Source: Tenericutes bacterium ADurb.Bin087 (lineage in GTDB: Bacteria; Bacillota_I; Bacilli_A; RFN20; CAG-826). From it: 64,000 bases of DNA. The stretch spans positions 1,821-65,820 of the forward strand of contig MWEF01000006.1 of the NCBI GenBank assembly GCA_002070905.1. The letters run 5' to 3'. A program made the position numbers and the translations under genes. Positions within the stretch are counted from its first letter, which is position 1. The number at the start of each line of letters is the position of its first letter. Under the pieces are notes generated by a model that was given only the letters and a program-made list of their open reading frames with translations, searched no databases and was not told the DNA's origin. Shown piece after piece: positions 1-64,000 of this stretch.

Positions 1-18
1 GGTAAATAACTTTAGAAT

Positions 19-1053
19 ATGGATTATTTTGCAATAATAAATGAAGTAAATAACCGTCTTGCACAAATTGACTTTGCGAAAATTTGGCCAGGGTTTAAGT
101 GTTTAACTTTTGCTTTTTATGATGATGAATATGCTTATTTTCATAATAAAAAAATCAAAAAACCAAAACAATTTATCGGCAATAGCGCGATCTTCTATAA
201 CGGGGAATACATCGCGATCTGGTATTTAAAAGAGCTACCAGACTATGATATTATTACGTCAAAAATTGTCCATGAAATGTTCCATGCTTATCAATTAAGC
301 AATGGTGAAAAGCGATTTCCTAATGAGTTTGAAGCGCTTATTAACTATCGGTACAACCTACTTAACCTCACAATTCGCGCTGAAGAAAATAAGATTTTAT
401 ACGAACTACTCGATAATTACAACGCCGCTAAATATGAAGAATTTTTACGCTTAAGAAAATATCGACACCTAAATTATGCAACTGAATATAACTATGAAGC
501 CGCAATTGAAACAGTTGAAGGTAGTGCCGAATATGTCGAACTAAAGGCATTAAGTTGCTTAAATATTGAAAAATATCAAACAGCGCTTGGGCAATTAAAA
601 GCGACACTTACAAATGCCGAAAACTTATTGCAAACACGGAAAGTATCTTATGCTATCGGAGCGGCAATCTTCCTTATTGTTCATAAGTTTATAAGGGAAG
701 ATATTTATACGATAAAAGATAATCGGGAACCAATCTCAAACTTACTCATTAAAAAGACAAGTTACGTCGCAGTTAATAAAGATATTAATAAAGCAATTTC
801 AAGATTATATACTGCTTATATCACTGATTATAAAGAATTAATTAGTGATACCATAACTACCAAAAAAATAGTTCTTGAGGGTAAATATAAATTGAAAGCC
901 TTTAATGTTTACGACCCAAAATATTATGAAGGTTATCTATATTCAACACATTTTATAATGTATGAAAATGACAAAAATGAAGATGTCGTCCTATATGGAA
1001 ATTTCATTGCGGTAGTTAAAGATAGTTATATTGTTCGCCTCTATCAAATTTAA
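19..1053 (+). CDS. MA-clan (gluzincin-like) metallopeptidase-like protein, function unknown
   Basis: 344-aa ORF with an HExxH motif (VHEMFHAY), followed about 80 aa later by EGSAEYVE. This is the pattern of Peptidase_MA-like domains. No signal peptide seen. Confidence 0.55.
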   Translation: MDYFAIINEVNNRLAQIDFAKIWPGFKCLTFAFYDDEYAYFHNKKIKKPKQFIGNSAIFYNGEYIAIWYLKELPDYDIITSKIVHEMFHAYQLSNGEKRFPNEFEALINYRYNLLNLTIRAEENKILYELLDNYNAAKYEEFLRLRKYRHLNYATEYNYEAAIETVEGSAEYVELKALSCLNIEKYQTALGQLKATLTNAENLLQTRKVSYAIGAAIFLIVHKFIREDIYTIKDNREPISNLLIKKTSYVAVNKDINKAISRLYTAYITDYKELISDTITTKKIVLEGKYKLKAFNVYDPKYYEGYLYSTHFIMYENDKNEDVVLYGNFIAVVKDSYIVRLYQI

Positions 1054-1128
1054 ATTATAAAAATACACAACAAAAAGTCATAATTTAACTTTATCATCAC
1101 ACTAATTTAACTTTTTACTATTTGGAGA

Positions 1129-1156
1129 TTGACAAATATAATATATGTGTTATTAT
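1129..1156 (+). promoter_or_regulatory. sigma-A type promoter for the mgtE leader
   Basis: TTGACA (1129-1134), 16-nt spacer, then TGtTATTAT with the -10 hexamer at 1151-1156. Confidence 0.5.
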
Positions 1157-1177
1157 TGCTGTGGGATTAAATAAAAT

Positions 1178-1335
1178 CCGTTAGGTGAGGCTCCTATGCA
1201 AACATAGGCTGCTGCCCAAAAATGTCTAGAGACACCAATGGGTAGAACATGGATGGTCGAATTAAGGCTCTCCACAAAGCAGCTAACTATATGTTTACGT
1301 TGTATAGTGCTAAAACTCTACGAAAACATAGTTAA
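1178..1335 (+). promoter_or_regulatory. M-box (ykoK-type) Mg2+ riboswitch
   Basis: Conserved M-box blocks are present: GTTAGGTGAGGCTCC, GCTGCTGCCCAAAAATGTC, CCAATGGGT and AGTGCTAAAACTCTACGA. It lies directly upstream of mgtE, the classical M-box target. Confidence 0.85.
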
Positions 1336-1351
1336 TCGTATTGTTTATAGC

Positions 1352-1381
1352 GCTCTCACTTAACGTGGGAGCATTTTATTT
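1352..1381 (+). terminator. intrinsic terminator / M-box expression platform
   Basis: GCTCTCAC-ttaac-GTGGGAGC hairpin followed by ATTTTATTT. It sits between the aptamer and the mgtE RBS. Confidence 0.6.
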
Positions 1382-1412
1382 ACTTCTCATTAATGTAAAG
1401 GAGGAAATTACC

Positions 1413-2717
1413 ATGCGGACATTTATTCGAAAAAAAGACAAAAAAGCATTGCTGAAACATGTCAAAAAAATGCACCCTTATGACATTGTGGAAGCGCTAA
1501 ACGAACTCACTGCCGCTGAGCAGGAGCAATTTTACACATTATTGCCTGAAGACGAAATTGGGCGAATTATTGCTTTCATGGAGCCAAAAGAGGCTGCGGA
1601 CGTCATTGATGATTTTGATTTAGCTACACAAAAGACGATTATTGATACGCTTGATCTTGATGATGCTGCCGATCTTATTGTTCATCTTGATCATGAAACT
1701 GAATTAATTAATGGTTTAGAAAATGAACAAAGTATTACTGAAGTACTTAAATATACTGAAGAAAAAGTTGGTGCCCATATGTCTGATGCGTATATTAGCC
1801 TCACTTTAGGCACCGATATTAAAATCGCTACCAAAAATGTTATTCAAAAAGCGGGTGAAGTCGATGTCATTAATCATATCTTTATTGTTGATCATGAAAA
1901 TAATTATAAAGGGACGGTCGAATTACGCGATTTAGTACGCACTAAAGCACCAGCCTTAATTGATGATATTACTGAATTTACACCATTTGCTTTCGCCACT
2001 GATGATATCGAAGAAGCGGTTCATAAAATGAAAAATTATGGGTTACATGAGATGGCTGTTGTTAGTGGTGAATTACATTTAATCGGTATTCTTACAATTG
2101 ATGATGCGATTGAGATTTATCATGAAGAATCAGTCGATGACTTTGAAAAATTATCAGCACTTCCCGATACACGCACAAAAGGGGTTATTAAGTCCGCGGC
2201 GAAAAGATTACCATGGCTGCTCTTACTCTTAGTGTTATCAATGCCGATTGCAATTGCGACAAGTCGCTTTGAAGAAGTAATAACATCCGTCGCTGTTCTT
2301 GCCCTTTTTCAACCACTGATTCTGGACGCGGGTGGGGACGTTGCGAGTCAAACACTAGCGGTTACCTTAAGATTACTTACTAAAAATCCAAAGAAAGCAC
2401 TTAAGAACGGTGGGATAGAAATACTAACTGGGATTATTAACGGAATTGGTCTTGGCATTGTCGCGGGCATTGTCTCTTTCATTATTTCGAAAGTAATTGG
2501 CATTACGGAGCCATTTAATGTTGCACTTGTCGTCTTTATTTCGCTCGCGGTTACGGTTGCAACAGGGCCCATCTTTGGTTTATTTATCCCGCTTATTTTA
2601 GATAAGATGAAAATTGATCCAGCGGTTGCTTCTAGCCCGCTTATTACTACACTAATTGATATTACGAGTGTCGTTATTTATTTTGGGGTAGCGACATTAT
2701 TATTGGGGGTGATTTAA
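1413..2717 (+). CDS. mgtE: Mg2+ transporter MgtE (copy 1)
   Basis: N-domain, tandem CBS region and 5-TM C-terminus with DPAVASSPLITTLIDITSVVIYF. ATG at 1413 is preceded by AAGGAGGA. The ORF-track start at 1341 overlaps the riboswitch terminator. Confidence 0.9.
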   Translation: MRTFIRKKDKKALLKHVKKMHPYDIVEALNELTAAEQEQFYTLLPEDEIGRIIAFMEPKEAADVIDDFDLATQKTIIDTLDLDDAADLIVHLDHETELINGLENEQSITEVLKYTEEKVGAHMSDAYISLTLGTDIKIATKNVIQKAGEVDVINHIFIVDHENNYKGTVELRDLVRTKAPALIDDITEFTPFAFATDDIEEAVHKMKNYGLHEMAVVSGELHLIGILTIDDAIEIYHEESVDDFEKLSALPDTRTKGVIKSAAKRLPWLLLLLVLSMPIAIATSRFEEVITSVAVLALFQPLILDAGGDVASQTLAVTLRLLTKNPKKALKNGGIEILTGIINGIGLGIVAGIVSFIISKVIGITEPFNVALVVFISLAVTVATGPIFGLFIPLILDKMKIDPAVASSPLITTLIDITSVVIYFGVATLLLGVI

Positions 2718-4052
2718 ATGAAAGATTTAATGATTTTAAATGATGCCCACTTAAAGAAAACACTAGCGAAAATGCATCCCTATGACATTGCCGCGAAAAT
2801 GAAAGATGCCTCAAGTGATGCTCAAATGCGTTTAATTCGTTTAATGGCATTAAATAAAACAGTTGCAGTGTTTAGCGAATTACCAAGTGCAGTTTCCCGT
2901 CACTATTTTAGTTTATTGCCAGAAGCGCAAAAGAAACAATTTTTAGAGGCATTTGAAATGGATGATTTAAAAACATTCATCACGAGTTTTGAAGATGACT
3001 ATCAAGTCTATCTCTTGAGTTTATTAGCGCCAAGTAAACAAGTAACGCTTAAGGTCTTAATGAGTTATGATCAAGAAAAGATTGCGACAATTATGAGTAC
3101 AAACTTCGTCACAATTAAAGCAAATACGACGATTAAAGACACCACTGCACATATTATAAATAGTTCAAAATACAACGATTTTGTCGATGATATCTTTGTT
3201 ATTGATGAAAATGATGCCTTAATAGGAAGTGTGACTTTAAAAGATTTAATTAGTGCGCGCGCTGATGACTCACTTGATAGTATTACTTACACAATTAACA
3301 ATTATTTAACACTCAATGACTCACTTAATGAGGGTTATAAAAAGTTTGAAAACTATGCCAAAAATGTACTCCCAGTATTAGATGGAAACCGTCATATTAT
3401 TGGAATTGTCACTGCTGATGACGTGTTAGATATCATGGTGAGCGAACATGAAGAAGATATCCATAAAATGACAGGGGTTGGTGATTACAACGAATCATCA
3501 AATGCCTTTAAGCGCTCATTTCAAAGAATGCCATGGTTAGTTATTTCCGTATTACTAAACCTAGTCATCGCCGCACTTTTATCAGTATTTGAAAAAACAC
3601 TCGTCGAAGTGATCGCGCTTATTATGTTTCAACCAATGATTTTAGGGATGGCCGGAAACATTGGAACGCAATCAATTGCGGTAACGATTTTAAAATTAAA
3701 TCAAGATGAATTAACAGGCAAACACGATGAGAAAAAACATATTGGTAAAGAATTAAGCATTGGTTTATTAAATAGTGTCGCTGTTGGCCTTGGCGGATTT
3801 CTAATCTCCTTTGCGATATTAAGTTTCATCAATATGGGTTCACATAGCCCGTTATTACTCGCCCTTACAATTGGCGTTTCACTGATGGGTGGGATGTTTG
3901 TCTCCGCCGCTGCTGGTGTTTTCATTCCGATTATTTTAGAAAAAATGAAGGTTGATCCGGCAATTGCTAGTGGTCCAATTATCTCGACATTAAACGACTT
4001 ATTTGCCTTACTAATTTATTTTGGGATTGCAACTTTAATCTTCTTGTTATAA
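2718..4052 (+). CDS. mgtE: Mg2+ transporter MgtE (copy 2, diverged paralogue)
   Basis: Same architecture as copy 1, ending DPAIASGPIISTLNDLFALLIYF. Its start codon directly abuts the stop of copy 1 (TAA ATG). Confidence 0.85.
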   Translation: MKDLMILNDAHLKKTLAKMHPYDIAAKMKDASSDAQMRLIRLMALNKTVAVFSELPSAVSRHYFSLLPEAQKKQFLEAFEMDDLKTFITSFEDDYQVYLLSLLAPSKQVTLKVLMSYDQEKIATIMSTNFVTIKANTTIKDTTAHIINSSKYNDFVDDIFVIDENDALIGSVTLKDLISARADDSLDSITYTINNYLTLNDSLNEGYKKFENYAKNVLPVLDGNRHIIGIVTADDVLDIMVSEHEEDIHKMTGVGDYNESSNAFKRSFQRMPWLVISVLLNLVIAALLSVFEKTLVEVIALIMFQPMILGMAGNIGTQSIAVTILKLNQDELTGKHDEKKHIGKELSIGLLNSVAVGLGGFLISFAILSFINMGSHSPLLLALTIGVSLMGGMFVSAAAGVFIPIILEKMKVDPAIASGPIISTLNDLFALLIYFGIATLIFLL

Positions 4053-4103
4053 GAATAAAACACAAGATTTAAAGGTTACATAATAAAAAGGCGCAACAAT
4101 CTT

Positions 4104-4133
4104 AAAGACATCGCCCACACGATGTCTTTTTTA
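4104..4133 (+). terminator. intrinsic terminator after the mgtE pair
   Basis: AAAGACATCG-cccaca-CGATGTCTTT hairpin followed by a T-run. Confidence 0.7.
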
Positions 4134-4189
4134 TATTGCCAGACAACCCATTTTTTAATACCACATTCATTATAAAGCGTACGTATTAA

Positions 4190-4198
4190 TGGTAAAAT
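4190..4198 (+). promoter_or_regulatory. extended -10 promoter element (TGgTAAAAT)
   Basis: TGnTAAAAT lies about 35 nt upstream of the ATG at 4232. GAGGGGG RBS at about 4220. Confidence 0.35.
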
Positions 4199-4231
4199 AA
4201 GCTAAATAAGAGTAGATAGAGGGGGTAAGCT

Positions 4232-5293
4232 ATGAAGATAATCCATACAGCGGACATTCATATTGATTCAAAGATGAATCGCTATGGTGGTGATAAAACT
4301 GAGCGCCGCAAAAGAGAAATAAAAAGTGCTTTTTTTCGCTTAATTGATTATGGCGTTAATCACAAAATAAACGTTATTTTGATTGCGGGCGACTTATTTG
4401 ACGCTAAAGAGCTAAAACTCTCAACCTTACGTGAAGTCTTAACAAAAATCAACAGTGCCCCCGCAATTGATTTTATATATTTAACTGGTAACCATGATGA
4501 CCCCGCGGTTTTAAATCATGAAAAATTAGGCCCGCTACCCCAAAACCTTAAAATTGTCACAAGTGAAAATAATACGTTCGAGTATGATAACTTATGTATT
4601 AAAGCCTTTGATAACTATCACGGTGACAGCTATATCAAAAACTTAAATTTTGATCCAAATAAATACAACATCTTAATGCTCCATGGCACAGAAACTGAAA
4701 TTCCTTTTAACAAGTTAAAAGGTAAAAACATTGACTACTTAGCGCTTGGCGACATTCATATCCCTGATATTAGTGCAAAAGCGTTAGATGCACGTGGGAT
4801 ATATGGTTACTCAGGGGTTTTAGAGCCACGCGGTTTTGATGAACTTGGCGAACGCGGCTTTTTCGTTTTAGAAATTGAACAAAATCGACTACTTAAACGT
4901 GAATTTATTAAAAATAATAGTCGAACATACCACGTTATTAATGTCGATATCAGTGGTTTAAATAATCGGCTTGATATTGAAATAGCAATTAATAACGCGA
5001 CTAAAAATACTAAAAGTGATGACATCGTCCGCATAATGCTAACAGGAAAATATGATTATGAATTAGTGAAGGATAAAAATGCACTGCGTGAATATTTAGA
5101 AAGCAAGTTTTATTATGCTGAACTAAAAGATGAATCAAAATTAGACATTAGCACGATTGATTTTGAAAATGAAGTATCGCTGCGCGGCGAATTCTTCCGC
5201 TTAGTGCAAAGTTCTAACTATACATCAGAGGAAAAAGAGAAATTATTAGAGTTTGGGCTAGCTGCTTTAAAAGGAGGGAAAATTGAACTATGA
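4232..5293 (+). CDS. SbcD/YhaO-like metallophosphoesterase (DNA repair exonuclease subunit)
   Basis: Calcineurin-type motifs are present: HTADIH, AGDLFD, GNHD, MLHG and GDIH. The stop overlaps the start of the SbcC-like gene by 4 nt. Confidence 0.8.
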   Translation: MKIIHTADIHIDSKMNRYGGDKTERRKREIKSAFFRLIDYGVNHKINVILIAGDLFDAKELKLSTLREVLTKINSAPAIDFIYLTGNHDDPAVLNHEKLGPLPQNLKIVTSENNTFEYDNLCIKAFDNYHGDSYIKNLNFDPNKYNILMLHGTETEIPFNKLKGKNIDYLALGDIHIPDISAKALDARGIYGYSGVLEPRGFDELGERGFFVLEIEQNRLLKREFIKNNSRTYHVINVDISGLNNRLDIEIAINNATKNTKSDDIVRIMLTGKYDYELVKDKNALREYLESKFYYAELKDESKLDISTIDFENEVSLRGEFFRLVQSSNYTSEEKEKLLEFGLAALKGGKIEL

Positions 5294-7476
5294 GAATATT
5301 AGAAATTAATATTAATAGCTTTGGTAAATTTACCAATTACACCCTCAAATTTGAAAATAATCTCACGATTATTAATGAAGATAATAGTTTTGGTAAAACA
5401 ACAATCGCCCACTTCATCAAAGCAATGTTTTTTGGGATGAAAGCACCAAAAGGCAAAGGCAAAAGATTAAACTTACCGCGTTTTAAATATTTACCATGGG
5501 GCAAAACGACGTATGGTGGAAGTCTTACCTTTATTTATAAAGGACGTACATACACTGTGACACGAACGTTTGGTGAATCACTCACTAACGATAGTATTGT
5601 TGTTAAAGACCATGCGCGTAACGTAAATATTGATGAATTAAATGACACTAAAATTACACGTGATAACTTTGGTGATATTATCTTTGGAGTAAATAGCGAT
5701 AGCTTCGAAAAATTAAACTTCATCCAACAATTAGAAGTTTTATATAGCACTGATGATAAGATTCATGACGATATCAATTTAAAATTACGCGGCTTATTTG
5801 GTCATACCGCTGAAGATAGTGATTACGCTTCTGCTAATAACATTCTTGATGACTTTATTAAAGAACTTTCGCCTAGTTTACAACGTAAAAATTCTATTTA
5901 TAATAAAACTGACCGCGAACTTAATGCAATAAATAGTCTCGTCTTTGAAGCCGAAAAAGCCCAACAATTAATTAAAGAAAACACTAATGAATTAGACGCG
6001 TTAAGAAAACAAAAAAGTGAAAACGATAAAGTAAAAGCTAAACTTGATGCTGATTTAAAATTAATTACCAATAAAAAGTTACTAGAAAAGGATCTAAATG
6101 ATTATAACGAATTACTAGCAGAAGAAACTAACCTCAATTTACAAATTAAACAAAATAAAACAATCTTCGGTGATAATGATATTGCCGACATAAATTTAAC
6201 GTATTTAGAAGCATTAAGCAATGATTTGTCGGCAAAAGAGAATGATTTTAATAAATTTAAAGATAAAACACAAGCAGAAATTAATACCTTAAATGTATCC
6301 TTATCCAAAGCAGAAAGCACGGATGTTGAAAGCTTAGTTATTAAGCGCTCACATAAGGAAATTAGTGAAAAAATAACTAAATTAAATGCTGATGTTGATT
6401 TGCTCACAAGCAAAATAAAAAAATTTACGGTTATTGATATTTTGCTAAGTATCATTACGTTAGCAATCTATTTCTTTGTGGTAAATAGTAAAAACAATAA
6501 GCTTAAACAAGAAATCGCAAACTTAAATAAAGAAATAAGTGAACTACAACAAAGACTGCAAAACTATGAACAAGAATTAGTGACTATGGCACATGAAGAT
6601 AATGGCACTAATCTAAAACTTAAAATTGCCGAACTAACCGAAAACATCAAACAAAATCAATTAACATTCGAAACTTTGAAACTTCAAGTGTTTAATGTCT
6701 ATCAAAAATATGCTGTCACAATTAACTCCGTAAGCGATGTCCATGTTGCCTATTTCAAGCTAAAAAATCATTATGAACGCCATCTTGAACTAACGAAAAA
6801 ACTGAATGACACTAAAGCGAAACTACAAAATTATGATATTGAGAGAATTAATAAGGACCTTAAAGTTTTCGCCACCCTTGATGAAGAAAAAATTACAGAT
6901 AATAAAAATGATGTAGATGCCAAAAATGCGCAATTGATTCGAACAATCACAACCTTAGAACAACAAATTGACGCGAATGAAAATTTGGCTAGCAATCTTG
7001 AAAACTATAAACTTGACCGCGATGAATTGCGCGAAACGATGCATAATTATGATATGAATCGCACTCTATTAGAAGTAGCGCAAAAATTGTTAAAACACGC
7101 TAATCAACAACTCGCAGCACGGTATTTAACACCACTTGAAAATAATGTGAATGACTTAATTAAGAAACTTAAACTTGATGGTTATGCTGTCGCGTTTGAT
7201 GGCAATTCAGAAATAAAATTAAAAGATGAGAACTCTACCGAATATTATGACTTTGCTTATTATAGTGCTGGTAGTCAAGACACCATTTCTTTTTTAGTAA
7301 GAATTGCACTTATTAATCTTGTCTACCAAGATTTAAAACCGTTTATGATTTTAGATGATACATTCGTCAATTTTGATGATAAGAAGATTAAACTTGTGCG
7401 TCCACTACTCGAAAAACTAGCCGAAAATAACCAAATTATTTACTTTACATGTTCTAGTAGCAGAGCCCTTACATAA
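5290..7476 (+). CDS. SbcC/YhaN-like coiled-coil ATPase
   Basis: N-terminal P-loop (NSFGKTT), long K/E/N-rich coiled coil, C-terminal signature-like SAGSQD and Walker B FMILDD. Translationally coupled to the SbcD-like gene. Confidence 0.75.
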   Translation: MRILEININSFGKFTNYTLKFENNLTIINEDNSFGKTTIAHFIKAMFFGMKAPKGKGKRLNLPRFKYLPWGKTTYGGSLTFIYKGRTYTVTRTFGESLTNDSIVVKDHARNVNIDELNDTKITRDNFGDIIFGVNSDSFEKLNFIQQLEVLYSTDDKIHDDINLKLRGLFGHTAEDSDYASANNILDDFIKELSPSLQRKNSIYNKTDRELNAINSLVFEAEKAQQLIKENTNELDALRKQKSENDKVKAKLDADLKLITNKKLLEKDLNDYNELLAEETNLNLQIKQNKTIFGDNDIADINLTYLEALSNDLSAKENDFNKFKDKTQAEINTLNVSLSKAESTDVESLVIKRSHKEISEKITKLNADVDLLTSKIKKFTVIDILLSIITLAIYFFVVNSKNNKLKQEIANLNKEISELQQRLQNYEQELVTMAHEDNGTNLKLKIAELTENIKQNQLTFETLKLQVFNVYQKYAVTINSVSDVHVAYFKLKNHYERHLELTKKLNDTKAKLQNYDIERINKDLKVFATLDEEKITDNKNDVDAKNAQLIRTITTLEQQIDANENLASNLENYKLDRDELRETMHNYDMNRTLLEVAQKLLKHANQQLAARYLTPLENNVNDLIKKLKLDGYAVAFDGNSEIKLKDENSTEYYDFAYYSAGSQDTISFLVRIALINLVYQDLKPFMILDDTFVNFDDKKIKLVRPLLEKLAENNQIIYFTCSSSRALT

Positions 7477-7534
7477 GCTCACACTGCGACTATTTTAGTT
7501 ACAAGTAATATTGCAAGTATTAGCGTTTTAAAAT

Positions 7535-7543
7535 TGTTATAAT
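7535..7543 (+). promoter_or_regulatory. extended -10 promoter (TGtTATAAT) placed 8 nt before the ATG
   Basis: TG at 7535-7536, TATAAT at 7538-7543 and ATG at 7552, with no Shine-Dalgarno in between. Confidence 0.4.
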
Positions 7544-7551
7544 TACGAAGT

Positions 7552-8283
7552 ATGTCAGAAGCAAAAGCACCAAAAAAATTCCGCATTGATAAAACATTTA
7601 TCATCAAACTGATTATTTATGTTTTAGGCATTGTTCTTGTTGGGCTAGGTGTGCAAATTATTATTTATACGAATGTTGGAACAGCACCAATTGATGCGAT
7701 GAATTATTACTTAGCGCGCATCTATTTACAATTATTTAACAACAATGATTTTAGCACGCTAAAAACAACAATCGGTGTTGCTTCATTAGCGTTTGGAACG
7801 TTAACTGTCGTTGTTCTTTTCCTCATTACAAAAAATAAAGCACTAATCTTTACGTGGTTCAATATCTTTATTGTTTCACTAGTAATCTCCTTATGGGGTT
7901 TACTGTTTGATACTTTTGCGCCACTTGCAACTAGTTTCTTTATTACTGCACTAATTGCCCTTTTAGGGATAATCATTGTTGCTTTTGGTGTCTTTTTAGT
8001 GTTAGTAACTGAATTCCCAGCAGGACCACCCGAAGAAATAATGCGCCTGATTAATAAAAAGGCCAATAACTTACTTGTCGCTAAACTTTTAACCGAAACA
8101 TTTTATTTAGTGCTTGCTTTTATCGCGATGATTATCTCAATCACGATTATTGATGGTAATGGCCTAGAGTTTACCCAGGTTGGTGTATTCACTTTAATTA
8201 CGCTCGTTTTGACATCACTCTTTGTATCATTATTTGATTTCTTATATCGAAAAATCACAACGAAAAAAGTAGTGTCCGCATGA
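7552..8283 (+). CDS. polytopic membrane protein, YczE-like (uncertain family)
   Basis: 243 aa with about 6 hydrophobic helices. The GLGVQIIIYTNVGTAPIDA motif resembles YczE-type proteins (from memory). Confidence 0.45.
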   Translation: MSEAKAPKKFRIDKTFIIKLIIYVLGIVLVGLGVQIIIYTNVGTAPIDAMNYYLARIYLQLFNNNDFSTLKTTIGVASLAFGTLTVVVLFLITKNKALIFTWFNIFIVSLVISLWGLLFDTFAPLATSFFITALIALLGIIIVAFGVFLVLVTEFPAGPPEEIMRLINKKANNLLVAKLLTETFYLVLAFIAMIISITIIDGNGLEFTQVGVFTLITLVLTSLFVSLFDFLYRKITTKKVVSA

Positions 8284-8297
8284 AGCGGACTTTTTTC
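8274..8297 (+). terminator. intrinsic terminator overlapping the stop codon
   Basis: GTCCGC-atga-GCGGAC hairpin followed by TTTTTT. The TGA stop lies in the loop region. Confidence 0.75.
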
Positions 8298-8319
8298 TAG
8301 TAAAAGCCGCAGAAAAGCA

Positions 8320-8348
8320 TTGACTAAAAGTATTATATCTATTAAGAT
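8320..8348 (+). promoter_or_regulatory. sigma-A type promoter for the c-di-AMP riboswitch leader
   Basis: TTGACT (8320-8325), 17-nt spacer, TAAGAT (8343-8348). Confidence 0.5.
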
Positions 8349-8352
8349 ATAA

Positions 8353-8462
8353 GGGACTCCGAATCCTAAGAGTGGGGGACCCAATAGTTAATTGGGGTGA
8401 ATCAATTATAATTGTAAGGATATTCTTAATGTCCTGAACCCGACAGCTAACCTCATAGGAGT
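8353..8462 (+). promoter_or_regulatory. ydaO/yuaA-type c-di-AMP riboswitch
   Basis: Conserved blocks are present: GTGGGGGACCCA, GGGGTGAATC and CCTGAACCCGACAGCTAACCTCATAGGAGT. ACTCC (8356-8360) can close with GGAGT (8457-8461). It sits upstream of a cation transporter. Confidence 0.8.
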
Positions 8463-8501
8463 AATTAAGAACATTAATTATTTTTATGAGAGGAGAATAT
8501 T

Positions 8502-9848
8502 ATGGATGCAATTTTTGTGTTAATCCTGAAACTTGCGATCGTACTTTCCGTTGGATTTATTGGATCGCTTGTGGCCCGAAAACTTAAATTACCAAACGTG
8601 TCTGGTTATTTACTTTTCGGTTTATTACTTGGACCTTCACTTGGTCTTATTTTTAAGGGCTTCCCTGGCATTATCACTGTTGAAGATGGTGCTAATCTCA
8701 ACTTCATTAGCCAAATCGCCCTTGCGTTTATCGCCTTTTCCATCGGAGCGGAATTTAGTATCAAATCGATTAAAAAGGTCGGTAAACCAATTCTTATCAT
8801 GACAACGACCGAAGTATTAGGCGCGGTCTTAGTCGTGTTCTTTGCGATGTTATTTTTACCAAAACCACAAACGATTATGCCTGATGGTTATAGTCCCTTT
8901 AGTAACGCAAACATCGCCTTTGGCTTAATCTTAGCGTCAATGAGTGCGGCTACGGCACCAGCGGCAACGTTAATGGTTATTCGCCAATATCGTGCATTTG
9001 GTCCTGTCACACGTGCTATTTTACCAATTACCGCCCTTGATGATATTTACGGGATTGTCGTCTTTGGTTTCTTTATTTCCTTTGCACAAATCTTAGCTGC
9101 TACTGGTCCTTTACCACCAGTGTGGCTGATGATTTTAAAACCTTTTATTGAAGTGTTTGGTTCGGTCGCACTGGGGATGGTAATTGGTTTTCTTTTATCA
9201 ATCTTGGCGAATAAATTTGATAAAATTCGTGACGACCTGCAAGTCTTATCATTAATTGCGGTTTTTGGCACAATCGGATTAACATATTTAATTAACTATT
9301 TTTTAGAACCACATGGTTTATCATTTAGTCAACTATTATCTAATATTATGATTGGGTCAATGATCGCTAATATTGCTAAACGTCCCGGAAAAACATTTAA
9401 TGCGATTAACGACTTTGCCACTCCGTTTTATATTCTATTCTTCACCCTTGCTGGTGCAGGACTAGATTTAGCGATTTTAGGCACGACACCGCTCTTACTC
9501 TTAATTGCAGGTGTTTATATCTTAGCGCGTGGCTTTGGCAAGTGGCTTGGCATCTTTGTTGGTGCCAACATGGTCAAAGCCGAACCAACTGTCAAAAAGT
9601 ATTTAGGAATTGCCCTTTTACCGCAAGGTGGGGTCTCAATTGGCTTACTGGCGATTGTATTTACACAAATGGCACCGATGTATTCTGCTATTTCTACTGT
9701 TATAATGTTATCAGTACTAGTGTATGAAACAATGGGACCAGTGTTTGCCAAATTTGCAATTAGTAAAGCCGGCGAAATTGGAGGTCTTGATCGCCTTGAA
9801 CAATTATCAAGCCTCGAAGGCATTGAATTAACTGAGGAAGGAGCGTAA
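8502..9848 (+). CDS. cation:proton antiporter (CPA2 / Na_H exchanger family), no RCK domain
   Basis: 448 aa with about 12-13 TM helices and typical N-terminus GSLVARKLKLPNVSGYLLFGLLLGPS. The C-terminus is only a short acidic tail. Confidence 0.85.
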   Translation: MDAIFVLILKLAIVLSVGFIGSLVARKLKLPNVSGYLLFGLLLGPSLGLIFKGFPGIITVEDGANLNFISQIALAFIAFSIGAEFSIKSIKKVGKPILIMTTTEVLGAVLVVFFAMLFLPKPQTIMPDGYSPFSNANIAFGLILASMSAATAPAATLMVIRQYRAFGPVTRAILPITALDDIYGIVVFGFFISFAQILAATGPLPPVWLMILKPFIEVFGSVALGMVIGFLLSILANKFDKIRDDLQVLSLIAVFGTIGLTYLINYFLEPHGLSFSQLLSNIMIGSMIANIAKRPGKTFNAINDFATPFYILFFTLAGAGLDLAILGTTPLLLLIAGVYILARGFGKWLGIFVGANMVKAEPTVKKYLGIALLPQGGVSIGLLAIVFTQMAPMYSAISTVIMLSVLVYETMGPVFAKFAISKAGEIGGLDRLEQLSSLEGIELTEEGA

Positions 9849-9850
9849 TT

Positions 9851-10201
9851 ATGCAAATCTTATTTATTGTTTTAAATGACTTATCCTATTTAGATCGGAT
9901 CTTAGAAAAGTTTCTCGATCTCCATGTGCGTGGAGCGACAATTATTGATTCACAAGGAATGGCCGCGGCGATTATGCAAAATGAAGGCTTGCTTTCATTA
10001 CTTTCTGGCCCATTTGCGCGCTCTTTAGAAAACGACCAAAAAGGTTCAAAAACAATCTTTACTGTTATTCCTGAACCCGAAAAAGTTACGGAAGCTGTTA
10101 AAGCTGTCCAAGAAATCGTTGCTGGTTCAAAAAAACAAGTCGTGGGCTTTATGTTTACACTACCCGTCAGCGGTATTTATCCACTTAAAGCGAAAAAGTA
10201 A
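9851..10201 (+). CDS. PII-like (GlnB-fold) small signalling protein, function unknown
   Basis: 116 aa with a beta-alpha-beta-(long loop)-beta-alpha-beta pattern: ILFIVLND / YLDRILEKFLDLHV / ATIIDSQG / loop / KTIFTVIPE / KVTEAVKAVQEIV / GFMFTLPV. The SD (AAGGAG) lies inside the end of the antiporter gene, with a 2-nt gap. Confidence 0.5.
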   Translation: MQILFIVLNDLSYLDRILEKFLDLHVRGATIIDSQGMAAAIMQNEGLLSLLSGPFARSLENDQKGSKTIFTVIPEPEKVTEAVKAVQEIVAGSKKQVVGFMFTLPVSGIYPLKAKK

Positions 10202-10242
10202 AAGACGTCAATAACATCCGCAAATTGGCGATTATTGTATCG

Positions 10243-10251
10243 TGCTATAAT
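10243..10251 (+). promoter_or_regulatory. extended -10 promoter (TGcTATAAT) 10 nt before the ATG
   Basis: TG at 10243-10244, TATAAT at 10246-10251, ATG at 10262, no SD. Confidence 0.35.
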
Positions 10252-10261
10252 TAATATCATT

Positions 10262-11782
10262 ATGAGAAAACGCAAAGTAAACGAGTTTACCGAATATTTA
10301 AATCACTTAAATGATAGCGACGTTAAGGCTGTCAAAGCTTTCATGGTGAATTTTAAGCAACATATGAATTTAACGTTAAGTGAAGAGAAGAAATTACGGA
10401 AAGACTTAGAAGGGGCACTGATGTATTATAACGCGATTGGTGTCGCGGTCACTGAAGCTTTGCGCCGGCTTGATAATGAAAATCTTGGGGGATTTTATGC
10501 TCGTCCCCCACTTTTATATTATGCGCTTGATGATGCGGCGAAAATTTATCCCTTATCAATGAAACATGGTTTTCAAGCGGTGTTTCGTTTATCGGCAAAT
10601 CTATTTGACGAAGTTGTGCCACAGCTCTTGCAAATTGCTCTAACCTTTACGATTAAACGCTTTCCGCGCTTTGCCACTACCTTAAAAAAAGGCTTTTTCT
10701 GGCACTATTTAGATGCGAATAAACAACGCTATGGCATTGAAAAGGAAGAACATTTACCATGTCGCCCGATTAAAGTAGCGACAACTGGTTCGAAATCATT
10801 CCGTGTTTTATATTATAAAAATCGCGTTAGTGTTGAATTTTTCCATTGTCTCACTGATGGCCGTGGCGGATTAGTCTTTTTACAAACATTACTTGATACT
10901 TATCTACGGCTCTTTGGTGTTGAAGGGCAAACGCATCCAAGTATTTTAGATATTAACGCTACGCCACTACCGGAAGAAGATGCGAATGAATTTAAACGCA
11001 CTACTGTGACAAAACGGAGTGGTTTTAAAGAAAAACGCGCCCTGCAAATGAGTGGCAAAATCGAAAACATTCGCCCAACACAAATTTTACACTTTCGTCT
11101 TGACGCTACTGACTTATACAAGGTTGCCAAGCGTTATGGTGTGACAATTACGGCTTATATTCTTGGATTAATCCTGTTAGCAAGTCGCTTTGCTACGGAT
11201 GCAAAAGATGGTGATATTGCCATCCAAGTCCCTGTTGATTTACGCAAATATTATCCGTCAAGCACACTCGCTAATTTCTCGCTTTATGGTGGTATCCGTA
11301 TGCCGATTACCGATATTACAACGATGGAAGAACTTTTACCGCTTGTTAAAGATCAACTTGCAATCGTTACAAGTTATGAAAAAATGAGTGAAATGATGTA
11401 TTCCGCGCACCGTATGAATAAAGATGTGCGTGGTTTCCCACTTTTCTTAAAAAATCCGATTGCTAAACTAGCTTATGGCATTATGGGCGAAGCAATATTT
11501 ACAACAACGTTTAGTAATTTAGGGATTATTAGTGCGCCAGATCACTTCAATGACTACATTGAAAGTTATGACTTCGTGCTTGGTCCACCCGAAGTTAATC
11601 GCGCTGCTACGACGCTAGTGACATATAACAATATTGCCACATTAACGATTACAAAAAGTACGAAAGATCCATCTTTTGAAGAAGAAATATATCGCCTATT
11701 AGTTAAGGATGGTTTAGCAATAAATATTGAAGGGAGTGCTGTCTATGAACGTAAAAGTCGTGTATCCCGCGAAAAAGATTAA
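10262..11782 (+). CDS. HxxxD-motif acyltransferase (condensation / alcohol-acetyltransferase-like superfamily)
   Basis: FHCLTDGRGG matches the HxxxDG catalytic motif of condensation/WS-DGAT/AATase-type enzymes. About 500 aa and soluble. Start taken as the ATG at 10262 (the ORF-track TTG at 10235 is also possible). Confidence 0.55.
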   Translation: MRKRKVNEFTEYLNHLNDSDVKAVKAFMVNFKQHMNLTLSEEKKLRKDLEGALMYYNAIGVAVTEALRRLDNENLGGFYARPPLLYYALDDAAKIYPLSMKHGFQAVFRLSANLFDEVVPQLLQIALTFTIKRFPRFATTLKKGFFWHYLDANKQRYGIEKEEHLPCRPIKVATTGSKSFRVLYYKNRVSVEFFHCLTDGRGGLVFLQTLLDTYLRLFGVEGQTHPSILDINATPLPEEDANEFKRTTVTKRSGFKEKRALQMSGKIENIRPTQILHFRLDATDLYKVAKRYGVTITAYILGLILLASRFATDAKDGDIAIQVPVDLRKYYPSSTLANFSLYGGIRMPITDITTMEELLPLVKDQLAIVTSYEKMSEMMYSAHRMNKDVRGFPLFLKNPIAKLAYGIMGEAIFTTTFSNLGIISAPDHFNDYIESYDFVLGPPEVNRAATTLVTYNNIATLTITKSTKDPSFEEEIYRLLVKDGLAINIEGSAVYERKSRVSREKD

Positions 11783-12320
11783 ACATGATATTCGTCGTGC
11801 CGCTATTTACTGGGCCAAGCCTGCCTTCATTTTGGCCGCAGTCATAAGTGCTATCGTTAATTACTTAGTGAAAGGCTCTGCTTGGAGTGTCATCGTTATT
11901 TGGAGTTTGTGGATGATTTGGTCATTTGTGTTTACCCCAACCCTCATTGAACATAATCGGACGAGTATTGCTGTTAAATCTTCAATTCATGTAGCTATTC
12001 TCGTCGTCATTATTTATATGATTTATCCTAATTGGCCTGGTATTGAAGTTGCATCTCTTGTTGTTGTTGGTGGTTTAATCTTAACGGCAATATTATTTTT
12101 CAGTAACGTTTCGCGGCAAAAACAAAATGTGTTCCCACTTTTAATCTTTATTATTATTTCAATAATATTTAGTGTCGTCGCCTTTGTCTTACGTGGTCAA
12201 GAACCGCTTGGCTGGGCGATGATTGTTTCCATCAGTGTCGCACTCGCTATCTTTTTAAGTACAGCCATTATTTTACGAATTAACTTTTTTCGTGAACTTA
12301 AAAAGCGATTTATGTTATAG
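11745..12320 (+). CDS. small polytopic membrane protein, unknown function
   Basis: About 190 aa with about 6 TM helices. ATG at 11745 follows GAAGGGAG and overlaps the end of the acyltransferase gene by 38 nt. Confidence 0.55.
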   Translation: MNVKVVYPAKKIKHDIRRAAIYWAKPAFILAAVISAIVNYLVKGSAWSVIVIWSLWMIWSFVFTPTLIEHNRTSIAVKSSIHVAILVVIIYMIYPNWPGIEVASLVVVGGLILTAILFFSNVSRQKQNVFPLLIFIIISIIFSVVAFVLRGQEPLGWAMIVSISVALAIFLSTAIILRINFFRELKKRFML

Positions 12321-12338
12321 TTTTATATGGGGAAAAAT

Positions 12339-12412
12339 GCGGCTGTAGTTTAGTGGTAGAACTTTAGCTTCCCAAGCTAACCGTGCGGGTTCGATTCCCG
12401 TCAGCCGCTCCA
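12339..12412 (+). tRNA. tRNA-Gly (anticodon CCC)
   Basis: 74-nt cloverleaf with acceptor GCGGCTG/CAGCCGC, anticodon arm TTAGC-TTCCCAA-GCTAA, T-loop TTCGATT and an encoded CCA. Confidence 0.9.
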
Positions 12413-12477
12413 ACTTAGATGAACATGCTCCCTAAATTTAGACCAAAAAGTTCGTCCAACAACTTGGGAACATGTAC

Positions 12478-12507
12478 CAAAAAACCACCCGAGGGTGGTC
12501 TTTTTTA
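12478..12507. terminator. bidirectional intrinsic terminator
   Basis: AAAAACCACCCGAGGGTGGTCTTTTTT lies between the tRNA-Gly and the convergent MFS gene. Confidence 0.75.
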
Positions 12508-12518
12508 TAACGATTTAA

Positions 12519-13901
12519 TTATTTAGTGTCTTCGATTAAATTAAGTTCCTTTAATTTTTTCGTTCTAAATGACTTGTCTTGCCTCTTACAAATAATCGCT
12601 GGCACTAACACAAAAACAGCAATAATGGCGCTAAAAAGGAAGAGTTCAAAAGGATATACTTTATCCCCAATTTGGTAGACCCCCGCATCAATCATCGCTT
12701 GCGTTGGTGCTTCGCCAAAAATATTAATGACAAACGGGTTAATAAATGACGCTAACACCATTGGTAGAGCAATCACAATAACCATACGAATACCTTGGAA
12801 GGCTCCCGCTTTCGCTTCGGGCGTATGATCGCGCGAAGTAGCAAAGAAAAGTCCTGAACACATCATACTACCTGCCATAATAAGCGTCCCACCCGCAATT
12901 ACCATAATCATTGTCAGCGGCAAATTACCACCGACAAACTTAATAAAGTAACAAAGTAACCCGCCGAGGACACCAATAAAGACAACTGGATAATAAAACT
13001 TAACTTTTCCATATTTATCCATAAGTCTACCTGCTAAAACAGAAAGGGCAGCACTTAGCACCACAATCAGCGCAATCGGAATCACATAATTTTTAATACC
13101 AAGCGTATATTCAAATAACGTAATCATATATGGTTGCCAAATTTGCAGTGATAAAGAACTAAACATCATCGCGATTAAACAAATATAAATCATTCCATGA
13201 TTTTTAACACTACTTGGTTTAAAACCGTAAAACACATTATGTAAATATGTATTGCTCTTATCAGGGCGAAGATGCGGCGAATCTTTAAAGAGAAATAACC
13301 CCGCAACCCCAATGAGGGCAATCATAATCCCTTGAATGGCAAAGAAAAGACCCCACTCTCCTTTTTGCGTTAAGCCATCAAACCCCACGAAAATAATCAT
13401 TAACGCGGCAATTGGCATCATCGAAATAATAACATCGACTAATCCGCGATTGCTAATATCCGTGACATCAGTGACCCACGCCGAGAAAGCAGCATCATTT
13501 GAGATTGCCCCAAAAAACGTCATCACACAGTCCATAATTACAAAAATGACAACGATGCGCATCACATAGGCAGGATCAATTTGGTGGTCGCCAAAGAACG
13601 CAAAGGAAGCAGTAATAAAGCCCCAAATAATGTAACCAACACTAACGAAGAATTTACGATTACCAAGCCTATCACTTAGTGCCCCACCAAAAATAGTCGC
13701 CACAGCAGCAACAACAGCGCTTGATGCAACGGCCGCGCTTGTCGCCCATGGATCTTTGGTAATAACTTTTTGAATATAGGCAGCAAAGTACATATTTTCA
13801 ATCATCCAGGCAAGTTGTCCTGCTAATCCGAAAATAATAATACAAATCCAAATCCTGGCGCCTAACTTATTAGACTTTTTTAAAACAACTGTATCTTGCA
13901 T
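12519..13901 (-). CDS. MFS transporter (paralogue of the N-terminal half of 24568-26997)
   Basis: 460 aa with 12 TM helices. MFS motif A-like LSDRLGNRKFF, and an N-terminus LAGQLAWMIENMYFAAYI that parallels LAGQLCWNLENQWFNTFV of the other gene. Confidence 0.85.
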   Translation of the reverse strand: MQDTVVLKKSNKLGARIWICIIIFGLAGQLAWMIENMYFAAYIQKVITKDPWATSAAVASSAVVAAVATIFGGALSDRLGNRKFFVSVGYIIWGFITASFAFFGDHQIDPAYVMRIVVIFVIMDCVMTFFGAISNDAAFSAWVTDVTDISNRGLVDVIISMMPIAALMIIFVGFDGLTQKGEWGLFFAIQGIMIALIGVAGLFLFKDSPHLRPDKSNTYLHNVFYGFKPSSVKNHGMIYICLIAMMFSSLSLQIWQPYMITLFEYTLGIKNYVIPIALIVVLSAALSVLAGRLMDKYGKVKFYYPVVFIGVLGGLLCYFIKFVGGNLPLTMIMVIAGGTLIMAGSMMCSGLFFATSRDHTPEAKAGAFQGIRMVIVIALPMVLASFINPFVINIFGEAPTQAMIDAGVYQIGDKVYPFELFLFSAIIAVFVLVPAIICKRQDKSFRTKKLKELNLIEDTK

Positions 13902-14011
13902 TATTTTTTCCTCATTCTATATAATCTTTTTCATTCTAACACTTTTAGCTCTCGACTTAATAGCGATTTTATAAAAGAGTGTTATATAATCATAATAGAG
14001 AGGTAAATGGT

Positions 14012-15514
14012 ATGAAAGTAATAATTATCGGCGCGGGACTAGCGGGTTTAACTTATGGCGCTTTAGCCGCAAAAGACGGGCATGAAGTAATCATTATTGA
14101 TAAAAATAGTAAACCAGGCGGTGTTGTTGCGCTCCTTGAACATGAAGGTTATAAATTTGAACAAGGACCACTTTTAATCGGTGATATGTTAGAAGGCGAA
14201 CCAGTCTATGAATTTCTAAAAACACTTGGCATTACATTAAAAACGATGCGCGCTGACCGCGATAATAGTTTTCCTGATTTTAAAATATTAAGACCCGAAA
14301 AATATGAAGGTCCTTATTGGCGACGTGATTATTTAGCTAAACTTTTTCCAGAAGATAAAAAAGGACTTGATAAGTACTACAAATATTATGATGATGTGTT
14401 GCGGCTACGTTACCTAACAACCTTACCGCAAACAATTGTGACTAAAATTCGGACAGGCCTTGCCTTCTTAAAAGTGAAGAAATATATGAAAATGAACGCT
14501 GATGAACTGACCAAACATTTCTTCACTAATGAAAAATTAAGAACAGTGTTTACCGCTATTTTAGCGGATTTTTGCGCTGACCCAACCGAAGTCAATGGCT
14601 TATTTACTGTTTTTACTAACTTAGAAACAGCGTTTGATTTACGCATCCCGCTAACCAAAAAAGGCAAAAAATATTATCCGGGGTTCTGCTTTATTGAAGG
14701 TGGTGTTCAAAAATTACCCGAAGCACTTGCCGCTTTTATCACTAGCCATGGCGGCAAATTCATCTATAACACTATTGTTGATAAAGTCTTGATTGAAAAC
14801 GGCAGAGCTATTGGTGTTAAATTAAACGATAACACAACTATTAACGGTGATTATGTCATTGGTGTTGGTGCTGCGAAAGATTTCTTTAGTGACTTAGTGG
14901 GCCATGAGCATCTTACCGAAGAATACATTAAGATCCTTGATACAATGCGCCCAATGGAAGGTGTTTTTATGCTCCACCTTGGGATTGATATTGATCCACT
15001 TAAATATTTACGCAGTTCTTTAATTTATTGCTACGGAATGTATGATTTAAGTGCGGCAACATATAAATTACGCAACGGGATATACCATGAGGGCGATGAT
15101 GGTTATTTGCTCTTTGTTCCTAGCTACCACGCCCCCGATTTTGCCCCTGAAGGTCGTCACGCACTTACAATTTACACCGTGGCCCCCGATACTTTAAAAG
15201 ACGCTAATTGGGAGAGTAAACAAGAAGAATATGCAAAGAAATTAATAAAGCTTGCCGAAGCACATATTCCAAATTTATCTAAACATATTAAAGTAATGAA
15301 AATAATGACACCTGTTGATTATCGGCACTTTACGCATATGAAAAAGAGTTCCTTTGGTGGCATTGTCCCCATTTGGAACCAAAAAGCCCCCACTCATTTT
15401 ACACCCGTTAAAAACTTACTTTTCCTTGGGCAACAAAGTGAAAATGCTGGTGGGATGGGTCCAGTAATTTTAGGGGCAAAACGTGCCTTTGAACAAACAA
15501 AATTTAATAAATAA
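14012..15514 (+). CDS. phytoene-desaturase (CrtI)-family FAD-dependent oxidoreductase
   Basis: N-terminal Rossmann motif MKVIIIGAGLAGLTYGALAAKDGHEVIIIDKNSKPGG. About 500 aa, typical of the CrtI/amine-oxidase family. ATG at 14012 follows GAGAGG. Confidence 0.7.
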   Translation: MKVIIIGAGLAGLTYGALAAKDGHEVIIIDKNSKPGGVVALLEHEGYKFEQGPLLIGDMLEGEPVYEFLKTLGITLKTMRADRDNSFPDFKILRPEKYEGPYWRRDYLAKLFPEDKKGLDKYYKYYDDVLRLRYLTTLPQTIVTKIRTGLAFLKVKKYMKMNADELTKHFFTNEKLRTVFTAILADFCADPTEVNGLFTVFTNLETAFDLRIPLTKKGKKYYPGFCFIEGGVQKLPEALAAFITSHGGKFIYNTIVDKVLIENGRAIGVKLNDNTTINGDYVIGVGAAKDFFSDLVGHEHLTEEYIKILDTMRPMEGVFMLHLGIDIDPLKYLRSSLIYCYGMYDLSAATYKLRNGIYHEGDDGYLLFVPSYHAPDFAPEGRHALTIYTVAPDTLKDANWESKQEEYAKKLIKLAEAHIPNLSKHIKVMKIMTPVDYRHFTHMKKSSFGGIVPIWNQKAPTHFTPVKNLLFLGQQSENAGGMGPVILGAKRAFEQTKFNK

Positions 15515-15692
15515 TATTAAAAAACGCTTCATCATGTCTTTGTCTTTTAAATAATTAATGAATGCTTTGAATTTAAATGATCAAGCACCTTTTGCTTTAA
15601 AAATGTATTGTTATTTGCCATTTATGTGTCCTTTTAATAGAATTAAAAGTTGATCCATTATATAATGGCTTCAGACATTTTAAGGAGCATAT

Positions 15693-16763
15693 ATGTCGAA
15701 CTTAGTCGGATATGGGTTAATAGCGGGCTTTGTCCTCGTAATTGGGATAATGCTACTACTCAAAATCTATTTACAAACTTACCATCAAGGCAAGTTCTGG
15801 TATATCGAACGGCCATTAAAATATTTAATGATTCTTGCCCCAATGTTTTTTATGTTCGCGATTGGTGAACGTTGGAAATTTGGCGAAAACTTTTTACCTT
15901 CTGGCAATCCCGACGATTTAGCGTGGGGCCCATTTCACCTTGCTTGGCTCGCAGTGATGATTGTGGCCATTATCGTTGTTTCAAGCGGAGTGAAAGCTGA
16001 TCAAGAAAATACCAAACGCTACATGTTTGGCAGACTTAACAAAATTGATTTTACGGTGTTTCAGCTTGGTATTTTACTCTTAAGCATTGAATTTTATAAA
16101 CAAATGATTTTTTTAGAATTATATAAAGGACTAAATCATTATCATTGGTACGGATTCCCATTGCAATTTTGTTCTATTCCCCTCTTTTTATACCCGATTG
16201 TGCCCTTTGTTAAAAACAAGAAAATTAAAGAAGCATTTTATTCTTTTATCGCCATTTTTAATTTGATTGGTGGCTTAAGTGTTATGATTTTAGCCACTGG
16301 TGTTTTTACCACCTACGTTTCGATTTCCATCCATACAATGATGTGGCACGGAACAATGGTTGTGGTCGCAATTTACTTAATTAATGCCTACAAAATTGGC
16401 ACAAAGTGGCGCCACTATCTTGGCGCGGTCACTGTCTTATTTATCCTTATGGTCATTGCCCAACTTACGAATGTGTTATTTCACTATATCGGGACGAAGT
16501 TTCCAGGACCAGGAGACTTTGATGGTTTCTTTATTTCCCCGTGGATTAGTAGACGCAATATGCCGATCCTTGGCGACATTCGTGTTGCTATGCAAGAAGG
16601 CGGACTCCCCATTGCCATTATTGCAATTGTCTTCCCTTATATTTATTTTGTCGTTTTTGGTCTAACTGGCTTACTTATCTATTATTTGTTACATTTTATT
16701 TGGAAGGAAAATGGCCATAGTCATCATAAAGAAGCTGATGTAATGATTAACACTAATGAGTAA
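15693..16763 (+). CDS. polytopic membrane protein, unknown function
   Basis: 356 aa with about 8 hydrophobic helices. AAGGAG RBS lies before the ATG. Confidence 0.55.
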   Translation: MSNLVGYGLIAGFVLVIGIMLLLKIYLQTYHQGKFWYIERPLKYLMILAPMFFMFAIGERWKFGENFLPSGNPDDLAWGPFHLAWLAVMIVAIIVVSSGVKADQENTKRYMFGRLNKIDFTVFQLGILLLSIEFYKQMIFLELYKGLNHYHWYGFPLQFCSIPLFLYPIVPFVKNKKIKEAFYSFIAIFNLIGGLSVMILATGVFTTYVSISIHTMMWHGTMVVVAIYLINAYKIGTKWRHYLGAVTVLFILMVIAQLTNVLFHYIGTKFPGPGDFDGFFISPWISRRNMPILGDIRVAMQEGGLPIAIIAIVFPYIYFVVFGLTGLLIYYLLHFIWKENGHSHHKEADVMINTNE

Positions 16764-16767
16764 AATT

Positions 16768-17358
16768 ATGAAAAAACAAATTGTCATTGCCACGCATAAC
16801 ACGAATAAACTTAAAGAATTTAAGTCACTTTTTGAAGGCACACCATATGAAGTTCTAGGCCTAGCAGATATTAAATTCAATGGAGAGATTAAGGAAGACG
16901 GTGAAACATTTGCAGATAACGCCGTCATTAAAGCGCAAACAATTCATAAGTTTACGAATCTTCCCGTCATCGCAGATGATAGCGGACTTTGTCTCAATGC
17001 GTTAGATGGTTTCCCCGGCGTTAATTCCGCACGTTTTATGGAAGGGTTACCATATAGTGAAAAAAATGCCGCCATTATTAAAATGCTTGAAGGTTATAGT
17101 GATAAAAGCGCTAAATTTGTGTGCGCGATTGCGCTTGTTGGCCTCGAAAAGTTCCCGCAAGTCTTTATTGGCGAAGTTAAGGGCATGATAATTAACGAGG
17201 AGCGGGGCAAAGAAGGGTTTGGGTATGATCCGATTTTCTTTCATCCAAACAGCCAAAAAACATTTGGCGAAATGAGTATTAAAGAAAAAGATGACATAAG
17301 TCATCGTGGGCGGGCAACATCATTACTTTTTGAATATTTAAAAACGCATTATTTTTAA
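16768..17358 (+). CDS. rdgB: RdgB/HAM1 non-canonical purine NTP pyrophosphatase
   Basis: Family motifs are present: IVIATHNTNKLKEF, DDSGL, GFPGVNSARF, FGYDPIF and ISHRG. Confidence 0.85.
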   Translation: MKKQIVIATHNTNKLKEFKSLFEGTPYEVLGLADIKFNGEIKEDGETFADNAVIKAQTIHKFTNLPVIADDSGLCLNALDGFPGVNSARFMEGLPYSEKNAAIIKMLEGYSDKSAKFVCAIALVGLEKFPQVFIGEVKGMIINEERGKEGFGYDPIFFHPNSQKTFGEMSIKEKDDISHRGRATSLLFEYLKTHYF

Positions 17359-17759
17359 AAATGAAGGCGCTTTTTAATTTCCGCTAAAACGTGTAAATCA
17401 GCCCCTAAAAAAGGCAATTTTAATATTTCTTCCTTCGTAAAAAAGCCGCCATCTTTATGCACTAACAGGGTGAATTTTGGACTCGTAACTTGACAAATAA
17501 ACACATCCATTTCAAGCTGAAACCACGGATACTCGTGACTAACATGCATAAAGAAATCATGGACAGTAATATCCATCATTAATTCTTCTTTAATCTCGCG
17601 CACAATTGCTGTTGCTGGTGATTCATTTACTTCAATTTTGCCACCAGGAAATTCATATTTACCATAACGTTCATCATTATCACTACGCGCCGCCGCAAAA
17701 AGTTTATTCTCATAGAAGATAAGCGCGGCCACAACATTTTTAATTTCTTTTGTGTTCAT
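17355..17759 (-). CDS. NUDIX hydrolase (MutT-like)
   Basis: Nudix box GKYEFPGGKIEVNESPATAIVREIKEEL. Confidence 0.8.
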   Translation of the reverse strand: MNTKEIKNVVAALIFYENKLFAAARSDNDERYGKYEFPGGKIEVNESPATAIVREIKEELMMDITVHDFFMHVSHEYPWFQLEMDVFICQVTSPKFTLLVHKDGGFFTKEEILKLPFLGADLHVLAEIKKRLHF

Positions 17760-17865
17760 CGTAATAAGTATAACAAACTCACATCTTTTTACTTTGTAAA
17801 TTGATAGCGGGATATGTTTACCGATAAATAATCACGTTTAATACTTTTTACTACAAAGTGAATAG

Positions 17866-19209
<1,344 letters not shown>

Positions 19210-19234
19210 TTAGGAAATAATAATTGACAATTGA

Positions 19235-19258
19235 AAAGAGGGTTCATCCCTCTTTTTT
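19235..19258 (+). terminator. intrinsic terminator after eno
   Basis: AAGAGGG-ttcat-CCCTCTT hairpin followed by TTTT. Confidence 0.75.
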
Positions 19259-19315
19259 ATAAAATTATATTTTTTTAATAATTTATTATGTATAATTTAA
19301 TCAGGAGGTAATCTT

Positions 19316-20185
19316 ATGATTATAATCAGTCAGCTTTTTAATTCCTTCCGCTTTTTTGAGGGTATTGCCGACATGCTTGGTGGTTTAGATTTAATTTCCT
19401 ATATCTTTGGTTTCTTATCACAATTCCCCATCGTCGTTGATATTATCATTGCAACTGCGGTTGTTGCCGCTTTACTCCGCGGTATCTTTAAACGCTTTTG
19501 GAAAACAGTGTGGCGTGGTGTTATTTTTGTGATTCTTTTAATTGTGCTATTTTCAACTGCGGGTGTTATTGCCCCATATATCGGCAGTATTCCAATCCCA
19601 TTGCGCGGTGTTGTGAATGGTAGTAATGTTGAATATACGAATTTAGCGCAAATCATTCACGGTGTTAGTGTGGAATCAGGTAATAGCGAAGCTTATGCGG
19701 TTGCGTTTACCGACATCGTCCTTAAAAATCTCGTTATATTCTTTGGCATTCCCGCCTTATCACTTTTAACTCCTGCTGTCTCCGCGATTACCTATCCGCT
19801 TTTTAGTTTATTACTACCACGGAAATTAAGAGATGCAAAACTTGTCTTGCCACGAATTGCGATTAGTCTTGGCTTAACCTTTGTCGCGCTTGTCATCTTT
19901 ATGGCTCCAATGGCGACATTAGTGCCGCCAATGACAGCGGTTAAAGACACAATGGCAGAAGGGACACTCCTTTACAAATTTTTAAATCCCGAAATTATTA
20001 ACTTTTTAGAATTATTTACAACCCAAAAATCAGTGATGTTAAAAATTGTTGATATTGGCAATATTGCGGGTAAGATTAAAATATTTGGCACCTTTGAAGT
20101 TGATGGTGTGGCCGTTGAATTAAAAGTGGCAGTCGAAAACTTACTCGAAGCACTAAAGACTATTCCATACGAAGCCGCAGCCTAA
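19316..20185 (+). CDS. membrane protein, unknown function
   Basis: 289 aa with several TM helices. TATAAT at 19291-19296 and AGGAGG RBS at 19303-19308. Confidence 0.55.
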   Translation: MIIISQLFNSFRFFEGIADMLGGLDLISYIFGFLSQFPIVVDIIIATAVVAALLRGIFKRFWKTVWRGVIFVILLIVLFSTAGVIAPYIGSIPIPLRGVVNGSNVEYTNLAQIIHGVSVESGNSEAYAVAFTDIVLKNLVIFFGIPALSLLTPAVSAITYPLFSLLLPRKLRDAKLVLPRIAISLGLTFVALVIFMAPMATLVPPMTAVKDTMAEGTLLYKFLNPEIINFLELFTTQKSVMLKIVDIGNIAGKIKIFGTFEVDGVAVELKVAVENLLEALKTIPYEAAA

Positions 20186-20190
20186 AGTTA

Positions 20191-20577
20191 CTATTCTTTA
20201 AACATTAATTTTAAGACTTTATCAAAATCAAGTGAGTGTTGGTAGTTACCAAGCTCACTTTTTTTAATGAAAAAGACACGCCCTTCAACACTTTCTAAAA
20301 GTTCGCCTGAAAAATCATTCGTCCGATATAAAAGGGCGACGTCATTAATCCCTTTGTGGGGAAGCGGCCACACAATTTGTCCGACATACTCAGGATTCCT
20401 AATCGTTAGACCCGTTTCTTCTTTCATTTCGCGAATAACGCTCTCAGTAAATAATTCATTATCTTCGACGTGACCACCAGGAAAAGTAAGACCAGGCCAA
20501 TCATTTTTAACCCGGTTAAGTACTAAAATCTTATCCCGGGTGTACACCATACACATATTCGTATAAACATTCTTCAT
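20191..20577 (-). CDS. NUDIX hydrolase
   Basis: Nudix box FPGGHVEDNELFTESVIREMKEETGL. Confidence 0.8.
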   Translation of the reverse strand: MKNVYTNMCMVYTRDKILVLNRVKNDWPGLTFPGGHVEDNELFTESVIREMKEETGLTIRNPEYVGQIVWPLPHKGINDVALLYRTNDFSGELLESVEGRVFFIKKSELGNYQHSLDFDKVLKLMFKE

Positions 20578-20647
20578 ATTAAAAGCGTATCATAAATTGT
20601 GAATTTAAAGCAAAAAGGACAACTACATTAGTTAATAATGCGATAAA

Positions 20648-20656
20648 TGTTATAAT
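20648..20656 (+). promoter_or_regulatory. extended -10 promoter (TGtTATAAT)
   Basis: TG at 20648-20649 and TATAAT at 20651-20656. GGAAGGA RBS, then ATG at 20673. Confidence 0.45.
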
Positions 20657-20672
20657 TTAGGAAGGAAAGATT

Positions 20673-21881
20673 ATGCACATTAATAAAATAACCGTTGTTG
20701 GCCTAGGATATGTTGGTTTAGCGCAAGCACTACTTTTCAATGACGATTTTAATGTTGTTGGTTACGATACAAATCCAAAAGTTGTCGCAAGTCTTAATCG
20801 CGGACTCTTGCATATCAAGGATGAAGATTTTGCACGAGCACTCACCCGTAAAAAACTTGTCGCCACAAGTGATACAAGCTTTGCTTTTCAAAACACTAAC
20901 ATTGTAATTATTGCCACTCCAACGCACTTTGACGAAGACAAGCAAACTTTCGATCTTAGCTCTATTGATGTCACTTTAGAAAAGATTATCGCTAGTAACA
21001 CAAATCCGATTGTCATCATTAAATCAACGGTTAATGTTGGGGCCACAAAGTTTTATCAAGCAAAATATCCGCAATTAAAACTCTTCTTTGTTCCTGAATT
21101 TTTACGCGAAGGTCATGCCCTATTTGATAATTATTATCCAGCGCGAATCGTTGTTGGTTATGATAAAAGTGAAGCAAAACAGCGGCAAATTGCCATTCAA
21201 ATTGCTAATCTCTTTCGCAGATACACTAAATCAATTGACGATGTACCACTTTTAATTACAGGCACCGAAGAAGCTGAAGCAATTAAATTATTCGCTAATA
21301 GTTACTTAGCGCTTCGCGTTTCCTTCTTTAATGAAATTGACACATATGCACTAACGAAAGATTTAGCGGTGGAAGATATTATTGCAGGAATTAGTCTTGA
21401 TCCACGGATTGGCAACCATTACAATAATCCATCATTTGGTTATGGTGGCTATTGTTTACCAAAAGATAGTAAACAACTAAAAGCGCATTTTAGTTTGATT
21501 CCCGAAGAGTTAATTAGCGCGACCGTTAGCGCGAATAGTGTGCGTAAAACCTTTATTGCTAATTATATCGCCCGTATTGTCAAAAATAGTGGCAACAATG
21601 ATTATGTTGTGGGCATTTATCGTTTAACGATGAAAAAAGATGCTGATAATATGCGTGAATCTTCCATCATTGATGTTGTAACACTCCTTGCGGAACAAAA
21701 CATCAAGATGATAATTTATGAGCCGTTAATTAGTGACGTTACTTATAAAGGTATTATGGTATTAAACAATTTAGCGACATTTAAAAAGCAAAGTGATTTA
21801 ATTGTCACTAATCGGATGCACGCTGACTTAAAAGACGTTGCCGCTAAAGTTTTTACGCGCGACGTTTATTCACGTGATTAA
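20673..21881 (+). CDS. ugd: UDP-glucose 6-dehydrogenase / nucleotide-sugar dehydrogenase
   Basis: N-terminal ITVVGLGYVGL Rossmann motif and catalytic-Cys motif GYGGYCLPKD. Confidence 0.85.
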   Translation: MHINKITVVGLGYVGLAQALLFNDDFNVVGYDTNPKVVASLNRGLLHIKDEDFARALTRKKLVATSDTSFAFQNTNIVIIATPTHFDEDKQTFDLSSIDVTLEKIIASNTNPIVIIKSTVNVGATKFYQAKYPQLKLFFVPEFLREGHALFDNYYPARIVVGYDKSEAKQRQIAIQIANLFRRYTKSIDDVPLLITGTEEAEAIKLFANSYLALRVSFFNEIDTYALTKDLAVEDIIAGISLDPRIGNHYNNPSFGYGGYCLPKDSKQLKAHFSLIPEELISATVSANSVRKTFIANYIARIVKNSGNNDYVVGIYRLTMKKDADNMRESSIIDVVTLLAEQNIKMIIYEPLISDVTYKGIMVLNNLATFKKQSDLIVTNRMHADLKDVAAKVFTRDVYSRD

Positions 21882-21891
21882 GCATCGATAA

Positions 21892-22188
21892 TTATTTCTT
21901 GTCGTTAATTAATTTAATAATCATGGCGAGCATTTCATTTTTATCTTGTTCAGATAATTTTGCAATATCTTTTTCACTAATTTGTAATTGTTTTTCACTA
22001 CGCCCAAATAAATAATCAAGTGAGACATTATAAAAATCCGCAAAGCGAATCGCTAGTAAGGGATCAAGCCGCGTAATCCCACGTTCAATTTTAGAAATCA
22101 TTGATTGTGACAACATTAAAGCGTCGGCAAGCTGTTGCTGGGTCAGACCATGATTACGACGCAATGTTATTAATTTCTCGCAATACAT
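21892..22188 (-). CDS. XRE-family helix-turn-helix transcriptional regulator
   Basis: 98 aa with HTH LRRNHGLTQQQLADALMLSQSMISKIERG. Confidence 0.8.
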   Translation of the reverse strand: MYCEKLITLRRNHGLTQQQLADALMLSQSMISKIERGITRLDPLLAIRFADFYNVSLDYLFGRSEKQLQISEKDIAKLSEQDKNEMLAMIIKLINDKK

Positions 22189-22290
22189 GATTTTATTTTA
22201 ATTAAAGTCTAACGCTTTTACTTTATTAATTGCTTAATATTCTAATTTGGAATAAAATAGCATTACAAATATTCTGTAATGGAATATTCA

Positions 22291-22344
22291 AAAGACATTA
22301 TCAATGCAAAATGGCAGGAACCGAAACGCATAGATAATGTCTTT
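22291..22344 (-). terminator. long-stem terminator after the GH2 gene
   Basis: AAAGACATTATC ... GATAATGTCTTT (12-bp arms, about 30-nt loop), followed on the minus strand by TTTTG. Confidence 0.5.
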
Positions 22345-22356
22345 TCTTTAAAATAA

Positions 22357-24048
22357 TTAAGCTTTTATTAGTTTTTCATTCAGCGCCCGCATTACTTTTG
22401 GATCAATTTTTACAACTTTACGATCGTAAGTTAAGACACCATTTAACTCATCCTCAACGTCGCTTAATTGCGTGTATATCGCTGCCGCAAGACCTTTTTT
22501 AACCGCCGGGATAATTTCATTTTCATAAAGTTTAACGACTGCTTTTTCTAAAGCTTCTTTCGTATCAAATTTTTTATAACCAAAATCGGCGACGCCAAAA
22601 TAATGATTGGGAATAAGGTGGGCATACCCGCCAAATTCACTTAAGATGACACAGCGATTTTGCTTATCTTTCTTAAAGTGATACTTGCGGAAATATACGT
22701 GATGACTGCGAAACTCACCTAAACCCATATCATGCCACCCCGAGTTAACATCAATTAGTCGTGTGTTATCAAGCTCAAGCACAAACGGCAGTAATTTATG
22801 ACTATCAAATTGACCCCACCCTTCATTAAATATCGTCCATAAAACAATCGAAGGATAATTATATAAATGTTTTATTGTGCGTTTTGCTTCATCATAGAAT
22901 AATTCACGTCCGCGGGCATTTTGTCGGGCAAAACGTTTATAATTTGTATCTTTAAAGTGAATATTTAAGACAGCAGGCACGTGTACCGTTACAAAGTTAT
23001 ATGGTTCACCACCATTAACAAAATCTTGCCATACGAGTATTCCTAATCGGTCACAATGATAATAGAAACGCTCCCACTCAATTTTGATATGTTTACGTAA
23101 AACATTGAAACCCATTTCTTTGGCAACTTTAATTTCATTAACAAGTGTTGCATCATCAGGTGGCGTTAAATATCCTTCATGGTAATAACCTTGATCAAGT
23201 AATCCCGTATTAAAGAGCACTTTATTATTTAAGTGGATACGTTTAATCCCATTTTCATCAGGCGCGACACTAATTTTACGCATCGCAAAGTAAGAAGAAA
23301 CTTCGTCATCCCCATACTTTGCCACAAACGGATAAAGATGCGGGTTATCTGGTGACCAACTAATAAAATCTTTTACTTTAAGTTTATACACATTATTTGG
23401 TTTTACTTTATATTCTTGACCATCAAAGATAATAAGCGCTTCTTTCTCAGTTGTATTTGTGTTTAAAGTAATCTCAACTAAACTTTCATCATAGCGCGGT
23501 GTTATCTTTAAACTTTCAATATAATCTTGCGGCATACTCTCAAGCCAAACTGGCATAAAAATGCCACTTTGTGGTGTGTACCAAATTTGCCCACGTTTAA
23601 TCTTTTGTTTCCCGCGACTAAAATATTTAGTGTCACTATAATCACGGACTACGAGCACTAATTCATTATCTTCTTGTAAGGCTTGACTGATTTCAAAGGA
23701 AAAGGGATGAAACCCACTTTCATTGACACCAAGTTTATGCCCATTTAAATACACTGTTGTAATTTGATCAACGGCGCCGAAATGGAGCAGCACGAACTGT
23801 TTTTGAAAGCCTTTGGGTAAGCGAAAGCGTTTGCGATAGAACAGGACATCAGTGGGCGAAACATGACGCTTAACGCCTGAAAGCGGTGTTTCAGGGGAAA
23901 AAGGTACCATTATATCGCCATCAAACTTTGTAGGTACAGTTTCATCATTAGCGCGAATTGCATACTCCCACAGGCCATTAAGTGATAAATACGAATCACG
24001 AACCATAATCATTCGTGGATATTCACTAAGTGGAACGTTTGTCTTCAT
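22357..24048 (-). CDS. glycoside hydrolase family 2 (beta-galactosidase/beta-glucuronidase-like)
   Basis: GH2 sugar-binding, Ig-like and TIM-barrel regions, with acid/base WTIFNEGWG and nucleophile ILSEFGGY. Start taken as the ATG at 24048, 8 nt behind AAGGAG (ORF-track start 24069 lacks an SD). Confidence 0.8.
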   Translation of the reverse strand: MKTNVPLSEYPRMIMVRDSYLSLNGLWEYAIRANDETVPTKFDGDIMVPFSPETPLSGVKRHVSPTDVLFYRKRFRLPKGFQKQFVLLHFGAVDQITTVYLNGHKLGVNESGFHPFSFEISQALQEDNELVLVVRDYSDTKYFSRGKQKIKRGQIWYTPQSGIFMPVWLESMPQDYIESLKITPRYDESLVEITLNTNTTEKEALIIFDGQEYKVKPNNVYKLKVKDFISWSPDNPHLYPFVAKYGDDEVSSYFAMRKISVAPDENGIKRIHLNNKVLFNTGLLDQGYYHEGYLTPPDDATLVNEIKVAKEMGFNVLRKHIKIEWERFYYHCDRLGILVWQDFVNGGEPYNFVTVHVPAVLNIHFKDTNYKRFARQNARGRELFYDEAKRTIKHLYNYPSIVLWTIFNEGWGQFDSHKLLPFVLELDNTRLIDVNSGWHDMGLGEFRSHHVYFRKYHFKKDKQNRCVILSEFGGYAHLIPNHYFGVADFGYKKFDTKEALEKAVVKLYENEIIPAVKKGLAAAIYTQLSDVEDELNGVLTYDRKVVKIDPKVMRALNEKLIKA

Positions 24049-24253
24049 CTTCATTTCTCCTTTTTTCATAAGTAAATTAACCAGAATAAGATAATCCTAT
24101 TTTGTTGCTTTTTACGTTTCTATGTTCACCTTAATTATACAAGGTTTAAGGGAAGAGACATGGAAATATAATATTTATTACCATGTAATAAGCAAGAATA
24201 TATGTTATTTTTCGAAAACTAAATCATAATTTCCAAACATCGTATTGAAATAC

Positions 24254-24282
24254 TTGCAAAAAAGTGCGAACTTTATTATAGT
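24254..24282 (+). promoter_or_regulatory. sigma-A type promoter of the tRNA-Asp/tRNA-Phe unit
   Basis: TTGCAA (24254-24259), 17-nt spacer, TATAGT (24277-24282). The tRNA begins at 24292. Confidence 0.55.
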
Positions 24283-24291
24283 ATATAGGCT

Positions 24292-24367
24292 GGACCAGTA
24301 GTGTAGTGGTTAACATGTCTGCCTGTCACGCAGAAGATCGCGGGTTCGAGTCCCGTCTGGTCCGCCA
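24292..24367 (+). tRNA. tRNA-Asp (anticodon GUC)
   Basis: GGACCAG acceptor, anticodon loop CTGTCAC, T-arm GCGGG-TTCGAGT-CCCGT, encoded CCA. Confidence 0.9.
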
Positions 24368-24371
24368 GTAA

Positions 24372-24447
24372 GGCCCGATAGCTCAGATGGTAGAGCAGTG
24401 GACTGAAAATCCACGTGTCGCCGGTTCAATTCCGGCTTGGGCCACCA
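24372..24447 (+). tRNA. tRNA-Phe (anticodon GAA)
   Basis: GGCCCGATAGCTCAGATGGTAGAGC, anticodon loop CTGAAAA, T-loop TTCAATT, encoded CCA. Confidence 0.9.
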
Positions 24448-24460
24448 TCAATGCGCGAAA

Positions 24461-24487
24461 ACGGATTCTGCGGAGTCCGTTTTTTTA
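24461..24487 (+). terminator. intrinsic terminator after the tRNA pair
   Basis: ACGGATTC-tgcg-GAGTCCGT hairpin followed by TTTTTT. Confidence 0.7.
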
Positions 24488-24567
24488 GTTCTTCTTTTGT
24501 TAAAAAATAAATAGTTTTACATCTTGTTAAATTTCAGTTAAAATTCATAGTGATAGGAGAAAATTTT

Positions 24568-26997
24568 ATGGATAATAAAGTTAAAAAACGGCGTCTGCGT
24601 TTTCAGAACATTTTGCTATTGTGGCTTGTCGGTTTAGCGGGCCAATTATGTTGGAACTTAGAAAATCAATGGTTCAATACTTTCGTGTATGCCGAAATTG
24701 GTCCTTTCCCGCAAATTGTTAATGCCATGGTGGCGGTTTCAGCGATTGCCACAACGTTTGCGACCTTCTTTTTTGGGACACTTAGTGATCGTGCGGGTAA
24801 ACGTAAACCATTCATTAGCATTGGTTACATCATTTGGGGTATTTTTACGATTACCTTTGGTCTAACAGGTTTACTGACAAAATTTACGATGAACATTTGG
24901 GCGTTAGCGACAGTGATTGTTGTTGCTGATACCATTATGTCTTTCTTTGGGTCAATGGGGAATGATGCTGGGTTTAATGCGTGGACTGCTGATCTTATTG
25001 ATGATGATAATAAAGGGGCCATCGGCACCGCCATTGCCGTTCAACCAGTAATTGGAACAATTATTGGCACAGTTCTCGGCGGTATTTTAATTGATAACTT
25101 CGGTTATATTGCCTTCTTTAGTATGATGGGGGGCTTTGTTAGTTTAATCGGCGTACTCTCGCTTTTTATTCTTAAAGATTCACCAAAATTAGAAGCAAGT
25201 AAACGTGGTGGCTTTTGGCGCCAATTTAGTGAAGCTTTTAACTTCAAATATTTCTTTAGCCAAAAAGAACTCGTGCTCGTTAATATTCTTGGCGCGATTT
25301 ATTTTATTGGCTTTAATGTTTACTTCGTCCATATTGGCAACTTATTTATTTCTAATTATGGCTTTTCGACGGGTGATGCTGGGGTTATTCAAGGGATTGG
25401 CTTAATTATTGCAATTCTCTTTACGATTCCTGGTAGCCGTTTAATTAACCGCGGCAAAAGTCCACGTGTCGCGCTGATTTCGGTCTTAATGACAATCATC
25501 GGATTAATCTATTTGGGTTTAATCGGTGGTTTCCATGATGCCGCAAATATGTTTAGTGTTAACAACCTGCCCTTATTACTTGGGGTTATCGTTGTTGGCG
25601 CTGGGTATATTTTAATTATGCAAACACTTGGTGTGTGGAGTAAAGTACTCTATCCCGTTGGCAGCAAAGGCCAATTTGAAGGCTTACGCATTATCTTCTT
25701 TGTCTTAATTCCTATGGTGTTAGGTTCAAGTATTAGTCAACCAATCATTCGCCACTTTGGGATTGAAACAATTGTTGATGTGCTTGAAGATGGGACGAAG
25801 GTTATGGGGTATATCCCCACTGAAGCGCTCTTCTACTTCGCAGCAGCGATTATGGTTTTAGCGCTTATTCCGCTTATCTTCTTACGTAAAGCGTATTATA
25901 AGCGGCTCCGTGACACACGTATTCATGAAGCAGTAACGACTGCACAAGAAGAATTAGGAACGGAAGAACTCTCTTACAGTGCACCAACACCAATCTTTGA
26001 TAATAAAAAGCGTCATATCAATTTTGGCTACGCGACGGATATGGCATTTGTCTTTGATAAAAAACTCGTGAAAAAGCCCTTACGGCTTAAAGAGTGGGAT
26101 TTCTATCAAATTCAGCATGGGCGCTATGTTGTCCAATTGACAATTGGCCACATTGCTTATGCCCAAAATATTGCGATTAATTTAATCGATTTAGAAGGGG
26201 CACAAACGTATTCCGCTAGTGTTGTTAAACTCTTTAAAGGTGCGAAAAGTATGACGATGCCAACTGATCCATCCATTGATAATGAAGTTCATTACACTGA
26301 TGCGAAGAAAAAAGTGGATCTCCATTACATTACTAAAGGCCGAATTCGTCATTTATATGGTTCAATGGTTAATGATAAAGGGGTTGAATTTAAAGTTGAT
26401 GTTACACTTGAACGGTTAAAAAATCATGACGCAATGGTCATTAATACGCCATTTTCCGATACGGAACACCACTTCTATCTCAATTATAAAATTGGCAATC
26501 TTCGCGCAAGCGGTAGCTTTAGCATGGGCGATATCGCCTTTAAATTTGATCCAAAAGTAGACTTTGGCTTACTTGATTGGGGCCGCGGGGTGTGGCCACT
26601 ACGTGAAGTATGGTACTGGGGACAAGTTAATGACTACTTAGCGGACGGAAGGATGATTAACCTAAACTTAGGATATGGCTTTGGTAACCTCGCAGCGGCA
26701 AGTGAAAATATGTTAATCCTTGATGGTAAAGCATATAAACTTGGTCGCCTCTATATTGAAAATGATGTAACACAAGACTATATGGCGGACTGGGTCATTA
26801 AGTCGCCAGACGGTAAAATTAATCTCGTCATGAAAACAATTTATGACCGCTATAGCGACAACGACTTTAAAGTTATCTATATGAAATGCCATCAAGTCTA
26901 TGGCAGGTACTACGGCACAATTACGCTTGATGATGACACTATTGTGACATTAAATGGTGAGCAAGGTTTCTTTGAACGTTCCAATAATAAGTGGTAA
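24568..26997 (+). CDS. MFS transporter fused to a C-terminal soluble DUF2804-like domain
   Basis: The N-terminal ~440 aa form a 12-TM MFS (LSDRAGKRKPF). The C-terminal ~340 aa are hydrophilic and beta-rich (KEWDFYQI, LLDWGRGVWP, WYWGQ). ATG at 24568 follows TAGGAGA. Confidence 0.75.
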   Translation: MDNKVKKRRLRFQNILLLWLVGLAGQLCWNLENQWFNTFVYAEIGPFPQIVNAMVAVSAIATTFATFFFGTLSDRAGKRKPFISIGYIIWGIFTITFGLTGLLTKFTMNIWALATVIVVADTIMSFFGSMGNDAGFNAWTADLIDDDNKGAIGTAIAVQPVIGTIIGTVLGGILIDNFGYIAFFSMMGGFVSLIGVLSLFILKDSPKLEASKRGGFWRQFSEAFNFKYFFSQKELVLVNILGAIYFIGFNVYFVHIGNLFISNYGFSTGDAGVIQGIGLIIAILFTIPGSRLINRGKSPRVALISVLMTIIGLIYLGLIGGFHDAANMFSVNNLPLLLGVIVVGAGYILIMQTLGVWSKVLYPVGSKGQFEGLRIIFFVLIPMVLGSSISQPIIRHFGIETIVDVLEDGTKVMGYIPTEALFYFAAAIMVLALIPLIFLRKAYYKRLRDTRIHEAVTTAQEELGTEELSYSAPTPIFDNKKRHINFGYATDMAFVFDKKLVKKPLRLKEWDFYQIQHGRYVVQLTIGHIAYAQNIAINLIDLEGAQTYSASVVKLFKGAKSMTMPTDPSIDNEVHYTDAKKKVDLHYITKGRIRHLYGSMVNDKGVEFKVDVTLERLKNHDAMVINTPFSDTEHHFYLNYKIGNLRASGSFSMGDIAFKFDPKVDFGLLDWGRGVWPLREVWYWGQVNDYLADGRMINLNLGYGFGNLAAASENMLILDGKAYKLGRLYIENDVTQDYMADWVIKSPDGKINLVMKTIYDRYSDNDFKVIYMKCHQVYGRYYGTITLDDDTIVTLNGEQGFFERSNNKW

Positions 26998-27023
26998 TTA
27001 ATATATCATTCTCACTAAAAGAA

Positions 27024-27051
27024 AAGTCACATCTTGTGGTGTGACTTTTTT
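27024..27051. terminator. bidirectional intrinsic terminator
   Basis: GTCACATC-ttgt-GGTGTGAC hairpin flanked by A-run and T-run, between convergent genes. Confidence 0.7.
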
Positions 27052-27069
27052 AATGGTTCAAATCAATTA

Positions 27070-27576
27070 TTATTTATTCATAATTAGGGCAATAATGATG
27101 GCAATAATGATTAAAGTAATAAGCGTAACCACGCGTAATATTTTTACCATTTTAATACGCTTTTGAATAAGCGGATCACAAATTATTGCATTTTGTATTT
27201 CTTCAACGACTGACTCCGTCGTAAGTTCCACGAACGAATGGATTGTGCTTGTTTCAAAGCGCAAATCAATGTCTGTACTCTCATTTAAATTAATGATCGT
27301 TCGATAAATTGCTTCTTGATTTAATGTTTTAATCCGTAAATCCAAAAGCCCAAAAATAGCGACAATAAACATTAATAATTGCCATAATAACCATAATTTA
27401 CTTCGTAATAAGGCTCGACGAACAATGACAAGTTCTACCTCGGCCGCGTCCGTCTTATATTCAAAAAGTAAGTGGCCCATATTATCGCCCTTTGCTTTTA
27501 CCCTTTTTCCATCAAAAAGATAGAGCACATTATGGTGCTGCGGATTAAGGACACGCAATTTTAAAGTGTTTGTCAT
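27070..27576 (-). CDS. membrane protein, unknown function
   Basis: 168 aa with a soluble N-terminus, one central TM helix and one C-terminal TM helix. Its start overlaps the upstream gene stop (ATGA). Confidence 0.5.
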   Translation of the reverse strand: MTNTLKLRVLNPQHHNVLYLFDGKRVKAKGDNMGHLLFEYKTDAAEVELVIVRRALLRSKLWLLWQLLMFIVAIFGLLDLRIKTLNQEAIYRTIINLNESTDIDLRFETSTIHSFVELTTESVVEEIQNAIICDPLIQKRIKMVKILRVVTLITLIIIAIIIALIMNK

Positions 27577-28076
27577 GCAGTGCCTCCTACAAGGGTATAT
27601 ATTAATGTAACAAGCGCAAAGACGACGATAAAAATCGCACTCACGAAGCGAAAGCGGCGCACTGGTAATTTGCTCGTATAGAGTAAAATTAACGCTAAAA
27701 TAGTGACACTAAAGATTGTCGCGCTAATGAACGGTGTATACGTCACAATCTTATCAATTAGTGCCATTGCTTGTTCGCGACTTGCTAAAATATCAATTAA
27801 ATTTTTCCAGTGTCGCGAGTGCTGCGGATCAATAATTAAAATCGTCCCTAGTGTAATAAGAAAGATAAAGGATAGGATTGTGAGCCCTATCATAAAAATG
27901 ATAATAGTAGTGATTGAAATAAGGGTACGCGCCAGTAAAAGTAAAATAAAAAGTAGCGTTATAGCGACGCCAAGACGCCACAATATCACTCCAAGATGGT
28001 GGCGATTAATTCGTCCATCATCCTTTTTATTTACGATTTGATTATGATTAGCGACATAATTTTTAACGTCAAACAA
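27573..28076 (-). CDS. membrane protein, unknown function
   Basis: 167 aa with about 4 TM helices. TTG start lies 8 nt behind AAGGAG. Confidence 0.5.
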   Translation of the reverse strand: MFDVKNYVANHNQIVNKKDDGRINRHHLGVILWRLGVAITLLFILLLLARTLISITTIIIFMIGLTILSFIFLITLGTILIIDPQHSRHWKNLIDILASREQAMALIDKIVTYTPFISATIFSVTILALILLYTSKLPVRRFRFVSAIFIVVFALVTLIYTLVGGTA

Positions 28077-28145
28077 CTTAGTATCTCCTTAGTATTAATA
28101 GTGATAATGACCATTCACTACCATATTGTAGCGAAAAATAAGTAT

Positions 28146-29807
28146 TTATGCTTTTATAAACTGATCAACACCAGTCGGGTTAACAATGGAAAATCCAATA
28201 TTATTTAAGTGGTCAGATACCCGTTCTAAATCGCCTAAAAACGTTGAATAAAATGGCGATAATTCAAAAACACAGCTTTTATTTTTAATGCGGTCATAGT
28301 GATTATTAAAGAATAGTGTTTTATAAGCATCCGCTTTTTCTTCTAATTCATGCAATGTTTTTAATAATTTAGCGTCACGTGTTTCAAAAATGGTACGTGT
28401 CAATGTAAACATCTCCATAACAACTGCATTTAAACTATTAATTTCCGCTTTCGCCAGTTCCGAAAACGCTAAATCTTTGTCCGCTAGTTCACGCGCAATC
28501 ACACTAATATTAATCGCATGGTCCGCAATCCGTTCGATATCATTAACAACGTGGAAATAAGAGCCCGCCTTCCGTTCTTCACTTGGTTGCACACGACTCG
28601 ATAATTCAATTAAGAATGCCGTTATGCGCTCATTGAGATAGTCAATTTGCTCCTCAACCGCGAGTAATTTACTTTCTGCTTCAAAATCTTTAGTTAAAAT
28701 CATTTGAATACTACGTTCATAATTTTCCAGCGCTAGTGTATACATATGGAGCAATTCTTTTTCAACTTGACCAGTCGCAACATGGGGGAAAGCAAGCATT
28801 TTATTATCAATATATTTAATAACACCATCCATGGCACTGGCCGTTTCTTTTTCCTTAATAAGCTTGCTAAATAAATTAATAGCGGGTTTAAGTAATGGGA
28901 GCAATAAAGGCATAAAGACAATATTATAAATAACCGTAAAGATTGCCACCGCTAGTTCACCACTTGTCCTTGATGCAAAAGCAGTCATGACATTTGTAAT
29001 AGGGGTACGAAATAACGTCAAAATAATTACCATCACAACAGACGTTAAAGCCCGCAACGAAAAAGCAATCCACGCTGCTCTTTTACCGTTTACATGGCCA
29101 CCAATAGCGACGAGTAAAGTTGTAACAACCGTCCCTAATGTTGCGCCTAAGACGATAAATAATCCTGATGATAATTCAATCGCTCCGCTACCGACCATCG
29201 CAATCACTATCGAAGTAACAGCGCTACTACTATCCATAATCGCGGTAACGACAAGCCCCACTAAGAATAAGAGCGGACCAAAATTAATCGAACTAAAAAG
29301 CATCTTTGTAAAATTAGTAATATCAGCGTTTTTAAACGAGTCTTTCATAATGGCAAGGCCAAAAAATAATAGACCTAGTCCTGCTAAAATTTCACCGATG
29401 TTTTTGATAATTTCTTTGTTAAAAAACATCATAATGACGCCAATAACGGTAAATAGCAGGAAATAAATAGAAATACTTAAGGAGGAGAAAGACGCAATAA
29501 CACCAGTTACTGTCGTGCCAATATAAGCACCAAGCATAATACATAAACCTTGATAAATTGTCATTGCCCCAGTATTAATAAAACCAACAACCATTGCATT
29601 TGTCGCATCACTTGATTGAATGGCCGCGGTCACAACCGTCCCAATTCCCATATTTAGCACTGCCTTATCTTGCGTGCGTTTAAAGAAATCGCGAATCTTC
29701 TTGCCGATTGATTTCTTAAAGCCAGATGACATCATCCGCATCCCAATAAGTAAAATTGCCACACCAACTAACAAATAGACAGTTGCTTTAAGAAGTTCGT
29801 AGTTCAT
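28146..29807 (-). CDS. Na/Pi cotransporter family protein with C-terminal PhoU-like domains
   Basis: Repeated Na_Pi_cotrans motifs (TAAIQSSDATNAMVVGF and AIMDSSSAVTSIVIAMV). The C-terminal ~220 aa are helical and PhoU-like, with two ...ERI(A/S)DH... motifs. Confidence 0.85.
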   Translation of the reverse strand: MNYELLKATVYLLVGVAILLIGMRMMSSGFKKSIGKKIRDFFKRTQDKAVLNMGIGTVVTAAIQSSDATNAMVVGFINTGAMTIYQGLCIMLGAYIGTTVTGVIASFSSLSISIYFLLFTVIGVIMMFFNKEIIKNIGEILAGLGLLFFGLAIMKDSFKNADITNFTKMLFSSINFGPLLFLVGLVVTAIMDSSSAVTSIVIAMVGSGAIELSSGLFIVLGATLGTVVTTLLVAIGGHVNGKRAAWIAFSLRALTSVVMVIILTLFRTPITNVMTAFASRTSGELAVAIFTVIYNIVFMPLLLPLLKPAINLFSKLIKEKETASAMDGVIKYIDNKMLAFPHVATGQVEKELLHMYTLALENYERSIQMILTKDFEAESKLLAVEEQIDYLNERITAFLIELSSRVQPSEERKAGSYFHVVNDIERIADHAINISVIARELADKDLAFSELAKAEINSLNAVVMEMFTLTRTIFETRDAKLLKTLHELEEKADAYKTLFFNNHYDRIKNKSCVFELSPFYSTFLGDLERVSDHLNNIGFSIVNPTGVDQFIKA

Positions 29808-29872
29808 AATAATTTCCTTCCATAGAAATTATTAAATAAACACGATAATATGTAAAGTAATATTAAGATTTA

Positions 29873-30877
29873 TTACTTCACTTTGTTATTAAATTGCTCG
29901 TCGAGATAATTATTGAGTAAATACATTTTATAGTCATCAATGGAAAAGACTTTATCAGAAGCGGGGTCGCCATATAACTTTACTAATTCACTAACTTTCA
30001 CGTTGCGCGCAAACTTTAAAGCGGGGACATCAAGCGCGACAATCTTGCGCACAAGATCACTAATTTCATCATCAATAATATTACCAATTGCCCACGCAGG
30101 ACTTGGATTAGTGAAATTAAAGTACACATTTAAGTCACTCGTAATATAAATAACAATCGTGTCCTTATTTTTGGGGACGAAATAAGAATCATCATCTTTT
30201 AAAAGCGCATAACATTCTGCTTCGGAAAGAATGTTGTCATAATTTAAATAATGAGGTTTTACTTTGTCAGGAATATTAGACTTATTAATCCGAATATCAT
30301 AGAGTTTACGATTATTACCATCACAACTTCCTTCATGGACAAATATATCCGTAACATTATGCGTCGCGGCAACATCTAATAAGCGTGAAACGTCATCCTT
30401 ATTTTCTTCATTGATAAAGATTTGCCACCGCGCTTCAATATCGTTAGCCTTTAAGATTTTAGTGGCGGCGATTAATTCTTCATATGCCCCTTTCCGTCCC
30501 ACATATTTATCAGTCATCGCTTGTAAACCAAAAAAAGTTAGTTGCACTTTTTTTGTGCCGATCATTTTAAGCCATTCAGCGTATTCTTTATCTCGGACGA
30601 TCGTATAATAACTTGCAAGTTCAAAGCGTTGTGGTTTAATGGTCGAAAGTTTATTATCTTTGAGCCATCTTGCCTTATAGTCTGCGGTGAAATCAGGTTC
30701 GCGTAACCAACTATAAAATGTAATGTTTGCAAAGAATGGTTTAAAAAGTTTTACGATCTTTGTCGCGGTTTTATCATTAACAATCAGATTAGGTAAATCA
30801 CCTAACCAGCAATGCTTACAGCGATTAGGACACCCATTCATATCGACACAAATCGCTAGTGTGCGTTCAAATTTCAT
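29873..30877 (-). CDS. radical SAM domain protein, unknown function
   Basis: CxxxCxxC cluster motif at the N-terminus (GCPNRCKHCW). 334 aa and soluble. Confidence 0.65.
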   Translation of the reverse strand: MKFERTLAICVDMNGCPNRCKHCWLGDLPNLIVNDKTATKIVKLFKPFFANITFYSWLREPDFTADYKARWLKDNKLSTIKPQRFELASYYTIVRDKEYAEWLKMIGTKKVQLTFFGLQAMTDKYVGRKGAYEELIAATKILKANDIEARWQIFINEENKDDVSRLLDVAATHNVTDIFVHEGSCDGNNRKLYDIRINKSNIPDKVKPHYLNYDNILSEAECYALLKDDDSYFVPKNKDTIVIYITSDLNVYFNFTNPSPAWAIGNIIDDEISDLVRKIVALDVPALKFARNVKVSELVKLYGDPASDKVFSIDDYKMYLLNNYLDEQFNNKVK

Positions 30878-31313
30878 ATTTATATTATACTATTTTATGT
30901 CCTGAACCCAATAATACCTTACTTATTTACCTAATAATCTTGTCGTTTAGCAAATAATAAGACGATAAAATTTCAATTATCTTCCTGAATCAATATAAAA
31001 GTAGTTAGTTTTCAACTTTATACAAATTAAACCCTTACGCATGATAGTAATAAGGTGAAAATCAATAAACGAAGCACAATTGCCATACAAATTTTTATAT
31101 TTTATTTCCAAAACAAATCATGTTATAACATGTAAAATAATTAAGCAATCGTAAATAAGTTATATTTTTATAATTTTACTTGCCAATATTCAATCTGTTT
31201 AATTTGATATGCTACTCATCGTATATTCATAAGCTTAACAAAGACTAATCTTTTTTGTAATTAATATAATGGATGTTTAACAAATAATGCAGACAGAATA
31301 TTGTGCTAATTTT

Positions 31314-31350
31314 ATAATAAAAACAGTACTGATAGTGAATCAATACTGTT
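31314..31350 (-). terminator. intrinsic terminator after tRNA-fMet
   Basis: AACAGTA ... TACTGTT hairpin (15-nt loop), followed on the minus strand by TTTTTATTAT. Confidence 0.5.
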
Positions 31351-31359
31351 TGATATGCT

Positions 31360-31434
31360 TGGTTGCGGAGGGAGGATTTGAACCTCCGACCTCCGGATTA
31401 TGGGCCCGACGAGCTACCGCTGCTCTACTCCGCG
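31360..31434 (-). tRNA. initiator tRNA-fMet (anticodon CAU)
   Basis: The reverse complement reads CGCGGAGTAGAGCAGCGGTAGCTCGTCGGGCCCATAATCCGGAGGTCGGAGGTTCAAATCCTCCCTCCGCAACCA. It has the C1xA72 mismatch and the GGG run in the anticodon stem typical of bacterial initiators. Confidence 0.85.
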
Positions 31435-31490
31435 ATGTATTAGTATTATAACATGATTTATTATTTATGCAAATTAATTGACTAATATAA

Positions 31491-31516
31491 CAAAAAAGCC
31501 AAATTAATGGCTTTCT
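31491..31516 (-). terminator. possible weak terminator after the deaminase gene
   Basis: On the minus strand, AAAGCC-attaattt-GGCTTT hairpin followed by TTTG. Confidence 0.4.
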
Positions 31517-31543
31517 ATGTGATTATAAATATAAAATCAGTGT

Positions 31544-32815
31544 TTATCTTTTCAAGCGTTCCGTAATTTCTTGGGCTTTACGATATATTTCGCTGATTGG
31601 TTCATCAAGATGAAATTCACCATCTTCATATAAAATCTTTCCATCAATCATCGTTAAAAGCACATTAACTTTACTACCAGCATAAACAATATTTTTTTCA
31701 ATGTTATTTACTGGTTGCATATTCGGTTGCTGCATATCTAACATAATTAAATCCGCAAGACTACCGACACTTAAATATTTTGCCTCATTAAGTCCCATTG
31801 CTTCTGCGCCATTAACGGTCGCCATTTTAAGCACGTCATAAGCATCCACAACCGCCGCGTCTTGTTCGCGGAGCTTTGCTAAGCCCGTCACAAGCCACAT
31901 TTCACGGAAGAAATCAAGGGCATTATTACTTGCTGGCCCATCAGTGCCAATCGCGACATTTATGCCTTCTTTAAGGAACTGATTAATGGGGGCGATTCCA
32001 CTTGCAAGCTTTGTATTTGAACTTGGGTTAGTAACAATATGTAAACCATGTTTTTTATATACAGCAAAATCTTCATCAGTAAAATGGACACCGTGGAAAC
32101 CACCACCCCCATACTTATATAATCCTAATTTATCAAAGTACACTGCCGGCGTCACACCGTGGCGCTTAATACATTCTTGGACTTCGTTTTCCGTTTCACT
32201 AATGTGACTCCAAATTGGGACCTTTAGCTCGTGAGCGGCTTTCGCTAATTCTTTTAATATTTCGGGTGTGCTTGTATATTCAGCGTGGAACCCAAGGTGA
32301 TAATTAACAAGCGGATGCATTTTATTAATCGTGTGGAACGCAGCTTTCATTTCACAGACGCTTTCTTTATATTTTGTCACTGTCCCAACAAGCGCTGCTC
32401 TAAAGCCAACGTCAATTGCGGCTTGGGCGGTTTCTAGCGGTGAATAATACATATCAAAGCACGCTGTTACCCCACTTGTTAAATATTCGGCAAATGCCAC
32501 CTTACTTAACACATATTGATCACCAGGTTGCAGCTTATCTTCAAGTGGGAACACGGCCTTGTGTAACCACTCATAAAGCGGTAAGTCATCAGCGTAACTC
32601 CGTAAGAAGGTCATTGGTGAATGCGTATGCGCATTTTTAAAGCCAGGCATGAGCAAATTACCTTCAGCGTTAATAATGCGGTCAAATGGTTCATTAAATT
32701 CGTCAGCGGGGCCAACATAGGTAAGGCGATTACCTTCAACATGTACTTCGCCATAAAATAACGGGCGTTCTTCTTCCATCGTCAGAATCAGCGCATTAAT
32801 AAAACGTATTTTCAT
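31544..32815 (-). CDS. mtaD: amidohydrolase, MtaD/chlorohydrolase family (probable 5-methylthioadenosine/S-adenosylhomocysteine deaminase)
   Basis: LLMPGFKNAHTHSPMTFLRSYADDLPLYEWL metal-binding HxH motif. 423 aa, with later HISE and GTDG motifs. Confidence 0.7.
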   Translation of the reverse strand: MKIRFINALILTMEEERPLFYGEVHVEGNRLTYVGPADEFNEPFDRIINAEGNLLMPGFKNAHTHSPMTFLRSYADDLPLYEWLHKAVFPLEDKLQPGDQYVLSKVAFAEYLTSGVTACFDMYYSPLETAQAAIDVGFRAALVGTVTKYKESVCEMKAAFHTINKMHPLVNYHLGFHAEYTSTPEILKELAKAAHELKVPIWSHISETENEVQECIKRHGVTPAVYFDKLGLYKYGGGGFHGVHFTDEDFAVYKKHGLHIVTNPSSNTKLASGIAPINQFLKEGINVAIGTDGPASNNALDFFREMWLVTGLAKLREQDAAVVDAYDVLKMATVNGAEAMGLNEAKYLSVGSLADLIMLDMQQPNMQPVNNIEKNIVYAGSKVNVLLTMIDGKILYEDGEFHLDEPISEIYRKAQEITERLKR

Positions 32816-32868
32816 AATGTTTTCCTCATTTATTAGATACTTAATTTTAACATGTTTTTATTATTAAT

Positions 32869-32898
32869 AAAAAACATGGGATTTGCCCATGTCTTTTT
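32869..32898. terminator. bidirectional intrinsic terminator
   Basis: AAAAACATGGG-atttg-CCCATGTCTTTTT. It terminates the small zinc-ribbon ORF on the minus strand. Confidence 0.7.
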
Positions 32899-32915
32899 AG
32901 TCGTTTATTTAAGAT

Positions 32916-33038
32916 TTATTCTTCTTCGTAAGGAACGATGTTTTCTGATGTTGCTCCACAATATTCACAATAATCAGGGTTATCAATAATCATCCCGCAT
33001 AATAAACACAAATATTTCTTCTCCGATGCTAATACCAT
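32916..33038 (-). CDS. 40-aa zinc-ribbon / rubredoxin-like mini-protein (below the ORF-track cutoff)
   Basis: Translation is MVLASEKKYLCLLCGMIIDNPDYCEYCGATSENIVPYEEE, with two CxxC pairs. It has an SD (GGAAGGAAAAGGA) about 8 nt upstream, its own promoter and its own terminator. Confidence 0.55.
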   Translation of the reverse strand: MVLASEKKYLCLLCGMIIDNPDYCEYCGATSENIVPYEEE

Positions 33039-33064
33039 ATTTATATCCTTTTCCTTCCTTCTAC

Positions 33065-33093
33065 ATTATACCTAATAATTCGAGCAAGTAAAC
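33065..33093 (-). promoter_or_regulatory. sigma-A type promoter for the mini-ORF
   Basis: On the minus strand, TTTACT, 17-nt spacer, TATAAT (plus-strand AGTAAA 33088-33093 and ATTATA 33065-33070). Confidence 0.45.
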
Positions 33094-33183
33094 AAATTGA
33101 TGCTTATTAATTGATAAACTCGCCTTATTTATAAAGACAACTTAATTTATAATTTTATGACACATCTTTAAATTATTGTGCAT

Positions 33184-33387
33184 TTATAAGCGCATTGCGC
33201 GATAGCCCGCACGACTAATTGCACTTATTACTTTATCATCATCAACCATTTTGCTAAAAAAGACGATAACAGTGCTTTGTTCAAAGTTTATTTCATAACT
33301 TATATCATCAATGCGAAATAAAGCACGTTCAATGCGTCGCACCGCTCTTTCATTTTTCATGCCTTCAACAATATATGTGCGTGTCAT
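33184..33387 (-). CDS. HMA (CopZ-like ferredoxin-fold) domain protein lacking the metal-binding cysteines
   Basis: The 67-aa protein aligns with CopZ: YIVEGMKNERAVRRIERAL versus the consensus VEGMxCxxCvxxIEkAL. Both Cys positions are replaced (N and A). It starts 2 nt after the stop of the ABC gene. Confidence 0.6.
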   Translation of the reverse strand: MTRTYIVEGMKNERAVRRIERALFRIDDISYEINFEQSTVIVFFSKMVDDDKVISAISRAGYRAMRL

Positions 33388-33389
33388 AA

Positions 33390-35228
33390 CTATTTAATTT
33401 CGCGATATTTTTCTTCGCGGCGTTCAGCAATAAATTGATTGCGATATAATTCAAAATAATGACCACGGTTATTAAGTAACTCCGCATGTGTTCCTTGTTC
33501 AATAATCTTACCGTTTTGTAACACTACAATCAAATCACTATTGACAATTGTACTTAAACGGTGCGCCACAACAAAACTAGTGCGCCCTTTTAAAAGTTCA
33601 TCCGTCGCTTTTTGAATCTTTGCTTCCGCTTCACTATCGATAGAACTAGTCGCTTCGTCTAAAATTAAAATGCGCGGATCAGCAATAATAGCGCGGGCAA
33701 AAGAGATGAGTTGCTTTTGGCCCACTGATAACAGATTACCCGCTTCCCCAACATGCGTGTCGTACCCTTTTTCTAGTGTACTCACAAATTCGTCAAGCCC
33801 AACGGCTTTACTAGCGGCCATTACTTCTTCATCACTAGCGTCAAGTTTCCCGTAACGAATATTTTCTTTAATCGATGTGGAGAAAAGTTCCGGCATTTGT
33901 AAAACATAACCTAAACGACTATGAAGCCATGATAAACTTCGTTTACGATAATCAACACCATCAATTAATATTTCCCCAGCGCGTGGTTCGTAGAATCTCG
34001 CAAAGAGATTCACAATCGTTGTTTTCCCGCTGCCAGTGTGCCCAACAAGCGCGATTGTTTGTCCAGCTTTAACTTTTAAATTAAATTTATCGAGAATAAT
34101 TTCTCTCGGATTGTAATAGAATGTCACATCTTTAAATTCAACATCCCCTTTAATTGCTTCCCAATTTTCTTTTTTCTTGTCAAATAAATCACCATAAACA
34201 TCTTTAACTGCTTGTGTATCATCAATCGCTGGTTTTTCATTTACTAATTGTAAGACACGTTCGGCACTCGCTTGGGCAACTTGCAGTTCATTAATAAAAT
34301 TCGTTAAGTTTAAAATTGGTTCGAATGTATTCATCGCTGCACGAATAAACATAAAGAGGATTGGCATTGTCACTAATCCTTGCAACGCAAAATAACCACC
34401 CAGCGCCATCACAAACGCCACAATCGTGTAACTACCCGCTAAAAGGAAACTAGAGAAAATCGCCCCATAAAGAACAGCTTGCAGTGTCACTTTTTTCATG
34501 ACGCGTGCTTCTTTTGCAAATTCGACACTTAATTCTTCTTCAATTGCTAAACTCTTTGTTGTTTTAGCGCCAAGGAATGATTCATTAAATAATCCTGTTA
34601 ATTGACTATTATGAAAGCGCGATTTGCGATTTAAAATTAGGACTTTCTTCCGGAAAATAATCGCGATAAAGAGCAATATTGGTAAGAATGACACAAACAC
34701 TAATGCGAGTCGCCATTCACTAATAAATAAGACGACAATAGTGAAAATCATAAAGAATCCTGACCATGTTAGATCTAAAATACCCCATGACACAATGCGC
34801 GCTAAACGGTTCGTATCACTTGTCATGCGCGCCATAATCCAGCCCTGTTTTGTCGTGTCATAGAAACTAAATGGTAATTTTTGTAAATTTTTAAATGACT
34901 CTTTGCGTAATGTATATCTGACTTTCGTTTCAAGTTTTGAACCAAAGTAAATAAAACCAAACACACTAACGGCGAAGACAATAATTTGGACTAAACTTAA
35001 TACAATAAATGGCACTAACGCACTTTCGTTATATGTTTCAATGAGATTGCTAATCGCATAAGCATTAAGCGGGATCGTCAGCGATTCAGCTAAAGACATA
35101 AACACGGCAAAAATTAAGAGTAACACTAATTCTTTTTTACTCCGTAAAATAATCTTTAATATTTGTTTCCAAACACTAAAAGTTACTTTCTTAACCGCTT
35201 CTTCTTCCCTAAACACATCACTACTCAT
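33390..35228 (-). CDS. ABC exporter half-transporter (TMD-NBD), canonical ATPase site
   Basis: Walker A GHTGSGKTT, signature LSVGQKQ, Walker B ILILDEATSSID, H-loop VVAHRLST. Confidence 0.9.
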   Translation of the reverse strand: MSSDVFREEEAVKKVTFSVWKQILKIILRSKKELVLLLIFAVFMSLAESLTIPLNAYAISNLIETYNESALVPFIVLSLVQIIVFAVSVFGFIYFGSKLETKVRYTLRKESFKNLQKLPFSFYDTTKQGWIMARMTSDTNRLARIVSWGILDLTWSGFFMIFTIVVLFISEWRLALVFVSFLPILLFIAIIFRKKVLILNRKSRFHNSQLTGLFNESFLGAKTTKSLAIEEELSVEFAKEARVMKKVTLQAVLYGAIFSSFLLAGSYTIVAFVMALGGYFALQGLVTMPILFMFIRAAMNTFEPILNLTNFINELQVAQASAERVLQLVNEKPAIDDTQAVKDVYGDLFDKKKENWEAIKGDVEFKDVTFYYNPREIILDKFNLKVKAGQTIALVGHTGSGKTTIVNLFARFYEPRAGEILIDGVDYRKRSLSWLHSRLGYVLQMPELFSTSIKENIRYGKLDASDEEVMAASKAVGLDEFVSTLEKGYDTHVGEAGNLLSVGQKQLISFARAIIADPRILILDEATSSIDSEAEAKIQKATDELLKGRTSFVVAHRLSTIVNSDLIVVLQNGKIIEQGTHAELLNNRGHYFELYRNQFIAERREEKYREIK

Positions 35229-35231
35229 TGT

Positions 35232-37058
35232 TTAAACACACTCCTTAGCAACAAGTTCCAAGAACTCGGTTTCTAAATCACCTTGAATATCCCACAACAC
35301 TTGATATAAACCACCAGCTTTTGCCAGGGTATCATGGGTGCCAATATCTTCAACCGTCTTATTATTAAGCACGATAATTTGATCAGCTTCTTTAGCGGTT
35401 GTTATGCGGTGCGTGATAATAAGCGTTGTCGCAGTCGTTTCTTTTTGTTTTAAAGCCTGCCGAATTAGTGTATCAGTCCGGCTATCAACCGCACTTAAAG
35501 CATCGTCAAATATTAAAATCGGTTTTTCACTAATTAATACACGAGCGATGGCTACCCGTTGTTTTTGGCCGCCAGAAAGCGTTGTGCCGCGTTCGCCAAC
35601 CATCGTATCATAGCCTTTTTCAAAGTCACGAATATCGTGAGCAATAGTAGCGATTTCACTGGCGTTAATAATCTTTTCCATTGGTGCTTTCCGCGCTGTA
35701 ATATTAATATTATCGCGAATCGTCCGCGAATAAAGGAACGGATTTTGTAATACCGTCCCCATGCTCTTCCGTAAATGATGTTTTTCAATATCACGTAGTT
35801 CAATGCCATCAATTAAAATCAAACCTTCATATTCATACATGCGCATTAATAAATTAATAATTGTTGTTTTGCCGCTCCCTGTCCTTCCGACAATCGCGAC
35901 TGTTTGACCATTTTCAATCGTGAAGTTTAAATTTTCTAATGTATAACTAGTGTCCCCCGGAAACTTAAAGGAAACATTTTTAAATTCAATTTTTCCTGCT
36001 ATCTCAGGTAATAATTCGCCATTGGTGACAAATTCACTCTGCTCATCTAAGATCGTCGTAATACGCTTATAGGCAACATTAGCGTGCGAAACATCATTAA
36101 TTAATCGTCCTAACCCACGAATTGGCCATATTAAGAGCCCCACAAGCATTAAAGCCGCCGCGGCATTACCCGCATCCATATGGCCATTTTTAGCCAGAAA
36201 CACACTAATTAAAGTAATGACAAAATATTGACTAAGCGCAAAGAAATCCATGGCTGACCAATACATGCCGACAATTTTATTCGTTTTAATTACGGCGTTT
36301 TTATGTGCTTTATTTTTAACTTCTAACTTTTCGGTTTCATATTTTTCATTGGCAAAAGCTTTCACGACTTTAGCGTTATGGACATTTTCCTGAATGACAG
36401 TTAAGATTGCCGCTTCTTTTTCTTCAATATCGTTATATCGTTTCCAAATGTTTTTAAAATAAATATACGAAGAAATAGCGTAAAGTGGAATAACGGAAAG
36501 GGAGATATACATTAAAAGCGGACTTAAATAATACATTTGATAGGCTCCGCTAAGCACAGTAAAGACTAAACCAACTGCATCCATCATCCGCATTACCACA
36601 AAGTTTGTCGTCACTTCAACGTCACTTGTCACGCGTTGAATTAAATCACCCGTATCACTATTGTTGTGGTAGTGGTAGCTAAGTGATTGGACATGATCAA
36701 AAAGTTTAACACGCAGTTTTAAGGCAATGCTTTCTTGAACTTGGCCTTTAAGTCTTTGTTCAACAACCATTAAACTAAAACGGAATAATTGATAGGTAAG
36801 TAGCGTCAGTGCAACATAGAGTGAAACCTCGAAAACATTTTGACCTTTTTCAAAGATTTCAATGACAAAAAGCGGTAAGTTAACACCAGTAACGACTCCA
36901 TTATTTTGTAAATATTTTAAGATATATTGGGTAAAAAGCGGGACAAAAGAATAAGAAATACGATGAAAAATGACTAACAGCAAAACGAAAAACATGCCCC
37001 AAAAGTGTCCTTTTAGCAAATGTAAGATGGAGTGTTTCTTTTGTTTTTTTGGTTTCAT
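35232..37058 (-). CDS. ABC exporter half-transporter (TMD-NBD), degenerate catalytic base
   Basis: Walker A GRTGSGKTT, signature LSGGQKQ, Walker B ILIFDDALSAVD (Asp in place of the catalytic Glu). Confidence 0.9.
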   Translation of the reverse strand: MKPKKQKKHSILHLLKGHFWGMFFVLLLVIFHRISYSFVPLFTQYILKYLQNNGVVTGVNLPLFVIEIFEKGQNVFEVSLYVALTLLTYQLFRFSLMVVEQRLKGQVQESIALKLRVKLFDHVQSLSYHYHNNSDTGDLIQRVTSDVEVTTNFVVMRMMDAVGLVFTVLSGAYQMYYLSPLLMYISLSVIPLYAISSYIYFKNIWKRYNDIEEKEAAILTVIQENVHNAKVVKAFANEKYETEKLEVKNKAHKNAVIKTNKIVGMYWSAMDFFALSQYFVITLISVFLAKNGHMDAGNAAAALMLVGLLIWPIRGLGRLINDVSHANVAYKRITTILDEQSEFVTNGELLPEIAGKIEFKNVSFKFPGDTSYTLENLNFTIENGQTVAIVGRTGSGKTTIINLLMRMYEYEGLILIDGIELRDIEKHHLRKSMGTVLQNPFLYSRTIRDNINITARKAPMEKIINASEIATIAHDIRDFEKGYDTMVGERGTTLSGGQKQRVAIARVLISEKPILIFDDALSAVDSRTDTLIRQALKQKETTATTLIITHRITTAKEADQIIVLNNKTVEDIGTHDTLAKAGGLYQVLWDIQGDLETEFLELVAKECV

Positions 37059-37141
37059 ATCTTCCTGTCTTTTAATAGTCTACTATTAAAGTATTCTACG
37101 CTATTATACATTAAATGTCTTGCAATTTAATATTGATAAAA

Positions 37142-37183
37142 CAAAAAAAGGTACATATTTACACACTTTAAGTAAATTGTACC
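37142..37183 (-). terminator. intrinsic terminator between the two ABC pairs
   Basis: On the minus strand, GGTACAATTTAC ... GTAAATATGTACC long stem followed by TTTTTTTGTTTT. Confidence 0.7.
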
Positions 37184-37213
37184 TAGTAAAGTGCTTTCAT
37201 TGACAGAAGCAAA

Positions 37214-39058
37214 CTACGTCCATTCAAATTGACCAGTGTATAACTGATAGTAAACTTTACCTTCTAAAATTAAGTCTTCATGACTACCGCGTTCAATAAT
37301 CGACCCTTTTTCCATCACTAATATTGCTTTGGCATTCCGAATTGTACTTAAGCGATGCGCAATCACAAACACCGTTTTATCTTCCATTAATTCGTCCATC
37401 GCTTTTTCAATTAGTCTTTCGCTCCGCGTATCAATGGAACTTGTTGCTTCATCAAGGATTAAGACGGGTGGTTGTAAAATGGCCGCACGGGCAATCGCGA
37501 TTAGTTGGCGCTGACCACTCGAAAGATTCGCGCCATTATCATAAAGCAAAGTATCATACCCTTGTGGTAGCTTAATAATAAAATCATGAGCGTGGGCAAT
37601 TTTTGCGGCTCGTTCAACTTCGGCCATTGTCGCTCCAGGACTTGGATAAGCAATGTTTTCAAAAATAGTGCCAGTAAATAAATGTGTATCTTGAATAACA
37701 ACACTTACTGATTGCCGTAAGTCACTCTTTTTAATATGGCGAATATCAATCCCGTCATAATTAATCGTTCCGCTATAGATTTCATAAAAGCGCGTAATTA
37801 AGTTAATAATAGTTGTTTTACCTGCACCTGTCGAACCAACAAGGGCAACTTTTTCCCCTTTTTCGGCATGTAAACTAATATTATTTAACACCCGCTCATC
37901 TTTCTTGTAGCCAAAAATAACATCAGTAAAATCAACACGGCCCTTAAAGATTTCATATGTGTACCCTGTTTGAGTTGGTATTTTCCACGCTAAACTGTGG
38001 GTTGGGTGCTCAGTTTCTACAATCTTGCCATCAATTTCAACCGCGCTGACAAGACGCACTTTCCCTTCATCTACTTCTCCTTCAAGATCAAGGAAAGCAA
38101 AGATACGTTCAGCTCCTGATAAGCCGTTATAGAGCGCATTTAACTCTGTCATAAAGTTATTAAATGGATTTGAGCTTTGCCGGACATAAATTAAATAAGA
38201 TCCTAGTGCCCCAACACTTAACCACCCATTTAGGACAAAAAGCGCCCCAGCAATAGCACTAATTGCATAGTTAAAATATGAAAGACTCACAATCATCGGT
38301 GTTTTGCGCAGCACTAGTGTATTAGCGTAAATCCCACTTTTTGTTAATTCATCATTCCGCTTACTAAATTCCGCCATATCCGCTGTTTGATGGCTAAACA
38401 TCGCCGAAACTTTTAGTCCTAACATCATTTCTTCAACATAACTATTTAGTATAGCGGTATGTTTTTGAACACTACTAAAAGCAACACGCATCTTTTGGCT
38501 ATTACGGAGCACCATAAAAAACATAAGCGCGATAAAAAAGACGACAATCAGTGACAAATAAAAGTTAATAAGAAACAAGAAAACGATTGTGCCGATGCCT
38601 GTCACTGTCGAATAAATAATGGTTGTAAACCCAGTATTAAGCGCTTGGTTAAGTGTATCAACATCATTCGTAAAATAGTTCATAATTTCACCACGCGGTG
38701 TCTTGTCAAAATAAGCAAGCGATAATTTTTGACTATGCGCAAAAAGTTCATTTCTAATTTGCGCAATGACTGTTTGCGAATATTTAACCATCAGCGGATT
38801 ATAAATGAGGGCACTAAGTGCGCCTGACCCAAAGATAATCGCTAATTTGATTAAGGCTTTATTTAACCCCGCTAAATCAAAATTTAAGACGTATTTGTCG
38901 ACGATTTCACGCATTAAATAAATCCCGTACACATTAGTGAACCCGCTCCACACGACAAGGAGCACGATGACAATAAGGGGCACGGGCCGCTTAATTAAAT
39001 AACTAAAGAGCCGGCGCATTGTTTGCTTCATATATTGTGGCTTACGTTGCTTTTTCAT
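37214..39058 (-). CDS. ABC exporter half-transporter (TMD-NBD), canonical ATPase site
   Basis: Walker A GSTGAGKTT, signature LSSGQRQ, Walker B VLILDEATSSID, H-loop VIAHRLST. There is an extra ~40-aa insert before the first NBD strand. Confidence 0.9.
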   Translation of the reverse strand: MKKQRKPQYMKQTMRRLFSYLIKRPVPLIVIVLLVVWSGFTNVYGIYLMREIVDKYVLNFDLAGLNKALIKLAIIFGSGALSALIYNPLMVKYSQTVIAQIRNELFAHSQKLSLAYFDKTPRGEIMNYFTNDVDTLNQALNTGFTTIIYSTVTGIGTIVFLFLINFYLSLIVVFFIALMFFMVLRNSQKMRVAFSSVQKHTAILNSYVEEMMLGLKVSAMFSHQTADMAEFSKRNDELTKSGIYANTLVLRKTPMIVSLSYFNYAISAIAGALFVLNGWLSVGALGSYLIYVRQSSNPFNNFMTELNALYNGLSGAERIFAFLDLEGEVDEGKVRLVSAVEIDGKIVETEHPTHSLAWKIPTQTGYTYEIFKGRVDFTDVIFGYKKDERVLNNISLHAEKGEKVALVGSTGAGKTTIINLITRFYEIYSGTINYDGIDIRHIKKSDLRQSVSVVIQDTHLFTGTIFENIAYPSPGATMAEVERAAKIAHAHDFIIKLPQGYDTLLYDNGANLSSGQRQLIAIARAAILQPPVLILDEATSSIDTRSERLIEKAMDELMEDKTVFVIAHRLSTIRNAKAILVMEKGSIIERGSHEDLILEGKVYYQLYTGQFEWT

Positions 39059-40812
39059 GCCTTTGCTCCCTTTAGTTGTGTTAAGTAAATATCTTTATAA
39101 ATCTCATCATTTTCGACTAGAGTATGATGCGTTCCGCGCCCATGGATTTCGCCATCATGTAATACTAAAATATGATCAGCGTCTTTAATTGCACTAACGC
39201 GTTGTGACACAATAATTAGTGTTAGCTCTGGATAAAGTTTTCGTAATTTCGTCCGAATCTTCGCTTCATTAATCGTATCAATAGCCGAGAGTGAATCATC
39301 AAGCACTAAAATCTGTGGCCGTTTTAAAAGCGCACGCGCTAAAGCGATGCGTTGCTTTTGCCCACCCGAAAGTTGTGAACCAGCTTGGCCGACTTCACTA
39401 TTTAACCCGTTTGCTAATTTAGCAACAATTTCATCACTGAGACTTGCTTCTAAAGCACGTGCAATTTCTGCTTCACTAGCGTAATTGTTACCCCACGCAA
39501 GGTTATCTTTAATCGAGCCACTAAAAAGCACATTATTTTGAAAGACAATATTAATTGCCGCTAAAAGTTTATCTTCACTATAGTCCTTAACATTATGGTC
39601 GCCAATAATTATTTCGCCAGCGCTAACATCGTATAACCGTGCTAAAAGATGCACTAATGTTGATTTCCCACTCCCTGTTTGGCCAATAATGCCAAGTGTT
39701 TCACCCGCTTTAAGTGTAAAATTAATATTTTTTAGCGCATAGTTATCCGCACTTGTGCCTGGGTATTTAAAACTAACATCTTTAACAATCACAGCCGCTT
39801 GACTTGAAACTTCTAAATCATTAATTAAGTACTCAAGACTAGTGTCAGTGTTAAGCACTTCCCGAATGCGTTTATGGGAAGCAGTTGTCCGTCCAAACAT
39901 AATTAAAATCTGCGCTAACATAAGCAAAGCATTTAATAGTTGTAATACAAATGTAAGCAACCCTTGAATTTCCCCAATCTTTGCTCCACCAGTATTAATC
40001 AAATTACCACCAACGAGCAATAAACCAATAATGGTCGAATAAAGGCCAAGTTGCATAATTGGCCCATTTAACGAAACAATCATAAAGGCGCGACTTGCGA
40101 CTTTACGATAAGTCTTATTAATAGCGCTAAACTTAGTTTGTTCTTGGTCTTCAGTAACATAAGCTTTAACAACCCGAATGGCTTGAAAGTTTTCTTGTAA
40201 AGTACGATTTAATTCATCAAAATTACGCTGCATTCGTTCATAAAGCGGACGTACTCTTAACACAATAATAAACATCAAAAGGGCAACGATTGGTAAAGTA
40301 AGGGCAAACACAATTGCTACTTTAGAATTCATATTGAAACTTAACATTAACACCATTGTAATCATAAAGGGAGCGCGGAAAATACCCCGCATTCCAATAA
40401 TAATGGCATTTTGAATAGTGTATGTATCATTTGTTAAACGGGTAATAAGCGATGATACAGCAAATTTATCCCGCGCTTCTTGATCGAGACTTTGCAATTT
40501 AGCAAATTGAGCACGACGTAATTCAGCACCATAGCGTTGCCCTGTGCGCGCGACATAACGAACGCCAAACACACCAACAAAAAAGGCAAGAAACGCACAA
40601 GCAACCATTAAAGCACCCCATTTATAAATATAAGGCACGTCATTATTAGCAATCCCAATATCAACAACACGGCTAGCCATAAAGGGTACTAATGTTTCTA
40701 AAGCTGTTTCCAGTAAAATAAAAAAGATGGCGAGAATCGCTTCTTTCCACACTACTTTAAAATATTTAAATAGTCCTCTATTCATAGGACTATTATGCCA
40801 GTAAAAATGCAT
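39055..40812 (-). CDS. ABC exporter half-transporter (TMD-NBD), degenerate site
   Basis: Walker A GQTGSGKST, signature LSGGQKQ, Walker B ILVLDDSLSAID (Asp for Glu), H-loop replaced (IVSQRVSA). 4-nt overlap with the downstream partner. Confidence 0.9.
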   Translation of the reverse strand: MHFYWHNSPMNRGLFKYFKVVWKEAILAIFFILLETALETLVPFMASRVVDIGIANNDVPYIYKWGALMVACAFLAFFVGVFGVRYVARTGQRYGAELRRAQFAKLQSLDQEARDKFAVSSLITRLTNDTYTIQNAIIIGMRGIFRAPFMITMVLMLSFNMNSKVAIVFALTLPIVALLMFIIVLRVRPLYERMQRNFDELNRTLQENFQAIRVVKAYVTEDQEQTKFSAINKTYRKVASRAFMIVSLNGPIMQLGLYSTIIGLLLVGGNLINTGGAKIGEIQGLLTFVLQLLNALLMLAQILIMFGRTTASHKRIREVLNTDTSLEYLINDLEVSSQAAVIVKDVSFKYPGTSADNYALKNINFTLKAGETLGIIGQTGSGKSTLVHLLARLYDVSAGEIIIGDHNVKDYSEDKLLAAINIVFQNNVLFSGSIKDNLAWGNNYASEAEIARALEASLSDEIVAKLANGLNSEVGQAGSQLSGGQKQRIALARALLKRPQILVLDDSLSAIDTINEAKIRTKLRKLYPELTLIIVSQRVSAIKDADHILVLHDGEIHGRGTHHTLVENDEIYKDIYLTQLKGAKA

Positions 40813-40832
40813 TATTTCTATATATACGTATC

Positions 40833-41684
40833 TTAATTTTGTTTAGTTAACGTTTGCAACGTTACTAGACGCCCTTTGCGTAATTTTAACCGCCCGCCAA
40901 GCCAAAAATATTTTTCACGTTTAAGATAAGCAATCAGCGCTTTAGCGTTATTATATCCTAAATAAAAGTATCGTTCGGTTTTATCTACGCTAAAATCAAG
41001 TGACACTTTCGGAAATTGTCCTAGCTCTTCAAGCGGTGTAAAGTCGATATGGAGCCGACCCGGCAATACTTTTGTTGGCATTAATTTCGGATCTAAACCG
41101 ACCGAAATAATAATATTAGCGTTCGCAATAAGCGCGGGAGTTACAGGAAAATTATCGACTAAACCGCCATCAACATAGCGGACACCGTCAATCTCTTTTT
41201 CACCAAAGACAAGCGGGATGGCTGCGCTTGCTAACACCGCTTTAAGTGGGTCTTCGCTTGTATTGAGATGCACAACTTCCTTTTCATATTTTTTCATGTT
41301 CAATTTGGCAAAAATGCCTTTCGTTGGCACTTTTGCTAATGTAACATAACCTTCAATTTTCGTGCGTTTGAAAGCTTCGTCATTAGTGAATGGTAAGATT
41401 TTTTCTAAAATGCCTTTGGTATTATAAAAGCCGCTTACATTCCATGTTTCTTTAAATTTATTTTTCCCATAAATCGCCTCATTGGTAAACTTGCGCCACA
41501 CATTGATCATGTCTTCAATGCTTAAATCATGCATTAATAAAAGTGTATGAATGGCGCCAATTGATGTGCCACTTGCCACTCTGATACGTTTTAACATTTT
41601 AGCCTCGTGGAGTGCTTTTAATACACCAATTTGATAAGAACCTTTGGCGCCACCACCACCTAAAACTAAGGCGATTTTTTTCAT
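40833..41684 (-). CDS. patatin-like phospholipase
   Basis: Oxyanion GGGGAKGSY, nucleophile elbow GTSIGA (GxSxG), catalytic Asp motif VDGGLVDN. Confidence 0.85.
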   Translation of the reverse strand: MKKIALVLGGGGAKGSYQIGVLKALHEAKMLKRIRVASGTSIGAIHTLLLMHDLSIEDMINVWRKFTNEAIYGKNKFKETWNVSGFYNTKGILEKILPFTNDEAFKRTKIEGYVTLAKVPTKGIFAKLNMKKYEKEVVHLNTSEDPLKAVLASAAIPLVFGEKEIDGVRYVDGGLVDNFPVTPALIANANIIISVGLDPKLMPTKVLPGRLHIDFTPLEELGQFPKVSLDFSVDKTERYFYLGYNNAKALIAYLKREKYFWLGGRLKLRKGRLVTLQTLTKQN

Positions 41685-41687
41685 AGA

Positions 41688-42452
41688 TTAAATCTTTCGA
41701 ATGAGTCCAGCGGCTAAAAGTTCGTCCGTATTTTGCGCTGCTGGTAAATCATCATTACTAGGTTTATATTTTGGGTCTTTTTTAAGTTCAAGCTTCGCCA
41801 TTAATAATTCAATTGCTTGAAGAGCGCGTTTAACACCAGTGTTGCCACTGATGCGTAATAAACTTGGGGTAATTTCATGCTCTTTATACTGACTAACATC
41901 ATCAATCTTAATGTTTACTTCACTTAATTCTTCAGTACTTAAGGCGATATACATCCGTAATATATTACCAATTAGTTTAAATTTGATGATTGTTTTTCCG
42001 CTTAATGTAAAGCGTTCTTCGCGCCATGAAATCGTATTATTAACACTTTCGTAAGCAAGTATTTCTTGTTTTAGTTTTAAGTAACGTTCACGGCTTGCTT
42101 GTGGCGCTAAACTAACTTGTGCAGTGTAAGAATAACTATATTTAATCGCGGCAAATTGATCATCAGTTTCTGCCGTTTTGACTTTTACTTCTTTTTTAAC
42201 TGCAACCTTTTTAGGTTCCGCTTTTACTGCTGTTTGCTTTTCTTCAATTTTTACTTCTTCTGCGGAAGCGACCACTTTTTCTTCAAGTGGCATCTCCACC
42301 ATTTTTAAAACGCGTTCTTCGGGCCGCATTTTTTCTTTAGGCGGTTCTTTTTTCGAAACAATTAAATAAATCACGACCGCTAAAAGGAGAAAGGCGAAAA
42401 ATAATACAATTGTTAATGTGTCATTGTCTACGGTATTGGCGAATATTTTCAT
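41688..42452 (-). CDS. N-terminally membrane-anchored protein with a K/E-rich linker and an unknown C-terminal domain
   Basis: One TM helix (IVLFFAFLLLAVVIYLIV), about 70 aa of KE-rich low complexity, then a ~150-aa globular part. Start taken as the ATG at 42452, 6 nt behind AAGGAGA. Confidence 0.55.
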   Translation of the reverse strand: MKIFANTVDNDTLTIVLFFAFLLLAVVIYLIVSKKEPPKEKMRPEERVLKMVEMPLEEKVVASAEEVKIEEKQTAVKAEPKKVAVKKEVKVKTAETDDQFAAIKYSYSYTAQVSLAPQASRERYLKLKQEILAYESVNNTISWREERFTLSGKTIIKFKLIGNILRMYIALSTEELSEVNIKIDDVSQYKEHEITPSLLRISGNTGVKRALQAIELLMAKLELKKDPKYKPSNDDLPAAQNTDELLAAGLIRKI

Positions 42453-42532
42453 GCTTATCTCCTTTTTCATAGCGCGATATTTGTAAGTTTATTGTACTTA
42501 TTTTAAGTGCTTTTTGCAATGTTTTACCTAAA

Positions 42533-43243
42533 TTACTCGACAATTGTCGCCGCTAACGCATTTATTTCATCTTCTCGCAAACCGATGTGCGAAAGATAGG
42601 CTCTGCTACCACCATATTTTGTATATAAGTGATCAAGTGTCCGTTCCATATATTCGGGTTCACTTAAAATAAAGCGACGCCATTCAGATTTAATCGATGT
42701 ATAACCAGGTCTTGCTAAGTTATTTGAGTATGATTCACTGTAATTTTCAACGATTGTTGAATGCGGTACACCGACTAAATCAAGCAGTAACATCGTGACG
42801 ACACCAGTGCGGTCTTTGCCGGCGGTACAGTGAAAATAAATCCCTTCATTTTTATGTTTTAAAAAGATGCGAAAAATGGTGAGTAATTTGTCTTGCGAGT
42901 CATCAAGTAAGTCAATGTATAAATCCGTCATATCTTGATAACCTTGTTCCCGCATTTGCCAAAACTCGCCCATCATATCAACATGGTAATACTCAATATC
43001 GTGATAATCGCGCATTGGGCTTGGGGTTTTATCAATTTCTTTAGTGTAACGAAGATCAACAATAATCCGCACCCCTAAATTATAAAAGAATGCTTTTTCC
43101 GCTTCTGTCATTGTCCCTTTCGCTGTTCCACGAATATATTTATAACGCCGTGTCTTCGTCCCATACTTTGTGGCGATGTGCCCAAGGTCACGCACGTTGT
43201 ACAAATTATTTAAGATGAATAAATTGTTTTCTTGTTTAACCAT
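42533..43243 (-). CDS. protein-tyrosine phosphatase (Y_phosphatase3-like)
   Basis: CX5R active site HCTAGKDRTG. Start taken as the ATG at 43243 behind GGGAGGG. Confidence 0.8.
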   Translation of the reverse strand: MVKQENNLFILNNLYNVRDLGHIATKYGTKTRRYKYIRGTAKGTMTEAEKAFFYNLGVRIIVDLRYTKEIDKTPSPMRDYHDIEYYHVDMMGEFWQMREQGYQDMTDLYIDLLDDSQDKLLTIFRIFLKHKNEGIYFHCTAGKDRTGVVTMLLLDLVGVPHSTIVENYSESYSNNLARPGYTSIKSEWRRFILSEPEYMERTLDHLYTKYGGSRAYLSHIGLREDEINALAATIVE

Positions 43244-43535
43244 ATTTTGCCCTCCCGCTTTTAATATCATAACACATTAATGCTTTTCCTTCGTTGTTAA
43301 AGAAAGTAGAGTGGTCGTTCGTTATATTTGCTAAATATAGTGTTAAAATCAGAATAAAATGTTAACGTTATCATTATTTTTGAAAATTTCAGGTTATTTT
43401 CCAAAAATTTATATCTTTTTGGTTGTATTATCAGGTAAATATGGTTTAATTAAGTTATGATACCTTTAAAAAAGTAGGTAACCGCCGAATACAAATAATG
43501 AAGAATGTATATCGGAAAAAATGTTTTGAAATGCT

Positions 43536-44309
43536 ATGAAAAAAATCGTTGTTCCACTGTTATTATTATTATCCCTTGTGGGATGTAAAACTGAAACACT
43601 AATTCGTGTCGTTACAAATGGTTGTATTCATACCGAAATTTTAAATGCGGCTAAAGCACCATTAAAAGCAAAAGGCTATCGTTTACAAATTGACACTTTT
43701 AATAATCCCACATTAGCGAATAATTCAATATCTAGTGGGGGAGTGGACGCTAGTTTATCACAAAAAACCGATGATTTACTTAAATACAATGCCCGCGTTT
43801 CAAAACGTGCGGAACTTACAAGCGCGGGCCGGGTTTATATCTCAGCGCTTGGTCTCTACACTGGGACTAAAACAACACTTGACGATTACACTCCAGGTGA
43901 CAAGATTGTCATCAGTGATCGCGCCGAAGATTTTGAACGCATCATGCGGTTTATCAATGAAGTTTTTGCTTTTAAATTTTCGACTGATAAAAACAATATG
44001 CGCAATAAACCGCGAATCGGTGATGCCCTGACCGTTGAATATATGAATCCTGACTTAATTCCTGAAGCACAAAAGCATCCCGCAGAAGCGTTTTACATCA
44101 TGACTGGCGCGCAAGCTTATGCAAGTGGACTTAGTTATAATAATATTCTCGCAACGGAAAGAAACAGGGATTATGCTTTTATTTTAACAATTCGCCGTGG
44201 TGAAGAAAATAATGGCAAAATCCGCGCATTAATGGATGTGTTATATAGCGATGAAATGCATGATTTTATCGTTGACCATTTCCGCGGTTTAATTTTCCCC
44301 TATCGTTAA
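43536..44309 (+). CDS. MetQ/NlpA-family lipoprotein (orphan substrate-binding protein)
   Basis: Lipobox LLSLVGC. It aligns by eye with E. coli MetQ (LQIDTFNNPTLANNSISSGGVDASLSQK versus VELVTFNDYVLPNEALSKGDIDANAFQH). No permease or ATPase gene is adjacent. Confidence 0.65.
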   Translation: MKKIVVPLLLLLSLVGCKTETLIRVVTNGCIHTEILNAAKAPLKAKGYRLQIDTFNNPTLANNSISSGGVDASLSQKTDDLLKYNARVSKRAELTSAGRVYISALGLYTGTKTTLDDYTPGDKIVISDRAEDFERIMRFINEVFAFKFSTDKNNMRNKPRIGDALTVEYMNPDLIPEAQKHPAEAFYIMTGAQAYASGLSYNNILATERNRDYAFILTIRRGEENNGKIRALMDVLYSDEMHDFIVDHFRGLIFPYR

Positions 44310-44312
44310 TAT

Positions 44313-44987
44313 TTATAAATGGCTTTGTAGGGCTTTTGCAATTACCGCATAGCCTTTACCCGATATATGTAATCCTTCAACAGTATAATGACGGTCTAAC
44401 CGTCCTTTTTTATCTTTTAAGAGCGTATAGAAATCTAAATATTTAAGTCCTTCTGCCGCACATAATTCCACTAAAAGTTCATTTGTTTTTTGGATTTTCT
44501 TGTTCGTCCGTAACCCAACAATAAGCGGTGATAAAAATTTCTTTGTATGGGAAACAGGATAGAGTGAAAGACAAATAATTTCGATGTTTAATACTTCCTT
44601 TTTAAACGTTGACACAATCTTTTTAACATTATTAATAATCTTTCGTGGGCTACTCGCTTTCGCTAAGTCATTTGTGCCAATTTGCAAAAATAACTTGCGG
44701 GGCTGTAGTGCCACCACGTTATCAATCCGTTTTAATATGTCTTTCGTCGTATCGCCAGCAATCCCGCGGTTATATATCTTCACACCAGGAAAGAAATCTT
44801 GAATTGGAAAAAAGTCGGTTAAACTATCACCCAAAAAGACAATTTTACCTGGTTTAGCATTTTTATTAACTTCTTCAAAAATTTCTAAACGATTAATCGC
44901 ATTTGTGTGGACCACAAATAAATAGATAGCGACAAAAATAATTAATGCTCCTAACAAACTTACTAATACAATTTCTAGTGCACTCAT
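44313..44987 (-). CDS. SGNH/GDSL hydrolase with N-terminal membrane anchor
   Basis: Block I VFLGDSLTD, block II GIAGDTT, block III GTND, block V EGLHISGKGY. N-terminal TM helix present. Confidence 0.8.
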   Translation of the reverse strand: MSALEIVLVSLLGALIIFVAIYLFVVHTNAINRLEIFEEVNKNAKPGKIVFLGDSLTDFFPIQDFFPGVKIYNRGIAGDTTKDILKRIDNVVALQPRKLFLQIGTNDLAKASSPRKIINNVKKIVSTFKKEVLNIEIICLSLYPVSHTKKFLSPLIVGLRTNKKIQKTNELLVELCAAEGLKYLDFYTLLKDKKGRLDRHYTVEGLHISGKGYAVIAKALQSHL

Positions 44988-45030
44988 AATAAGTTGCTCC
45001 TCTTTTTAATTATCTACATTTTAGCAAACA

Positions 45031-45061
45031 AATAACAAAATCGCTCACTGATAGAGCGATT
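45031..45061 (-). terminator. intrinsic terminator after the ATPase gene
   Basis: AATCGCTC-actgata-GAGCGATT hairpin, followed on the minus strand by TTTTGTTATTT. Confidence 0.65.
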
Positions 45062-45154
45062 TATAGATAATCTTTTTTAATAAACTATGGATTATTTCAT
45101 TAATTTTTCAAGAACATGAGTAAATGACTATTCATAACTTTGAAAACAATAAGC

Positions 45155-46435
45155 TTAAGGTTTAAGTGTTCCTAGTGGAATCACTAAAACCCCGTCATCT
45201 CTTTTATAACCATATTTTGTCGCGGTAATAATAATTTTTAAATCAGGCAAGCGTAGTGGTGTTTGTTTTTCCTTTGCGTTATATTCTTTAATTAAACGCT
45301 CTAATTCAAGTAAGTGCTTAGCGCCTTCATCAATATCACTTTCCCCTAATTTAAACTCGAATAATGCAAAGCGGCCATCGTTAAGATGTAACACCGCATC
45401 AGCTTCGAGACCATATCTGTCATGGTAGTAAGAAAGCGAACCATCAAGTACTGAAGCATATATTTTTAAATCTCGCATACACAAAGATTCAAAGAGAAAT
45501 CCTAGTGTCTTAAAATCCTCGTTAAAATATTGCGGTGATATTCCTAGTGCTGCAACGGCAATTGAAGGATCCACTAAATTTCTTTTTTTCGATGAACGTA
45601 TCGCAGTACGCGATCGAATTGATGGATTCCATGCATCAATATCGTCGATGATATATAGTTTTTCTAATACTTGTATATAATCATTTAAAGTAGATTGACT
45701 TATATCAAAATTAGCATTTACATCACCCCATATCGTTTTTGTGGTCGCAAGGGTGCATATATTCCGACTATAGGATTTTAAAATCTCACGCGTCCATCGC
45801 TCATTTCTTTGAATATTATCAATGTTAGAAATATCAACATGACAAGTTTGTCTAAATAAATCCTTAGCAACTTCTAATTGTGACCGCGCTGTTTTATTAA
45901 AAAGAGTTTGTGGCCAACCACCGCGACATATTGCAAAAATAATATCATCAATTGTCATATCTGACACACAGCCTTTAAATGAATTAGGATCATTAAATAA
46001 ATTTTGTAGTGAAACGGTGCCATTTGATTCTTCACTTTCATATAAACTCATCGGATACATTTGCAGCCGACTGATACGCATTGTCCCAGTATGTGGAGTT
46101 TCAATGTCTTTTGACGATGAGCCAGTCAAGATGTATAACCCATTTTCTCGTTCATCATCAATCGATTTTCTAATTGCACCCCAAAGTTTTGGTGCATCTT
46201 GCCACTCATCAAATAAACGCGGTTTATCACCGATTAGTAATTTACTTGGTACATTATTAGCAACAGCAAGTAAATTATCGCGTTGATCCTCGTCTTGAAA
46301 TTCGACAACACTTTTCGCTCTTTGTTTAGCAGATGTCGTTTTCCCACAACCTTTAGGACCAACAATAAGTGTCGCACCAAAAGATTCTAACTTTAAATCT
46401 AATAAATCATCAATAATTCTTTTTTTATAATCCAT
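45155..46435 (-). CDS. AAA-type ATPase with C-terminal DUF4143-like domain
   Basis: Walker A GPKGCGKTT and Walker B PRLFDEWQ. The 426-aa architecture is typical of AAA_14 + DUF4143 ATP-binding proteins (from memory). Confidence 0.7.
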   Translation of the reverse strand: MDYKKRIIDDLLDLKLESFGATLIVGPKGCGKTTSAKQRAKSVVEFQDEDQRDNLLAVANNVPSKLLIGDKPRLFDEWQDAPKLWGAIRKSIDDERENGLYILTGSSSKDIETPHTGTMRISRLQMYPMSLYESEESNGTVSLQNLFNDPNSFKGCVSDMTIDDIIFAICRGGWPQTLFNKTARSQLEVAKDLFRQTCHVDISNIDNIQRNERWTREILKSYSRNICTLATTKTIWGDVNANFDISQSTLNDYIQVLEKLYIIDDIDAWNPSIRSRTAIRSSKKRNLVDPSIAVAALGISPQYFNEDFKTLGFLFESLCMRDLKIYASVLDGSLSYYHDRYGLEADAVLHLNDGRFALFEFKLGESDIDEGAKHLLELERLIKEYNAKEKQTPLRLPDLKIIITATKYGYKRDDGVLVIPLGTLKP

Positions 46436-46496
46436 AACAGACTCCTTGTTATTACAACAATAACATATTTAATAGTTTTAGTAAAGGCCTTTTACT

Positions 46497-46554
46497 ATGT
46501 TTTGTGGTGTTCTGTTGTTATGTTTTGTGGTAATTTGATAATGTCTTTTGTGAT
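46497..46554. repeat. direct repeats ATGTTTTGTGGT x2 plus a degenerate third copy
   Basis: Exact 12-mers at 46497-46508 and 46520-46531. ATGTCTTTTGTGAT at 46541-46554. Confidence 0.8.
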
Positions 46555-46604
46555 AAACACAAGACATATTAGAATTAAAATAGTATCAGTACAGCAATAT
46601 TTCA

Positions 46605-48371
46605 TCACTTATAATTAACAATTAACATCTCATTAGCGAAAGATACATTAGAAATACAGGCGCGACGATCAGGTGAAGGTTTATCAATATGGGTATGAAT
46701 TGGATAAACAATTTTAAGTTCACTTTCTTTTGTCAAAAAGAGTGAAGGATGACCTGGTCCTGAAGTTAAGCCATCAATTTTCTTAATAACTGGTCCATGC
46801 TTACACTTTTCGTATGGTCCTAGAACATTTTCACTGCGCGCAAGACCAACAGCGTGTGCTGGATTAATAAAATAGTTAGCGGTATACAATAAGTAATAGT
46901 ATCCATCGTGATAATATAGCGCCGGCCCTTCGTTACGATAAAATAAATCATCTGCATTATACTCCCAAGGTTCACTTGGTGTTAATAGTAACTTCGGTTC
47001 ACCAATTGTTTTTAAGAGTGTGTCGTCAAGTCTAACAATATATATCTCCGAAGTTTGCTGATTACCAACAAAATTCGTCGAACAATGCATTACGAAAAGT
47101 AAATATTTATGACCGTCTTCATCGATAAAGAGCGTGGCATCTGTTGTTGATTTCCCCTTTATATTAATAAGTGGACTCTCTTTATTTATATCCTTATACG
47201 GACCATCAATCTTCGCGGCTTTAGCAACATTAATATGCATTAAGTCATCATTACCACGCGCTGAATAAAACATATAAAACTCATTATTATACTTATAAAC
47301 TTCTGGTGCCCAAAAGTCCATATTTCCAAAGGAGTTAGTCTTGTCTAATACTGTCCCGCCTTCACTAAAATGATCAAGGTTTTCACCTTTATACACTACG
47401 AAGCGATCGCCACGCACGCGCGTGCCAAATAAATAATAAAAGCCATTTTCATAAATAATAAATGGATCACCAATTTTATTAACATTCGTAAAAAGAGTGC
47501 CGCCTACTTGTTTAGCTTTAATTACACCAAAGTGGCGCGTACGAAACTTACTTGGTGTCATATTATAAGTATCTTTAAAAGCTTTGATAAAAGAATACTT
47601 CGTACGAAACCCGACACTATTATAAATAACTTCTAACGTATAATTATGGTTTTCAAGCAATTGAACCGCTTTTTGCAGGCGATATTTCGTTAAATACATA
47701 CCAGGTGACACACCAAATTCTTCTTTAAAAGCATGGCAAAAGTGATAATACGAATAATTAGAGGTATTTGCCAAATCTTTGACATTAATATTGTTTTGAT
47801 AATTGATTTCAATATATTCTTTTACTTGCTCTAGCGCAGTGTTAATATTGTATTTTTGGTCACTTGTGACAATATTGAGCAATATTTCATAGATAATAGT
47901 CGAAAGTCTTATGTAGGACGGATTATTCTTGCGCAGTTCATCTAACGCTTCATTAAAGAGTGCACTGAATTCGTCTTTCTTGTCATGTAATACCGCGCTT
48001 TTATTACGCATCGCGAAAAGGCGATAAATAGTTTGAATGTTATTACCTCTAAAATAGCCAAATAAAGCGTGGCAAGGTAGGACACTATTTTGTTCAAACG
48101 TAAAACCAAGATTGCTATCAAGAAAAGCTAAATCCCCAGCTTTGAGTACAGCTTTAGTATTTTGATAATTTAGGATTACACTACCTTCAGTTACGAGCCA
48201 TATCGTATATTCAGACAAACCTTTTTTCGTGTTAGCGTAACCCTGTTCAAGCTCTAAAAAACCAATTTGCCGATAATTATATAAGAAAACAGAATCAATG
48301 ATTTCTTCTTGATGGTATATCTCCGTTTTAAGGCCAAAGCGTTGGATTACTTTATCAATCATCTCTAACAA
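46605..48371 (-). CDS. AraC-family transcriptional regulator fused to a GH43 glycoside hydrolase domain
   Basis: The N-terminus has a cupin-like sensor and an AraC HTH (..YYHFCHAFKEEFGVSPGMYLTKYRLQKA..FRTKYSFIKAFKDTYNMTPSKFR). The C-terminal ~300 aa carry GH43 blocks GDPFIIYENGFYYLFGT, FWAPEVYKYNNEFYMFY, DATLFIDEDGHKYL and NEGPALYYHDGYYYLLY. The start is TTG at 48371 or ATG at 48362. Confidence 0.8.
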   Translation of the reverse strand: MLEMIDKVIQRFGLKTEIYHQEEIIDSVFLYNYRQIGFLELEQGYANTKKGLSEYTIWLVTEGSVILNYQNTKAVLKAGDLAFLDSNLGFTFEQNSVLPCHALFGYFRGNNIQTIYRLFAMRNKSAVLHDKKDEFSALFNEALDELRKNNPSYIRLSTIIYEILLNIVTSDQKYNINTALEQVKEYIEINYQNNINVKDLANTSNYSYYHFCHAFKEEFGVSPGMYLTKYRLQKAVQLLENHNYTLEVIYNSVGFRTKYSFIKAFKDTYNMTPSKFRTRHFGVIKAKQVGGTLFTNVNKIGDPFIIYENGFYYLFGTRVRGDRFVVYKGENLDHFSEGGTVLDKTNSFGNMDFWAPEVYKYNNEFYMFYSARGNDDLMHINVAKAAKIDGPYKDINKESPLINIKGKSTTDATLFIDEDGHKYLLFVMHCSTNFVGNQQTSEIYIVRLDDTLLKTIGEPKLLLTPSEPWEYNADDLFYRNEGPALYYHDGYYYLLYTANYFINPAHAVGLARSENVLGPYEKCKHGPVIKKIDGLTSGPGHPSLFLTKESELKIVYPIHTHIDKPSPDRRACISNVSFANEMLIVNYK

Positions 48372-48409
48372 AATTTAACACTAATTTAACAAAATTTGCA
48401 ATAGATATC

Positions 48410-48425
48410 AGAACATATATGTTCT
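48410..48425. promoter_or_regulatory. perfect 16-bp palindrome in the divergent promoter region (candidate operator)
   Basis: AGAACATATATGTTCT. Upstream of it are three AATTT(A/G)(A/C)A direct repeats (48372-48401). Confidence 0.4.
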
Positions 48426-48454
48426 ACAATTTAATTGTGAAAGATTACTGCAAT

Positions 48455-51400
48455 ATGAAAAAAATGAAAATGGCCTTGTTAGGCGTTTTATTATTAGCGG
48501 GTTGTAACAACACTACTTCTTCACTTTCTTCAACTCCTGAAAATTCATTTTCAACTTCGGAAATAGCTAGTGAAGTCACTTCTTCAGCGGAAGATTCTGC
48601 CACAAGCGAAGATATTTCAATACCTGATCCCGTTTACCTTGATTACATTGTGCTTGATACAACGGCGGTCAAAACTGAATTTTACTACGATGAAACATTT
48701 ACTGCTGAAGGATTAATCGTCACCGCTTACTTCACTGATGACTCTTTTAGTGTTGTTAGTGACTTTGGTGTTAGCGCACCAACTTTCGAATTAGGATTAC
48801 GTGACGTTAGTGTATCTTATACATTTGAGAATATTACAAAAGTGGCAACTTATCAAATTGAGATTAAAGATCGCTTAGGTCCCACTGATTGTATTATCAA
48901 TAGTGTCTTTAATAAAGAGGTCAGCAATCAAGTCGTTTATTTAAATGAATCTGAATATATCGAATTTAAAGCACTGGAAAATTATGAAGATGTTTTAGAT
49001 GTTCAGGTCGCACTTAATTCTTATGTGACTAATGTTACTTATAATGCTGCTGACCGTCACTTGTCATGGCTAGTAACTGATGGAGTTTCTTCTGCTACTT
49101 ATTACGTAACGATTAATGTGCGTGAAGCCTTTGGTGCAAGCACTTTTGTCAGTGGATATGGTAGTAATGATTATATTACGTGGAGTTATTTATACGATGG
49201 TTACCATATTAATAAAACAAGTAGTTTTGGTTCGGCAACTTATTATTACGCTGATGGTAAAGCGATAATTGGGAAAAGTTATGAAGTTTCATTTAATGTT
49301 AGTCTTGATGAATTAGAAGAAAATGCTGAATTTAAAGTTGAACTGCTTTCGGAAACTGGGTATATGATTCGTTTTGTGTGTCGGGTCGCTAGTGATCTAA
49401 GTTTAACGTTCCTAAGTGACCGTTATGACGGTGAATTTATGAATTATCTTACCCACAAGGCCGCACTTGACAATAAAGCGATGCATTGGAAAATAATTGT
49501 GTTTAATAATGTTGCCCGCTGGATAGTGGATAACGAATTAATATATGAGCGCGCAGTTTATGAATCACGCGAATCATCATTTTGTATTTCTGCGGGTAAA
49601 CTAAGCGCGACAATTTCACAAATTGACCATTTGCTTGACACTAATACGGTAAGCGCAAACTTCAATTACTATAATGAAATCGCTAATACTTTAATTCCAA
49701 ACTTTGGCAAACTCACAAATGGTAATGGCTGGAATCTCGATAAAGTAATTTATGAAAATAATAACTATATTATCAATCAAGATTTAAGTTCTTCAAGTCG
49801 CACAGCAGGGGCGCTCTATACCCACGGCTCACAAGTTTATGGTAGTCGCTTTGGGGTGAAAGGTACTGTGCGAATTTATGATACAAAAACTACTGGCGGC
49901 GCTGCTTCAAAAGTAGAATTCCAAGTGTATATGAACGCTTCTAACTATATTAAGTTTTATCTTTATCGCTATTCCACGACAAATAACTCACTTTATATTG
50001 AAGGGATGAATAGTCAATTAGGAAAAATTCCATTAACTAGAATTATGAATAATACATTTGAGGCAGGTACCGATATTACACTAAATTATGAAGTATTATT
50101 TGATTTAGGTAATATTTACTTCGTTATTGATAATGAACTCGTCCATTATTATCAAAGTGGGTGGCGGAAAGCAGGCTACGCTTTTGGTGTTCTTCAATAC
50201 GCGAAAACGACTTGGAGTAACACGGAAATCTTTGATTACAATAATACATATGACGAAGCTTATTTATTTAAAGACCAATTAAATGCGTTACGTAATCGCA
50301 ATAATGCCTTCTTGTCTGATGACTATTTCGTTAACACAAGTAGCGATATGTATGTAAAGGAAGATTACACAACTGGTTTTAGTCAAGTAATGATTGAGGG
50401 TGAACCTTTAGCCAATGACTATTATGTCTTTGGTGGCAGACTTATTAATTATCAAGCGCGAGCGTGGGGCCAAGCGGAAATTACGATATATAGCGATGAT
50501 TATCATTCTTATCGTTATGTGTTAGAAAAAACAGATCGTGGTGAGTTCCAAGTGTTTACCGAATATAAAAATGTCGATGGCACGAATTGGTTAGGGCGTA
50601 AAAACGTCATTGCGCCTCATTCCCGCAATAAAAACTTTATGACTTTTGAAGTTGTCGTGAACGCTGATAGTGTTTATCTCTTAATTAATAATCTCATTTA
50701 CCATTCTTATGTTAGTGAAAATGACTTTATCCCGCGCTATGTGCAAATTGGTGGAAGAGCCACTTACGTTGCATTTTGTGATGGTTATTATAAATATATG
50801 GAGGCTAGCGAAATGAGTGATTACATTGCAACATTAAAAGAATACGAATATATTTCACCTTACACAAATAGGATTGATTCACTTGCGGCCAAATACGCTA
50901 GTGCGACGCCAGGCGGAACACTTTTCCTAGGTAGTTCAACGATTGACTTTTGGAGTACGTGGGCGACAGATTGTGCTCTTACTGACGGTGTTACTGGATA
51001 TAACGTCGGGATTGGTGGCACACTTGTTGAAGATTGGTTCTACGCTTACGATAAGCTTGTTAAACCATTTAACGCGAGTCGTTTTGTCATCTTCGTCGGT
51101 GGCAATAATATAAACGCTAACGGTGATACTGCCGAATACACCGCAAACTTACTTGATCAATTTATTCTGAAAATACATCAAGAATTCCCTGATTCAGAAA
51201 TATATTACATTTATTCATTACCAACACCTAGTAACTACGCTAACGGGGTTTATACATATGAATACGGACAATTAATCGTGCGGATGAAAGAAATTTGTGC
51301 AACAAGAGACTATGTTACTGGTGTCGATATGGAAGCAGCACTGAGTCAAGATGGTAATCCAATTCCTGGCTACTTCCTTAGTGACGGCATTCACATGAGT

Positions 51401-51463
51401 GAAGCAGGGTACGCTGCTTGGACTAAAGTTGTTAGAAAAGAAATTTTTAAATATTTAGATTAG
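48455..51463 (+). CDS. surface lipoprotein: Ig-like domain, three concanavalin/LamG-like modules, C-terminal SGNH esterase
   Basis: Lipobox LLLAGC and an S/T-rich linker. A Big_3-like segment follows (YLDYIVLDTT..GLIVTAYFTDDS..VSVSY). There are three repeats ending ..DNELIYE, ..DNELVHY and ..NNLIYHS. SGNH blocks are LFLGSSTIDFW, GIGGT, FVGGNNI and SDGIHMSEAGY. Confidence 0.75.
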   Translation: MKKMKMALLGVLLLAGCNNTTSSLSSTPENSFSTSEIASEVTSSAEDSATSEDISIPDPVYLDYIVLDTTAVKTEFYYDETFTAEGLIVTAYFTDDSFSVVSDFGVSAPTFELGLRDVSVSYTFENITKVATYQIEIKDRLGPTDCIINSVFNKEVSNQVVYLNESEYIEFKALENYEDVLDVQVALNSYVTNVTYNAADRHLSWLVTDGVSSATYYVTINVREAFGASTFVSGYGSNDYITWSYLYDGYHINKTSSFGSATYYYADGKAIIGKSYEVSFNVSLDELEENAEFKVELLSETGYMIRFVCRVASDLSLTFLSDRYDGEFMNYLTHKAALDNKAMHWKIIVFNNVARWIVDNELIYERAVYESRESSFCISAGKLSATISQIDHLLDTNTVSANFNYYNEIANTLIPNFGKLTNGNGWNLDKVIYENNNYIINQDLSSSSRTAGALYTHGSQVYGSRFGVKGTVRIYDTKTTGGAASKVEFQVYMNASNYIKFYLYRYSTTNNSLYIEGMNSQLGKIPLTRIMNNTFEAGTDITLNYEVLFDLGNIYFVIDNELVHYYQSGWRKAGYAFGVLQYAKTTWSNTEIFDYNNTYDEAYLFKDQLNALRNRNNAFLSDDYFVNTSSDMYVKEDYTTGFSQVMIEGEPLANDYYVFGGRLINYQARAWGQAEITIYSDDYHSYRYVLEKTDRGEFQVFTEYKNVDGTNWLGRKNVIAPHSRNKNFMTFEVVVNADSVYLLINNLIYHSYVSENDFIPRYVQIGGRATYVAFCDGYYKYMEASEMSDYIATLKEYEYISPYTNRIDSLAAKYASATPGGTLFLGSSTIDFWSTWATDCALTDGVTGYNVGIGGTLVEDWFYAYDKLVKPFNASRFVIFVGGNNINANGDTAEYTANLLDQFILKIHQEFPDSEIYYIYSLPTPSNYANGVYTYEYGQLIVRMKEICATRDYVTGVDMEAALSQDGNPIPGYFLSDGIHMSEAGYAAWTKVVRKEIFKYLD

Positions 51464-51474
51464 GAGGCAAAAAT

Positions 51475-53109
51475 ATGAAAAAGAAATTTTCGATCGCACT
51501 CTCATCGCTAGCGGTTATCGCGATGGCAGTACCGCTATGTCTTAAAGGACCTGCGCATAATGAAAAGGTCTACGCTAGTCCCGAAGTACTAGCGCTAAAA
51601 CAAAAGGTAGTCATGAACTACACTGCTGAAACTTACGGAATTGATGAAGGTGTCGATACCTTTAAATACGACGTTACAGGGCAAAGAGAACTTGCGGTAA
51701 GGTTAAATCTTCATACGATTTATAATCGAGACGGCTTAACCTTAACAGGCATTGGTTCACGACAAGGCGATAGTCACGTTGTAACTAATACTGCTGAATT
51801 CTTAAAAGGACCCGCTTACTATGTTGATGGTAATAAAAGCTTCAGTTATATTGATGAAACTGTCACAGCACTAACCTTTAGTTATTGGGTCAAAGGCAGT
51901 GCCGCTAATGACCAATTTGGGACCGCTACCAACACTCAATTTGGGCAAAGAGAAGGCGCTTTTTCCATCAGAAACTGGAACGCTGATGATAATATCTTGC
52001 GCTCTATTGACTTTTGTTATGGTTCCGTAATGTCTTATGAAGTTAATAGTAGCAACTACACTACTGACAGAAGTAACCAATGGATTACAATTGGGATGGT
52101 ACGTGAAGTTGGCAACATGACGCTATACAACGGGGGAACAAGCACTTCCTTTTATAATGACGGAACAGCTTGGGATTTACACACTTATACAATGGATCCG
52201 ACTAACGGATTAACAATGTATAAAAATGGGGTGAAATTAGTTAATTATTTACCAGCCGCTACAACTTACACTACAGGTTTAACTGGTGTTGTTCGCATTA
52301 GTGCCCAAGGGCTATTAGATATTTGTTTAAGTATTCTTCGATCAACACACGCTAACTTCCATGTGCACCGCGGTTATAAAGGAACGGGCACATATGTTTC
52401 TGCTTCAACAGCAGGGATTGCCCTTGATGAATTTAATATCTTTAAAGGTGCACTAAGTGACACTGAAGTTGAATTACTTTATAACTCATATAAAGGTGTT
52501 AAATATTATGATGGTGCGACTGTCTTAAAAACATATTCTGATTTAGTGGGCACTAATGTTCCTGCATATTCACCCGCTAAAGCAAACTTTGCGTTCTATC
52601 GCTGGGCAAGTGATGCTGAACTACAAAACCCAGCAACAGTAACGGCAATTCCAAGTGCGGACACTAATTTATATGCCGACTGGAAAAACGCCGCAAATGT
52701 CACTAATGGCGGGATTAACGCGGCAACTTCGTTTACTGATGCTTATATGCACATGGCCGATGCTGCTTTTAATACAGGTAACTATGTTGGCGAATGCGAT
52801 AAGAAAGACGGAATAACTGGTTTATCCCCATATGATGAAGCTAAAGCGGCATTTAATGCGATGAGTGATGAAGGGCGCTTTGCCTTTGTGACTGATGCTC
52901 AATTCACTAATGCTTATGCGCGATTACAAGCATGGGCAACCGCTAATGGCGATGTCTTCTCAGGCACCACAATCGTCGCAGCAGGTGGTTCACGCCTAGT
53001 TATCAATGAAAGTACCACTACTTCATTAATTCCACTTATTGCAATCGCCTTCGTGTTTATTACATTTGGATTTATCTACATTAACCGCAAAAAGAAAAGT
53101 TATAACTAA
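51475..53109 (+). CDS. exported LamG (Laminin_G_3-like) protein with a Listeria-Bacteroides (Flg_new) repeat and C-terminal TM anchor
   Basis: Signal peptide present. LamG-type ending LDEFNIFKGALSDTEVELLYNSY. Flg_new-like VKYYDG...FAFYRWASD...TNLYADW. C-terminal IPLIAIAFVFITFGFIYI followed by NRKKKSYN. AGGAGG RBS. Confidence 0.7.
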   Translation: MKKKFSIALSSLAVIAMAVPLCLKGPAHNEKVYASPEVLALKQKVVMNYTAETYGIDEGVDTFKYDVTGQRELAVRLNLHTIYNRDGLTLTGIGSRQGDSHVVTNTAEFLKGPAYYVDGNKSFSYIDETVTALTFSYWVKGSAANDQFGTATNTQFGQREGAFSIRNWNADDNILRSIDFCYGSVMSYEVNSSNYTTDRSNQWITIGMVREVGNMTLYNGGTSTSFYNDGTAWDLHTYTMDPTNGLTMYKNGVKLVNYLPAATTYTTGLTGVVRISAQGLLDICLSILRSTHANFHVHRGYKGTGTYVSASTAGIALDEFNIFKGALSDTEVELLYNSYKGVKYYDGATVLKTYSDLVGTNVPAYSPAKANFAFYRWASDAELQNPATVTAIPSADTNLYADWKNAANVTNGGINAATSFTDAYMHMADAAFNTGNYVGECDKKDGITGLSPYDEAKAAFNAMSDEGRFAFVTDAQFTNAYARLQAWATANGDVFSGTTIVAAGGSRLVINESTTTSLIPLIAIAFVFITFGFIYINRKKKSYN

Positions 53110-53133
53110 TTAACTTTTTAAAACAATTAGACT

Positions 53134-53164
53134 AGACCTAGAATTCAACTAGGTCTTTTCTTTT
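53134..53164. terminator. bidirectional intrinsic terminator between the convergent operons
   Basis: AGACCTAG-aattcaa-CTAGGTCT hairpin followed by TTTTCTTTT. Confidence 0.75.
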
Positions 53165-53184
53165 AACGATTAGAATCTTTTAAA

Positions 53185-54630
53185 TCACTGGTAAACAACA
53201 TTGAATACATAATCAATATATAAAGTGTAACCAGCTGCGTTAAGGTTATAGTTATTTTTATATAAATTCGTTTTAATTGAGTTATCGTCATTAATAAATA
53301 ATGGTAATGTGTTAATAAAATTACACCAAGTTTTATCTGCTGAATATGCACTTAAATAATTATTAAATGTAATTATTGAAGTTGTTCTCCCTGGATAGTT
53401 TTTAATTGGATTAACCGACACAACATAAATATTTGTATCTGGTAATAATGAATGGATTTCATCAAGGAAAGCAATATATTCATCTTTCATCTCTTCAATT
53501 GATGTTTTCCATAGTGTTATATCTTTACCACCAATGTTAAAAATGACATTTTTAGGCTTATGTTTAGTAACGATACTTACATATTCTAGCCAATCTTCTA
53601 AATACCAATCAACATTAGCAATTACATAAGAATTCTTACCATCTAAATCGGTGTTTGCGGAAAACCAGTTTGTGAGTGAATAATACGAATCTCCGACAAA
53701 TAAATAATCAACATCAATGTTTTCATTAATTCCAAATGTTCCGTCTTCCCGTAAAATATAATAGCTCCACGCATTAAGGAAATCGGCTTCAATCATATTG
53801 CCCCAACTAGTAGCGCTTGGACTATTTGAGTTTCGCATGGCCACGGCAAAAGAAAGATTACCAAGTGCAGCTTCATATGTTGTACCGATTGCACTATATG
53901 GGATGTAAAAAGAAACTTCGTAACCATCATATCCATCAAGAATTAGAGCGCGTTCTACTGCCGAAGCCATAATCCCATCTTGCAGTGGACTGTTAGCACT
54001 CATTGCATTTGAGGTTGTAAAAATATTCATATATGAATTTCCGGCTGCGTCACACAGCACTTTAATGGCTTCATTTGTATTATAACCAGCGGGATTAGTT
54101 GATGGGGTTGCCGCAACAGCTATTTCGACATTATCATTGTAACCTGTCGTATTCGCAGTAAAGATGATTTCATCGGTGACGCACGCCACAACACTTAAAC
54201 CATTTTCTTCATAATCAAATGACCAATAACTCTTTGCTTCCATCGCATCAACACGTGCATAACTTAAAAATGCACCTCGTAATTTACTTTCGATTGGCAG
54301 CCAAGCAGCATAAAATGTTGTATCTTTTTCTAGTTCAAATGGAAAAGTAACTACTTCATCACTTAAATCCGCTAATAAATGCCACCCCGCAAAGTCAAAA
54401 CCTTCTTTTGTTGTTTCAGGTTCAGTCGTAATTACATTGGTGGTGTATGGCGCGATTTCACTACCACCATTTGTCACAAAAGTAACATAATAATAAGCAT
54501 CACCATACTTGACACTAAGTTCTTCGACACTGCTACTTTCGACACTACTAGCGGAAGAACCACAACCGACAAGTAACAAGGATAACACAACTAAAATTAA
54601 ATTTTTCTTGTTCATAGGCTTAAAACACAA
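53185..54630 (-). CDS. surface lipoprotein: Flg_new repeat, beta-sandwich (CBM-like) domain, degenerate SGNH domain
   Basis: Lipobox LLLVGC. Flg_new-like YYVTFVTNGGSEI..GFDFAGWHL..TTFYAAW. SGNH block I is FVGDSYY, but block V reads NNYNLNAAGY, with no Asp or His. TTG start at 54630 is 9 nt behind GGAGG (alternative ATG at 54615). Confidence 0.7.
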   Translation of the reverse strand: MCFKPMNKKNLILVVLSLLLVGCGSSASSVESSSVEELSVKYGDAYYYVTFVTNGGSEIAPYTTNVITTEPETTKEGFDFAGWHLLADLSDEVVTFPFELEKDTTFYAAWLPIESKLRGAFLSYARVDAMEAKSYWSFDYEENGLSVVACVTDEIIFTANTTGYNDNVEIAVAATPSTNPAGYNTNEAIKVLCDAAGNSYMNIFTTSNAMSANSPLQDGIMASAVERALILDGYDGYEVSFYIPYSAIGTTYEAALGNLSFAVAMRNSNSPSATSWGNMIEADFLNAWSYYILREDGTFGINENIDVDYLFVGDSYYSLTNWFSANTDLDGKNSYVIANVDWYLEDWLEYVSIVTKHKPKNVIFNIGGKDITLWKTSIEEMKDEYIAFLDEIHSLLPDTNIYVVSVNPIKNYPGRTTSIITFNNYLSAYSADKTWCNFINTLPLFINDDNSIKTNLYKNNYNLNAAGYTLYIDYVFNVVYQ

Positions 54631-56563
54631 TATTGTGTTCCTCCATTATTTCAATTATTCCTTCGCAGATCAAATTCATCCATGTCGATAATGTTTTAGT
54701 GTCCATATGCGTCCACATTTCCCACCCATCAGGATATTCAAGCATTCTATTATAAACAAAGTCATATGTATCAATATAATGGACGTAATCTAACTCACTA
54801 GCGTATTTTTTCGCCCATTCATTAATTCTTTCAACCGTTTGATACATTTCCGTGCGACCGGGAAGCGGGGAGGAATTAACAATTGCAATCACACAATCAG
54901 GCAATTGTTCATGAACTTTTTTTACATATTTATCGGTCAAAGCGGCAATATCTTTTTCCGACATGCTCCAATAAGCTTGGTCATTACTTGTTAAATTAAA
55001 GCATAAAATCTTCGGAGCATAACCAATCACTAATTGATCTGCGTAATGATAGTAGTTGTATGTAGATCCACCAGCGACTGCATTATTAATTAATGGTAGT
55101 CCCCGTGCCGCAAAATCACTTTCAGCAGTGTAAGCTAACGAGAAGTTTGAATTGCCATTAAAGACAATTTTTCCGTGCGGGGCATTATATGTTCCGTCTG
55201 TCATTGCTAGTAAATTAATCGCATGAAAATATTTTGTATTGTCATAAGAAGATATTAAATATTTAGCGTAATAATCTTTGTCTGTTTGATGGTTAACTTT
55301 TGTGGGATCAACTGGATTATATTTAGTGTTTGAATCACTCCATGCCACAAAATTATGCTTATAACCGTCCGTGTCGATTGCATAATCGACGACTGGTTCA
55401 TCTTCCGCTAATAAAACTTTACCCTTCACTACTTTTCGTGTGATAACTTCTTCACCATTTAATCCTAAATGTAAATTAACATTACACACATTAAGCTCAT
55501 CCACTAGTGTAGCAGTTGCAATAATTTCTGGGTCAGTTATCTCAATTACATGATCGCATTTAGCGCAAATGCCAACACATTCATTGCTACTATTTTTGTA
55601 ATAAACATAAGTATGATGTTTGTTAGTAATATTGGTAAAATACGTTTGACCACAAGCACAGCGATACACATCCGCCCCATCTTGTGTACAACTTGCGGGT
55701 ATTGTATGTAACAATGCAAAATTATGATTACATGTCGCGCCTTTTTTAGCAAAAATCAGACTATCAAAATAAACTTTTGATTGACTATCATCTTCTTTAA
55801 ACCCCCTTGTTATAACGTGTGAGTAATTAAGATATTCGTAGTCATTAGTGACGAAAGCATCTTCCGTCATCATATAATTTGTTTCTGGACGCCCATTCCA
55901 ACCAAACGAAGTAAATGGCATATATAACCAACCTCTAAAATGTTCTTTAACTTGGACAGTTTTATTCATAATCACTGTGTTTTTAAATGATGATGACATA
56001 TAGTCATAATAGTAAGCTGTTCTACCATCCACTAGATAATAATGCGAAAAGTGCCCGCCTCTCTCGCCTTCATTCCACAAATAGGTTGTTACTGGTGGTT
56101 CGGTAGGTGAGTTCATTAAAACAAGGCCAATACCTAAACCAATTGTCTTTACATTACTGCGGGCGTCAGGTTCAGAAGCATCAAAATACATTAAGAGACC
56201 ATCAGCATCGCTAATCGCAATATTTTCTAATTTTGTTTGCAGTCTTAAAAGCGGACTCGTTCCACCACCTGGTAAACCAATATGATAACGCGTACCAAAT
56301 TCATCACTAACATAGCCATAACTTTTAGTAATTGATTGGGTAGTGTAGTCACTAATATCAATGTAACCAACATCAGTACCATTAAATTCAAAGGTGGCAA
56401 CAGTCGTATACTTATAGTCACCTGGTAAAGAACTAGGGGCAGTATAATAGTGCGTGTCTAAATAAAGTTGAGCAGCGTTAACTTTATCTTTAAATGGTTT
56501 GACGCTAATCGTGCCTATTATTAAGAAAAATAAAGCACTCAAAAGTATTCGCTTCTTTTTCAT
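54620..56563 (-). CDS. exported protein: beta-sandwich domain, Cys/His-rich module, Flg_new repeat, SGNH-like domain
   Basis: Signal peptide present. The Cys-rich CNHNFALLHTIPASCTQDGADVYRCACGQTY...ECVGICAKCDH is followed by Flg_new-like ..HNFVAWSDS..DYYAKY. C-terminal blocks are VFNGNSNF, AVAGGST, LTSNDQ and WTHM. The start overlaps the upstream stop (TAATG). Confidence 0.7.
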   Translation of the reverse strand: MKKKRILLSALFFLIIGTISVKPFKDKVNAAQLYLDTHYYTAPSSLPGDYKYTTVATFEFNGTDVGYIDISDYTTQSITKSYGYVSDEFGTRYHIGLPGGGTSPLLRLQTKLENIAISDADGLLMYFDASEPDARSNVKTIGLGIGLVLMNSPTEPPVTTYLWNEGERGGHFSHYYLVDGRTAYYYDYMSSSFKNTVIMNKTVQVKEHFRGWLYMPFTSFGWNGRPETNYMMTEDAFVTNDYEYLNYSHVITRGFKEDDSQSKVYFDSLIFAKKGATCNHNFALLHTIPASCTQDGADVYRCACGQTYFTNITNKHHTYVYYKNSSNECVGICAKCDHVIEITDPEIIATATLVDELNVCNVNLHLGLNGEEVITRKVVKGKVLLAEDEPVVDYAIDTDGYKHNFVAWSDSNTKYNPVDPTKVNHQTDKDYYAKYLISSYDNTKYFHAINLLAMTDGTYNAPHGKIVFNGNSNFSLAYTAESDFAARGLPLINNAVAGGSTYNYYHYADQLVIGYAPKILCFNLTSNDQAYWSMSEKDIAALTDKYVKKVHEQLPDCVIAIVNSSPLPGRTEMYQTVERINEWAKKYASELDYVHYIDTYDFVYNRMLEYPDGWEMWTHMDTKTLSTWMNLICEGIIEIMEEHNIVF

Positions 56564-59500
56564 TAGTCTGCTCCCTCCTCAAGTTCTGTTTTAATTCTAA
56601 CAAGCACACCAGTAAAGGTGTCTGTTTTATCAAACACATAATTTGTATTCATGAATTCGGTGTCGTTTGTCCCAGTCAGATTACTCTCTAAATAAAGGAT
56701 TCTCGCTAATGGATTTTCGCTTTCAAAACAATTTAGTGCACTATAAATGGTAATTATTCGCACTAATTCAAGGGCATTATCTGAAATGTAATATATATTA
56801 CAATTTGTCGTTGTCCCCGAATTACTTGTCCCATAAATTGCGCGTGGATTCGTATTTCCATTAATTACACCTGCATTCGTACAGTTTGTAATCGTAGTGT
56901 AATTACCGCGCCCAAGAATTCCGCCGGCATCACTATGTTCAACACTAATTGTGCCAGTTGAAACACAATTATCAATGATTTTAGCGCTATTAGATTCACT
57001 ATAGCCAACAATCCCGCCAGCCATGTAATAAGCTGACACGTTACCCGCATTAAAACAGTTAGTAATTGTAGTAGCGTAAATTGAACCAACAATCCCGCCC
57101 ACGCCACGCCAAAGTTTTGACTCTTTACCGCTATTGCCACTTACCTCACCATAATTCGCGCAGTTAGTGAGATTAGTTCCAGTGCCAATTCTACCAACAA
57201 TGCCACCAATATGACCAGAGTAGGTAGCTAATTCGCCTGCTTGCGTTGGTGCGTGGCCTTCAACTTTTCCAAAGTTATAACAATTTTCGATGCCGGTAAT
57301 AGTTGCGCCTTCACGATAAAAACCAACAATCCCGCCTAGACCAGAAACACCACTTATCGTCCCGCGATTAACACAGTTAAGAATTGATGTTCCCGCGATT
57401 GCATAACCAAACCCAACAATCCCGCCGACACATTGTCCACTTGATGTAAACGCTGATGCATATGTTGAAGTTATTAGGCCATTATTATGACAATTAATAA
57501 TTTTCCCAACCTTATTAATAACATTATCACCATTAATTGCGGTAATGCCACCGATGTAAATACCATCACCGATTACTTCAGCTTCATTAACACAATTTTC
57601 AATCGTACCAAAATTATAAACACAGATTCCACCGACCCGATGATAACCTTGAATAATACCTTTTAATGTTAAGTTTTTAATAATTCCTTCATTTGTGCCA
57701 AATAAGGCAATATTTATACTACTGTTTTTAGCCGCATTAATAATGGTGATTGAATGATTATTACCATCAAACACACCTTTAAATGGCCGTGCTTTTGTAT
57801 TTTCGGTATTGCCAATATTGATTGAACTTGAAACACTAATATCATTTTCTAAACGATAGTAAACGTTTGCTTGTGTGTAATTATCATCATTACTTTCACA
57901 TCTTGCTTTCAAAAGTTCAAAATCTTGTGTCGTTTTAATAATAAATGGATCATCTTCAAAGCCTGTACCACCACTAAAATAGCTCGAAAATGCTTGAATT
58001 GTAGAAGTTTTTACCAAATCTGGAATATCAAATTCTTGGGTTGGATTATTCGGATCATAGTAATTAATATTACGAATTAATCCCGCTCCGTTAGTCGAGG
58101 CTACTAAATAACTATATGCTGATGTCGCATTAATAACGTCAAGTGCTCCATAATTTTCATTAAAGGCATAAGTACCATTATTAGCGCGACCAATAATCCC
58201 ACCAGCGTGCGGTTCAGTACTTTCGCTATAAATTAATGCACCAGGCATATTAATCGAGTATTTAACAATAGTAGCATCACTCCCACTTACGTATCCTGCA
58301 ATACCACCAACTTGTTGATTACCAATTACTTTACCGTGATTGCGCGAATATGAAATTTTAGAAGCGCTATAGATTGAACCAGCAACACCACCTATTCCGC
58401 CCCAGCGCGAAGGATTATCTCTTGTACCATGTCCCTTAACCTCACCATAATTCTCGCAGTAATTAACTTCATTAGTGCTGCCTAACATCCCAACGACACC
58501 GCCAATATGGACTGCTTCTAAGTCATTAGTGTCAAAACAAGAAACATCAGCGTAATTAATACAATTTTCAATATTTAAATACCCTTTGTTTGACCAACCA
58601 ACAACGCCGCCAACACCGTAATATCCTTTGACATTCGCGCCTACTTTGTTTGTGCAGTTAATAACATTTCCGCTACTTTGATAACCAACAACGCCGCCTG
58701 CATAATATGCACTTTCGCCAGTCGTTACAACGCCTTCATTATGACAATTAATCACATCAAAATAGGTTGTGGAAGTAACGCCACCCGCGTACCTATCTTC
58801 AGCGTGCACCGCTCCATAATTAATACAATTTTCGAGTTTTGCAACTGAACTAGCGTTATCTGATACTGCTCTAGTACCATTTAGCCCGCTAATTCCGCCA
58901 ACACAAACATTACCAGTTATATCCCCTTCATTAATTGAGTCATATACTGGTAATACATTTGAACCAAAAATACCACCAACAGAGTGATTCCCTGTAACAT
59001 TTCCAAAGTTTTTATTGCCACGATTCGCGTATAAATCAAGGTCTTCATCTTTATACATACCATACTTATAAATCGTATAACCTAAGCCACATATACCACC
59101 AATGTACTGCGTTTTTGGACCTGACACAATAACATCGCCATAGTTTTCGTTATTTGTTAAAACACCAAGACTTTCACCACATATCCCGCCAAAATACATC
59201 GCATTTTCATTAAGTGCATTTGTATCATTACCCGTAATAGTTCCGTAATTTTTACAACCTTTAATTTCTGATTGCTGACGCTTAACAATCATTTCGTCAC
59301 TACGCGCAATGCCACCATTAATGCCCCCAACATAAGCATCACCATGAACATTAGCTTTATTAATACAATTTTCGATAAGTGCGTTATTATAAATACCGCC
59401 ACACACACCCGCGGCAAATGAGTGGGAATAGGCGTGACCTTCAGGAATACTGACGCGGACACTACCTTCAACCGTGACATTTTTAATCACACCACTTGCA

Positions 59501-60132
59501 AAGCCAAATAGTCCTTGCCATGAATCAGTGGTATCAATAAATAAATCAGAAACTGTCTTATCATTCCCGTCATAAATCCCTTCAAAAGGCACGCCAAAAG
59601 TGCCAATTGGTGTCCAATATGGAAATTCTGCAAGGGATATATCATTAATTTGTTTAAAATACTTACTAGTAAAATCTTTATAATCTAAAACGGCCACACT
59701 TAATTTCTTTAAATCAGTCGCCGTTTCAATTAAATAGGGACTACTTTCACTACCATTACCCTTTAAATCAAATTCATAAGTTATGATGACTTCATTTGGA
59801 TCTAAAATGACTAATCTAGTGGAAATAGTTTTATCGTGAGCGGAAGCAACAATATTAGTTGTTCCGACCGCTAAAGTTGTTAAAGTACTACCACTAATAG
59901 TAGCAATTGCATTATTTTCACTACTATAATTTATTTCCGCATATTCATACGATGTTGTCACAATATTATTTAAATCAAAAGTACTATTTATATTTAATTT
60001 AATCTCATCCTGGACAAACTTTAAAACATGACTCGGCCCTATAATGCTGCTTTCTTCACTTGATGAAGATGAACATGAAGAAAGAAACAGTGAAACCATT
60101 GTTAATACTATTAGTAGTGGCCTTTTTTTCAT
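56563..60132 (-). CDS. large surface lipoprotein with a Big_2 domain and two GLUG-repeat (beta-helix) lobes
   Basis: Lipobox FLSSC. Big_2-like segment (..AIATISGSTLTTLAVGTTNIVAS..). Roughly 20 repeats of the (V/I/A)GG(I/V)xG type. Each lobe opens with a GSESSPYLIETATDLKKL or GFEDDPFIIKTTQDFELL motif. Start taken as the ATG at 60132 (MKKRPLL). Confidence 0.75.
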   Translation of the reverse strand: MKKRPLLIVLTMVSLFLSSCSSSSSEESSIIGPSHVLKFVQDEIKLNINSTFDLNNIVTTSYEYAEINYSSENNAIATISGSTLTTLAVGTTNIVASAHDKTISTRLVILDPNEVIITYEFDLKGNGSESSPYLIETATDLKKLSVAVLDYKDFTSKYFKQINDISLAEFPYWTPIGTFGVPFEGIYDGNDKTVSDLFIDTTDSWQGLFGFASGVIKNVTVEGSVRVSIPEGHAYSHSFAAGVCGGIYNNALIENCINKANVHGDAYVGGINGGIARSDEMIVKRQQSEIKGCKNYGTITGNDTNALNENAMYFGGICGESLGVLTNNENYGDVIVSGPKTQYIGGICGLGYTIYKYGMYKDEDLDLYANRGNKNFGNVTGNHSVGGIFGSNVLPVYDSINEGDITGNVCVGGISGLNGTRAVSDNASSVAKLENCINYGAVHAEDRYAGGVTSTTYFDVINCHNEGVVTTGESAYYAGGVVGYQSSGNVINCTNKVGANVKGYYGVGGVVGWSNKGYLNIENCINYADVSCFDTNDLEAVHIGGVVGMLGSTNEVNYCENYGEVKGHGTRDNPSRWGGIGGVAGSIYSASKISYSRNHGKVIGNQQVGGIAGYVSGSDATIVKYSINMPGALIYSESTEPHAGGIIGRANNGTYAFNENYGALDVINATSAYSYLVASTNGAGLIRNINYYDPNNPTQEFDIPDLVKTSTIQAFSSYFSGGTGFEDDPFIIKTTQDFELLKARCESNDDNYTQANVYYRLENDISVSSSINIGNTENTKARPFKGVFDGNNHSITIINAAKNSSINIALFGTNEGIIKNLTLKGIIQGYHRVGGICVYNFGTIENCVNEAEVIGDGIYIGGITAINGDNVINKVGKIINCHNNGLITSTYASAFTSSGQCVGGIVGFGYAIAGTSILNCVNRGTISGVSGLGGIVGFYREGATITGIENCYNFGKVEGHAPTQAGELATYSGHIGGIVGRIGTGTNLTNCANYGEVSGNSGKESKLWRGVGGIVGSIYATTITNCFNAGNVSAYYMAGGIVGYSESNSAKIIDNCVSTGTISVEHSDAGGILGRGNYTTITNCTNAGVINGNTNPRAIYGTSNSGTTTNCNIYYISDNALELVRIITIYSALNCFESENPLARILYLESNLTGTNDTEFMNTNYVFDKTDTFTGVLVRIKTELEEGAD

Positions 60133-60230
60133 AGTTCTCACTTCCTTTTTATATAGCACTATCACGGAAAGAGTTGCCGAGCACTTAGCAACTCTCCCCG
60201 TGATTAAGATAGTGTCACATTAATAATTTA

Positions 60231-62201
60231 TTAGATTGTTCTTTTTCTTCTTGAAACGAAGACAAAGCCTAAGGCTGCAAGTGCAGCAAAACCTAACATC
60301 ATAAAGATATTTGCTTGATTGCTAAATAAGGATCTTTGTAATCCTGCACCACCGCCACCACCACTGGTGTAGGCTAAAATGTAGTCCGCAGCATCAACAT
60401 AGGTTCCAGTTACTCCGGCATATCTACCATAATACGTGAGTTGATTTAATAGCGCTAAATCATCCGCAGAAAGACTAGCGCGTAATGCCGCTAATTCGGT
60501 TCGATAAGAGTATGACGTACATTCAAATTCACGAACATACATAATAAAGTTTTTAACATCAGCACTCGCTGAAACAGCAAGTCTTGTATGTAAACCAGTC
60601 GTTCCAACGTCTTCTTTAGGTGTACATAAGGCAATTGAATAATTATTTAGTGGATTAATTACATCATAACTGCGTACGCCAGCAAGAGAACCAATATATA
60701 CTGCAGCTGAGCCCGTGTAAGCAGAAATTAAATCACCCGCTGATAAGAAACCTTGAATTTCTGTTTGCCCATCATAAGTTATGGTTGCAGTGGCTTGTTT
60801 ATGTAGCCCAACAGCACCACCTATATAAGCAGCAGTGTCTCCCGTATGTTCAATAGTTCCAGTATTAGCACAATTAATAATCTTTGTTACTCCATGATCT
60901 GAGTGACCATTAATTCCCCCGGCACCATATGCATTTGCGGAATCAAGGACGATTTTGCCATAATTTGAACAATGGATATATTGAGAGCCGTCATAAGAAA
61001 ATCCACCAATTCCACCTATATCACCACGAACACTACCACTTCCAGTAGCGTAAGTTGATTTGATAATTCCAAAATTAGCACAGTTTGTAATCGTAGTTCC
61101 CGTATTACTAATGCCATCACCATTAATTGCTACGATACCACCACCAAACTCTTTATTAACCGTTATATTTCCATGGTTTTTACAATTATCAATTGATGCA
61201 CCATTTCGTGAATAACCAGCAATACCGCCGACATTACCCTTAGCAATGCCCACTACCGATAAAGTAGAATAATTTGTACACTTAGAAATTGAAGCACCGT
61301 TTTCACTATAATAACTAATCCCAGCCATATAACCAATGTTGGTAGGATATGTCGCTAATGCAGATGATTTAGAATTGCTAATTACCGCATTTGCTCCGCT
61401 ATTTAAATGTGCTATTCCGCTTGAATAAACACTTAGTCCAGCTGGATCTACACCAATTGTTCCGTTATGTGTACAATTAGTAATCGTTCCATAATTCTTT
61501 GTAGCGATACCAGCAGCTCCATTAGTTGAGGCAGTAACTGTTGTTGTTCCATTATTTACACAGCCATCAATTAATGCTCCTGCTTTATTGTCATTACAAA
61601 TGCCAGCAGGTATTTTTGCTTTAACTATTCCATTATTTGCACAATTTAGTACTTTACCTTTATTTGCAACATTTTCATAAACAAATCCCGCTGCATAGTC
61701 ACCAGTTGCGGTAACACTAACCGAACTTGTACAATCTTCAATCTTCCCATTATTATATGTACAAAGCACAGCAGAATAATTTGACCCTGTTATCGAACCA
61801 GCAAAATTAGTGTTTTTGAAAACACCATTATCACCAATGTTTCTAAATAGATTCGTACACGTTGAAGTTAAATTAGCGTTTAATGTAATAGTATGACCTT
61901 TACCATCAAATGTACCACAGAAAAAGCTTCCATTTAGTGGCTTTGAAGTAATCGTATAACTTACATCTGCCGCTAGTTCTATTAATTTTCCTTCCCAGCA
62001 TTTAGTGTTATCATGTGTAGATTGAGCGTTTATATCGTCAATAAACGTCGCAAATTCAGCATTTGTAGAAATTACTAAATCTGGTATTGGTGCAGCTGCT
62101 ATGCGCTCCGTTCTCATTTTAGCGGTTGAGACAGCAATGGTAGTCACACATAAGAGTCCAAAACATAAGGCTAAAAATGAGCGTCTGTGATTTTTTTTCA
62201 T
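60231..62201 (-). CDS. GLUG-repeat (beta-helix) surface protein with C-terminal TM anchor
   Basis: Signal peptide present. About 10 xGGIxG-type repeats (VGGIAGYS, GGGIVAIN, IGGIGGFS, AGGINGHS ...). The C-terminus is GGGGAG...IFMMLGFAALAALGFVFVSRRKRTI. Strong RBS AAAGGGAGGG. Confidence 0.75.
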   Translation of the reverse strand: MKKNHRRSFLALCFGLLCVTTIAVSTAKMRTERIAAAPIPDLVISTNAEFATFIDDINAQSTHDNTKCWEGKLIELAADVSYTITSKPLNGSFFCGTFDGKGHTITLNANLTSTCTNLFRNIGDNGVFKNTNFAGSITGSNYSAVLCTYNNGKIEDCTSSVSVTATGDYAAGFVYENVANKGKVLNCANNGIVKAKIPAGICNDNKAGALIDGCVNNGTTTVTASTNGAAGIATKNYGTITNCTHNGTIGVDPAGLSVYSSGIAHLNSGANAVISNSKSSALATYPTNIGYMAGISYYSENGASISKCTNYSTLSVVGIAKGNVGGIAGYSRNGASIDNCKNHGNITVNKEFGGGIVAINGDGISNTGTTITNCANFGIIKSTYATGSGSVRGDIGGIGGFSYDGSQYIHCSNYGKIVLDSANAYGAGGINGHSDHGVTKIINCANTGTIEHTGDTAAYIGGAVGLHKQATATITYDGQTEIQGFLSAGDLISAYTGSAAVYIGSLAGVRSYDVINPLNNYSIALCTPKEDVGTTGLHTRLAVSASADVKNFIMYVREFECTSYSYRTELAALRASLSADDLALLNQLTYYGRYAGVTGTYVDAADYILAYTSGGGGGAGLQRSLFSNQANIFMMLGFAALAALGFVFVSRRKRTI

Positions 62202-62409
62202 ATTTTTCCCTCCCTTTCTTTAAGTAAAAAATATTATGAAACTATGTTGTCTTGCGACAAATAATTCTAAATCCTGTAAGTCTTTTTATTTTTTTCTTCA
62301 TAGATTTCTAACCATTATTATTTTTTATCTTATGCACATATTTATTATATTTTACAAATATATTAATTAGAATGTTTTATATTACAAAAAACATGTATAA
62401 TATTAAAGG

Positions 62410-63276
62410 ATGGAAAAGAAAAAACATAGCTTTAAAGTATTTGGTAACGAAAAGGAATTACTGACATATTTTCCTTATCGTGATGATTGTAATTCACAAT
62501 TAGATGACTACCCTATTCACATTGAAGCAGTGGGAATTACTAAGCCAGATTCCAATTATCGGGTGTTAAGAAATAATTGGAACATTTATACAATTGAATA
62601 TATTATTTCTGGGAATGGTTATCTCGAATATAATGGCAAAAATTACAAACTTTCAAGTGGCGATATGTATATTTTAACGCCTAACTCAATACAAAGATAT
62701 GGTGCAGAAAAAGACAATCCTTATGAAAAAATATGGATCAATTTTCGCAGCAAAAATTTCATCAAAATTTTAGAGTCATTGAAATTAAATAAAAGCCCTG
62801 TCTTCCATTTCCCAGATGCATATGAATACTTAAAGGAAATTTACACCTTAAAAGATACACATCATTTCGTTGAAGATTCGTCGTACATTTGTTATAAATT
62901 ACTATTTAATTTACTTATTGATATTAAAGAAAGCGAAAACAAAAAAGTAAATATTTTTCCGCAATATTTGTCAGATGTCTTAGCTTATATTGACAAAAAG
63001 ACACCAGATCCTGTTTCAATTGAAGAATTAACAAAAATCGCTAACGTATCACAAGTCTGCTTAATAAATAATTTTAAAAAACACATTGGTGAGACCCCAT
63101 ATTCTTATCAACTTAAAACACGATTGAAACTTGCCAAAATGTATTTAACTAATTCAGATAAGACATTAGATGAAATTGCAGAATTATGTTTTTTTTGTGA
63201 TGCTTTCGCACTTTCAAAAGCATTCAAAAAAGTGTATGGTTTGTCTCCGCGTGAATATCGTCAATCGGAAATATAG
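62410..63276 (+). CDS. AraC-family transcriptional regulator
   Basis: 288 aa with an N-terminal cupin-like domain (SGDMYILTPNSIQRY) and a C-terminal double HTH (..ETPYSYQLKTRLKLAKMYL..FALSKAFKKVYGLSPREYR). Confidence 0.85.
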   Translation: MEKKKHSFKVFGNEKELLTYFPYRDDCNSQLDDYPIHIEAVGITKPDSNYRVLRNNWNIYTIEYIISGNGYLEYNGKNYKLSSGDMYILTPNSIQRYGAEKDNPYEKIWINFRSKNFIKILESLKLNKSPVFHFPDAYEYLKEIYTLKDTHHFVEDSSYICYKLLFNLLIDIKESENKKVNIFPQYLSDVLAYIDKKTPDPVSIEELTKIANVSQVCLINNFKKHIGETPYSYQLKTRLKLAKMYLTNSDKTLDEIAELCFFCDAFALSKAFKKVYGLSPREYRQSEI

Positions 63277-63450
63277 TAATAAACTTCTAAGATTACATAA
63301 GCTAAAGGGTTTCGTTTTATAATCTTCTTCTATTAATTGTTTAAAAGTGTTTAAAAAGCATCTTAATTTCTAGATTATGTTTAGGTTTTTTATCTTTTAT
63401 AATTCATGTAATAGCAAAACAAATGCTAAAATTATTGCCAAAGTAGGTAA

Positions 63451-63484
63451 AAACAAAAAAAGGTTTGATATTACTTCAAACCTC
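63451..63484 (-). terminator. intrinsic terminator after tRNA-His
   Basis: AGGTTTGA-tattactt-TCAAACCT hairpin, followed on the minus strand by TTTTTTTGTTTTT. Confidence 0.7.
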
Positions 63485-63495
63485 TTACTAAAAAC

Positions 63496-63572
63496 TGGGG
63501 CGACCGAGGGGACTTGAACCCCCGAATGCCTGGTTCACAGCCAGGTGTGTTAACCGCTTCACCACGGCCGCC
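63496..63572 (-). tRNA. tRNA-His (anticodon GUG) with encoded G-1
   Basis: The reverse complement reads GGCGGCCGTGGTGAAGCGGTTAACACACCTGGCTGTGAACCAGGCATTCGGGGGTTCAAGTCCCCTCGGTCGCCCCA, with anticodon loop CTGTGAA and an extra 5' G. Confidence 0.9.
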
Positions 63573-63598
63573 AGTTAGCAAAGCATATTTTACTTGTA

Positions 63599-64000
63599 TT
63601 AGTGGTATTTGTCAAAGGATTTCGCCACAAGTTCAAGAATTGGTAGTTCTCTACGGGCAACAAGGAGTCCAACCCCAGTAATTTTAAGTTGTTCTTTGTA
63701 CAAAAGAAGCGCTTTTTGTAAGGGAACCCACACGATTTTATCAATCAGCCGTGCTTCCCTTTCTTCAAAATGTTTCGAGCCTTCTTTTACTACTTTAAAT
63801 AGATAATAGTAGGAATAATTCTCTTGTTTAATTAAATTATAAAAATCATGCACAATGCCGATTTTTTCAAGAAGTTCAACTTTAACCCCGAGTTCTTCAT
63901 CCATCTCACGCATCGCACTCTCTAACACCGTTTCATTAATCCGTTTACCACCACCTGGTAATTCATAATAATCACGATGGCCAAATTTATCCATTGCTAA
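63599..64000 (-). CDS. NUDIX hydrolase (5' end probably beyond the window)
   Basis: Nudix box LPGGGKRINETVLESAMREMDEELG. The frame stays open to the window edge upstream of the ATG at 63994. Confidence 0.7.
   Translation of the reverse strand, partial: LAMDKFGHRDYYELPGGGKRINETVLESAMREMDEELGVKVELLEKIGIVHDFYNLIKQENYSYYYLFKVVKEGSKHFEEREARLIDKIVWVPLQKALLLYKEQLKITGVGLLVARRELPILELVAKSFDKYH

Follow-up and report, generated by a model that had tools for sequence, protein, structure and literature searches.

A c-di-AMP riboswitch upstream of an RCK-less, NapA-like antiporter gene and its conserved PII-like neighbour

Within the window, the whole 64-kb stretch of DNA analysed here, a c-di-AMP riboswitch precedes the gene of a membrane protein with a NapA-like antiporter fold, the CPA2 motif and no RCK domain, and that gene is followed at once by one for a small protein of the PII fold, a pairing conserved across several bacterial groups. 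We read the region as a single transcription unit, made up of a promoter, the riboswitch, a NapA-like CPA of the electrogenic type and a translationally coupled PII-like protein, and would put the probability of this best explanation as a whole at about 0.65. The linkage of the two genes suggests a regulator of ion transport not described before, and the module that they form would apparently be a variant of PII-type transporter regulation that has so far gone undescribed.

All features of the unit lie on the forward strand, and its 5' boundary is an intrinsic terminator (8274..8296; stem GTCCGC/GCGGAC at 8274-8290 with five G-C pairs, then TTTTTT) that belongs to the upstream gene of a 243-aa membrane protein. 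Beyond it stands a candidate sigma-70-type promoter (8320..8348), with TTGACT at 8320-8325, a 17-nt spacer and TAAGAT at 8343-8348. The first-pass annotation of this DNA had called it a good promoter; its sequence and its placement, 3' of the upstream terminator and just 5' of the aptamer, agree with that, yet its score of 9/12 consensus positions is by itself not significant in such AT-rich DNA, in which 10 sites of this quality were found against 6.8 ± 2.5 expected from shuffles. The antiporter gene (8502..9848; ATG at 8502, TAA at 9846-9848) encodes 448 aa and has a Shine-Dalgarno sequence, AGGAG (8491..8495), that can be read directly 6 nt 5' of its ATG. Just as had been noticed at first pass, the small gene (9851..10201; 116 aa) begins with an ATG 2 nt past the antiporter stop, and its Shine-Dalgarno sequence, GAGGAAGGAG (9834..9843), is embedded in the 3' end of that of the antiporter. 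A GGAG-type element is found at the equivalent position in essentially all of 78 related loci. Expression of the PII-like protein is closely tied to that of the antiporter, probably through coupling at translation.

The leader is, on its sequence, a genuine member of the c-di-AMP riboswitch class, with predicted binding of that ligand. It had been assigned to the ydaO class by its conserved blocks, and these (GGGGGACCCA at 8374-8383, GGGGTGAATC at 8394-8403 and CCCGACAGCTAACCTCATAGG at 8439-8459) sit where they had been placed; a covariance-model search matched the aptamer (8347..8476) to the full length of Rfam RF00379 (model positions 1-134) at 88.1 bits (E 3.2e-19), where the gathering score is 38. 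Its P1 helix pairs CUCC (8357-8360) with GGAG (8458-8461), and its pseudoknot joins the hairpin loop CUUAAU (8425..8430) to a 3' strand, AUUAAG (8464..8469), which is invariant in 12 aligned leaders. Across a set of 59 leaders, loop and 3' tail co-vary in five classes, among them CUUAAU/AUUAAG, CUUGGU/ACCAAG, CUUUAAG/CUUAAAG and CUUUAG/CUAAAG, and the complementary run has a mean of 6.5 nt, compared with 4.7 in shuffles, the best of 200 of which reached 5.0. A seemingly longer pseudoknot (AUAC..UUAAU with AUUAAG-CG-UAU) was rejected, being lost in leaders that have a different hairpin stem. RNAalifold, applied to 12 aptamers, failed to reproduce the established ydaO fold, and riboswitches of relatives were therefore detected with Rfam and a conserved-block marker.

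The sole Pfam domain of the antiporter is Na_H_Exchanger (PF00999; 98.5 bits, residues 19-407), past which 41 residues remain as a C-terminal tail, and Pfam found no RCK domain (TrkA_N/TrkA_C) in the protein. Its CPA motif consists of A150-T151-A152-P153, I176, D180-D181 and K347. The published motif of CPA2 proteins lacks Glu at position 5 and has Lys rather than Arg at position 8, with Asp-Asp at positions 6-7 in electrogenic members, and the ATAP..I...DD..K of the window antiporter, non-polar at position 4, fits this electrogenic pattern (PMC6181914); by a published rule of thumb, the non-polar position 4 suggests Na+-type selectivity. The family profile matched NapA of T. thermophilus over its full length (E 1.3e-14), placing D180/D181 on NapA D156/D157 and K347 on K305. 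NapA (5bz2) was also the best fold match of the AlphaFold2 model (pLDDT 78.3), in a set of top Foldseek matches (NapA, NhaP, NHA2, SOS1 and KefC) with TM-scores of 0.6-0.7. The label "CPA2-type, NapA-like" was taken from motif and fold because NCBIfam TIGR00932 (2a37) gave 41.5 bits, below its trusted cut-off of 238.3. The initial view of a CPA2-type antiporter without an RCK/KTN domain was thus upheld, but the suggestion of a PII-like gate that replaces RCK is no more than an analogy: all of the 120 nearest homologues listed carry PF00999 and no RCK, so that there is no sign of a swap.

Searched singly against the sequences of the PDB, neither protein gave a useful match, and profiles were needed. 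The AlphaFold2 model of the small protein (pLDDT 80.3) has the order β-α-β, a long loop, then β-α-β, i.e., a ferredoxin-like fold with a T-loop between β2 and β3, and its elements are β1 2-8, α1 11-23, β2 30-34, a T-loop-like insert at 35-65, β3 66-73, α2 76-90 and β4 99-105. The best 50 PDB matches found by Foldseek were all canonical PII proteins (probability 1.0, best E 4e-6, target-normalised TM-score 0.56-0.84), and a profile of distant relatives covered PII chains over their full length, with GlnB/GlnK as the closest solved structures. At the level of sequence, the match to Pfam PF00543 is marginal, at 21.3 bits against a cut-off of 25, its relatives scoring 17.4-33.7, some of them above the cut-off, and many carrying a precomputed PF00543 match; the NCBIfam PII models did not match the window protein. 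The canonical PII ligand residues G37, R38, Q39, G87, K90, R101 and R103, which serve the ATP phosphates and 2-oxoglutarate, are not kept: the aligned positions read G-M-A-x-x at the T-loop base, G-[F/I]-x-F in place of GDGKIF, and P-V-S-G-I-Y without an Arg at R101/R103. Retained are the GxT motif of β2 and a Lys, K67, at the position equivalent to K58. Conservation within the family falls on the GAT of β2, G36/M37 of the T-loop base, G46/G53/F55 of the T-loop, and GFMF..PV.G of β4 and the C-terminus, that is, it clusters where PII proteins bind ligands and partners. Pfam gave no match to PstA/DarA (CdAMP_rec) at E <= 0.1, the PstA chains 4wk1 and 4d3g scored no better than E 0.5 when compared with the family profile and had no part that passed by itself, and no entry named SbtB was among the listed PDB matches of that profile. 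These results support the reading of the first-pass annotation that the protein has the PII fold and is neither a classical GlnB nor a PstA/DarA. A role as a KhtS-like modulator of a KhtU-type antiporter was also considered and is unsupported, as no relative is so named and NCBIfam gave no match.

The first-pass annotation had staked its proposal on a linkage of the small gene to CPA2 genes in other genomes, and such a linkage was found: the PII-like gene lies beside antiporters of this kind in most of approximately 170 related loci, a sample drawn from several bacterial groups. Of 80 genome loci, 78 have the small gene immediately behind that of the antiporter (the other two are without upstream DNA), with a gap of 1-2 nt in 40 of the 78. 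In a distant Clostridia-type branch (about 35-45% identical), scanned in metagenomes with an alignment of 12 Clostridia-type sequences after a distant one of 30 sequences proved too diverse, the pairing was present in 71 of 80 loci and in either order; 69 are directly adjacent to a CPA gene, 48 with the antiporter first and 21 with the PII-like gene first, and two further loci have the order PII-PII-CPA. The two genes are likewise paired in Anaerosalibacter, Tissierella, Alkaliphilus and Aminobacterium, and the genes that flank the pair are not conserved. A minority of relatives are found elsewhere, by PTS EIIA-2/HisS, a ClC channel or a CN-hydrolase. Two apparent antiporter/PII fusions (P0164 and P0168), which resemble gene calls that are frameshifted or chimeric, were excluded as evidence. 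The inversion of gene order and the spread over several bacterial groups argue for a specific functional partnership, and we infer that the PII-like protein is dedicated to the antiporter. The branch is a large one: one search gave 508 clusters at 50% identity and another more than 1000 at 90%, and its members go by the database names "hypothetical" or "nitrogen regulatory protein P-II". The riboswitch has a much narrower distribution than the gene pair. Of 135 operons whose status is known, 58 carry it, all of them among the 108 that have the antiporter first and none among the 27 that have the PII-like gene first. The arrangement of riboswitch, antiporter and PII-like gene is shared by two divergent clades. 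Because 50 antiporter-first and 27 PII-first operons lack it, the pair is independent of c-di-AMP signalling at the level of RNA.

In about 32 of 46 related leaders, the aptamer is followed immediately by a stem and U6-8, i.e., a canonical terminator, and the leaders of the second clade are built likewise, an architecture for which experiments have demonstrated termination in response to c-di-AMP (PMC6488665, PMC9337991, PMC9960051). A search by eye and with RNAfold for sequence complementary to the 5' arm of the terminator found no antiterminator in leaders of this type. In most riboswitch-bearing lineages, c-di-AMP would turn the operon off via transcription termination, and the antiporter would be made when c-di-AMP is low, as in osmotic or salt stress or K+ shortage, which would fit the extrusion of Na+(Li+) rather than an efflux of K+. 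The window leader has, where its relatives carry a G-C-containing intrinsic terminator, an AU-only hairpin with U5 (8462..8485; UAAUUAA, loop GAACA, UUAAUUA) that was not called by the terminator scan. The arms AATTAA/TTAATT (8463-8468/8474-8479), the T-run (8481-8485) and the complementarity of CTCATA (8452-8457) to TATGAG (8485-8490) are all present as had been described. The hairpin has seven A-U pairs and attains -5.4 kcal/mol only if G-U pairs with the U-run are counted. That its 5' arm (8462-8468) is shared with the pseudoknot strand of the aptamer (8464-8469) had been missed at first pass.

Because of this shared arm, the regulatory logic of the window leader is uncertain; in this genome the terminator would have decayed to an AU hairpin in competition with the aptamer pseudoknot, and the strength, even the sign, of control is in doubt. 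Since hairpin and pseudoknot are mutually exclusive, the leader reads on paper as an ON switch. On that reading, which includes a barely working riboswitch, the AU hairpin and its 17-bp extension (8452-8468/8474-8490) would form only on the empty aptamer, and bound c-di-AMP would free the region 5' of the Shine-Dalgarno sequence and block formation of the hairpin plus U-run. In keeping with it, the extended hairpin takes up not only the pseudoknot strand but also the P1 3' strand and the 3' helix strand of the aptamer, and the same design is seen in six other leaders (L001, L059, L023, L037, L015 and L026) and, independently, in L113/L115. We nevertheless hold it unlikely, for all c-di-AMP riboswitches tested to date are OFF switches (PMC9960051, PMC6488665, PMC9337991), close relatives of this same operon have ordinary terminators, the hairpin is very weak, and the antiporter Shine-Dalgarno core (8491-8495) is free in both folding states.

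GlnK on AmtB and SbtB on SbtA are the precedents for the gating of a transporter by a PII protein, and along such lines we envisage the PII-like protein as a partner dedicated to the antiporter on its cytoplasmic side, most likely as a trimeric regulator. Its T-loop-like insert, which is long and conserved, would touch the transporter at the cytoplasmic face or funnel, and gating would answer a small ligand in the inter-subunit cleft. An adenine nucleotide would be the default guess for that ligand, with c-di-AMP as one candidate only, and nucleotide binding of any kind is uncertain because the canonical PII ligand residues are not conserved. PII proteins are trimers, as are AmtB and SbtA, whereas CPA antiporters are dimers, so that the docking geometry of GlnK and SbtB is not directly transferable.

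The first-pass annotation had gone further, in suggesting that the PII-like protein could be a c-di-AMP receptor in place of RCK_C, such that c-di-AMP would act twice, on synthesis through the riboswitch and on activity through the gate. Control by c-di-AMP at both levels has precedents in KtrAB and KimA, the RCK module through which other CPA2 systems bind c-di-AMP is missing from the antiporter, and the order riboswitch, antiporter, PII-like gene recurs in 58 operons of two divergent clades. Moreover, two other PII-like families, PstA/DarA and SbtB, bind c-di-AMP (PMC4475381, PMC8654305), but beyond the fold the window protein has no similarity to PstA/DarA, no entry named SbtB is among its listed matches, the residues with which canonical PII binds phosphate are missing from it, and the riboswitch-free operons, including every PII-first one (27 of 27), run against so close a tie to c-di-AMP. 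The diadenylate cyclase motif RHR[AS][AG] did not occur in the 64-kb window, which is too small a sample to speak for the genome. A second control layer of this kind is neither supported nor refuted, and we would give the full model only a small share of the probability.

By analogy with the ammonium partnership of GlnK with AmtB, and with the reported efflux of ammonium by CPA2 carriers, the small protein might instead act as a classical PII, which would sense the state of energy or nitrogen supply through ATP/ADP and 2-oxoglutarate and would gate a CPA2 carrier of NH4+ or K+. The closeness of the profile to GlnB/GlnK among solved structures, the retained GxT motif and K67, and the P-II names given to relatives in some sources all speak for it; it is nonetheless quite improbable, given the replacement of all seven ligand residues, the sub-threshold Pfam score and lack of any NCBIfam PII match, a conserved neighbourhood without genes of nitrogen metabolism, and a riboswitch link that points toward osmotic or cation control. 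The loss of those residues would also suit a protein that senses nothing, be it an antiporter subunit with a role in structure or assembly, a CutA-type binder of metals or cations or a mere passenger in the transcript, and the GlnB-like fold is also known from proteins without a signalling role, CutA among them (PMC12685090). Conservation precisely at the ligand and partner sites of PII, and a pairing kept through inversion of gene order and across several bacterial groups, make a non-sensor the least probable of these readings, slightly behind the classical PII.

To our knowledge, only two transporter partnerships of PII proteins, which are very widespread signal integrators, are understood, namely GlnK-AmtB for ammonium and SbtB-SbtA for bicarbonate. 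The dedicated partnership that we prefer could, at its boldest, be a third, and the first to gate a secondary-active cation/proton antiporter, with a trimer that docks on a dimeric CPA2 protein and closes it on c-di-AMP or another adenine nucleotide in a role like that of RCK; we offer this as a speculation that is unlikely to hold, by which the riboswitch-bearing operons would have both the synthesis and the activity of one Na+/H+ exchanger under the control of c-di-AMP. A PII-like branch encoded almost always beside an RCK-less, NapA-like antiporter is in any case a testable candidate for the post-translational regulation of such carriers, including those of the wall-less Acholeplasma and its relatives, for which osmotic control is critical. 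The recurrent riboswitch connects the module with the osmotic and cation regulon and makes it a natural test case for whether c-di-AMP acts on a cation exporter through RNA and protein alike. The label "nitrogen regulatory protein P-II" would be misleading for these proteins, and the finding would correct an annotation error that is propagating in genome databases.

Compared with the ydaO/kimA, ktrA and kdp riboswitches of Bacillota, the leader has the same full-length RF00379 match, the pseudoknot of the class and an ion-transporter target (PMC3766115, PMC6488665), and in most relatives, as in those systems, the aptamer stands directly before an intrinsic terminator. It differs in its targets, a CPA2-type antiporter and a PII-like protein instead of a K+ importer, and in the AU hairpin that lies over the pseudoknot strand in the terminator's place. 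The antiporter is most like T. thermophilus NapA, its best full-length profile and fold match, with which it shares the Asp pair of TM5 and the Lys of TM10; identity is about 20%, the motif of the unwound TM4 is ATAP here and ATSV in NapA, and the window protein has an extra loop at residues 118-134 and an acidic C-terminal tail (GLDRLE..SS.EG) conserved in Acholeplasma-type proteins. KefC, CpaA of S. aureus and KhtTU of B. subtilis are RCK-regulated CPA2 systems; they, too, combine a CPA2-type carrier and c-di-AMP-related control with a cytoplasmic regulatory module, separate or fused, but the accessory protein here has the PII fold rather than the Rossmann-type fold of RCK, the antiporter lacks RCK/KTN, and its CPA motif is NapA-like rather than Kef-like.

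PstA/DarA, like the window protein, is a small protein of GlnB-like fold from Bacillota, with a link to c-di-AMP signalling that is a possibility here. The two have no significant match in sequence, and their loops differ in opposite ways, the T-loop being short and the B-loop long in PstA but the T-loop long and the B-loop short in the window protein; we know of no link of PstA to an antiporter gene. The closest parallels are GlnK-AmtB and SbtB-SbtA, in which the gene of a small PII-fold protein likewise adjoins that of its transporter in a tight operon, and with which the window protein has in common a long T-loop-like insert and conservation at that loop and in the region of the inter-subunit cleft. 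Set against them, it is missing the canonical nucleotide and 2-oxoglutarate residues, its insert is one of about 30 residues with predicted helical segments, and its partner is a CPA2-type antiporter, expected to be a dimer, in place of a trimeric channel or symporter.

The region from the promoter to the PII-like gene in the window (36% G+C) is one operon with conserved coupling, and the sequence blocks and hairpins quoted in the first-pass annotation were all found in their places. On the forward strand, past the G-C-rich terminator of an upstream gene for a 243-aa membrane protein (8274-8290 plus a T-run), there is a promoter-like site (TTGACT, 17 nt, TAAGAT; 8320-8348) that matches 9 of 12 consensus positions, a score common in the AT-rich DNA of the window; the site is well placed nonetheless. 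The leader lies between this site and the ATG (8502) of a 448-aa antiporter ORF ending at TAA 9846-9848, and 2 nt past that stop starts the 116-aa ORF of the small protein (ATG 9851 to 10201), whose Shine-Dalgarno (SD) sequence, GAGGAAGGAG (9834-9843), lies within the antiporter gene. Elsewhere on this strand, an M-box (Mg2+) riboswitch (1170-1335, 148.7 bits) is followed by two tandem mgtE genes (1341-2717 and 2718-4052), each with MgtE_N, CBS and MgtE domains, and a Metallophos gene (4232-5293) runs into the start of a gene for a 728-aa AAA_23/AAA_27 coiled-coil ATPase (5290-7476), the two looking like an SbcCD-type nuclease pair. Downstream of the operon (10235-12320, forward strand), a 515-aa ORF with a weak match to PapA_C (acyltransferase/condensation-like) overlaps the start of a gene for a 197-aa DUF6320 membrane protein, with a tRNA gene next (12339-12409); this pair is kept only among the closest relatives (loci L001-L004 and L059).

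The c-di-AMP riboswitch recognized from the sequence is a real aptamer. The Rfam model RF00379 aligns end to end with 8347-8476, scoring 88.1 bits (E 3.2e-19; gathering score 38), and the pseudoknot of the class is present, the hairpin loop CUUAAU (8425-8430) being complementary to AUUAAG (8464-8469), which sits 2-3 bases (UAA) past the P1 3' strand GGAG (8458-8461). Loop and tail co-vary in 59 related leaders (CUUAAU/AUUAAG, CUUGGU/ACCAAG, CUUUAAG/CUUAAAG, CUUUAG/CUAAAG, GCUUAG/UUAAGC), in which contiguous complementarity averages 6.5 nt, versus 4.7 nt with shuffled tails and a top value of 5.0 nt among 200 shuffles. The full-length match and the co-varying pseudoknot therefore make the window aptamer a bona fide class member.

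The antiporter had been read as a CPA2 protein lacking an RCK/KTN domain, and both parts of that reading stand. The Pfam domain Na_H_Exchanger spans residues 19-407 (98.5 bits) with no further match, and just 41 residues remain C-terminal of it, too few for an RCK/KTN domain. Among the matches listed, the 120 closest homologues, of about 445 aa, have PF00999 as their sole domain and go by the names 'cation:proton antiporter' or 'KefB membrane component'. At 41.5 bits, the protein stays well short of the 238.3 bits required by the NCBIfam CPA2 model TIGR00932. A profile of 15 family members matched T. thermophilus NapA over its full length (E 1.3e-14), aligning D180-D181 with NapA D156-D157 and K347 with NapA K305, and the AlphaFold2 model (pLDDT 78.3, pTM 0.77) has NapA 5bz2 as its top fold match, followed by NhaP, NHA2, SOS1 and KefC. 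The published eight-position CPA motif reads A150-T151-A152-P153 ... I176 ... D180-D181 ... K347; the protein is without Glu at position 5 and has Lys at position 8, the marks of the CPA2 type, its Asp-Asp plus Lys denote the electrogenic type, and at position 4 it has a non-polar residue like the Na+-selective CPA2 clades, in contrast to the L-S-S-T of Kef-like carriers of K+ (PMC6181914). The NapA profile and fold matches, together with this motif, lead us to call it a predicted NapA-like, CPA2-type antiporter, which probably exchanges Na+ (Li+) for H+, the ion being assigned by a rule of thumb.

The small protein, 100% identical to a 'hypothetical protein' in the database from Tenericutes bacterium ADurb.Bin087, is matched by no NCBIfam model and scores 21.3 bits (E 3.4e-4) with Pfam P-II, under the cut-off of 25. 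Its AlphaFold2 model from 39 homologues (pLDDT 80.3) comprises b1 (2-8), a1 (11-23), b2 (30-34), b3 (66-73), a2 (76-90) and b4 (99-105), with a lower-confidence b2-b3 insert of 30 residues that holds two short helices. The PII fold suspected earlier is borne out, the top 50 Foldseek PDB matches being canonical PII throughout (TT1020, GlnZ, GlnK, cyanobacterial PII), with a best E of 4e-6, a probability of 1.0 and target-normalised TM-scores of 0.56 to 0.84. A profile of 30 distant relatives likewise matched PII chains over the full length (best E 3e-4), GATIxDSxGM aligning with GMTVxEVKGFG and GIxFTxPV with GDGKIFVxPV of PII; PstA chains gave E 0.5 only. The canonical residues for ATP phosphate and 2-oxoglutarate (G37, R38, Q39, G87, K90, R101, R103) are lost; what is retained is the GxT motif of b2 and, at the position equivalent to K58, a Lys (K67). 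The protein is neither GlnB/GlnK nor PstA/DarA, in keeping with the earlier opinion. Invariant positions cluster in b2, at the base of the insert and within it (G36, M37, G46, G53, F55), in b3 (S66, K67), and in b4 and the C-terminus (G99-F102, P105, V106, G108). The fold and profile match, with the ligand residues lost, mark the small protein, as judged from alignment and model, as a PII-superfamily member of a distinct branch.

The first-pass annotation had staked its proposal on a conserved linkage to CPA2 genes, and that linkage held in both sets of loci. In the genome set (one genome per species; 80 loci from Acholeplasma, Paracholeplasma, Izemoplasmatales and 'Bacilli' MAGs), an antiporter homologue ends directly upstream of the small gene in 78 loci, the other two starting about 100 nt or less from the small gene and so not being assessable. 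The gap never exceeds 34 nt, being 1 nt in 26 of these loci and 2 nt in 14; every small gene has a GGAG-type SD upstream, and flanking genes are kept only in the five closest relatives. At one locus the antiporter gene is split by an IS21-type element (L037, about 1600-3700, minus strand; IstB_IS21, Mu transposase C-terminal domain, HTH ORF), the riboswitch and PII-like gene being intact despite the insertion. In the metagenome set (80 loci, Clostridia-type branch), a same-strand CPA gene is directly adjacent in 69 (48 antiporter-first, 21 PII-first), and two more loci have two PII-like genes and then the antiporter gene; there are 5 or 6 clear exceptions, and about 4 of the 80 are not assessable. 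An exhaustive profile search for the PII-like family gave 508 clusters at 50% identity (E <= 1e-3), and a word-indexed search gave >1000 clusters at 90% identity, covering Tissierella, Clostridium, Alkaliphilus, Anaerovirgula, Anaerosalibacter and Aminobacterium, with every cluster labelled 'hypothetical' or 'nitrogen regulatory protein P-II'. The small gene adjoins a 388-404-aa Na_H_Exchanger gene in Anaerosalibacter, Tissierella pigra, Aminobacterium, Alkaliphilus and several metagenome contigs, and individual look-ups revealed both gene orders, and tandem pairs in Alkaliphilus. Because the pairing survives gene-order inversion and spans Acholeplasmatales, Clostridia/Tissierellia and Synergistota, these comparisons of gene order are strong evidence for a specific functional partnership.

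The unpaired exceptions adjoin PTS EIIA-2 and HisS genes, AAA/HD genes, or a CRISPR array. One sub-branch lies between PTS EIIA-2 (PtsN-like) and hisS with no antiporter adjacent (L136 457-1302, L137 725-1714, L128 2-962); in proteobacteria, K+ transport is under the control of EIIA-Ntr proteins, and this context may therefore be another cation-related one. At L166 (39-2267) and L167 (38-2267) the PII-like gene is directly downstream of a CRISPR array of >30 repeats (CRISPR-DR2), with an FeoB gene downstream and no antiporter neighbour. One relative precedes a ClC channel gene (L084 1-1130), lying between a TetR-like gene fragment (by translation) and a Voltage_CLC gene (37.8 bits), and therefore some family members may partner other ion transporters. 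Multiple copies also occur: Alkaliphilus serpentinus (L091 2291-6214) has a row of 114 aa, 402-aa CPA, 119-aa PII-like, 116 aa and 388-aa CPA, and two metagenome loci (L107 790-1573, L108 849-1631) have tandem PII-like genes ahead of a single antiporter gene. Two long proteins contain several separate stretches that match the PII-like profile (7 in P0208, 2855 aa; 5 in P0214, 1384 aa), and a third (P0155, 422 aa) joins an N-terminal region, PrmC/HemK-like by sequence reading, to a PII-like module at the C-terminus; all three may be genuine fusions or artefacts of gene calling. Other RNA elements lie nearby, namely a c-di-GMP-I riboswitch (64.1 bits) 2.6 kb past the PII-like gene in an uncultured Acholeplasmatales (L013 7003-7077, forward strand), and a lysine riboswitch aptamer downstream of the PII-like gene in L169 (2904-4932) and in L152 and L156 (4056-4513), followed in L169 and L156 by group II intron domains.

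In the genome set, 45 loci and also the window carry the conserved 3'-aptamer block immediately ahead of the antiporter ATG; Rfam confirmed 11/11 block-positive loci tested, and 12 block-negative loci, among them A. laidlawii, A. oculi and A. granularum, gave no riboswitch match. RF00379 matches upstream of the antiporter in 12 metagenome loci, all 12 antiporter-first (Rfam). Overall, the riboswitch is present in 58 operons, absent from 50 antiporter-first operons, and found in 0/27 PII-first operons. In the neighbour-joining order of the PII-like proteins, the positives form one contiguous region with negatives nested within it; sequence relationships suggest an association that is old with losses, or was gained repeatedly. 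The riboswitch is narrower in distribution than the gene pair, and therefore the pair is the primary unit and the riboswitch a recurrent, lineage-restricted addition.

In about 32/46 leaders of the Acholeplasma-type clade, the pseudoknot strand runs directly into a G-C-containing stem and 6-8 U (typically AUUAAG-CGUAUAA-loop-UUAUGCG-UUUUUUU), a plan shared by a second, low-GC metagenome clade (ACCAAG-CG...CGC-UUUUUU). For an aptamer directly followed by a terminator, c-di-AMP-dependent termination was shown experimentally at kdp of B. thuringiensis (PMC6488665) and, with the same architecture, in Dehalobacter (PMC9337991), and the class is regarded as off-switches (PMC9960051). Because of this match in architecture, we infer by analogy that the operon family is under OFF control by c-di-AMP; an antiterminator was sought in the terminator-type leaders and none was found. 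The sole hairpin of the window leader is UAAUUAA-GAACA-UUAAUUA (8462-8480), then U5, with seven pairs that are all A-U and -5.4 kcal/mol only counting G-U pairs with the U-run, and it was not called in a terminator scan. Its 5' arm is the pseudoknot strand itself, and RNAfold extends it to 17 bp (8452-8468 with 8474-8490), a form that competes with P1 and the aptamer 3' helix and stops adjacent to the SD core (8491-8495) without covering it. On paper, then, the ligand-bound aptamer and the AU hairpin would be mutually exclusive, an arrangement that would suggest an ON switch. This design also occurs in L001, L059, L023, L037, L015 and L026, and independently in a metagenome lineage of 41% G+C (L113 69-240, L115 205-375), where GCAA-CGAAAA-UUGC-UUUU stands between the aptamer and the SD, the pseudoknot strand pairing with a downstream copy of the loop in a different sequence. 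A review groups ydaO with riboswitches that recruit their expression platform through docking once the ligand is bound (PMC10907184), so reasoning from two competing hairpins may be too simple here.

In the terminator-type lineages, c-di-AMP would repress the operon and the carrier would then be made at low c-di-AMP (osmotic or salt stress, K+ shortage), which would fit Na+ extrusion and parallel how the same riboswitch controls K+ importers. c-di-AMP inhibits KtrA and KimA and, via RCK_C, activates K+ exporters; if the PII-like protein also bound it, coherence would require inhibition of the carrier, not activation. By analogy, the PII-like protein would be a cytoplasmic regulatory subunit whose conserved insert contacts the antiporter and whose cleft binds a small ligand, although the absence of the canonical PII nucleotide-binding residues counts against ligand-sensing. 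GlnK-AmtB and SbtB-SbtA serve as models for such regulation, but the way GlnK or SbtB docks does not transfer directly to this pair, given that PII proteins form trimers and CPA antiporters form dimers.

No description of the pairing was found in the full-text literature searched, a body that has most subscription journals outside its coverage. PII-type proteins that regulate a co-encoded transporter are already known. So too are c-di-AMP riboswitches that precede transporters (PMC3766115). What appears to be new is a branch of PII-like proteins devoted to CPA2 antiporters that lack RCK, frequently with a c-di-AMP riboswitch in control, a pairing that is unexpected for PII or c-di-AMP specialists and directly testable, and that builds on an existing paradigm instead of starting its own.

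Follow-up and report, generated by a model that had tools for sequence, protein, structure and literature searches.

Which role does a glycoside hydrolase domain play when it sits directly behind the DNA-binding domain of a transcription factor? This question is raised by a reading frame from the metagenome-assembled genome of Tenericutes bacterium ADurb.Bin087, a gut or digester bacterium. We analyzed a stretch of 64,000 nt of this assembly (GCA_002070905.1, contig MWEF01000006.1, positions 1,821-65,820, forward strand), which is called the window throughout. A first-pass annotation had proposed that an AraC-type regulator and a GH43 glycosidase are joined in one ORF of 588 aa. The ORF was present exactly as claimed (46605..48371, minus strand), with an upstream TTG start codon at 48371. 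Translation almost certainly begins at the ATG at 48362, so that the protein has 585 aa (46605..48362, minus strand; stop codon 46605-46607), and the upstream TTG is likely unused. The ATG is preferred because NCBI and other gene callers use it, and the TTG is doubted because its frame in the syntenic relative L017 hits a TAA ahead of the ATG. Residue numbers follow the 588-aa version. The protein consists of an AraC cupin-like N-domain, a double helix-turn-helix (HTH) AraC domain, a linker and a GH43 five-bladed propeller. Matches of the Pfam families AraC_binding, HTH_18 and Glyco_hydro_43 in a domain HMM scan agreed with the nucleotide ranges originally assigned to these parts.

The AraC/XylS DNA-binding domain (47526..47849, minus strand; residues 175-282) contains two HTH motifs. 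It was recognized by HTH_18 at residues 200-279 (E 7.7e-19, 68.2 bits, cut-off 33.6) as well as by HTH_AraC (56.4 bits, cut-off 26.6) and aligns with residues 12-112 of MarA. Judged by this double HTH, the fusion protein belongs to the AraC/XylS family, and DNA binding is predicted. The preceding AraC-type cupin-like region (47862..48362, minus strand; residues 4-170) is a putative dimerisation or ligand domain. A weak match to AraC_binding at residues 50-164 (E 1.6e-5, 25.1 bits, cut-off 21.1) places it with the cupin domains of the AraC subgroup. It aligns end to end with a plain 288-aa AraC protein encoded at 62410-63276 in the window (25% identity), and its dN/dS of 0.07-0.14 indicates purifying selection. 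The AF2 model is poor over this domain, with pLDDT values below 50, and residues 1-115 are unreliable. With a full AraC cupin N-domain under purifying selection, the window protein retains a region that could itself be the true sensor, which speaks against a model with GH43 as the sensor.

The C-terminal part is a complete GH43 five-bladed β-propeller (46608..47477, minus strand; residues 299-588). Pfam Glyco_hydro_43 (PF04616) covers residues 301-579 (E 9.7e-50, 170 bits, cut-off 32.2) and spans profile positions 11-283 of 288. The nearest structure is 4QQS (E 8e-60, about 37% identity), and the AF2 model of this part displayed pLDDT values above 90 and Foldseek target TM scores of 0.88 to 4QQS and 3KST. 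This best PDB match is the sole characterised member of GH43_33 (HoGH43, ACL70803.1; PMC5798181). In 4QQS, D17 acts as base, D126 as pKa modulator and E195 as acid, while W72 forms a platform and E75 and H256 are metal ligands (PMC4356313). All three catalytic positions highlighted in the first-pass annotation are kept in the window protein. The general base D302 (GDPF; codon 47466..47468, minus strand) corresponds to D17 and the pKa-modulating D411 (TDA; 47139..47141, minus strand) to D126, and both are invariant in all fusions. The general acid E481 (NEGP; 46929..46931, minus strand) corresponds to E195. The alignment further identifies W354 as the platform and E357 and H541 as metal ligands, all intact. 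At the +1 subsite, where 4QQS has a Trp (W193), every fusion but L006b carries Arg instead (R479 in the window protein; 46935..46937, minus strand). Judged by its predicted fold and its catalytic residues, the fused domain of the window protein is a GH43 domain of clan GH-F. An arabino- or xylo-oligosaccharide as ligand is a guess. The ligand class is uncertain because the closest characterised enzyme, 4QQS from Halothermothrix orenii, has a weak and ill-defined pNP-arabinofuranosidase activity (PMC4356313).

Neither a signal peptide nor a transmembrane segment was detected (maximum KD19 1.06), and the fusion protein is predicted to be cytoplasmic, as had been assumed. The AF2 model of the whole fusion reached a pTM of 0.63, and its inter-domain geometry is unreliable. 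A promoter-like match just upstream of the GH43 part (47590-47562), whose -10 element abuts the Met271 codon, is probably due to chance and was discounted because an in-frame start at the junction is not conserved. An identical protein is deposited at NCBI as OQC10870.1 under the name "Btr" (bacillibactin transport regulator). It reached 51.9 bits against the cut-off of 900 of the NCBIfam model NF049932, and only residues 151-276, comprising the HTH, matched. The Btr equivalog combines an AraC HTH with a siderophore-binding domain. Judged by the profile scores, the name is an annotation-transfer error. Ada was also among the NCBIfam matches at the HTH level.

Sequence comparison revealed about 14 homologous fusions from digester and rumen Bacilli/Erysipelotrichaceae MAGs, and their active sites vary. 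The general acid is Gln in five of them (P0002-5, L007) and Asp in one (P0093); moreover, H541 is replaced by Ser in two and W354 by Cys in two. The acid Glu is kept in four of ten diverse fusions and in all five members of the window protein's own 90% cluster. Among about 239 non-fused GH43 relatives, the acid Glu is retained except in two or three, and the hallmark positions almost never vary. An apparent Thr at the acid column of 57 Bacteroidota homologues turned out to be a one-residue alignment shift (RRWTEGS), and the Glu is kept there. The catalytic competence proposed initially is supported by the intact residues of the window protein, but it may not extend to the six of 14 fusions in which the acid Glu is replaced. 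The residue pattern points to a relaxed catalytic machinery in the fusion clade. Purifying selection acts on each of the three domains (dN/dS 0.04-0.14), with values of 0.08-0.11 for the GH43 domain at a dS of 0.5-0.7 and of 0.04-0.05 for the HTH domain. Invariant across the fusions are 57/290 residues of GH43, 26/115 of the HTH and 10/170 of the N-terminal region, so that the conservation of GH43 equals that of the HTH and lies far above that of the N-terminal region. As the acid Glu is lost in six of 14 fusions and other hallmarks drift, it is apparently the binding of a ligand and not its hydrolysis that is conserved and selected in the fused domain. This suggests that the GH43 domain acts mainly as the sugar sensor of an AraC switch; catalysis may matter in the lineages that keep the acid Glu. 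We favor, with a probability of roughly 0.55, a one-component regulator that uses the GH43 pocket as ligand sensor and drives a surface esterase operon. The idea of a one-component sensor is supported indirectly by the age of the fusion, by purifying selection on its GH43 domain and by the conserved gene neighborhood.

Another reading assigns the sensing to the AraC half. An active exo-acting GH43 would free a monosaccharide such as L-arabinose or xylose from imported oligosaccharides, the AraC cupin would sense this product as it does in E. coli AraC, and the fusion would generate the inducer beside its receptor. Such an arrangement is consistent with the completeness of the AraC-type N-domain (AraC_binding above cut-off), with its end-to-end alignment to a plain AraC and the selection acting on it, and with the intact triad, Trp platform and metal ligands of the window protein. 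The losses elsewhere in the clade (the acid Glu in six of about 14 fusions, H541 in two and W354 in two) argue against it and exclude production of the inducer in cis as a function common to the whole clade. Furthermore, the N-domain is the least conserved and fastest-evolving part of the fusion (17-25% identity across the clade, 10 invariant residues), which is unexpected for a conserved monosaccharide pocket. We consider product sensing unlikely.

A different question is whether the two halves are coupled at all. They are connected by a short conserved linker of about 15 aa (V-IKAKQVGGTLFTN; 47478..47525, minus strand; residues 283-298), and this one junction is common to all homologous fusions, although the lineages are only 33-41% identical overall. 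An exhaustive profile search of 1.84 billion representatives returned three 50%-identity clusters with the AraC-GH43 architecture and no others. The remaining matches in several stretches (P0094, P0096, P0098, P0102, P0103, P0184, P0198, P0215) were tandem or extended GH43 proteins and not regulators. Two Bacteroidota loci (L011, L012), at which tblastn seemed to cross the HTH-GH43 junction, encode Rob-like AraC-GyrI proteins without GH43 and are not independent fusions. The fusion is present in two rumen MAGs, one of which holds two paralogues in a single locus. Loss of a stop codon could have joined neighboring genes into a 'Rosetta-stone' protein that merely ensures co-expression of independent halves. 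Both halves do have close stand-alone relatives, namely a 277-aa AraC (P0142) and a 301-aa GH43 (P0095) that ends in IDYK like the fusion. An in-frame ORF ends one codon before the ATG of P0095, offering an easy route for fusion or fission; P0095, the closest stand-alone GH43, lies on a 1-kb contig that is too short to reveal a neighboring regulator gene. Adjacent to P0142, the closest stand-alone AraC, no GH43 gene was found that would represent a pre-fusion arrangement. Uncoupled halves are nevertheless improbable. Fusion and short linker are kept across the divergent lineages and in duplicated paralogues, no fission products were seen inside the clade, and a role as enzyme only is hard to square with the loss of the acid in a domain that remains under purifying selection.

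Nothing was found in favor of the idea that separate AraC and GH43 genes were merged by a frameshift or in a chimeric contig, and independent assemblies refute it: the identical 585-aa protein occurs in a MAG at NCBI and two independent Logan assemblies, four variants of identical length (85-88% identity) come from other assemblies, rumen and digester samples in ENA, NCBI and Logan yielded homologues with the same junction, and the ORF runs through the junction without interruption and at low dN/dS. The concern about an assembly artefact raised along with the original claim is thereby removed, and comparative evidence indicates that the AraC-GH43 fusion is an ancient, conserved and real protein.

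The genes on the opposite strand provide information on possible targets. Putative target gene 1 (48455..51463, plus strand) encodes a lipoprotein of about 1000 aa (MKKMKMALLGVLLLAGC) whose C-terminal domain is an SGNH/GDSL esterase, and is syntenic in L004, L016 and L017. Putative target gene 2 (51475..53109, plus strand), syntenic in L016 and L017, encodes a secreted protein of 544 aa with a C-terminal membrane anchor, in which no Pfam domain was found above threshold. The divergent layout next to an SGNH esterase protein was thus described correctly at the outset, but LamG domains, which had been proposed for this operon as well, were not found by Pfam in the window proteins. The fusion gene is always divergent from operons for surface lipoproteins or secreted proteins with SGNH, DUF4886 or SASA esterase folds or GLUG motifs. 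HMM comparison revealed no homology of the relatives' divergent lipoprotein family to the proteins of 1014 and 544 aa in the window. Gene content indicates that the type of neighbor (surface esterase/GLUG) is conserved rather than strict orthology of the first gene. Neither sugar transporter nor pentose catabolic genes adjoin the fusion gene.

The divergent regulatory region of 92 bp (48363..48454) is about 90% conserved in L016 and L017, whereas synonymous sites are about 47% diverged in these relatives. It contains two copies of the direct repeat TAACAAAATTT, which are candidate AraC half-sites. Copy 1 (48366..48376, plus strand) overlaps the -10 region and start of the putative promoter of the fusion gene (TTGCAA-17-TTAAAT, minus strand). 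Copy 2 (48387..48397, plus strand), at a distance of 21 bp from copy 1, abuts the TTGCAA and TAGATA -35 candidates of the plus-strand promoter. Only 48 of 20000 shuffles contained an exact direct repeat of 11 bp with copies 21 bp apart, and only six such repeats exist in the 64 kb. Like the genome as a whole, the TAACAAAATTT repeats are rich in A/T, and copies with one mismatch are not enriched. A perfect palindrome of 16 bp, AGAACATATATGTTCT (48410..48425), lies in the spacer of the plus-strand candidate promoter TAGATA-17-TACAAT and might serve another dimeric regulator as operator. No operator common to the promoters of the window and of the rumen relatives was found; the direct repeats are not shared, and the rumen relatives have a promoter block of their own in common.

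Starting from the observed architecture, the conservation of fusion and junction, purifying selection, residue states and synteny, we infer the binding and nature of a ligand, an allosteric coupling, the site on the DNA and whether regulation is positive or negative, as follows. An AraC/XylS regulator would have acquired a complete GH43_33-like propeller right after its DNA-binding domain by an ancient gene fusion. The N-terminal cupin-like region would mediate dimerisation and possibly provide a second ligand site. The double HTH would bind the 21-bp-spaced direct repeats in the divergent region, from where the regulator would block its own promoter and be placed at about -45/-66 relative to the promoter of the surface lipoprotein/SGNH-esterase operon (48455-53109). 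The GH43 pocket (D302, W354, D411, E481, H541) may bind an imported pentose-containing oligosaccharide or glycoside. The short conserved linker would relay the occupancy of the pocket to the HTH, and the genes for surface esterases/adhesins would be turned on. Since the window protein has a complete catalytic triad, it probably also hydrolyses the ligand and would then be a trigger enzyme whose signal limits itself. In sister lineages, the replacements of the acid or of other hallmark residues point to selection for binding and not turnover. One tentative extension is a catalytic timer with GTPase-like logic. In E-type GH43 domains such as that of the window protein, substrate occupancy would activate the HTH and hydrolysis would reset it, and Q- and D-type domains would have turned into pure slow-off receptors.

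If the GH43 domain is the sensor, the fusion represents a compact cytoplasmic sugar-responsive switch whose input domain is of a kind new to AraC-type regulators. In that case, a glycosidase would have been turned naturally into a receptor, of which E-, D- and Q-type versions can be compared. If the timer applies, this would be the first cytoplasmic one-component system based on a glycoside hydrolase, with 'E-to-Q trapping mutants' made by evolution. In the accessible literature, where coverage of subscription journals is thin, we found neither a precedent for AraC-GH43 or other HTH-GH fusions nor a glycoside hydrolase trigger enzyme of the AraC-GH43 type. The proposed circuit would allow uncultured, wall-less or reduced Bacilli of rumen and digesters to adjust the production of surface esterases and adhesin-like proteins to the breakdown products of plant glycans, and might supply parts for biosensors of hemicellulose-derived oligosaccharides. 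Moreover, the fusion exposes the name 'Btr' as a systematic misannotation, and CAZyme counts in such genomes would include non-catalytic regulatory GH43 domains.

In E. coli AraC, a cupin N-domain is followed by a double HTH, and the direct-repeat half-sites araI1-I2 are located next to the -35 element. The fusion resembles E. coli AraC and plain AraC/XylS proteins in its N-terminal cupin-type domain followed by a double HTH of about 100 aa and in the divergent orientation of its gene to the putative target operon. Its candidate half-sites, 21 bp apart beside a -35 element, are reminiscent of araI1-I2. Unlike in E. coli AraC, the HTH is not C-terminal but followed by a GH propeller of 300 aa, and the clade shows little conservation in the N-domain. 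An AraC-family HTH followed by a further functional domain also exists in Ada, where it is an enzyme, and in Rob, where it is a GyrI-like ligand domain. The GH43 fold is unrelated to the alkyltransferase and GyrI-like domains, and the proposed signal is a sugar instead of alkylation damage (Ada) or bile salts and dipyridyl (Rob). With HoGH43/HoAraf43 (4QQS), a single-domain protein of intracellular type, the fusion shares the catalytic and metal-binding residues. HoGH43 stands alone, however, and where it has Trp193 at the +1 subsite, the window protein and most fusions have Arg.

A glycoside hydrolase module with a regulatory role is known from RsgI6 of Clostridium thermocellum, whose GH10 module has very low activity and retains binding, which was read as an adaptation to binding (PMC4711584). 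Use of a GH module as carbohydrate sensor in transcription control would be common to both systems, and the E-to-Q and E-to-D replacements of the fusion clade parallel the low activity of RsgI6. RsgI6, a transmembrane anti-sigma factor, detects polysaccharide outside the cell and passes the signal on to sigma-I by proteolysis. In contrast, the fusion is soluble, cytoplasmic and predicted to bind DNA itself, and its module is GH43 and not GH10. Trigger enzymes such as PutA and BirA combine a metabolic enzyme and DNA binding in one polypeptide, so that the substrate sets transcription. The architecture of the fusion, with an enzyme fold and a predicted DNA-binding domain in a single polypeptide, is compatible with this principle, but unlike in trigger enzymes, catalysis appears dispensable in part of the fusion clade.

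A Pfam scan bore out the three-part architecture proposed in the first-pass annotation. In the 588-aa numbering, AraC_binding matched residues 50–164 (E 1.6e-5, narrowly over the gathering score), HTH_18 residues 200–279 (E 7.7e-19) and Glyco_hydro_43 residues 301–579 (E 9.7e-50, with the profile almost fully covered). The single 588-aa reading frame is present at 46605..48371 on the minus strand from a TTG codon, but the functional start is almost certainly an ATG at position 48362, for a product of 585 aa. Other gene calls and the public record begin the protein here as well, and in the syntenic relative L017 a TAA interrupts the TTG frame ahead of this ATG. The AraC half could be aligned over its whole length with a plain AraC protein of 288 aa from the window (62410–63276), and its HTH part was alignable with MarA. 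The best PDB match of the GH43 half was 4QQS, the structure of HoGH43 from Halothermothrix orenii (E 8e-60). The AlphaFold model was confident for the propeller, where pLDDT exceeded 90, and for the HTH (about 80–90), and its superposition on 4QQS and 3KST gave a target TM-score of 0.88. The N-terminal 115 residues were poorly modelled because the alignment is shallow there. As had been predicted, no signal peptide was found, nor any membrane segment.

We favour, with a probability of about 0.55, a cytoplasmic one-component regulator of the AraC type in which the GH43 propeller at the C-terminus would sense a carbohydrate for the attached regulator. Its targets would be the divergent operon of surface esterase/adhesin genes and, probably, its own promoter, and the sensor of the window protein would probably still be an enzyme. 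The fusion observed in the first pass was confirmed, while its interpretation as a one-component system set by binding or hydrolysis of an imported oligosaccharide was partly supported.

A profile of five fusion proteins was searched against 1.84 billion representative proteins. The AraC N-domain, HTH and GH43 occurred together in only three 50%-identity clusters, those of P0001 (the window protein), P0092 and P0093; other proteins matched in several stretches were tandem GH43-GH43 proteins and were ruled out. A second survey, in which each GTDB species was represented by one genome, added two loci, L006 from a ruminal Bacilli MAG and L007 from a rumen Erysipelotrichaceae MAG. Two Bacteroidota candidates were discarded as Rob-like AraC-GyrI proteins. 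L006 harbors two paralogous fusions (L006a and L006b; 1461–3224 and 7956–9716) that are 55% identical and lie about 5 kb apart with a lipoprotein operon between them; in the second, the W-N-E-G acid motif is still fully canonical, and a cytoplasmic GH2 gene comes after it. In total, about 14 distinct fusion sequences fall into three deep lineages with 33–41% overall identity. The short junction …AKQ…(L/T)FTN(V/I)..IGDPF… is common to all of them, which indicates a single ancient fusion event, retained since. AraC may also have been joined independently to domains from other GH families or from different GH43 subfamilies. Both halves have close stand-alone relatives: P0142, a 277-aa AraC protein, shares the N-terminal motif of the fusions, and P0095, a 301-aa cytoplasmic GH43, ends in …IDYK as they do and resembles the fused domains at the level found among these domains themselves. 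On contig L020, a same-frame ORF (1–26) ends one codon ahead of the ATG of P0095, the closest stand-alone GH43 (…TCT TAA ATA ATG), which is therefore one stop codon from a fusion.

In 4QQS, D17 is the base, D126 the pKa modulator and E195 the catalytic acid/'nucleophile', while W72 forms the −1 sugar platform and E75 and H256 are metal ligands (PMC4356313). The equivalents in the window protein (D302, D411, E481, W354, E357 and H541), whose codons were checked in the window DNA, are all kept. The three catalytic residues named in the first pass are thus intact in the window protein; inside the fusion clade, however, the catalytic machinery is relaxed while the GH43 domain overall stays conserved. 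Glu stands at the general-acid position in the window protein and its close variants as well as in P0092/L006a and L006b; P0093 has Asp there, and P0002–P0005 and L007 have Gln. The metal ligand H541 is replaced by Ser in P0004 and P0005, the platform W354 by Cys in P0242 and P0244, both close relatives of the window protein, and the +1-subsite Trp (W193 of 4QQS) by Arg in every fusion but L006b. Base D302 and modulator D411 did not vary in any fusion. Among ~239 non-fused GH43 domains from the same searches, read after correction of a one-residue alignment shift in the acid column, the acid Glu was kept in virtually all; the clear exceptions were Asp, confined to N-terminal domains of tandem proteins. 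Exchange of the acid Glu for Gln is the standard route to substrate-trapping GH43 mutants, and 5ZQX and 5ZQS, entries in the structure-match list, are E186Q mutants. The residue pattern therefore fits a sugar-binding domain, and sugar binding may be the conserved job of the fused GH43, with hydrolysis optional. The window protein itself looks to fall on the still catalytic side. Sensing might instead reside in the cupin domain, which would detect the monosaccharide freed by the attached enzyme, but this is unlikely given that the acid is lost in much of the clade.

For the propeller as sensor, maintenance of the module is relevant. From the DNA of the two syntenic relatives L016 and L017 (dS 0.5–0.9), dN/dS was 0.07–0.14 for the N-domain, 0.04–0.05 for the HTH and 0.08–0.11 for GH43, so that the latter is under maintaining selection and no decaying remnant. 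Across ten diverse fusions, 10/170, 26/115 and 57/290 residues, respectively, were invariant. That the halves are merely co-expressed is hard to reconcile with long-term retention of the junction and with continued selection on a domain without its acid, and appears quite improbable. An assembly artefact at the junction is refuted, since the identical protein was found again on contigs of independent Logan assemblies and four variants from other runs (85–88% identity) have exactly the same length and junction.

The identical NCBI entry OQC10870.1 ('Tenericutes bacterium ADurb.Bin087') is named 'HTH-type transcriptional activator Btr', with GH43 absent from the name. The Btr equivalog scored 52 bits against a 900-bit cut-off and matched the HTH only; the name is wrong and represents an annotation-transfer error. 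No description of any AraC-GH fusion was found in the searchable literature, and the architecture and its comparative pattern appear undescribed, though the protein is already public under the wrong name.

The divergent region 48363–48454 (92 bp) is ~90% identical in L016 and L017, whereas synonymous sites are ~47% diverged. A promoter scan and reading of the sequence revealed promoter-like hexamers on both strands. TAACAAAATTT has only two exact copies in the 64-kb window, at 48366–76 and 48387–97, 21 bp apart; shuffling of the region produced a repeat of this kind in 48/20000 cases, and the whole window has only six that are comparable. Among these six is an exact 12-bp direct repeat, TATGTTTTGTGG, with 23-bp spacing at 46496–46530, between the fusion stop and the DUF4143 ATPase gene. 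The geometry of the TAACAAAATTT repeats is similar to that of the AraC I1-I2 half-sites, making them candidate sites, which would be placed at about −45/−66 relative to the candidate + strand promoter and would overlap the −35/−10 of the fusion gene itself. A perfect 16-bp palindrome, AGAACATATATGTTCT, occupies 48410–48425, within the spacer of the candidate + strand promoter. Most of it is preserved in L016/L017 (GAACA…TGTT core), and another dimeric regulator may use it as its operator. Promoter comparison did not find the TAACAAAATTT repeats in more distant relatives, where a promoter block of their own is conserved and stops a few bases short of the start codon. No Shine-Dalgarno sequence was found before the fusion genes (window 48362–48402; related loci L001 ~1190–1235, L002 ~3940–3984 and L003 ~1955–2001), and their promoter-like −10 elements lie only about 5–10 nt ahead of the start codon, in the rumen relatives within a conserved block TTGACT…TACAAT-ATTTTGCT-ATG/GTG. 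Together, these features suggest leaderless or near-leaderless mRNAs.

At the loci compared, the fusion gene is always divergent from an operon for secreted proteins or lipoproteins. Of the SGNH-esterase/LamG operon described in the first-pass annotation, the divergent arrangement and the SGNH/GDSL domain were found, but LamG was undetected in the window's own neighbours. The partner gene in the window, L004, L016 and L017 encodes a lipoprotein of ~1000 aa that carries an SGNH/GDSL domain at its C-terminus; the gene for a 544-aa anchored protein comes next. Rumen and ENA relatives have neighbouring lipoproteins with DUF4886 (SGNH-like), SASA esterase, LamG-like+GDSL or Big_2/Big_3 domains, and GLUG-motif neighbours homologous to the 1200-aa and 656-aa proteins of the window (56563–62201). 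The latter belong to a convergent surface-protein block (53185–63276) comprising an SGNH + List-Bact repeat protein (53185–54630), an SGNH protein (54620–56563), the GLUG-motif proteins (56563–60165 and 60231–62201) and, at its end and divergent from it, the second, plain AraC regulator (62410–63276, +). GLUG homologues also flank the fusions at L006 and L007. The fusion gene has no gene for sugar transport or pentose catabolism beside it; GH2 and MFS genes are >20 kb away. Directly downstream of the fusion (45155–46435, −), an AAA_14/DUF4143 ATPase had a match (E 3e-53) to PDC-S01, one of PADLOC's candidate defence families; its gene is missing from the otherwise syntenic L017 and therefore looks like a strain-specific insertion. 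Elsewhere in the window, an 815-aa protein (24550–26997, +) combines an MFS transporter domain (46–383) with DUF2804 (478–815), with a GH2 gene (22357–24069, −) and tRNA-Asp/Phe genes just upstream, and 1341–4052 (+) encodes a tandem pair of magnesium transporters of the MgtE family, paralogues of 458 and 444 aa that both have MgtE_N, CBS and MgtE domains.

In GH43_33, the subfamily of 4QQS, a single member has been characterised, and its activity is weak (PMC5798181; PMC4356313), so that the ligand is not confidently predictable. The fusion would follow the same regulator/divergent-operon logic as AraC, and its construction recalls Ada and Rob in that an additional domain comes behind the AraC HTH. 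Its proposed GH sensor resembles RsgI6-GH10 of Clostridium thermocellum, in which a GH10 module with very low activity and retained binding senses polysaccharide for an anti-sigma factor (PMC4711584). Unlike these systems, the AraC-GH43 fusion is predicted to be soluble and to bind DNA while carrying a GH43 module, and with natural active-site variants at hand it offers a readily testable system.

Follow-up and report, generated by a model that had tools for sequence, protein, structure and literature searches.

Four adjacent genes from the digester MAG Tenericutes bacterium ADurb.Bin087 (P7, P6, P5 and P4, in the order of transcription) form a cassette which, judged by alignment, is orthologous, conserved in order and translationally coupled across many lineages. 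Its minimal conserved pair is, on the same basis, the N-terminal GLUG β-helix lobe of P6 followed directly by the SGNH protein P5. We hypothesise that the cassette is a membrane-anchored β-helix scaffold, which presents an O-acetylesterase and a lectin-like pseudoenzyme to acetylated plant polysaccharide, and that an AraC-GH43 fusion, P2 and P3, which are also in the region examined, form an independent module, which is its neighbour in this genome by chance. The chances that this joint reading is correct appear to us about even.

Organisation of the region

The region examined covers positions 46605–63276 of the window, which is the whole stretch of 64,000 nucleotides that was analysed. It contains eight open reading frames (Table 1). 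Their coordinates and strands had been given correctly in the original prediction, as seen from the ORF list and from the public gene calls for the identical contig (585, 1014, 544, 476, 647, 1189, 656 and 288 aa). Module A consists of the AraC-GH43 fusion, P2 and P3. Module B consists of the operon P7-P6-P5-P4 (53185–62201, minus strand) and a plain AraC regulator.

Table 1. Features of the region examined, with their positions in the window
Feature	Position	Strand	Description
AraC-GH43 fusion	46605–48362	-	585 aa, module A; cupin, two HTH motifs, GH43, no signal peptide
P2	48455–51463	+	1002-aa lipoprotein, ORF opens at 48419, module A; large N-terminal region lacking a domain assignment, and C-terminal SGNH esterase
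P3	51475–53109	+	544-aa exported protein with C-terminal TM tail; lineage-specific, module A
Hairpin	53134–53156		Between the convergent operons; terminator-like for the plus-strand operon
P4	53185–54615	-	476-aa lipoprotein, last cassette gene; Flg_new, CBM9-like β-sandwich and apparently dead SGNH domain
P5	54620–56563	-	647 aa, exported, signal peptide; predicted catalytic subunit
P6	56563–60132	-	1189-aa lipoprotein; Big_2, two GLUG β-helix lobes, C-terminal helical bundle
P7	60231–62201	-	656-aa GLUG-type β-helix protein, first cassette gene; signal peptide, C-terminal TM helix and RRKR tail
Plain AraC/XylS regulator	62410–63276	+	288 aa; transcribed away from the cassette, with 208 bp between them

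The general character of the region is as was first described, namely exported surface proteins composed of carbohydrate-binding-type modules, SGNH esterases and GLUG β-helices, beside AraC regulators. The absence of a secreted glycosidase and of a sugar transporter also holds, since the eight products match no transporter family and the sole glycosidase domain, GH43, is in the regulator. It had been proposed that all six exported products are tethered to the membrane. Anchors can be read from the translations of five of them, as lipoboxes in P2 (LLAGC), P4 (LVGC) and P6 (LSSC), and as a C-terminal TM helix followed by a basic tail in P3 and P7. P5 here bears just a cleavable-looking signal peptide, and anchors are thus supported for five of the six. 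The hairpin between the operons, proposed to be a bidirectional terminator, has an 8-pair stem and is followed by TTTCTTTT on the plus strand, so that this strand has the expected T-run, whereas on the minus strand no T-run directly follows the stem.

Conservation and coupling of the cassette

The order P7-P6-P5-P4 is kept wherever the flanks are present (L005/L012, L008, L009/L013, L014, L015, L022, L023, L025 and L026). The cassette recurs in about a dozen distinct rumen or metagenome contigs at 27–60% identity, the proteins of these relatives matching those of the window at 48–60% (P6), 45–50% (P5), 33–41% (P4) and 27–34% (P7). The relatives were found in rumen MAGs, and the carriers of the cassette are uncultured rumen and digester Mycoplasmatota/Bacilli. 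In all lineages, the gene junctions are overlaps of 1–4 nt or gaps of ≤4 nt. Both of the junctions described earlier are present in the window: the P6 stop overlaps the P5 start as TAATG at 56563, and the P5–P4 junction is an 11-nt overlap if P4 starts at the TTG at 54630, and a 4-nt gap if it starts at the ATG at 54615.

The core pair also occurs in two remoter lineages. In L019/L020, the homologue of the P6 lobe (40% identity over 569 aa) bears an N-terminal dockerin, of type I in L019, and ends 2 nt upstream of the P5 homologue (30% identity), while in L021 the two directly adjoining homologues have 35% and 24% identity. An HMM scan of the window proteins detects neither dockerin nor cohesin, the only dockerin being that on the L019 homologue of P6. 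This dockerin, together with the adjoining P5 homologue, places the pair in plant-cell-wall machinery. GLUG and acetylesterase genes are found together repeatedly in other arrangements, as a trio in L009 and as the GLUG-SGNH-GLUG fusions P0104 and P0114. The genes that neighbour the cassette in relatives include GH2, a LacI regulator, a sugar ABC transporter and GH43 (L005), GH31-PA14 and a SASA esterase (L015), and an alpha-amylase (L008). On the basis of the habitat and the dockerin-bearing homologue, we favour a plant rather than a host glycan as the target.

Module A and the two regulators

The original prediction treated the six exported proteins and both AraC regulators as a single AraC-bracketed locus, an inducible apparatus at the cell surface for which the GH43 fusion would be the sensor. 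Within this genome, the arrangement is suggestive: the genes are adjacent, both operons converge on one hairpin, each has a divergent AraC gene, and SGNH domains are found in both. However, synteny in relatives is limited to the four minus-strand genes. In a comparison of all the cassette loci, no other lineage had a homologue of P2 or P3 next to the cassette, and the AraC-GH43 fusion is likewise absent there. In the ~83% relative, P3 is followed by sequence that has no match to module B. The two AraC proteins share only ~27% identity, and the GH43 domain has kept its catalytic residues. A single apparatus therefore appears very improbable, and we regard module A as distinct, a surface esterase pair of genus-level range that has a regulator of its own.

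In both regulators, two C-terminal HTH motifs are combined with an N-terminal cupin, which identifies them as AraC/XylS proteins. The scores are HTH_18 5.2e-16 and AraC_binding 2.7e-14 for the plain regulator, and HTH_18 7.7e-19, AraC_binding 1.6e-05 and GH43 9.7e-50 (170 bits) for the fusion, which is divergent from P2 across ~90 bp. The GH43 part aligns to 4qqs at 7.8e-60 with identical GDP, D-A-x-x-F-I-D (TDATLFID) and NEGP motifs, which we take to be the GH43 catalytic motifs (base Asp, pKa-modulating Asp and acid Glu). As all three catalytic residues are retained, this domain may simply be an enzyme and not a sensor. A divergent AraC gene lies upstream of the cassette in three of the six readable lineages. 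In L014 and L015 it lies upstream of the P7 orthologue just as in the window, and in L005 and L009 it is absent from that place; L008 is unreadable here, its contig beginning within the P7 homologue.

The AraC-GH43 fusion, P2 and P3 are found together only in an ~85% relative, and L016, L017 and L029 retain all three. P2 homologues fall in three clusters, made up of the 85–86% relatives and one protein with 40% identity over 57% of the length, which is in another context; P3 is known only beside P2, in relatives at 79% identity. The SGNH domain assigned to P2 is clear (Lipase_GDSL_2 3.1e-16, 60.8 bits against a cut-off of 32.9). Its GSST, GGNN and DGIH motifs are intact and invariant in four sequences, DGIH giving the classic DxxH, and its best PDB match is the sialate O-acetylesterase 6njc (8.5e-07). 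The LamG and Ig-like modules that had been assigned to P2 and P3 were not recovered at the level of sequence, in Pfam searches to E=10. A profile of the P2 family matches SGNH chains and no LamG among PDB sequences, and self-BLAST detects no internal repeats in P2 or P3. P3 has no Pfam match at 0.01, and the Flg_new domain attributed to it remains sub-threshold (E=0.026).

The esterase-type protein P5 and the pseudoesterase P4

P5 is laid out as a lectin-like β-sandwich (residues ~40–285), a Cys/His module (~290–340), a small β module and an SGNH esterase domain (~460–647), the last of which is recognised by Pfam (Lipase_GDSL_2, 37.8 bits against a gathering cut-off of 32.9). The Flg_new domain also proposed for P5 was matched by HMM in none of the 14 family members. 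Full-length P5 proteins are rare, with only about 17 clusters among 1.84 billion representatives. The SGNH residues S472, G498/499, N527 and H619 do not vary among 14 homologues, nor do C292, H317, C333 and C336, and alignment thus shows that P5 retains the SGNH catalytic residues. Block V reads W-E-[FM]-W-T-H, with an acidic residue at His-4 and no Asp at His-3, and for this reason the classic SGNH triad is incomplete. Two P5 orthologues have a lipobox of their own, and so the proposed attachment of P5 to P6 is not obligatory.

An AlphaFold2 model of P5 (pLDDT 76) was compared to known structures using Foldseek. The best matches are the sialate O-acetylesterases 6xpm and 7pzg, followed by PAF acetylhydrolases, which act on lipids and so count against a polysaccharide substrate. 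It could be proposed on this basis that the SGNH proteins act at the surface as lipases or lysophospholipases and feed fatty acids to the Mycoplasmatota cell, which might have no wall and might need lipids from its surroundings; entries named 'lysophospholipase L1' are also among the fold matches, and genes for a patatin phospholipase and another SGNH protein lie nearby (40833–41684 and 44313–44987). The 'lysophospholipase L1' PDB entries are, however, the same chains that have been characterised as sialate O-acetylesterases, while the CBM9-like module of P4, the dockerin on one P6 homologue and the carbohydrate-active genes near the cassette in relatives all point to carbohydrate. We consider lipid scavenging improbable.

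P4 combines two domains that were predicted correctly, Flg_new (1.3e-09, 38.5 bits, and present in all 11 orthologues) and SGNH (Lipase_GDSL_2 37.5 bits, 4.4e-09, against a cut-off of 32.9). The further suggestion that the SGNH domain is degenerate is well supported: none of the six aligned orthologues has the block V His, and in place of the block III Asn they have K, A, R, Y or S. P4 has thus lost its SGNH catalytic residues, as far as alignment can tell, and is classed as a pseudoenzyme. The HMM for OSK, a dead SGNH domain, matches 6 of the 11 family members. CBM9_1 matches 7 of the 11 (best E 2.9e-05), the window's own P4 not being among them, and in the L015 orthologue it scores 19.4 bits, below the gathering score of 23.4. 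A P4 profile matches the CE2 structure 2wao at E=0.13.

The GLUG β-helix proteins P6 and P7

The domains proposed for P6 were confirmed. Pfam identifies GLUG in nine stretches (2.8e-09), and an AlphaFold2 model (pLDDT 85), together with its Foldseek matches, supports a Big_2 domain and two β-helix lobes, at residues ~125–690 and ~720–1110, of which lobe 1 is half of the core pair. The best Foldseek match is 3n6z, the GLUG domain of BACOVA_03286 (4.6e-06), followed by the IgA1 protease 6xja and Big_2 domains, and a P6 family profile matches 3n6z at 4.2e-18. For P7, the GLUG assignment is supported by a score exactly at the cut-off (20.5 bits) and by BLAST similarity to P6-type proteins. Its orthologues (27–34% identity) occupy the same position in L005, L008, L009, L014, L015 and L026; in the family alignment the TM tail is conserved and the number of β-helix repeats is variable. 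Hundreds of GLUG β-helix proteins were matched, the family being very common among bacteria of the gut, rumen and mouth, and to our knowledge the domain has no established function. The likeness therefore gives the fold a name but not a mechanism.

The β-helices and the variable repeat number of P7 might indicate an adhesin or surface-coat cluster, in which the β-helices, Flg_new and CBM-like modules bind plant fibre, microbes or mucus and the esterases are accessory or serve only to bind. GLUG β-helices resemble adhesin-type solenoids, with weak Foldseek matches to Ag43 and the L. reuteri SRRP, and the operon has a pseudoenzyme in P4 and no transporter or glycosidase. Adhesins usually diverge fast, whereas in the cassette conservation is greatest in P5 and the P6 lobe, and the catalytic residues of P5 are invariant over 45–50% divergence, which argues for a selected enzyme activity. 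We therefore regard an adhesin function as rather unlikely.

The conservation of the P6 lobe could also be read as that of an enzyme, that is, a polysaccharide lyase or hydrolase for which P5 is an accessory de-acetylase, comparable to the pairing of rhamnogalacturonan acetylesterase with β-helix pectinases. The lobe is 50–60% identical across lineages, above any other part, and is strictly coupled to the esterase; apart from glycines, the residues that never vary in it include Y235, H237 and E309, and D279 is almost always kept; and PL6 alginate lyases and a GH55 glucanase are among the weak fold matches. However, these lyase and hydrolase matches have probabilities of 0.23–0.35 and TM-scores ≤0.16, the strong matches are all to non-catalytic GLUG domains, and HMM scans detect no known PL or GH catalytic motif. 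A catalytic lobe is in our view a poor prospect. A broader proposal, that the GLUG lobe is one subunit of an obligate surface enzyme and a P5-type SGNH protein the other, in which the β-helix would feed or cleave an acetylated polysaccharide, P5 would de-acetylate it and P4 would capture it, is also put forward with considerable reserve.

Comparison with known systems

The closest architectural parallel to P5 is with the CE2 esterases (CtCE2, 2wao; CjCE2, 2waa). These also have a β-sandwich before the SGNH domain, are found in plant-biomass habitats, and appear to share with P5 a Ser-His active site that lacks the classic Asp at His-3. There is nevertheless no significant sequence relation, and the Foldseek TM-scores to 2waa and 2wao are ≤0.25. 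Unlike CE2, P5 has an additional Cys/His module and a small β module, and is genetically locked to a β-helix partner and a pseudoesterase. With an analogous architecture and only low-TM structural matches, P5 was not assigned to CAZy family CE2.

In both sequence and fold, the SGNH domains of P2, P4 and P5 match sialate O-acetylesterases from gut Bacteroidales (Phocaeicola vulgatus 7pzg, 6njc and 6xpm) best. Identity is only ~20%, a level from which specificity cannot be read. Those enzymes are single-domain periplasmic proteins with no β-helix partner. The head motif and β-helix of P6 are shared with the GLUG domain of BACOVA_03286 and with the N-termini of streptococcal IgA1 proteases (6xja and 7uvk). 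P6 and P7 differ from the IgA1 proteases in having no M26 protease domain, in their lipid or TM anchors and in their pairing with an esterase.

The L019 pair, with its dockerin, resembles the dockerin-tagged accessory esterases of cellulosomes, whereas the window proteins are anchored as lipoproteins or by TM tails. AraC-type regulators beside exported carbohydrate-active proteins are also a feature of Gram-positive polysaccharide utilisation loci, and the L005 cassette adjoins such a locus. The cassette differs from these in containing no transporter or exported glycosidase, and in moving between lineages independently of them. As the only GH within 46605–63276 is fused to a cytoplasmic regulator, the region was not classed as a polysaccharide utilisation locus. 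No published or annotated equivalent of the cassette was found, in agreement with the original prediction; in the literature and public annotation searched, the products are 'hypothetical' or named only by domain. The component families are already known, and the four-gene cassette is undescribed in the literature found.

Proposed function of the cassette

Our preferred hypothesis, the membrane-anchored scaffold presenting an esterase and a lectin-like subunit, can be set out as follows. P6, through its lipid, and P7, through its C-terminal TM helix, would be anchored in the membrane and form a surface scaffold or glycan-binding platform. P5, which here has no anchor of its own, would be exported, held on P6, and strip O-acetyl groups from polysaccharide, while P4, with its Flg_new domain, CBM9-like module and dead esterase fold, would be a non-catalytic subunit for glycan capture. 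The substrate is suggested by the habitat and neighbouring genes only, and would be an acetylated plant hemicellulose or pectin. The AraC regulator would turn the operon on in response to a sugar.

Significance

As a result of this analysis, the unit to be studied is no longer the set of six genes but a cassette of four, with a core of two. The strictly conserved, coupled pairing of GLUG with a predicted O-acetylesterase that keeps its catalytic residues, of which there is also a dockerin version, gives a testable context for a domain that is functionally blank, and P4, a conserved pseudoesterase that also has a CBM9-like module, may be a case of an enzyme fold reused as a lectin. If the two-subunit enzyme proposal is true, it would provide the first biochemical role for the widespread GLUG domain, and a new glycan-processing complex, lipid- or TM-anchored and in one lineage cellulosome-docked, in Mycoplasmatota-type Bacilli. 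De-acetylation is a known bottleneck in the breakdown of hemicellulose and pectin, and a module dedicated to it in uncultured rumen and digester Mycoplasmatota/Bacilli would therefore enrich the picture of fibre degradation.

Organisation of the locus

Eight long open reading frames had been placed between 46605 and 63276, and they are indeed found there. Their boundaries are collected in the table, together with the features seen in the translations of the six exported products, P2 to P7.

Genes of the locus, with the lengths called in an identical public contig and the export and anchoring features of the translated products
Feature	Position	Strand	Gene call (aa)	Features of the translation
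AraC-GH43 fusion	46605-48362	-	585	
P2	48455-51463	+	1014	lipobox LLAGC
P3	51475-53109	+	544	signal peptide; C-terminal hydrophobic helix, then basic tail
P4	53185-54615	-	476	lipobox LVGC
P5	54620-56563	-	647	signal peptide with AxA-type site
P6	56563-60132	-	1189	lipobox LSSC
P7	60231-62201	-	656	signal peptide; C-terminal hydrophobic helix, then basic tail
Plain AraC	62410-63276		288	

The start of P5 overlaps the stop of P6 in the sequence TAATG, and P5 and P4 are separated by 4 nt, counted from the ATG at 54615. The two convergent operons were thought to share a bidirectional terminator. A hairpin with a T-run is present between them at 53134-53156, but it has the pattern of a terminator on the plus strand only. 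A promoter scan gave output no better than that from shuffled sequence. There is no GC signal of a horizontal origin, since the GC content of the locus (0.31-0.38) falls within the range of the window (0.31-0.41).

The remaining window is ordinary chromosome, with genes for enolase, ABC exporters, MgtE and similar functions. It includes a fusion of an MFS transporter with DUF2804 (815 aa, 24550-26997, plus strand), which adjoins a GH2 gene (22357-24069), and four successive full-length ABC exporter genes (33390-40812, minus strand; ABC_membrane plus ABC_tran, 585-614 aa each), after which comes a patatin phospholipase gene (40833-41684). An AAA_14/DUF4143 ATPase gene (45155-46435, minus strand) lies between AraC-GH43 and a gene for a 224-aa SGNH protein. 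It is missing from a relative at about 80-85% identity (L029), in which the two flanking genes directly adjoin, and is probably a strain-specific insertion.

Conservation of the gene clusters

The six-gene system splits in two. One part, module A, consists of AraC-GH43, P2 and P3; the other, module B, is the minus-strand operon P7-P6-P5-P4 with its divergent plain AraC. The original prediction treated all six exported products as one unit, but no P2 or P3 homologue is present in any other P7-P6-P5-P4 locus examined, and in these loci AraC-GH43 is matched only by a stand-alone GH43 gene (L005) and by the AraC domain of a different regulator (L014, L015). For P2, just three further clusters of homologues were found: two share 85-86% identity with it, and the third shares 40% along 57% of the P2 sequence and lies in an unrelated gene context. 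In a relative at about 85% identity the AraC-GH43, P2, P3 trio is intact, and the 0.8 kb past P3 contains no match to module B.

The source organism is an anaerobic-digester MAG of the phylum Mycoplasmatota, 'Tenericutes bacterium ADurb.Bin087': P5 and P6 match proteins recorded for it at 100% identity, and P3 and P7 are also listed under its name. Homologues of P5 form 13 clusters at 45-50% identity. Among GTDB species representatives, four rumen MAGs carry the family; their labels are 'Bacilli bacterium' or 'uncultured Erysipelotrichaceae'. When 1.84 billion representatives were searched exhaustively with HMMER, only about 17 full-length clusters with this architecture emerged. Wherever the flanks of a P5 homologue could be read, the genes lie on one strand in the order P7-like, P6-like, P5-like, P4-like, neighbouring genes overlapping or standing apart by a few nucleotides. 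The loci with this order are L005/L012, L008, L009/L013, L014, L015, L022, L023, L025 and L026; in L008 the P6 counterpart is two separate genes. By BLAST, their products share 27-34% identity with P7 of the window, 48-60% with P6, 45-50% with P5 and 33-41% with P4. In L014 and L015 the plain AraC likewise lies upstream of P7 in divergent orientation. It is absent there in L005 and L009, and the L008 contig is cut at that point.

Two remoter P5 homologues (30% and 24% identity) have a homologue of the first β-helix lobe of P6 (40% and 35%) only 1-2 nt upstream, and P7 and P4 are missing beside these pairs. In L019/L020 the β-helix protein carries an N-terminal type I dockerin in place of the lipobox, which allows delivery of the pair to a cellulosome.

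It should also be mentioned that a 99.9% identical contig from a different sample (L002, ERR2642263) matches the window from 46502 to 62612 only. Past its position 3951, which corresponds to 62612 inside the plain AraC, it continues into unrelated genes (a CmpB-type ABC component and HTH_3), leaving a 73-aa AraC remnant. Either a genuine rearrangement has disrupted the regulator or the assembly is chimeric.

Domain content of the exported proteins

Pfam confirms the SGNH (esterase/hydrolase fold) domains expected in P2, P4 and P5, and the GLUG domains of P6; the GLUG match in P7 sits exactly at the cut-off. The Flg_new repeat predicted for several products is recovered in P4, falls below threshold in P3 (E=0.026), and is found in none of 14 members of the P5 family. 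It was rejected for P5; when profiles of the P5 and P4 families were compared with each other, the SGNH core alone aligned. The LamG and Ig-like modules proposed for P2 and P3 were not found by Pfam even at E=10. The P2 family profile likewise gave no LamG or Ig-like match among PDB sequences, and all-against-all BLAST detected no internal repeats in P2 or P3.

NCBIfam assigns no family to any of the six exported proteins. A helical 'pre-anchor' domain common to the C-terminal ends of P3, P6 and P7 was considered and dropped (hhalign probability at most 17%, the match being the transmembrane helix only). Pfam scans of large proteins sharing the N-terminal domain of P5 gave uninformative co-occurring domains.

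SGNH domains of P5 and P4

The SGNH signature of P5 (S472, G498/499, N527 and H619) is invariant in the family alignment, with no Asp at His-3. C292, H317, C333 and C336 are likewise invariant, and look like a structural metal site. The corresponding motifs of P2 are GSST, GGNN and DGIH. All aligned P4 orthologues lack the block V His, and other residues stand in place of the oxyanion Asn. Six of 11 members of the P4 family match OSK, a catalytically dead SGNH fold, and seven of 11 match CBM9_1 (best 2.9e-05).

The AF2 model of P5 (pLDDT 76) has an N-terminal β-sandwich, small β modules and the SGNH domain. The best PDB matches to the latter are Bacteroides/Phocaeicola sialate O-acetylesterases, followed by PAF acetylhydrolases; matches of the model to CE2 enzymes and to CBM/lectin sandwiches are weak. 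A role of the cassette in lipid scavenging, for which the PAF acetylhydrolases might be cited, is a less likely rival explanation.

Two P5 orthologues, P0005 and P0006, carry a lipobox (LLISC and LLTSC; alignment A1, columns 1-30), while P5 of the window and most other orthologues have a plain signal peptide. Tethering of the esterase differs among lineages. The Cys/His module of P5 (residues about 290-340; window 55540-55700) recurs as 7-12 tandem copies in the giant proteins P0162, P0187, P0202, P0214, P0248 and P0285, in one of which it is accompanied by Ricin-B and CBM64 domains. The module resembles a metal-binding repeat of extracellular proteins, as yet unnamed.

P6 and other GLUG β-helix proteins

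The AF2 model of P6 (pLDDT 85) consists of an Ig-like domain, two β-helix lobes and a terminal helical bundle. Strong matches are limited to the GLUG domain of BACOVA_03286 (3n6z) and IgA1 proteases. A catalytic β-helix and a pure adhesin cluster are both rival explanations; P6 matches lyase, hydrolase and adhesin solenoids only weakly, and an adhesin cluster would also have to accommodate the invariant SGNH signature of P5.

The combination of GLUG protein and esterase recurs in these genomes, with additional small clusters in L009 and L014 in which a GLUG protein accompanies an acetylesterase or a large unassigned protein. L009 (14022-18745, minus strand) encodes a 386-aa protein with a weak DHquinase_I-like match, a 663-aa SASA esterase and a 522-aa GLUG protein. 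L014 (1071-4695, plus strand) encodes a 737-aa protein, again with a weak DHquinase_I-like match, together with a 464-aa GLUG protein similar to the C-terminal part of P7, tail included. P0104 and P0114, each about 2040 aa long, carry an SGNH domain between two GLUG lobes on one chain. They were set aside as proof of contact between P6 and P5, which they support weakly, their SGNH domain not being of the P5 type.

Regulators

Both AraC regulators are as predicted, Pfam finding cupin, HTH and GH43 domains in the 585-aa protein and cupin and HTH in the 288-aa protein. The GH43 part of the fusion matches 4qqs (7.8e-60) and retains the three motifs bearing the GH43 catalytic residues. Because these motifs are retained, AraC-GH43 may have enzymatic activity in the cytoplasm in addition to any sensing role. 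Its normal cupin and intact-motif GH43 provide two potential ligand- or substrate-binding modules.

Proposed function

The P7-P6-P5-P4 genes make up a conserved, tightly coupled cassette whose products are exported: a single intact esterase, a dead one that carries a putative carbohydrate-binding-type module, and two anchored β-helices. We propose that P6 and P7 would provide a scaffold, or a platform for glycan binding, anchored in the membrane, on which P5 would be displayed as a de-acetylase, with P4 as a putative substrate-capturing subunit. The habitat, the dockerin variant and the carbohydrate-active neighbours in relatives suggest that the substrate would be an acetylated plant polysaccharide.

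Every part of the cassette falls in a known superfamily. It is not a PUL, since both a transporter and an exported glycosidase are missing; nor is it a CE2 enzyme or, in this genome, a cellulosome component. The searchable literature yielded no account of the P6-P5 pairing or of the cassette of four genes, and public records annotate the proteins as hypothetical or by domain name only. We rate the cassette as a form of surface-displayed carbohydrate esterase machinery. The main value of the analysis is that it gives GLUG β-helices a first functional context, and corrects the definition of the unit to which they belong.
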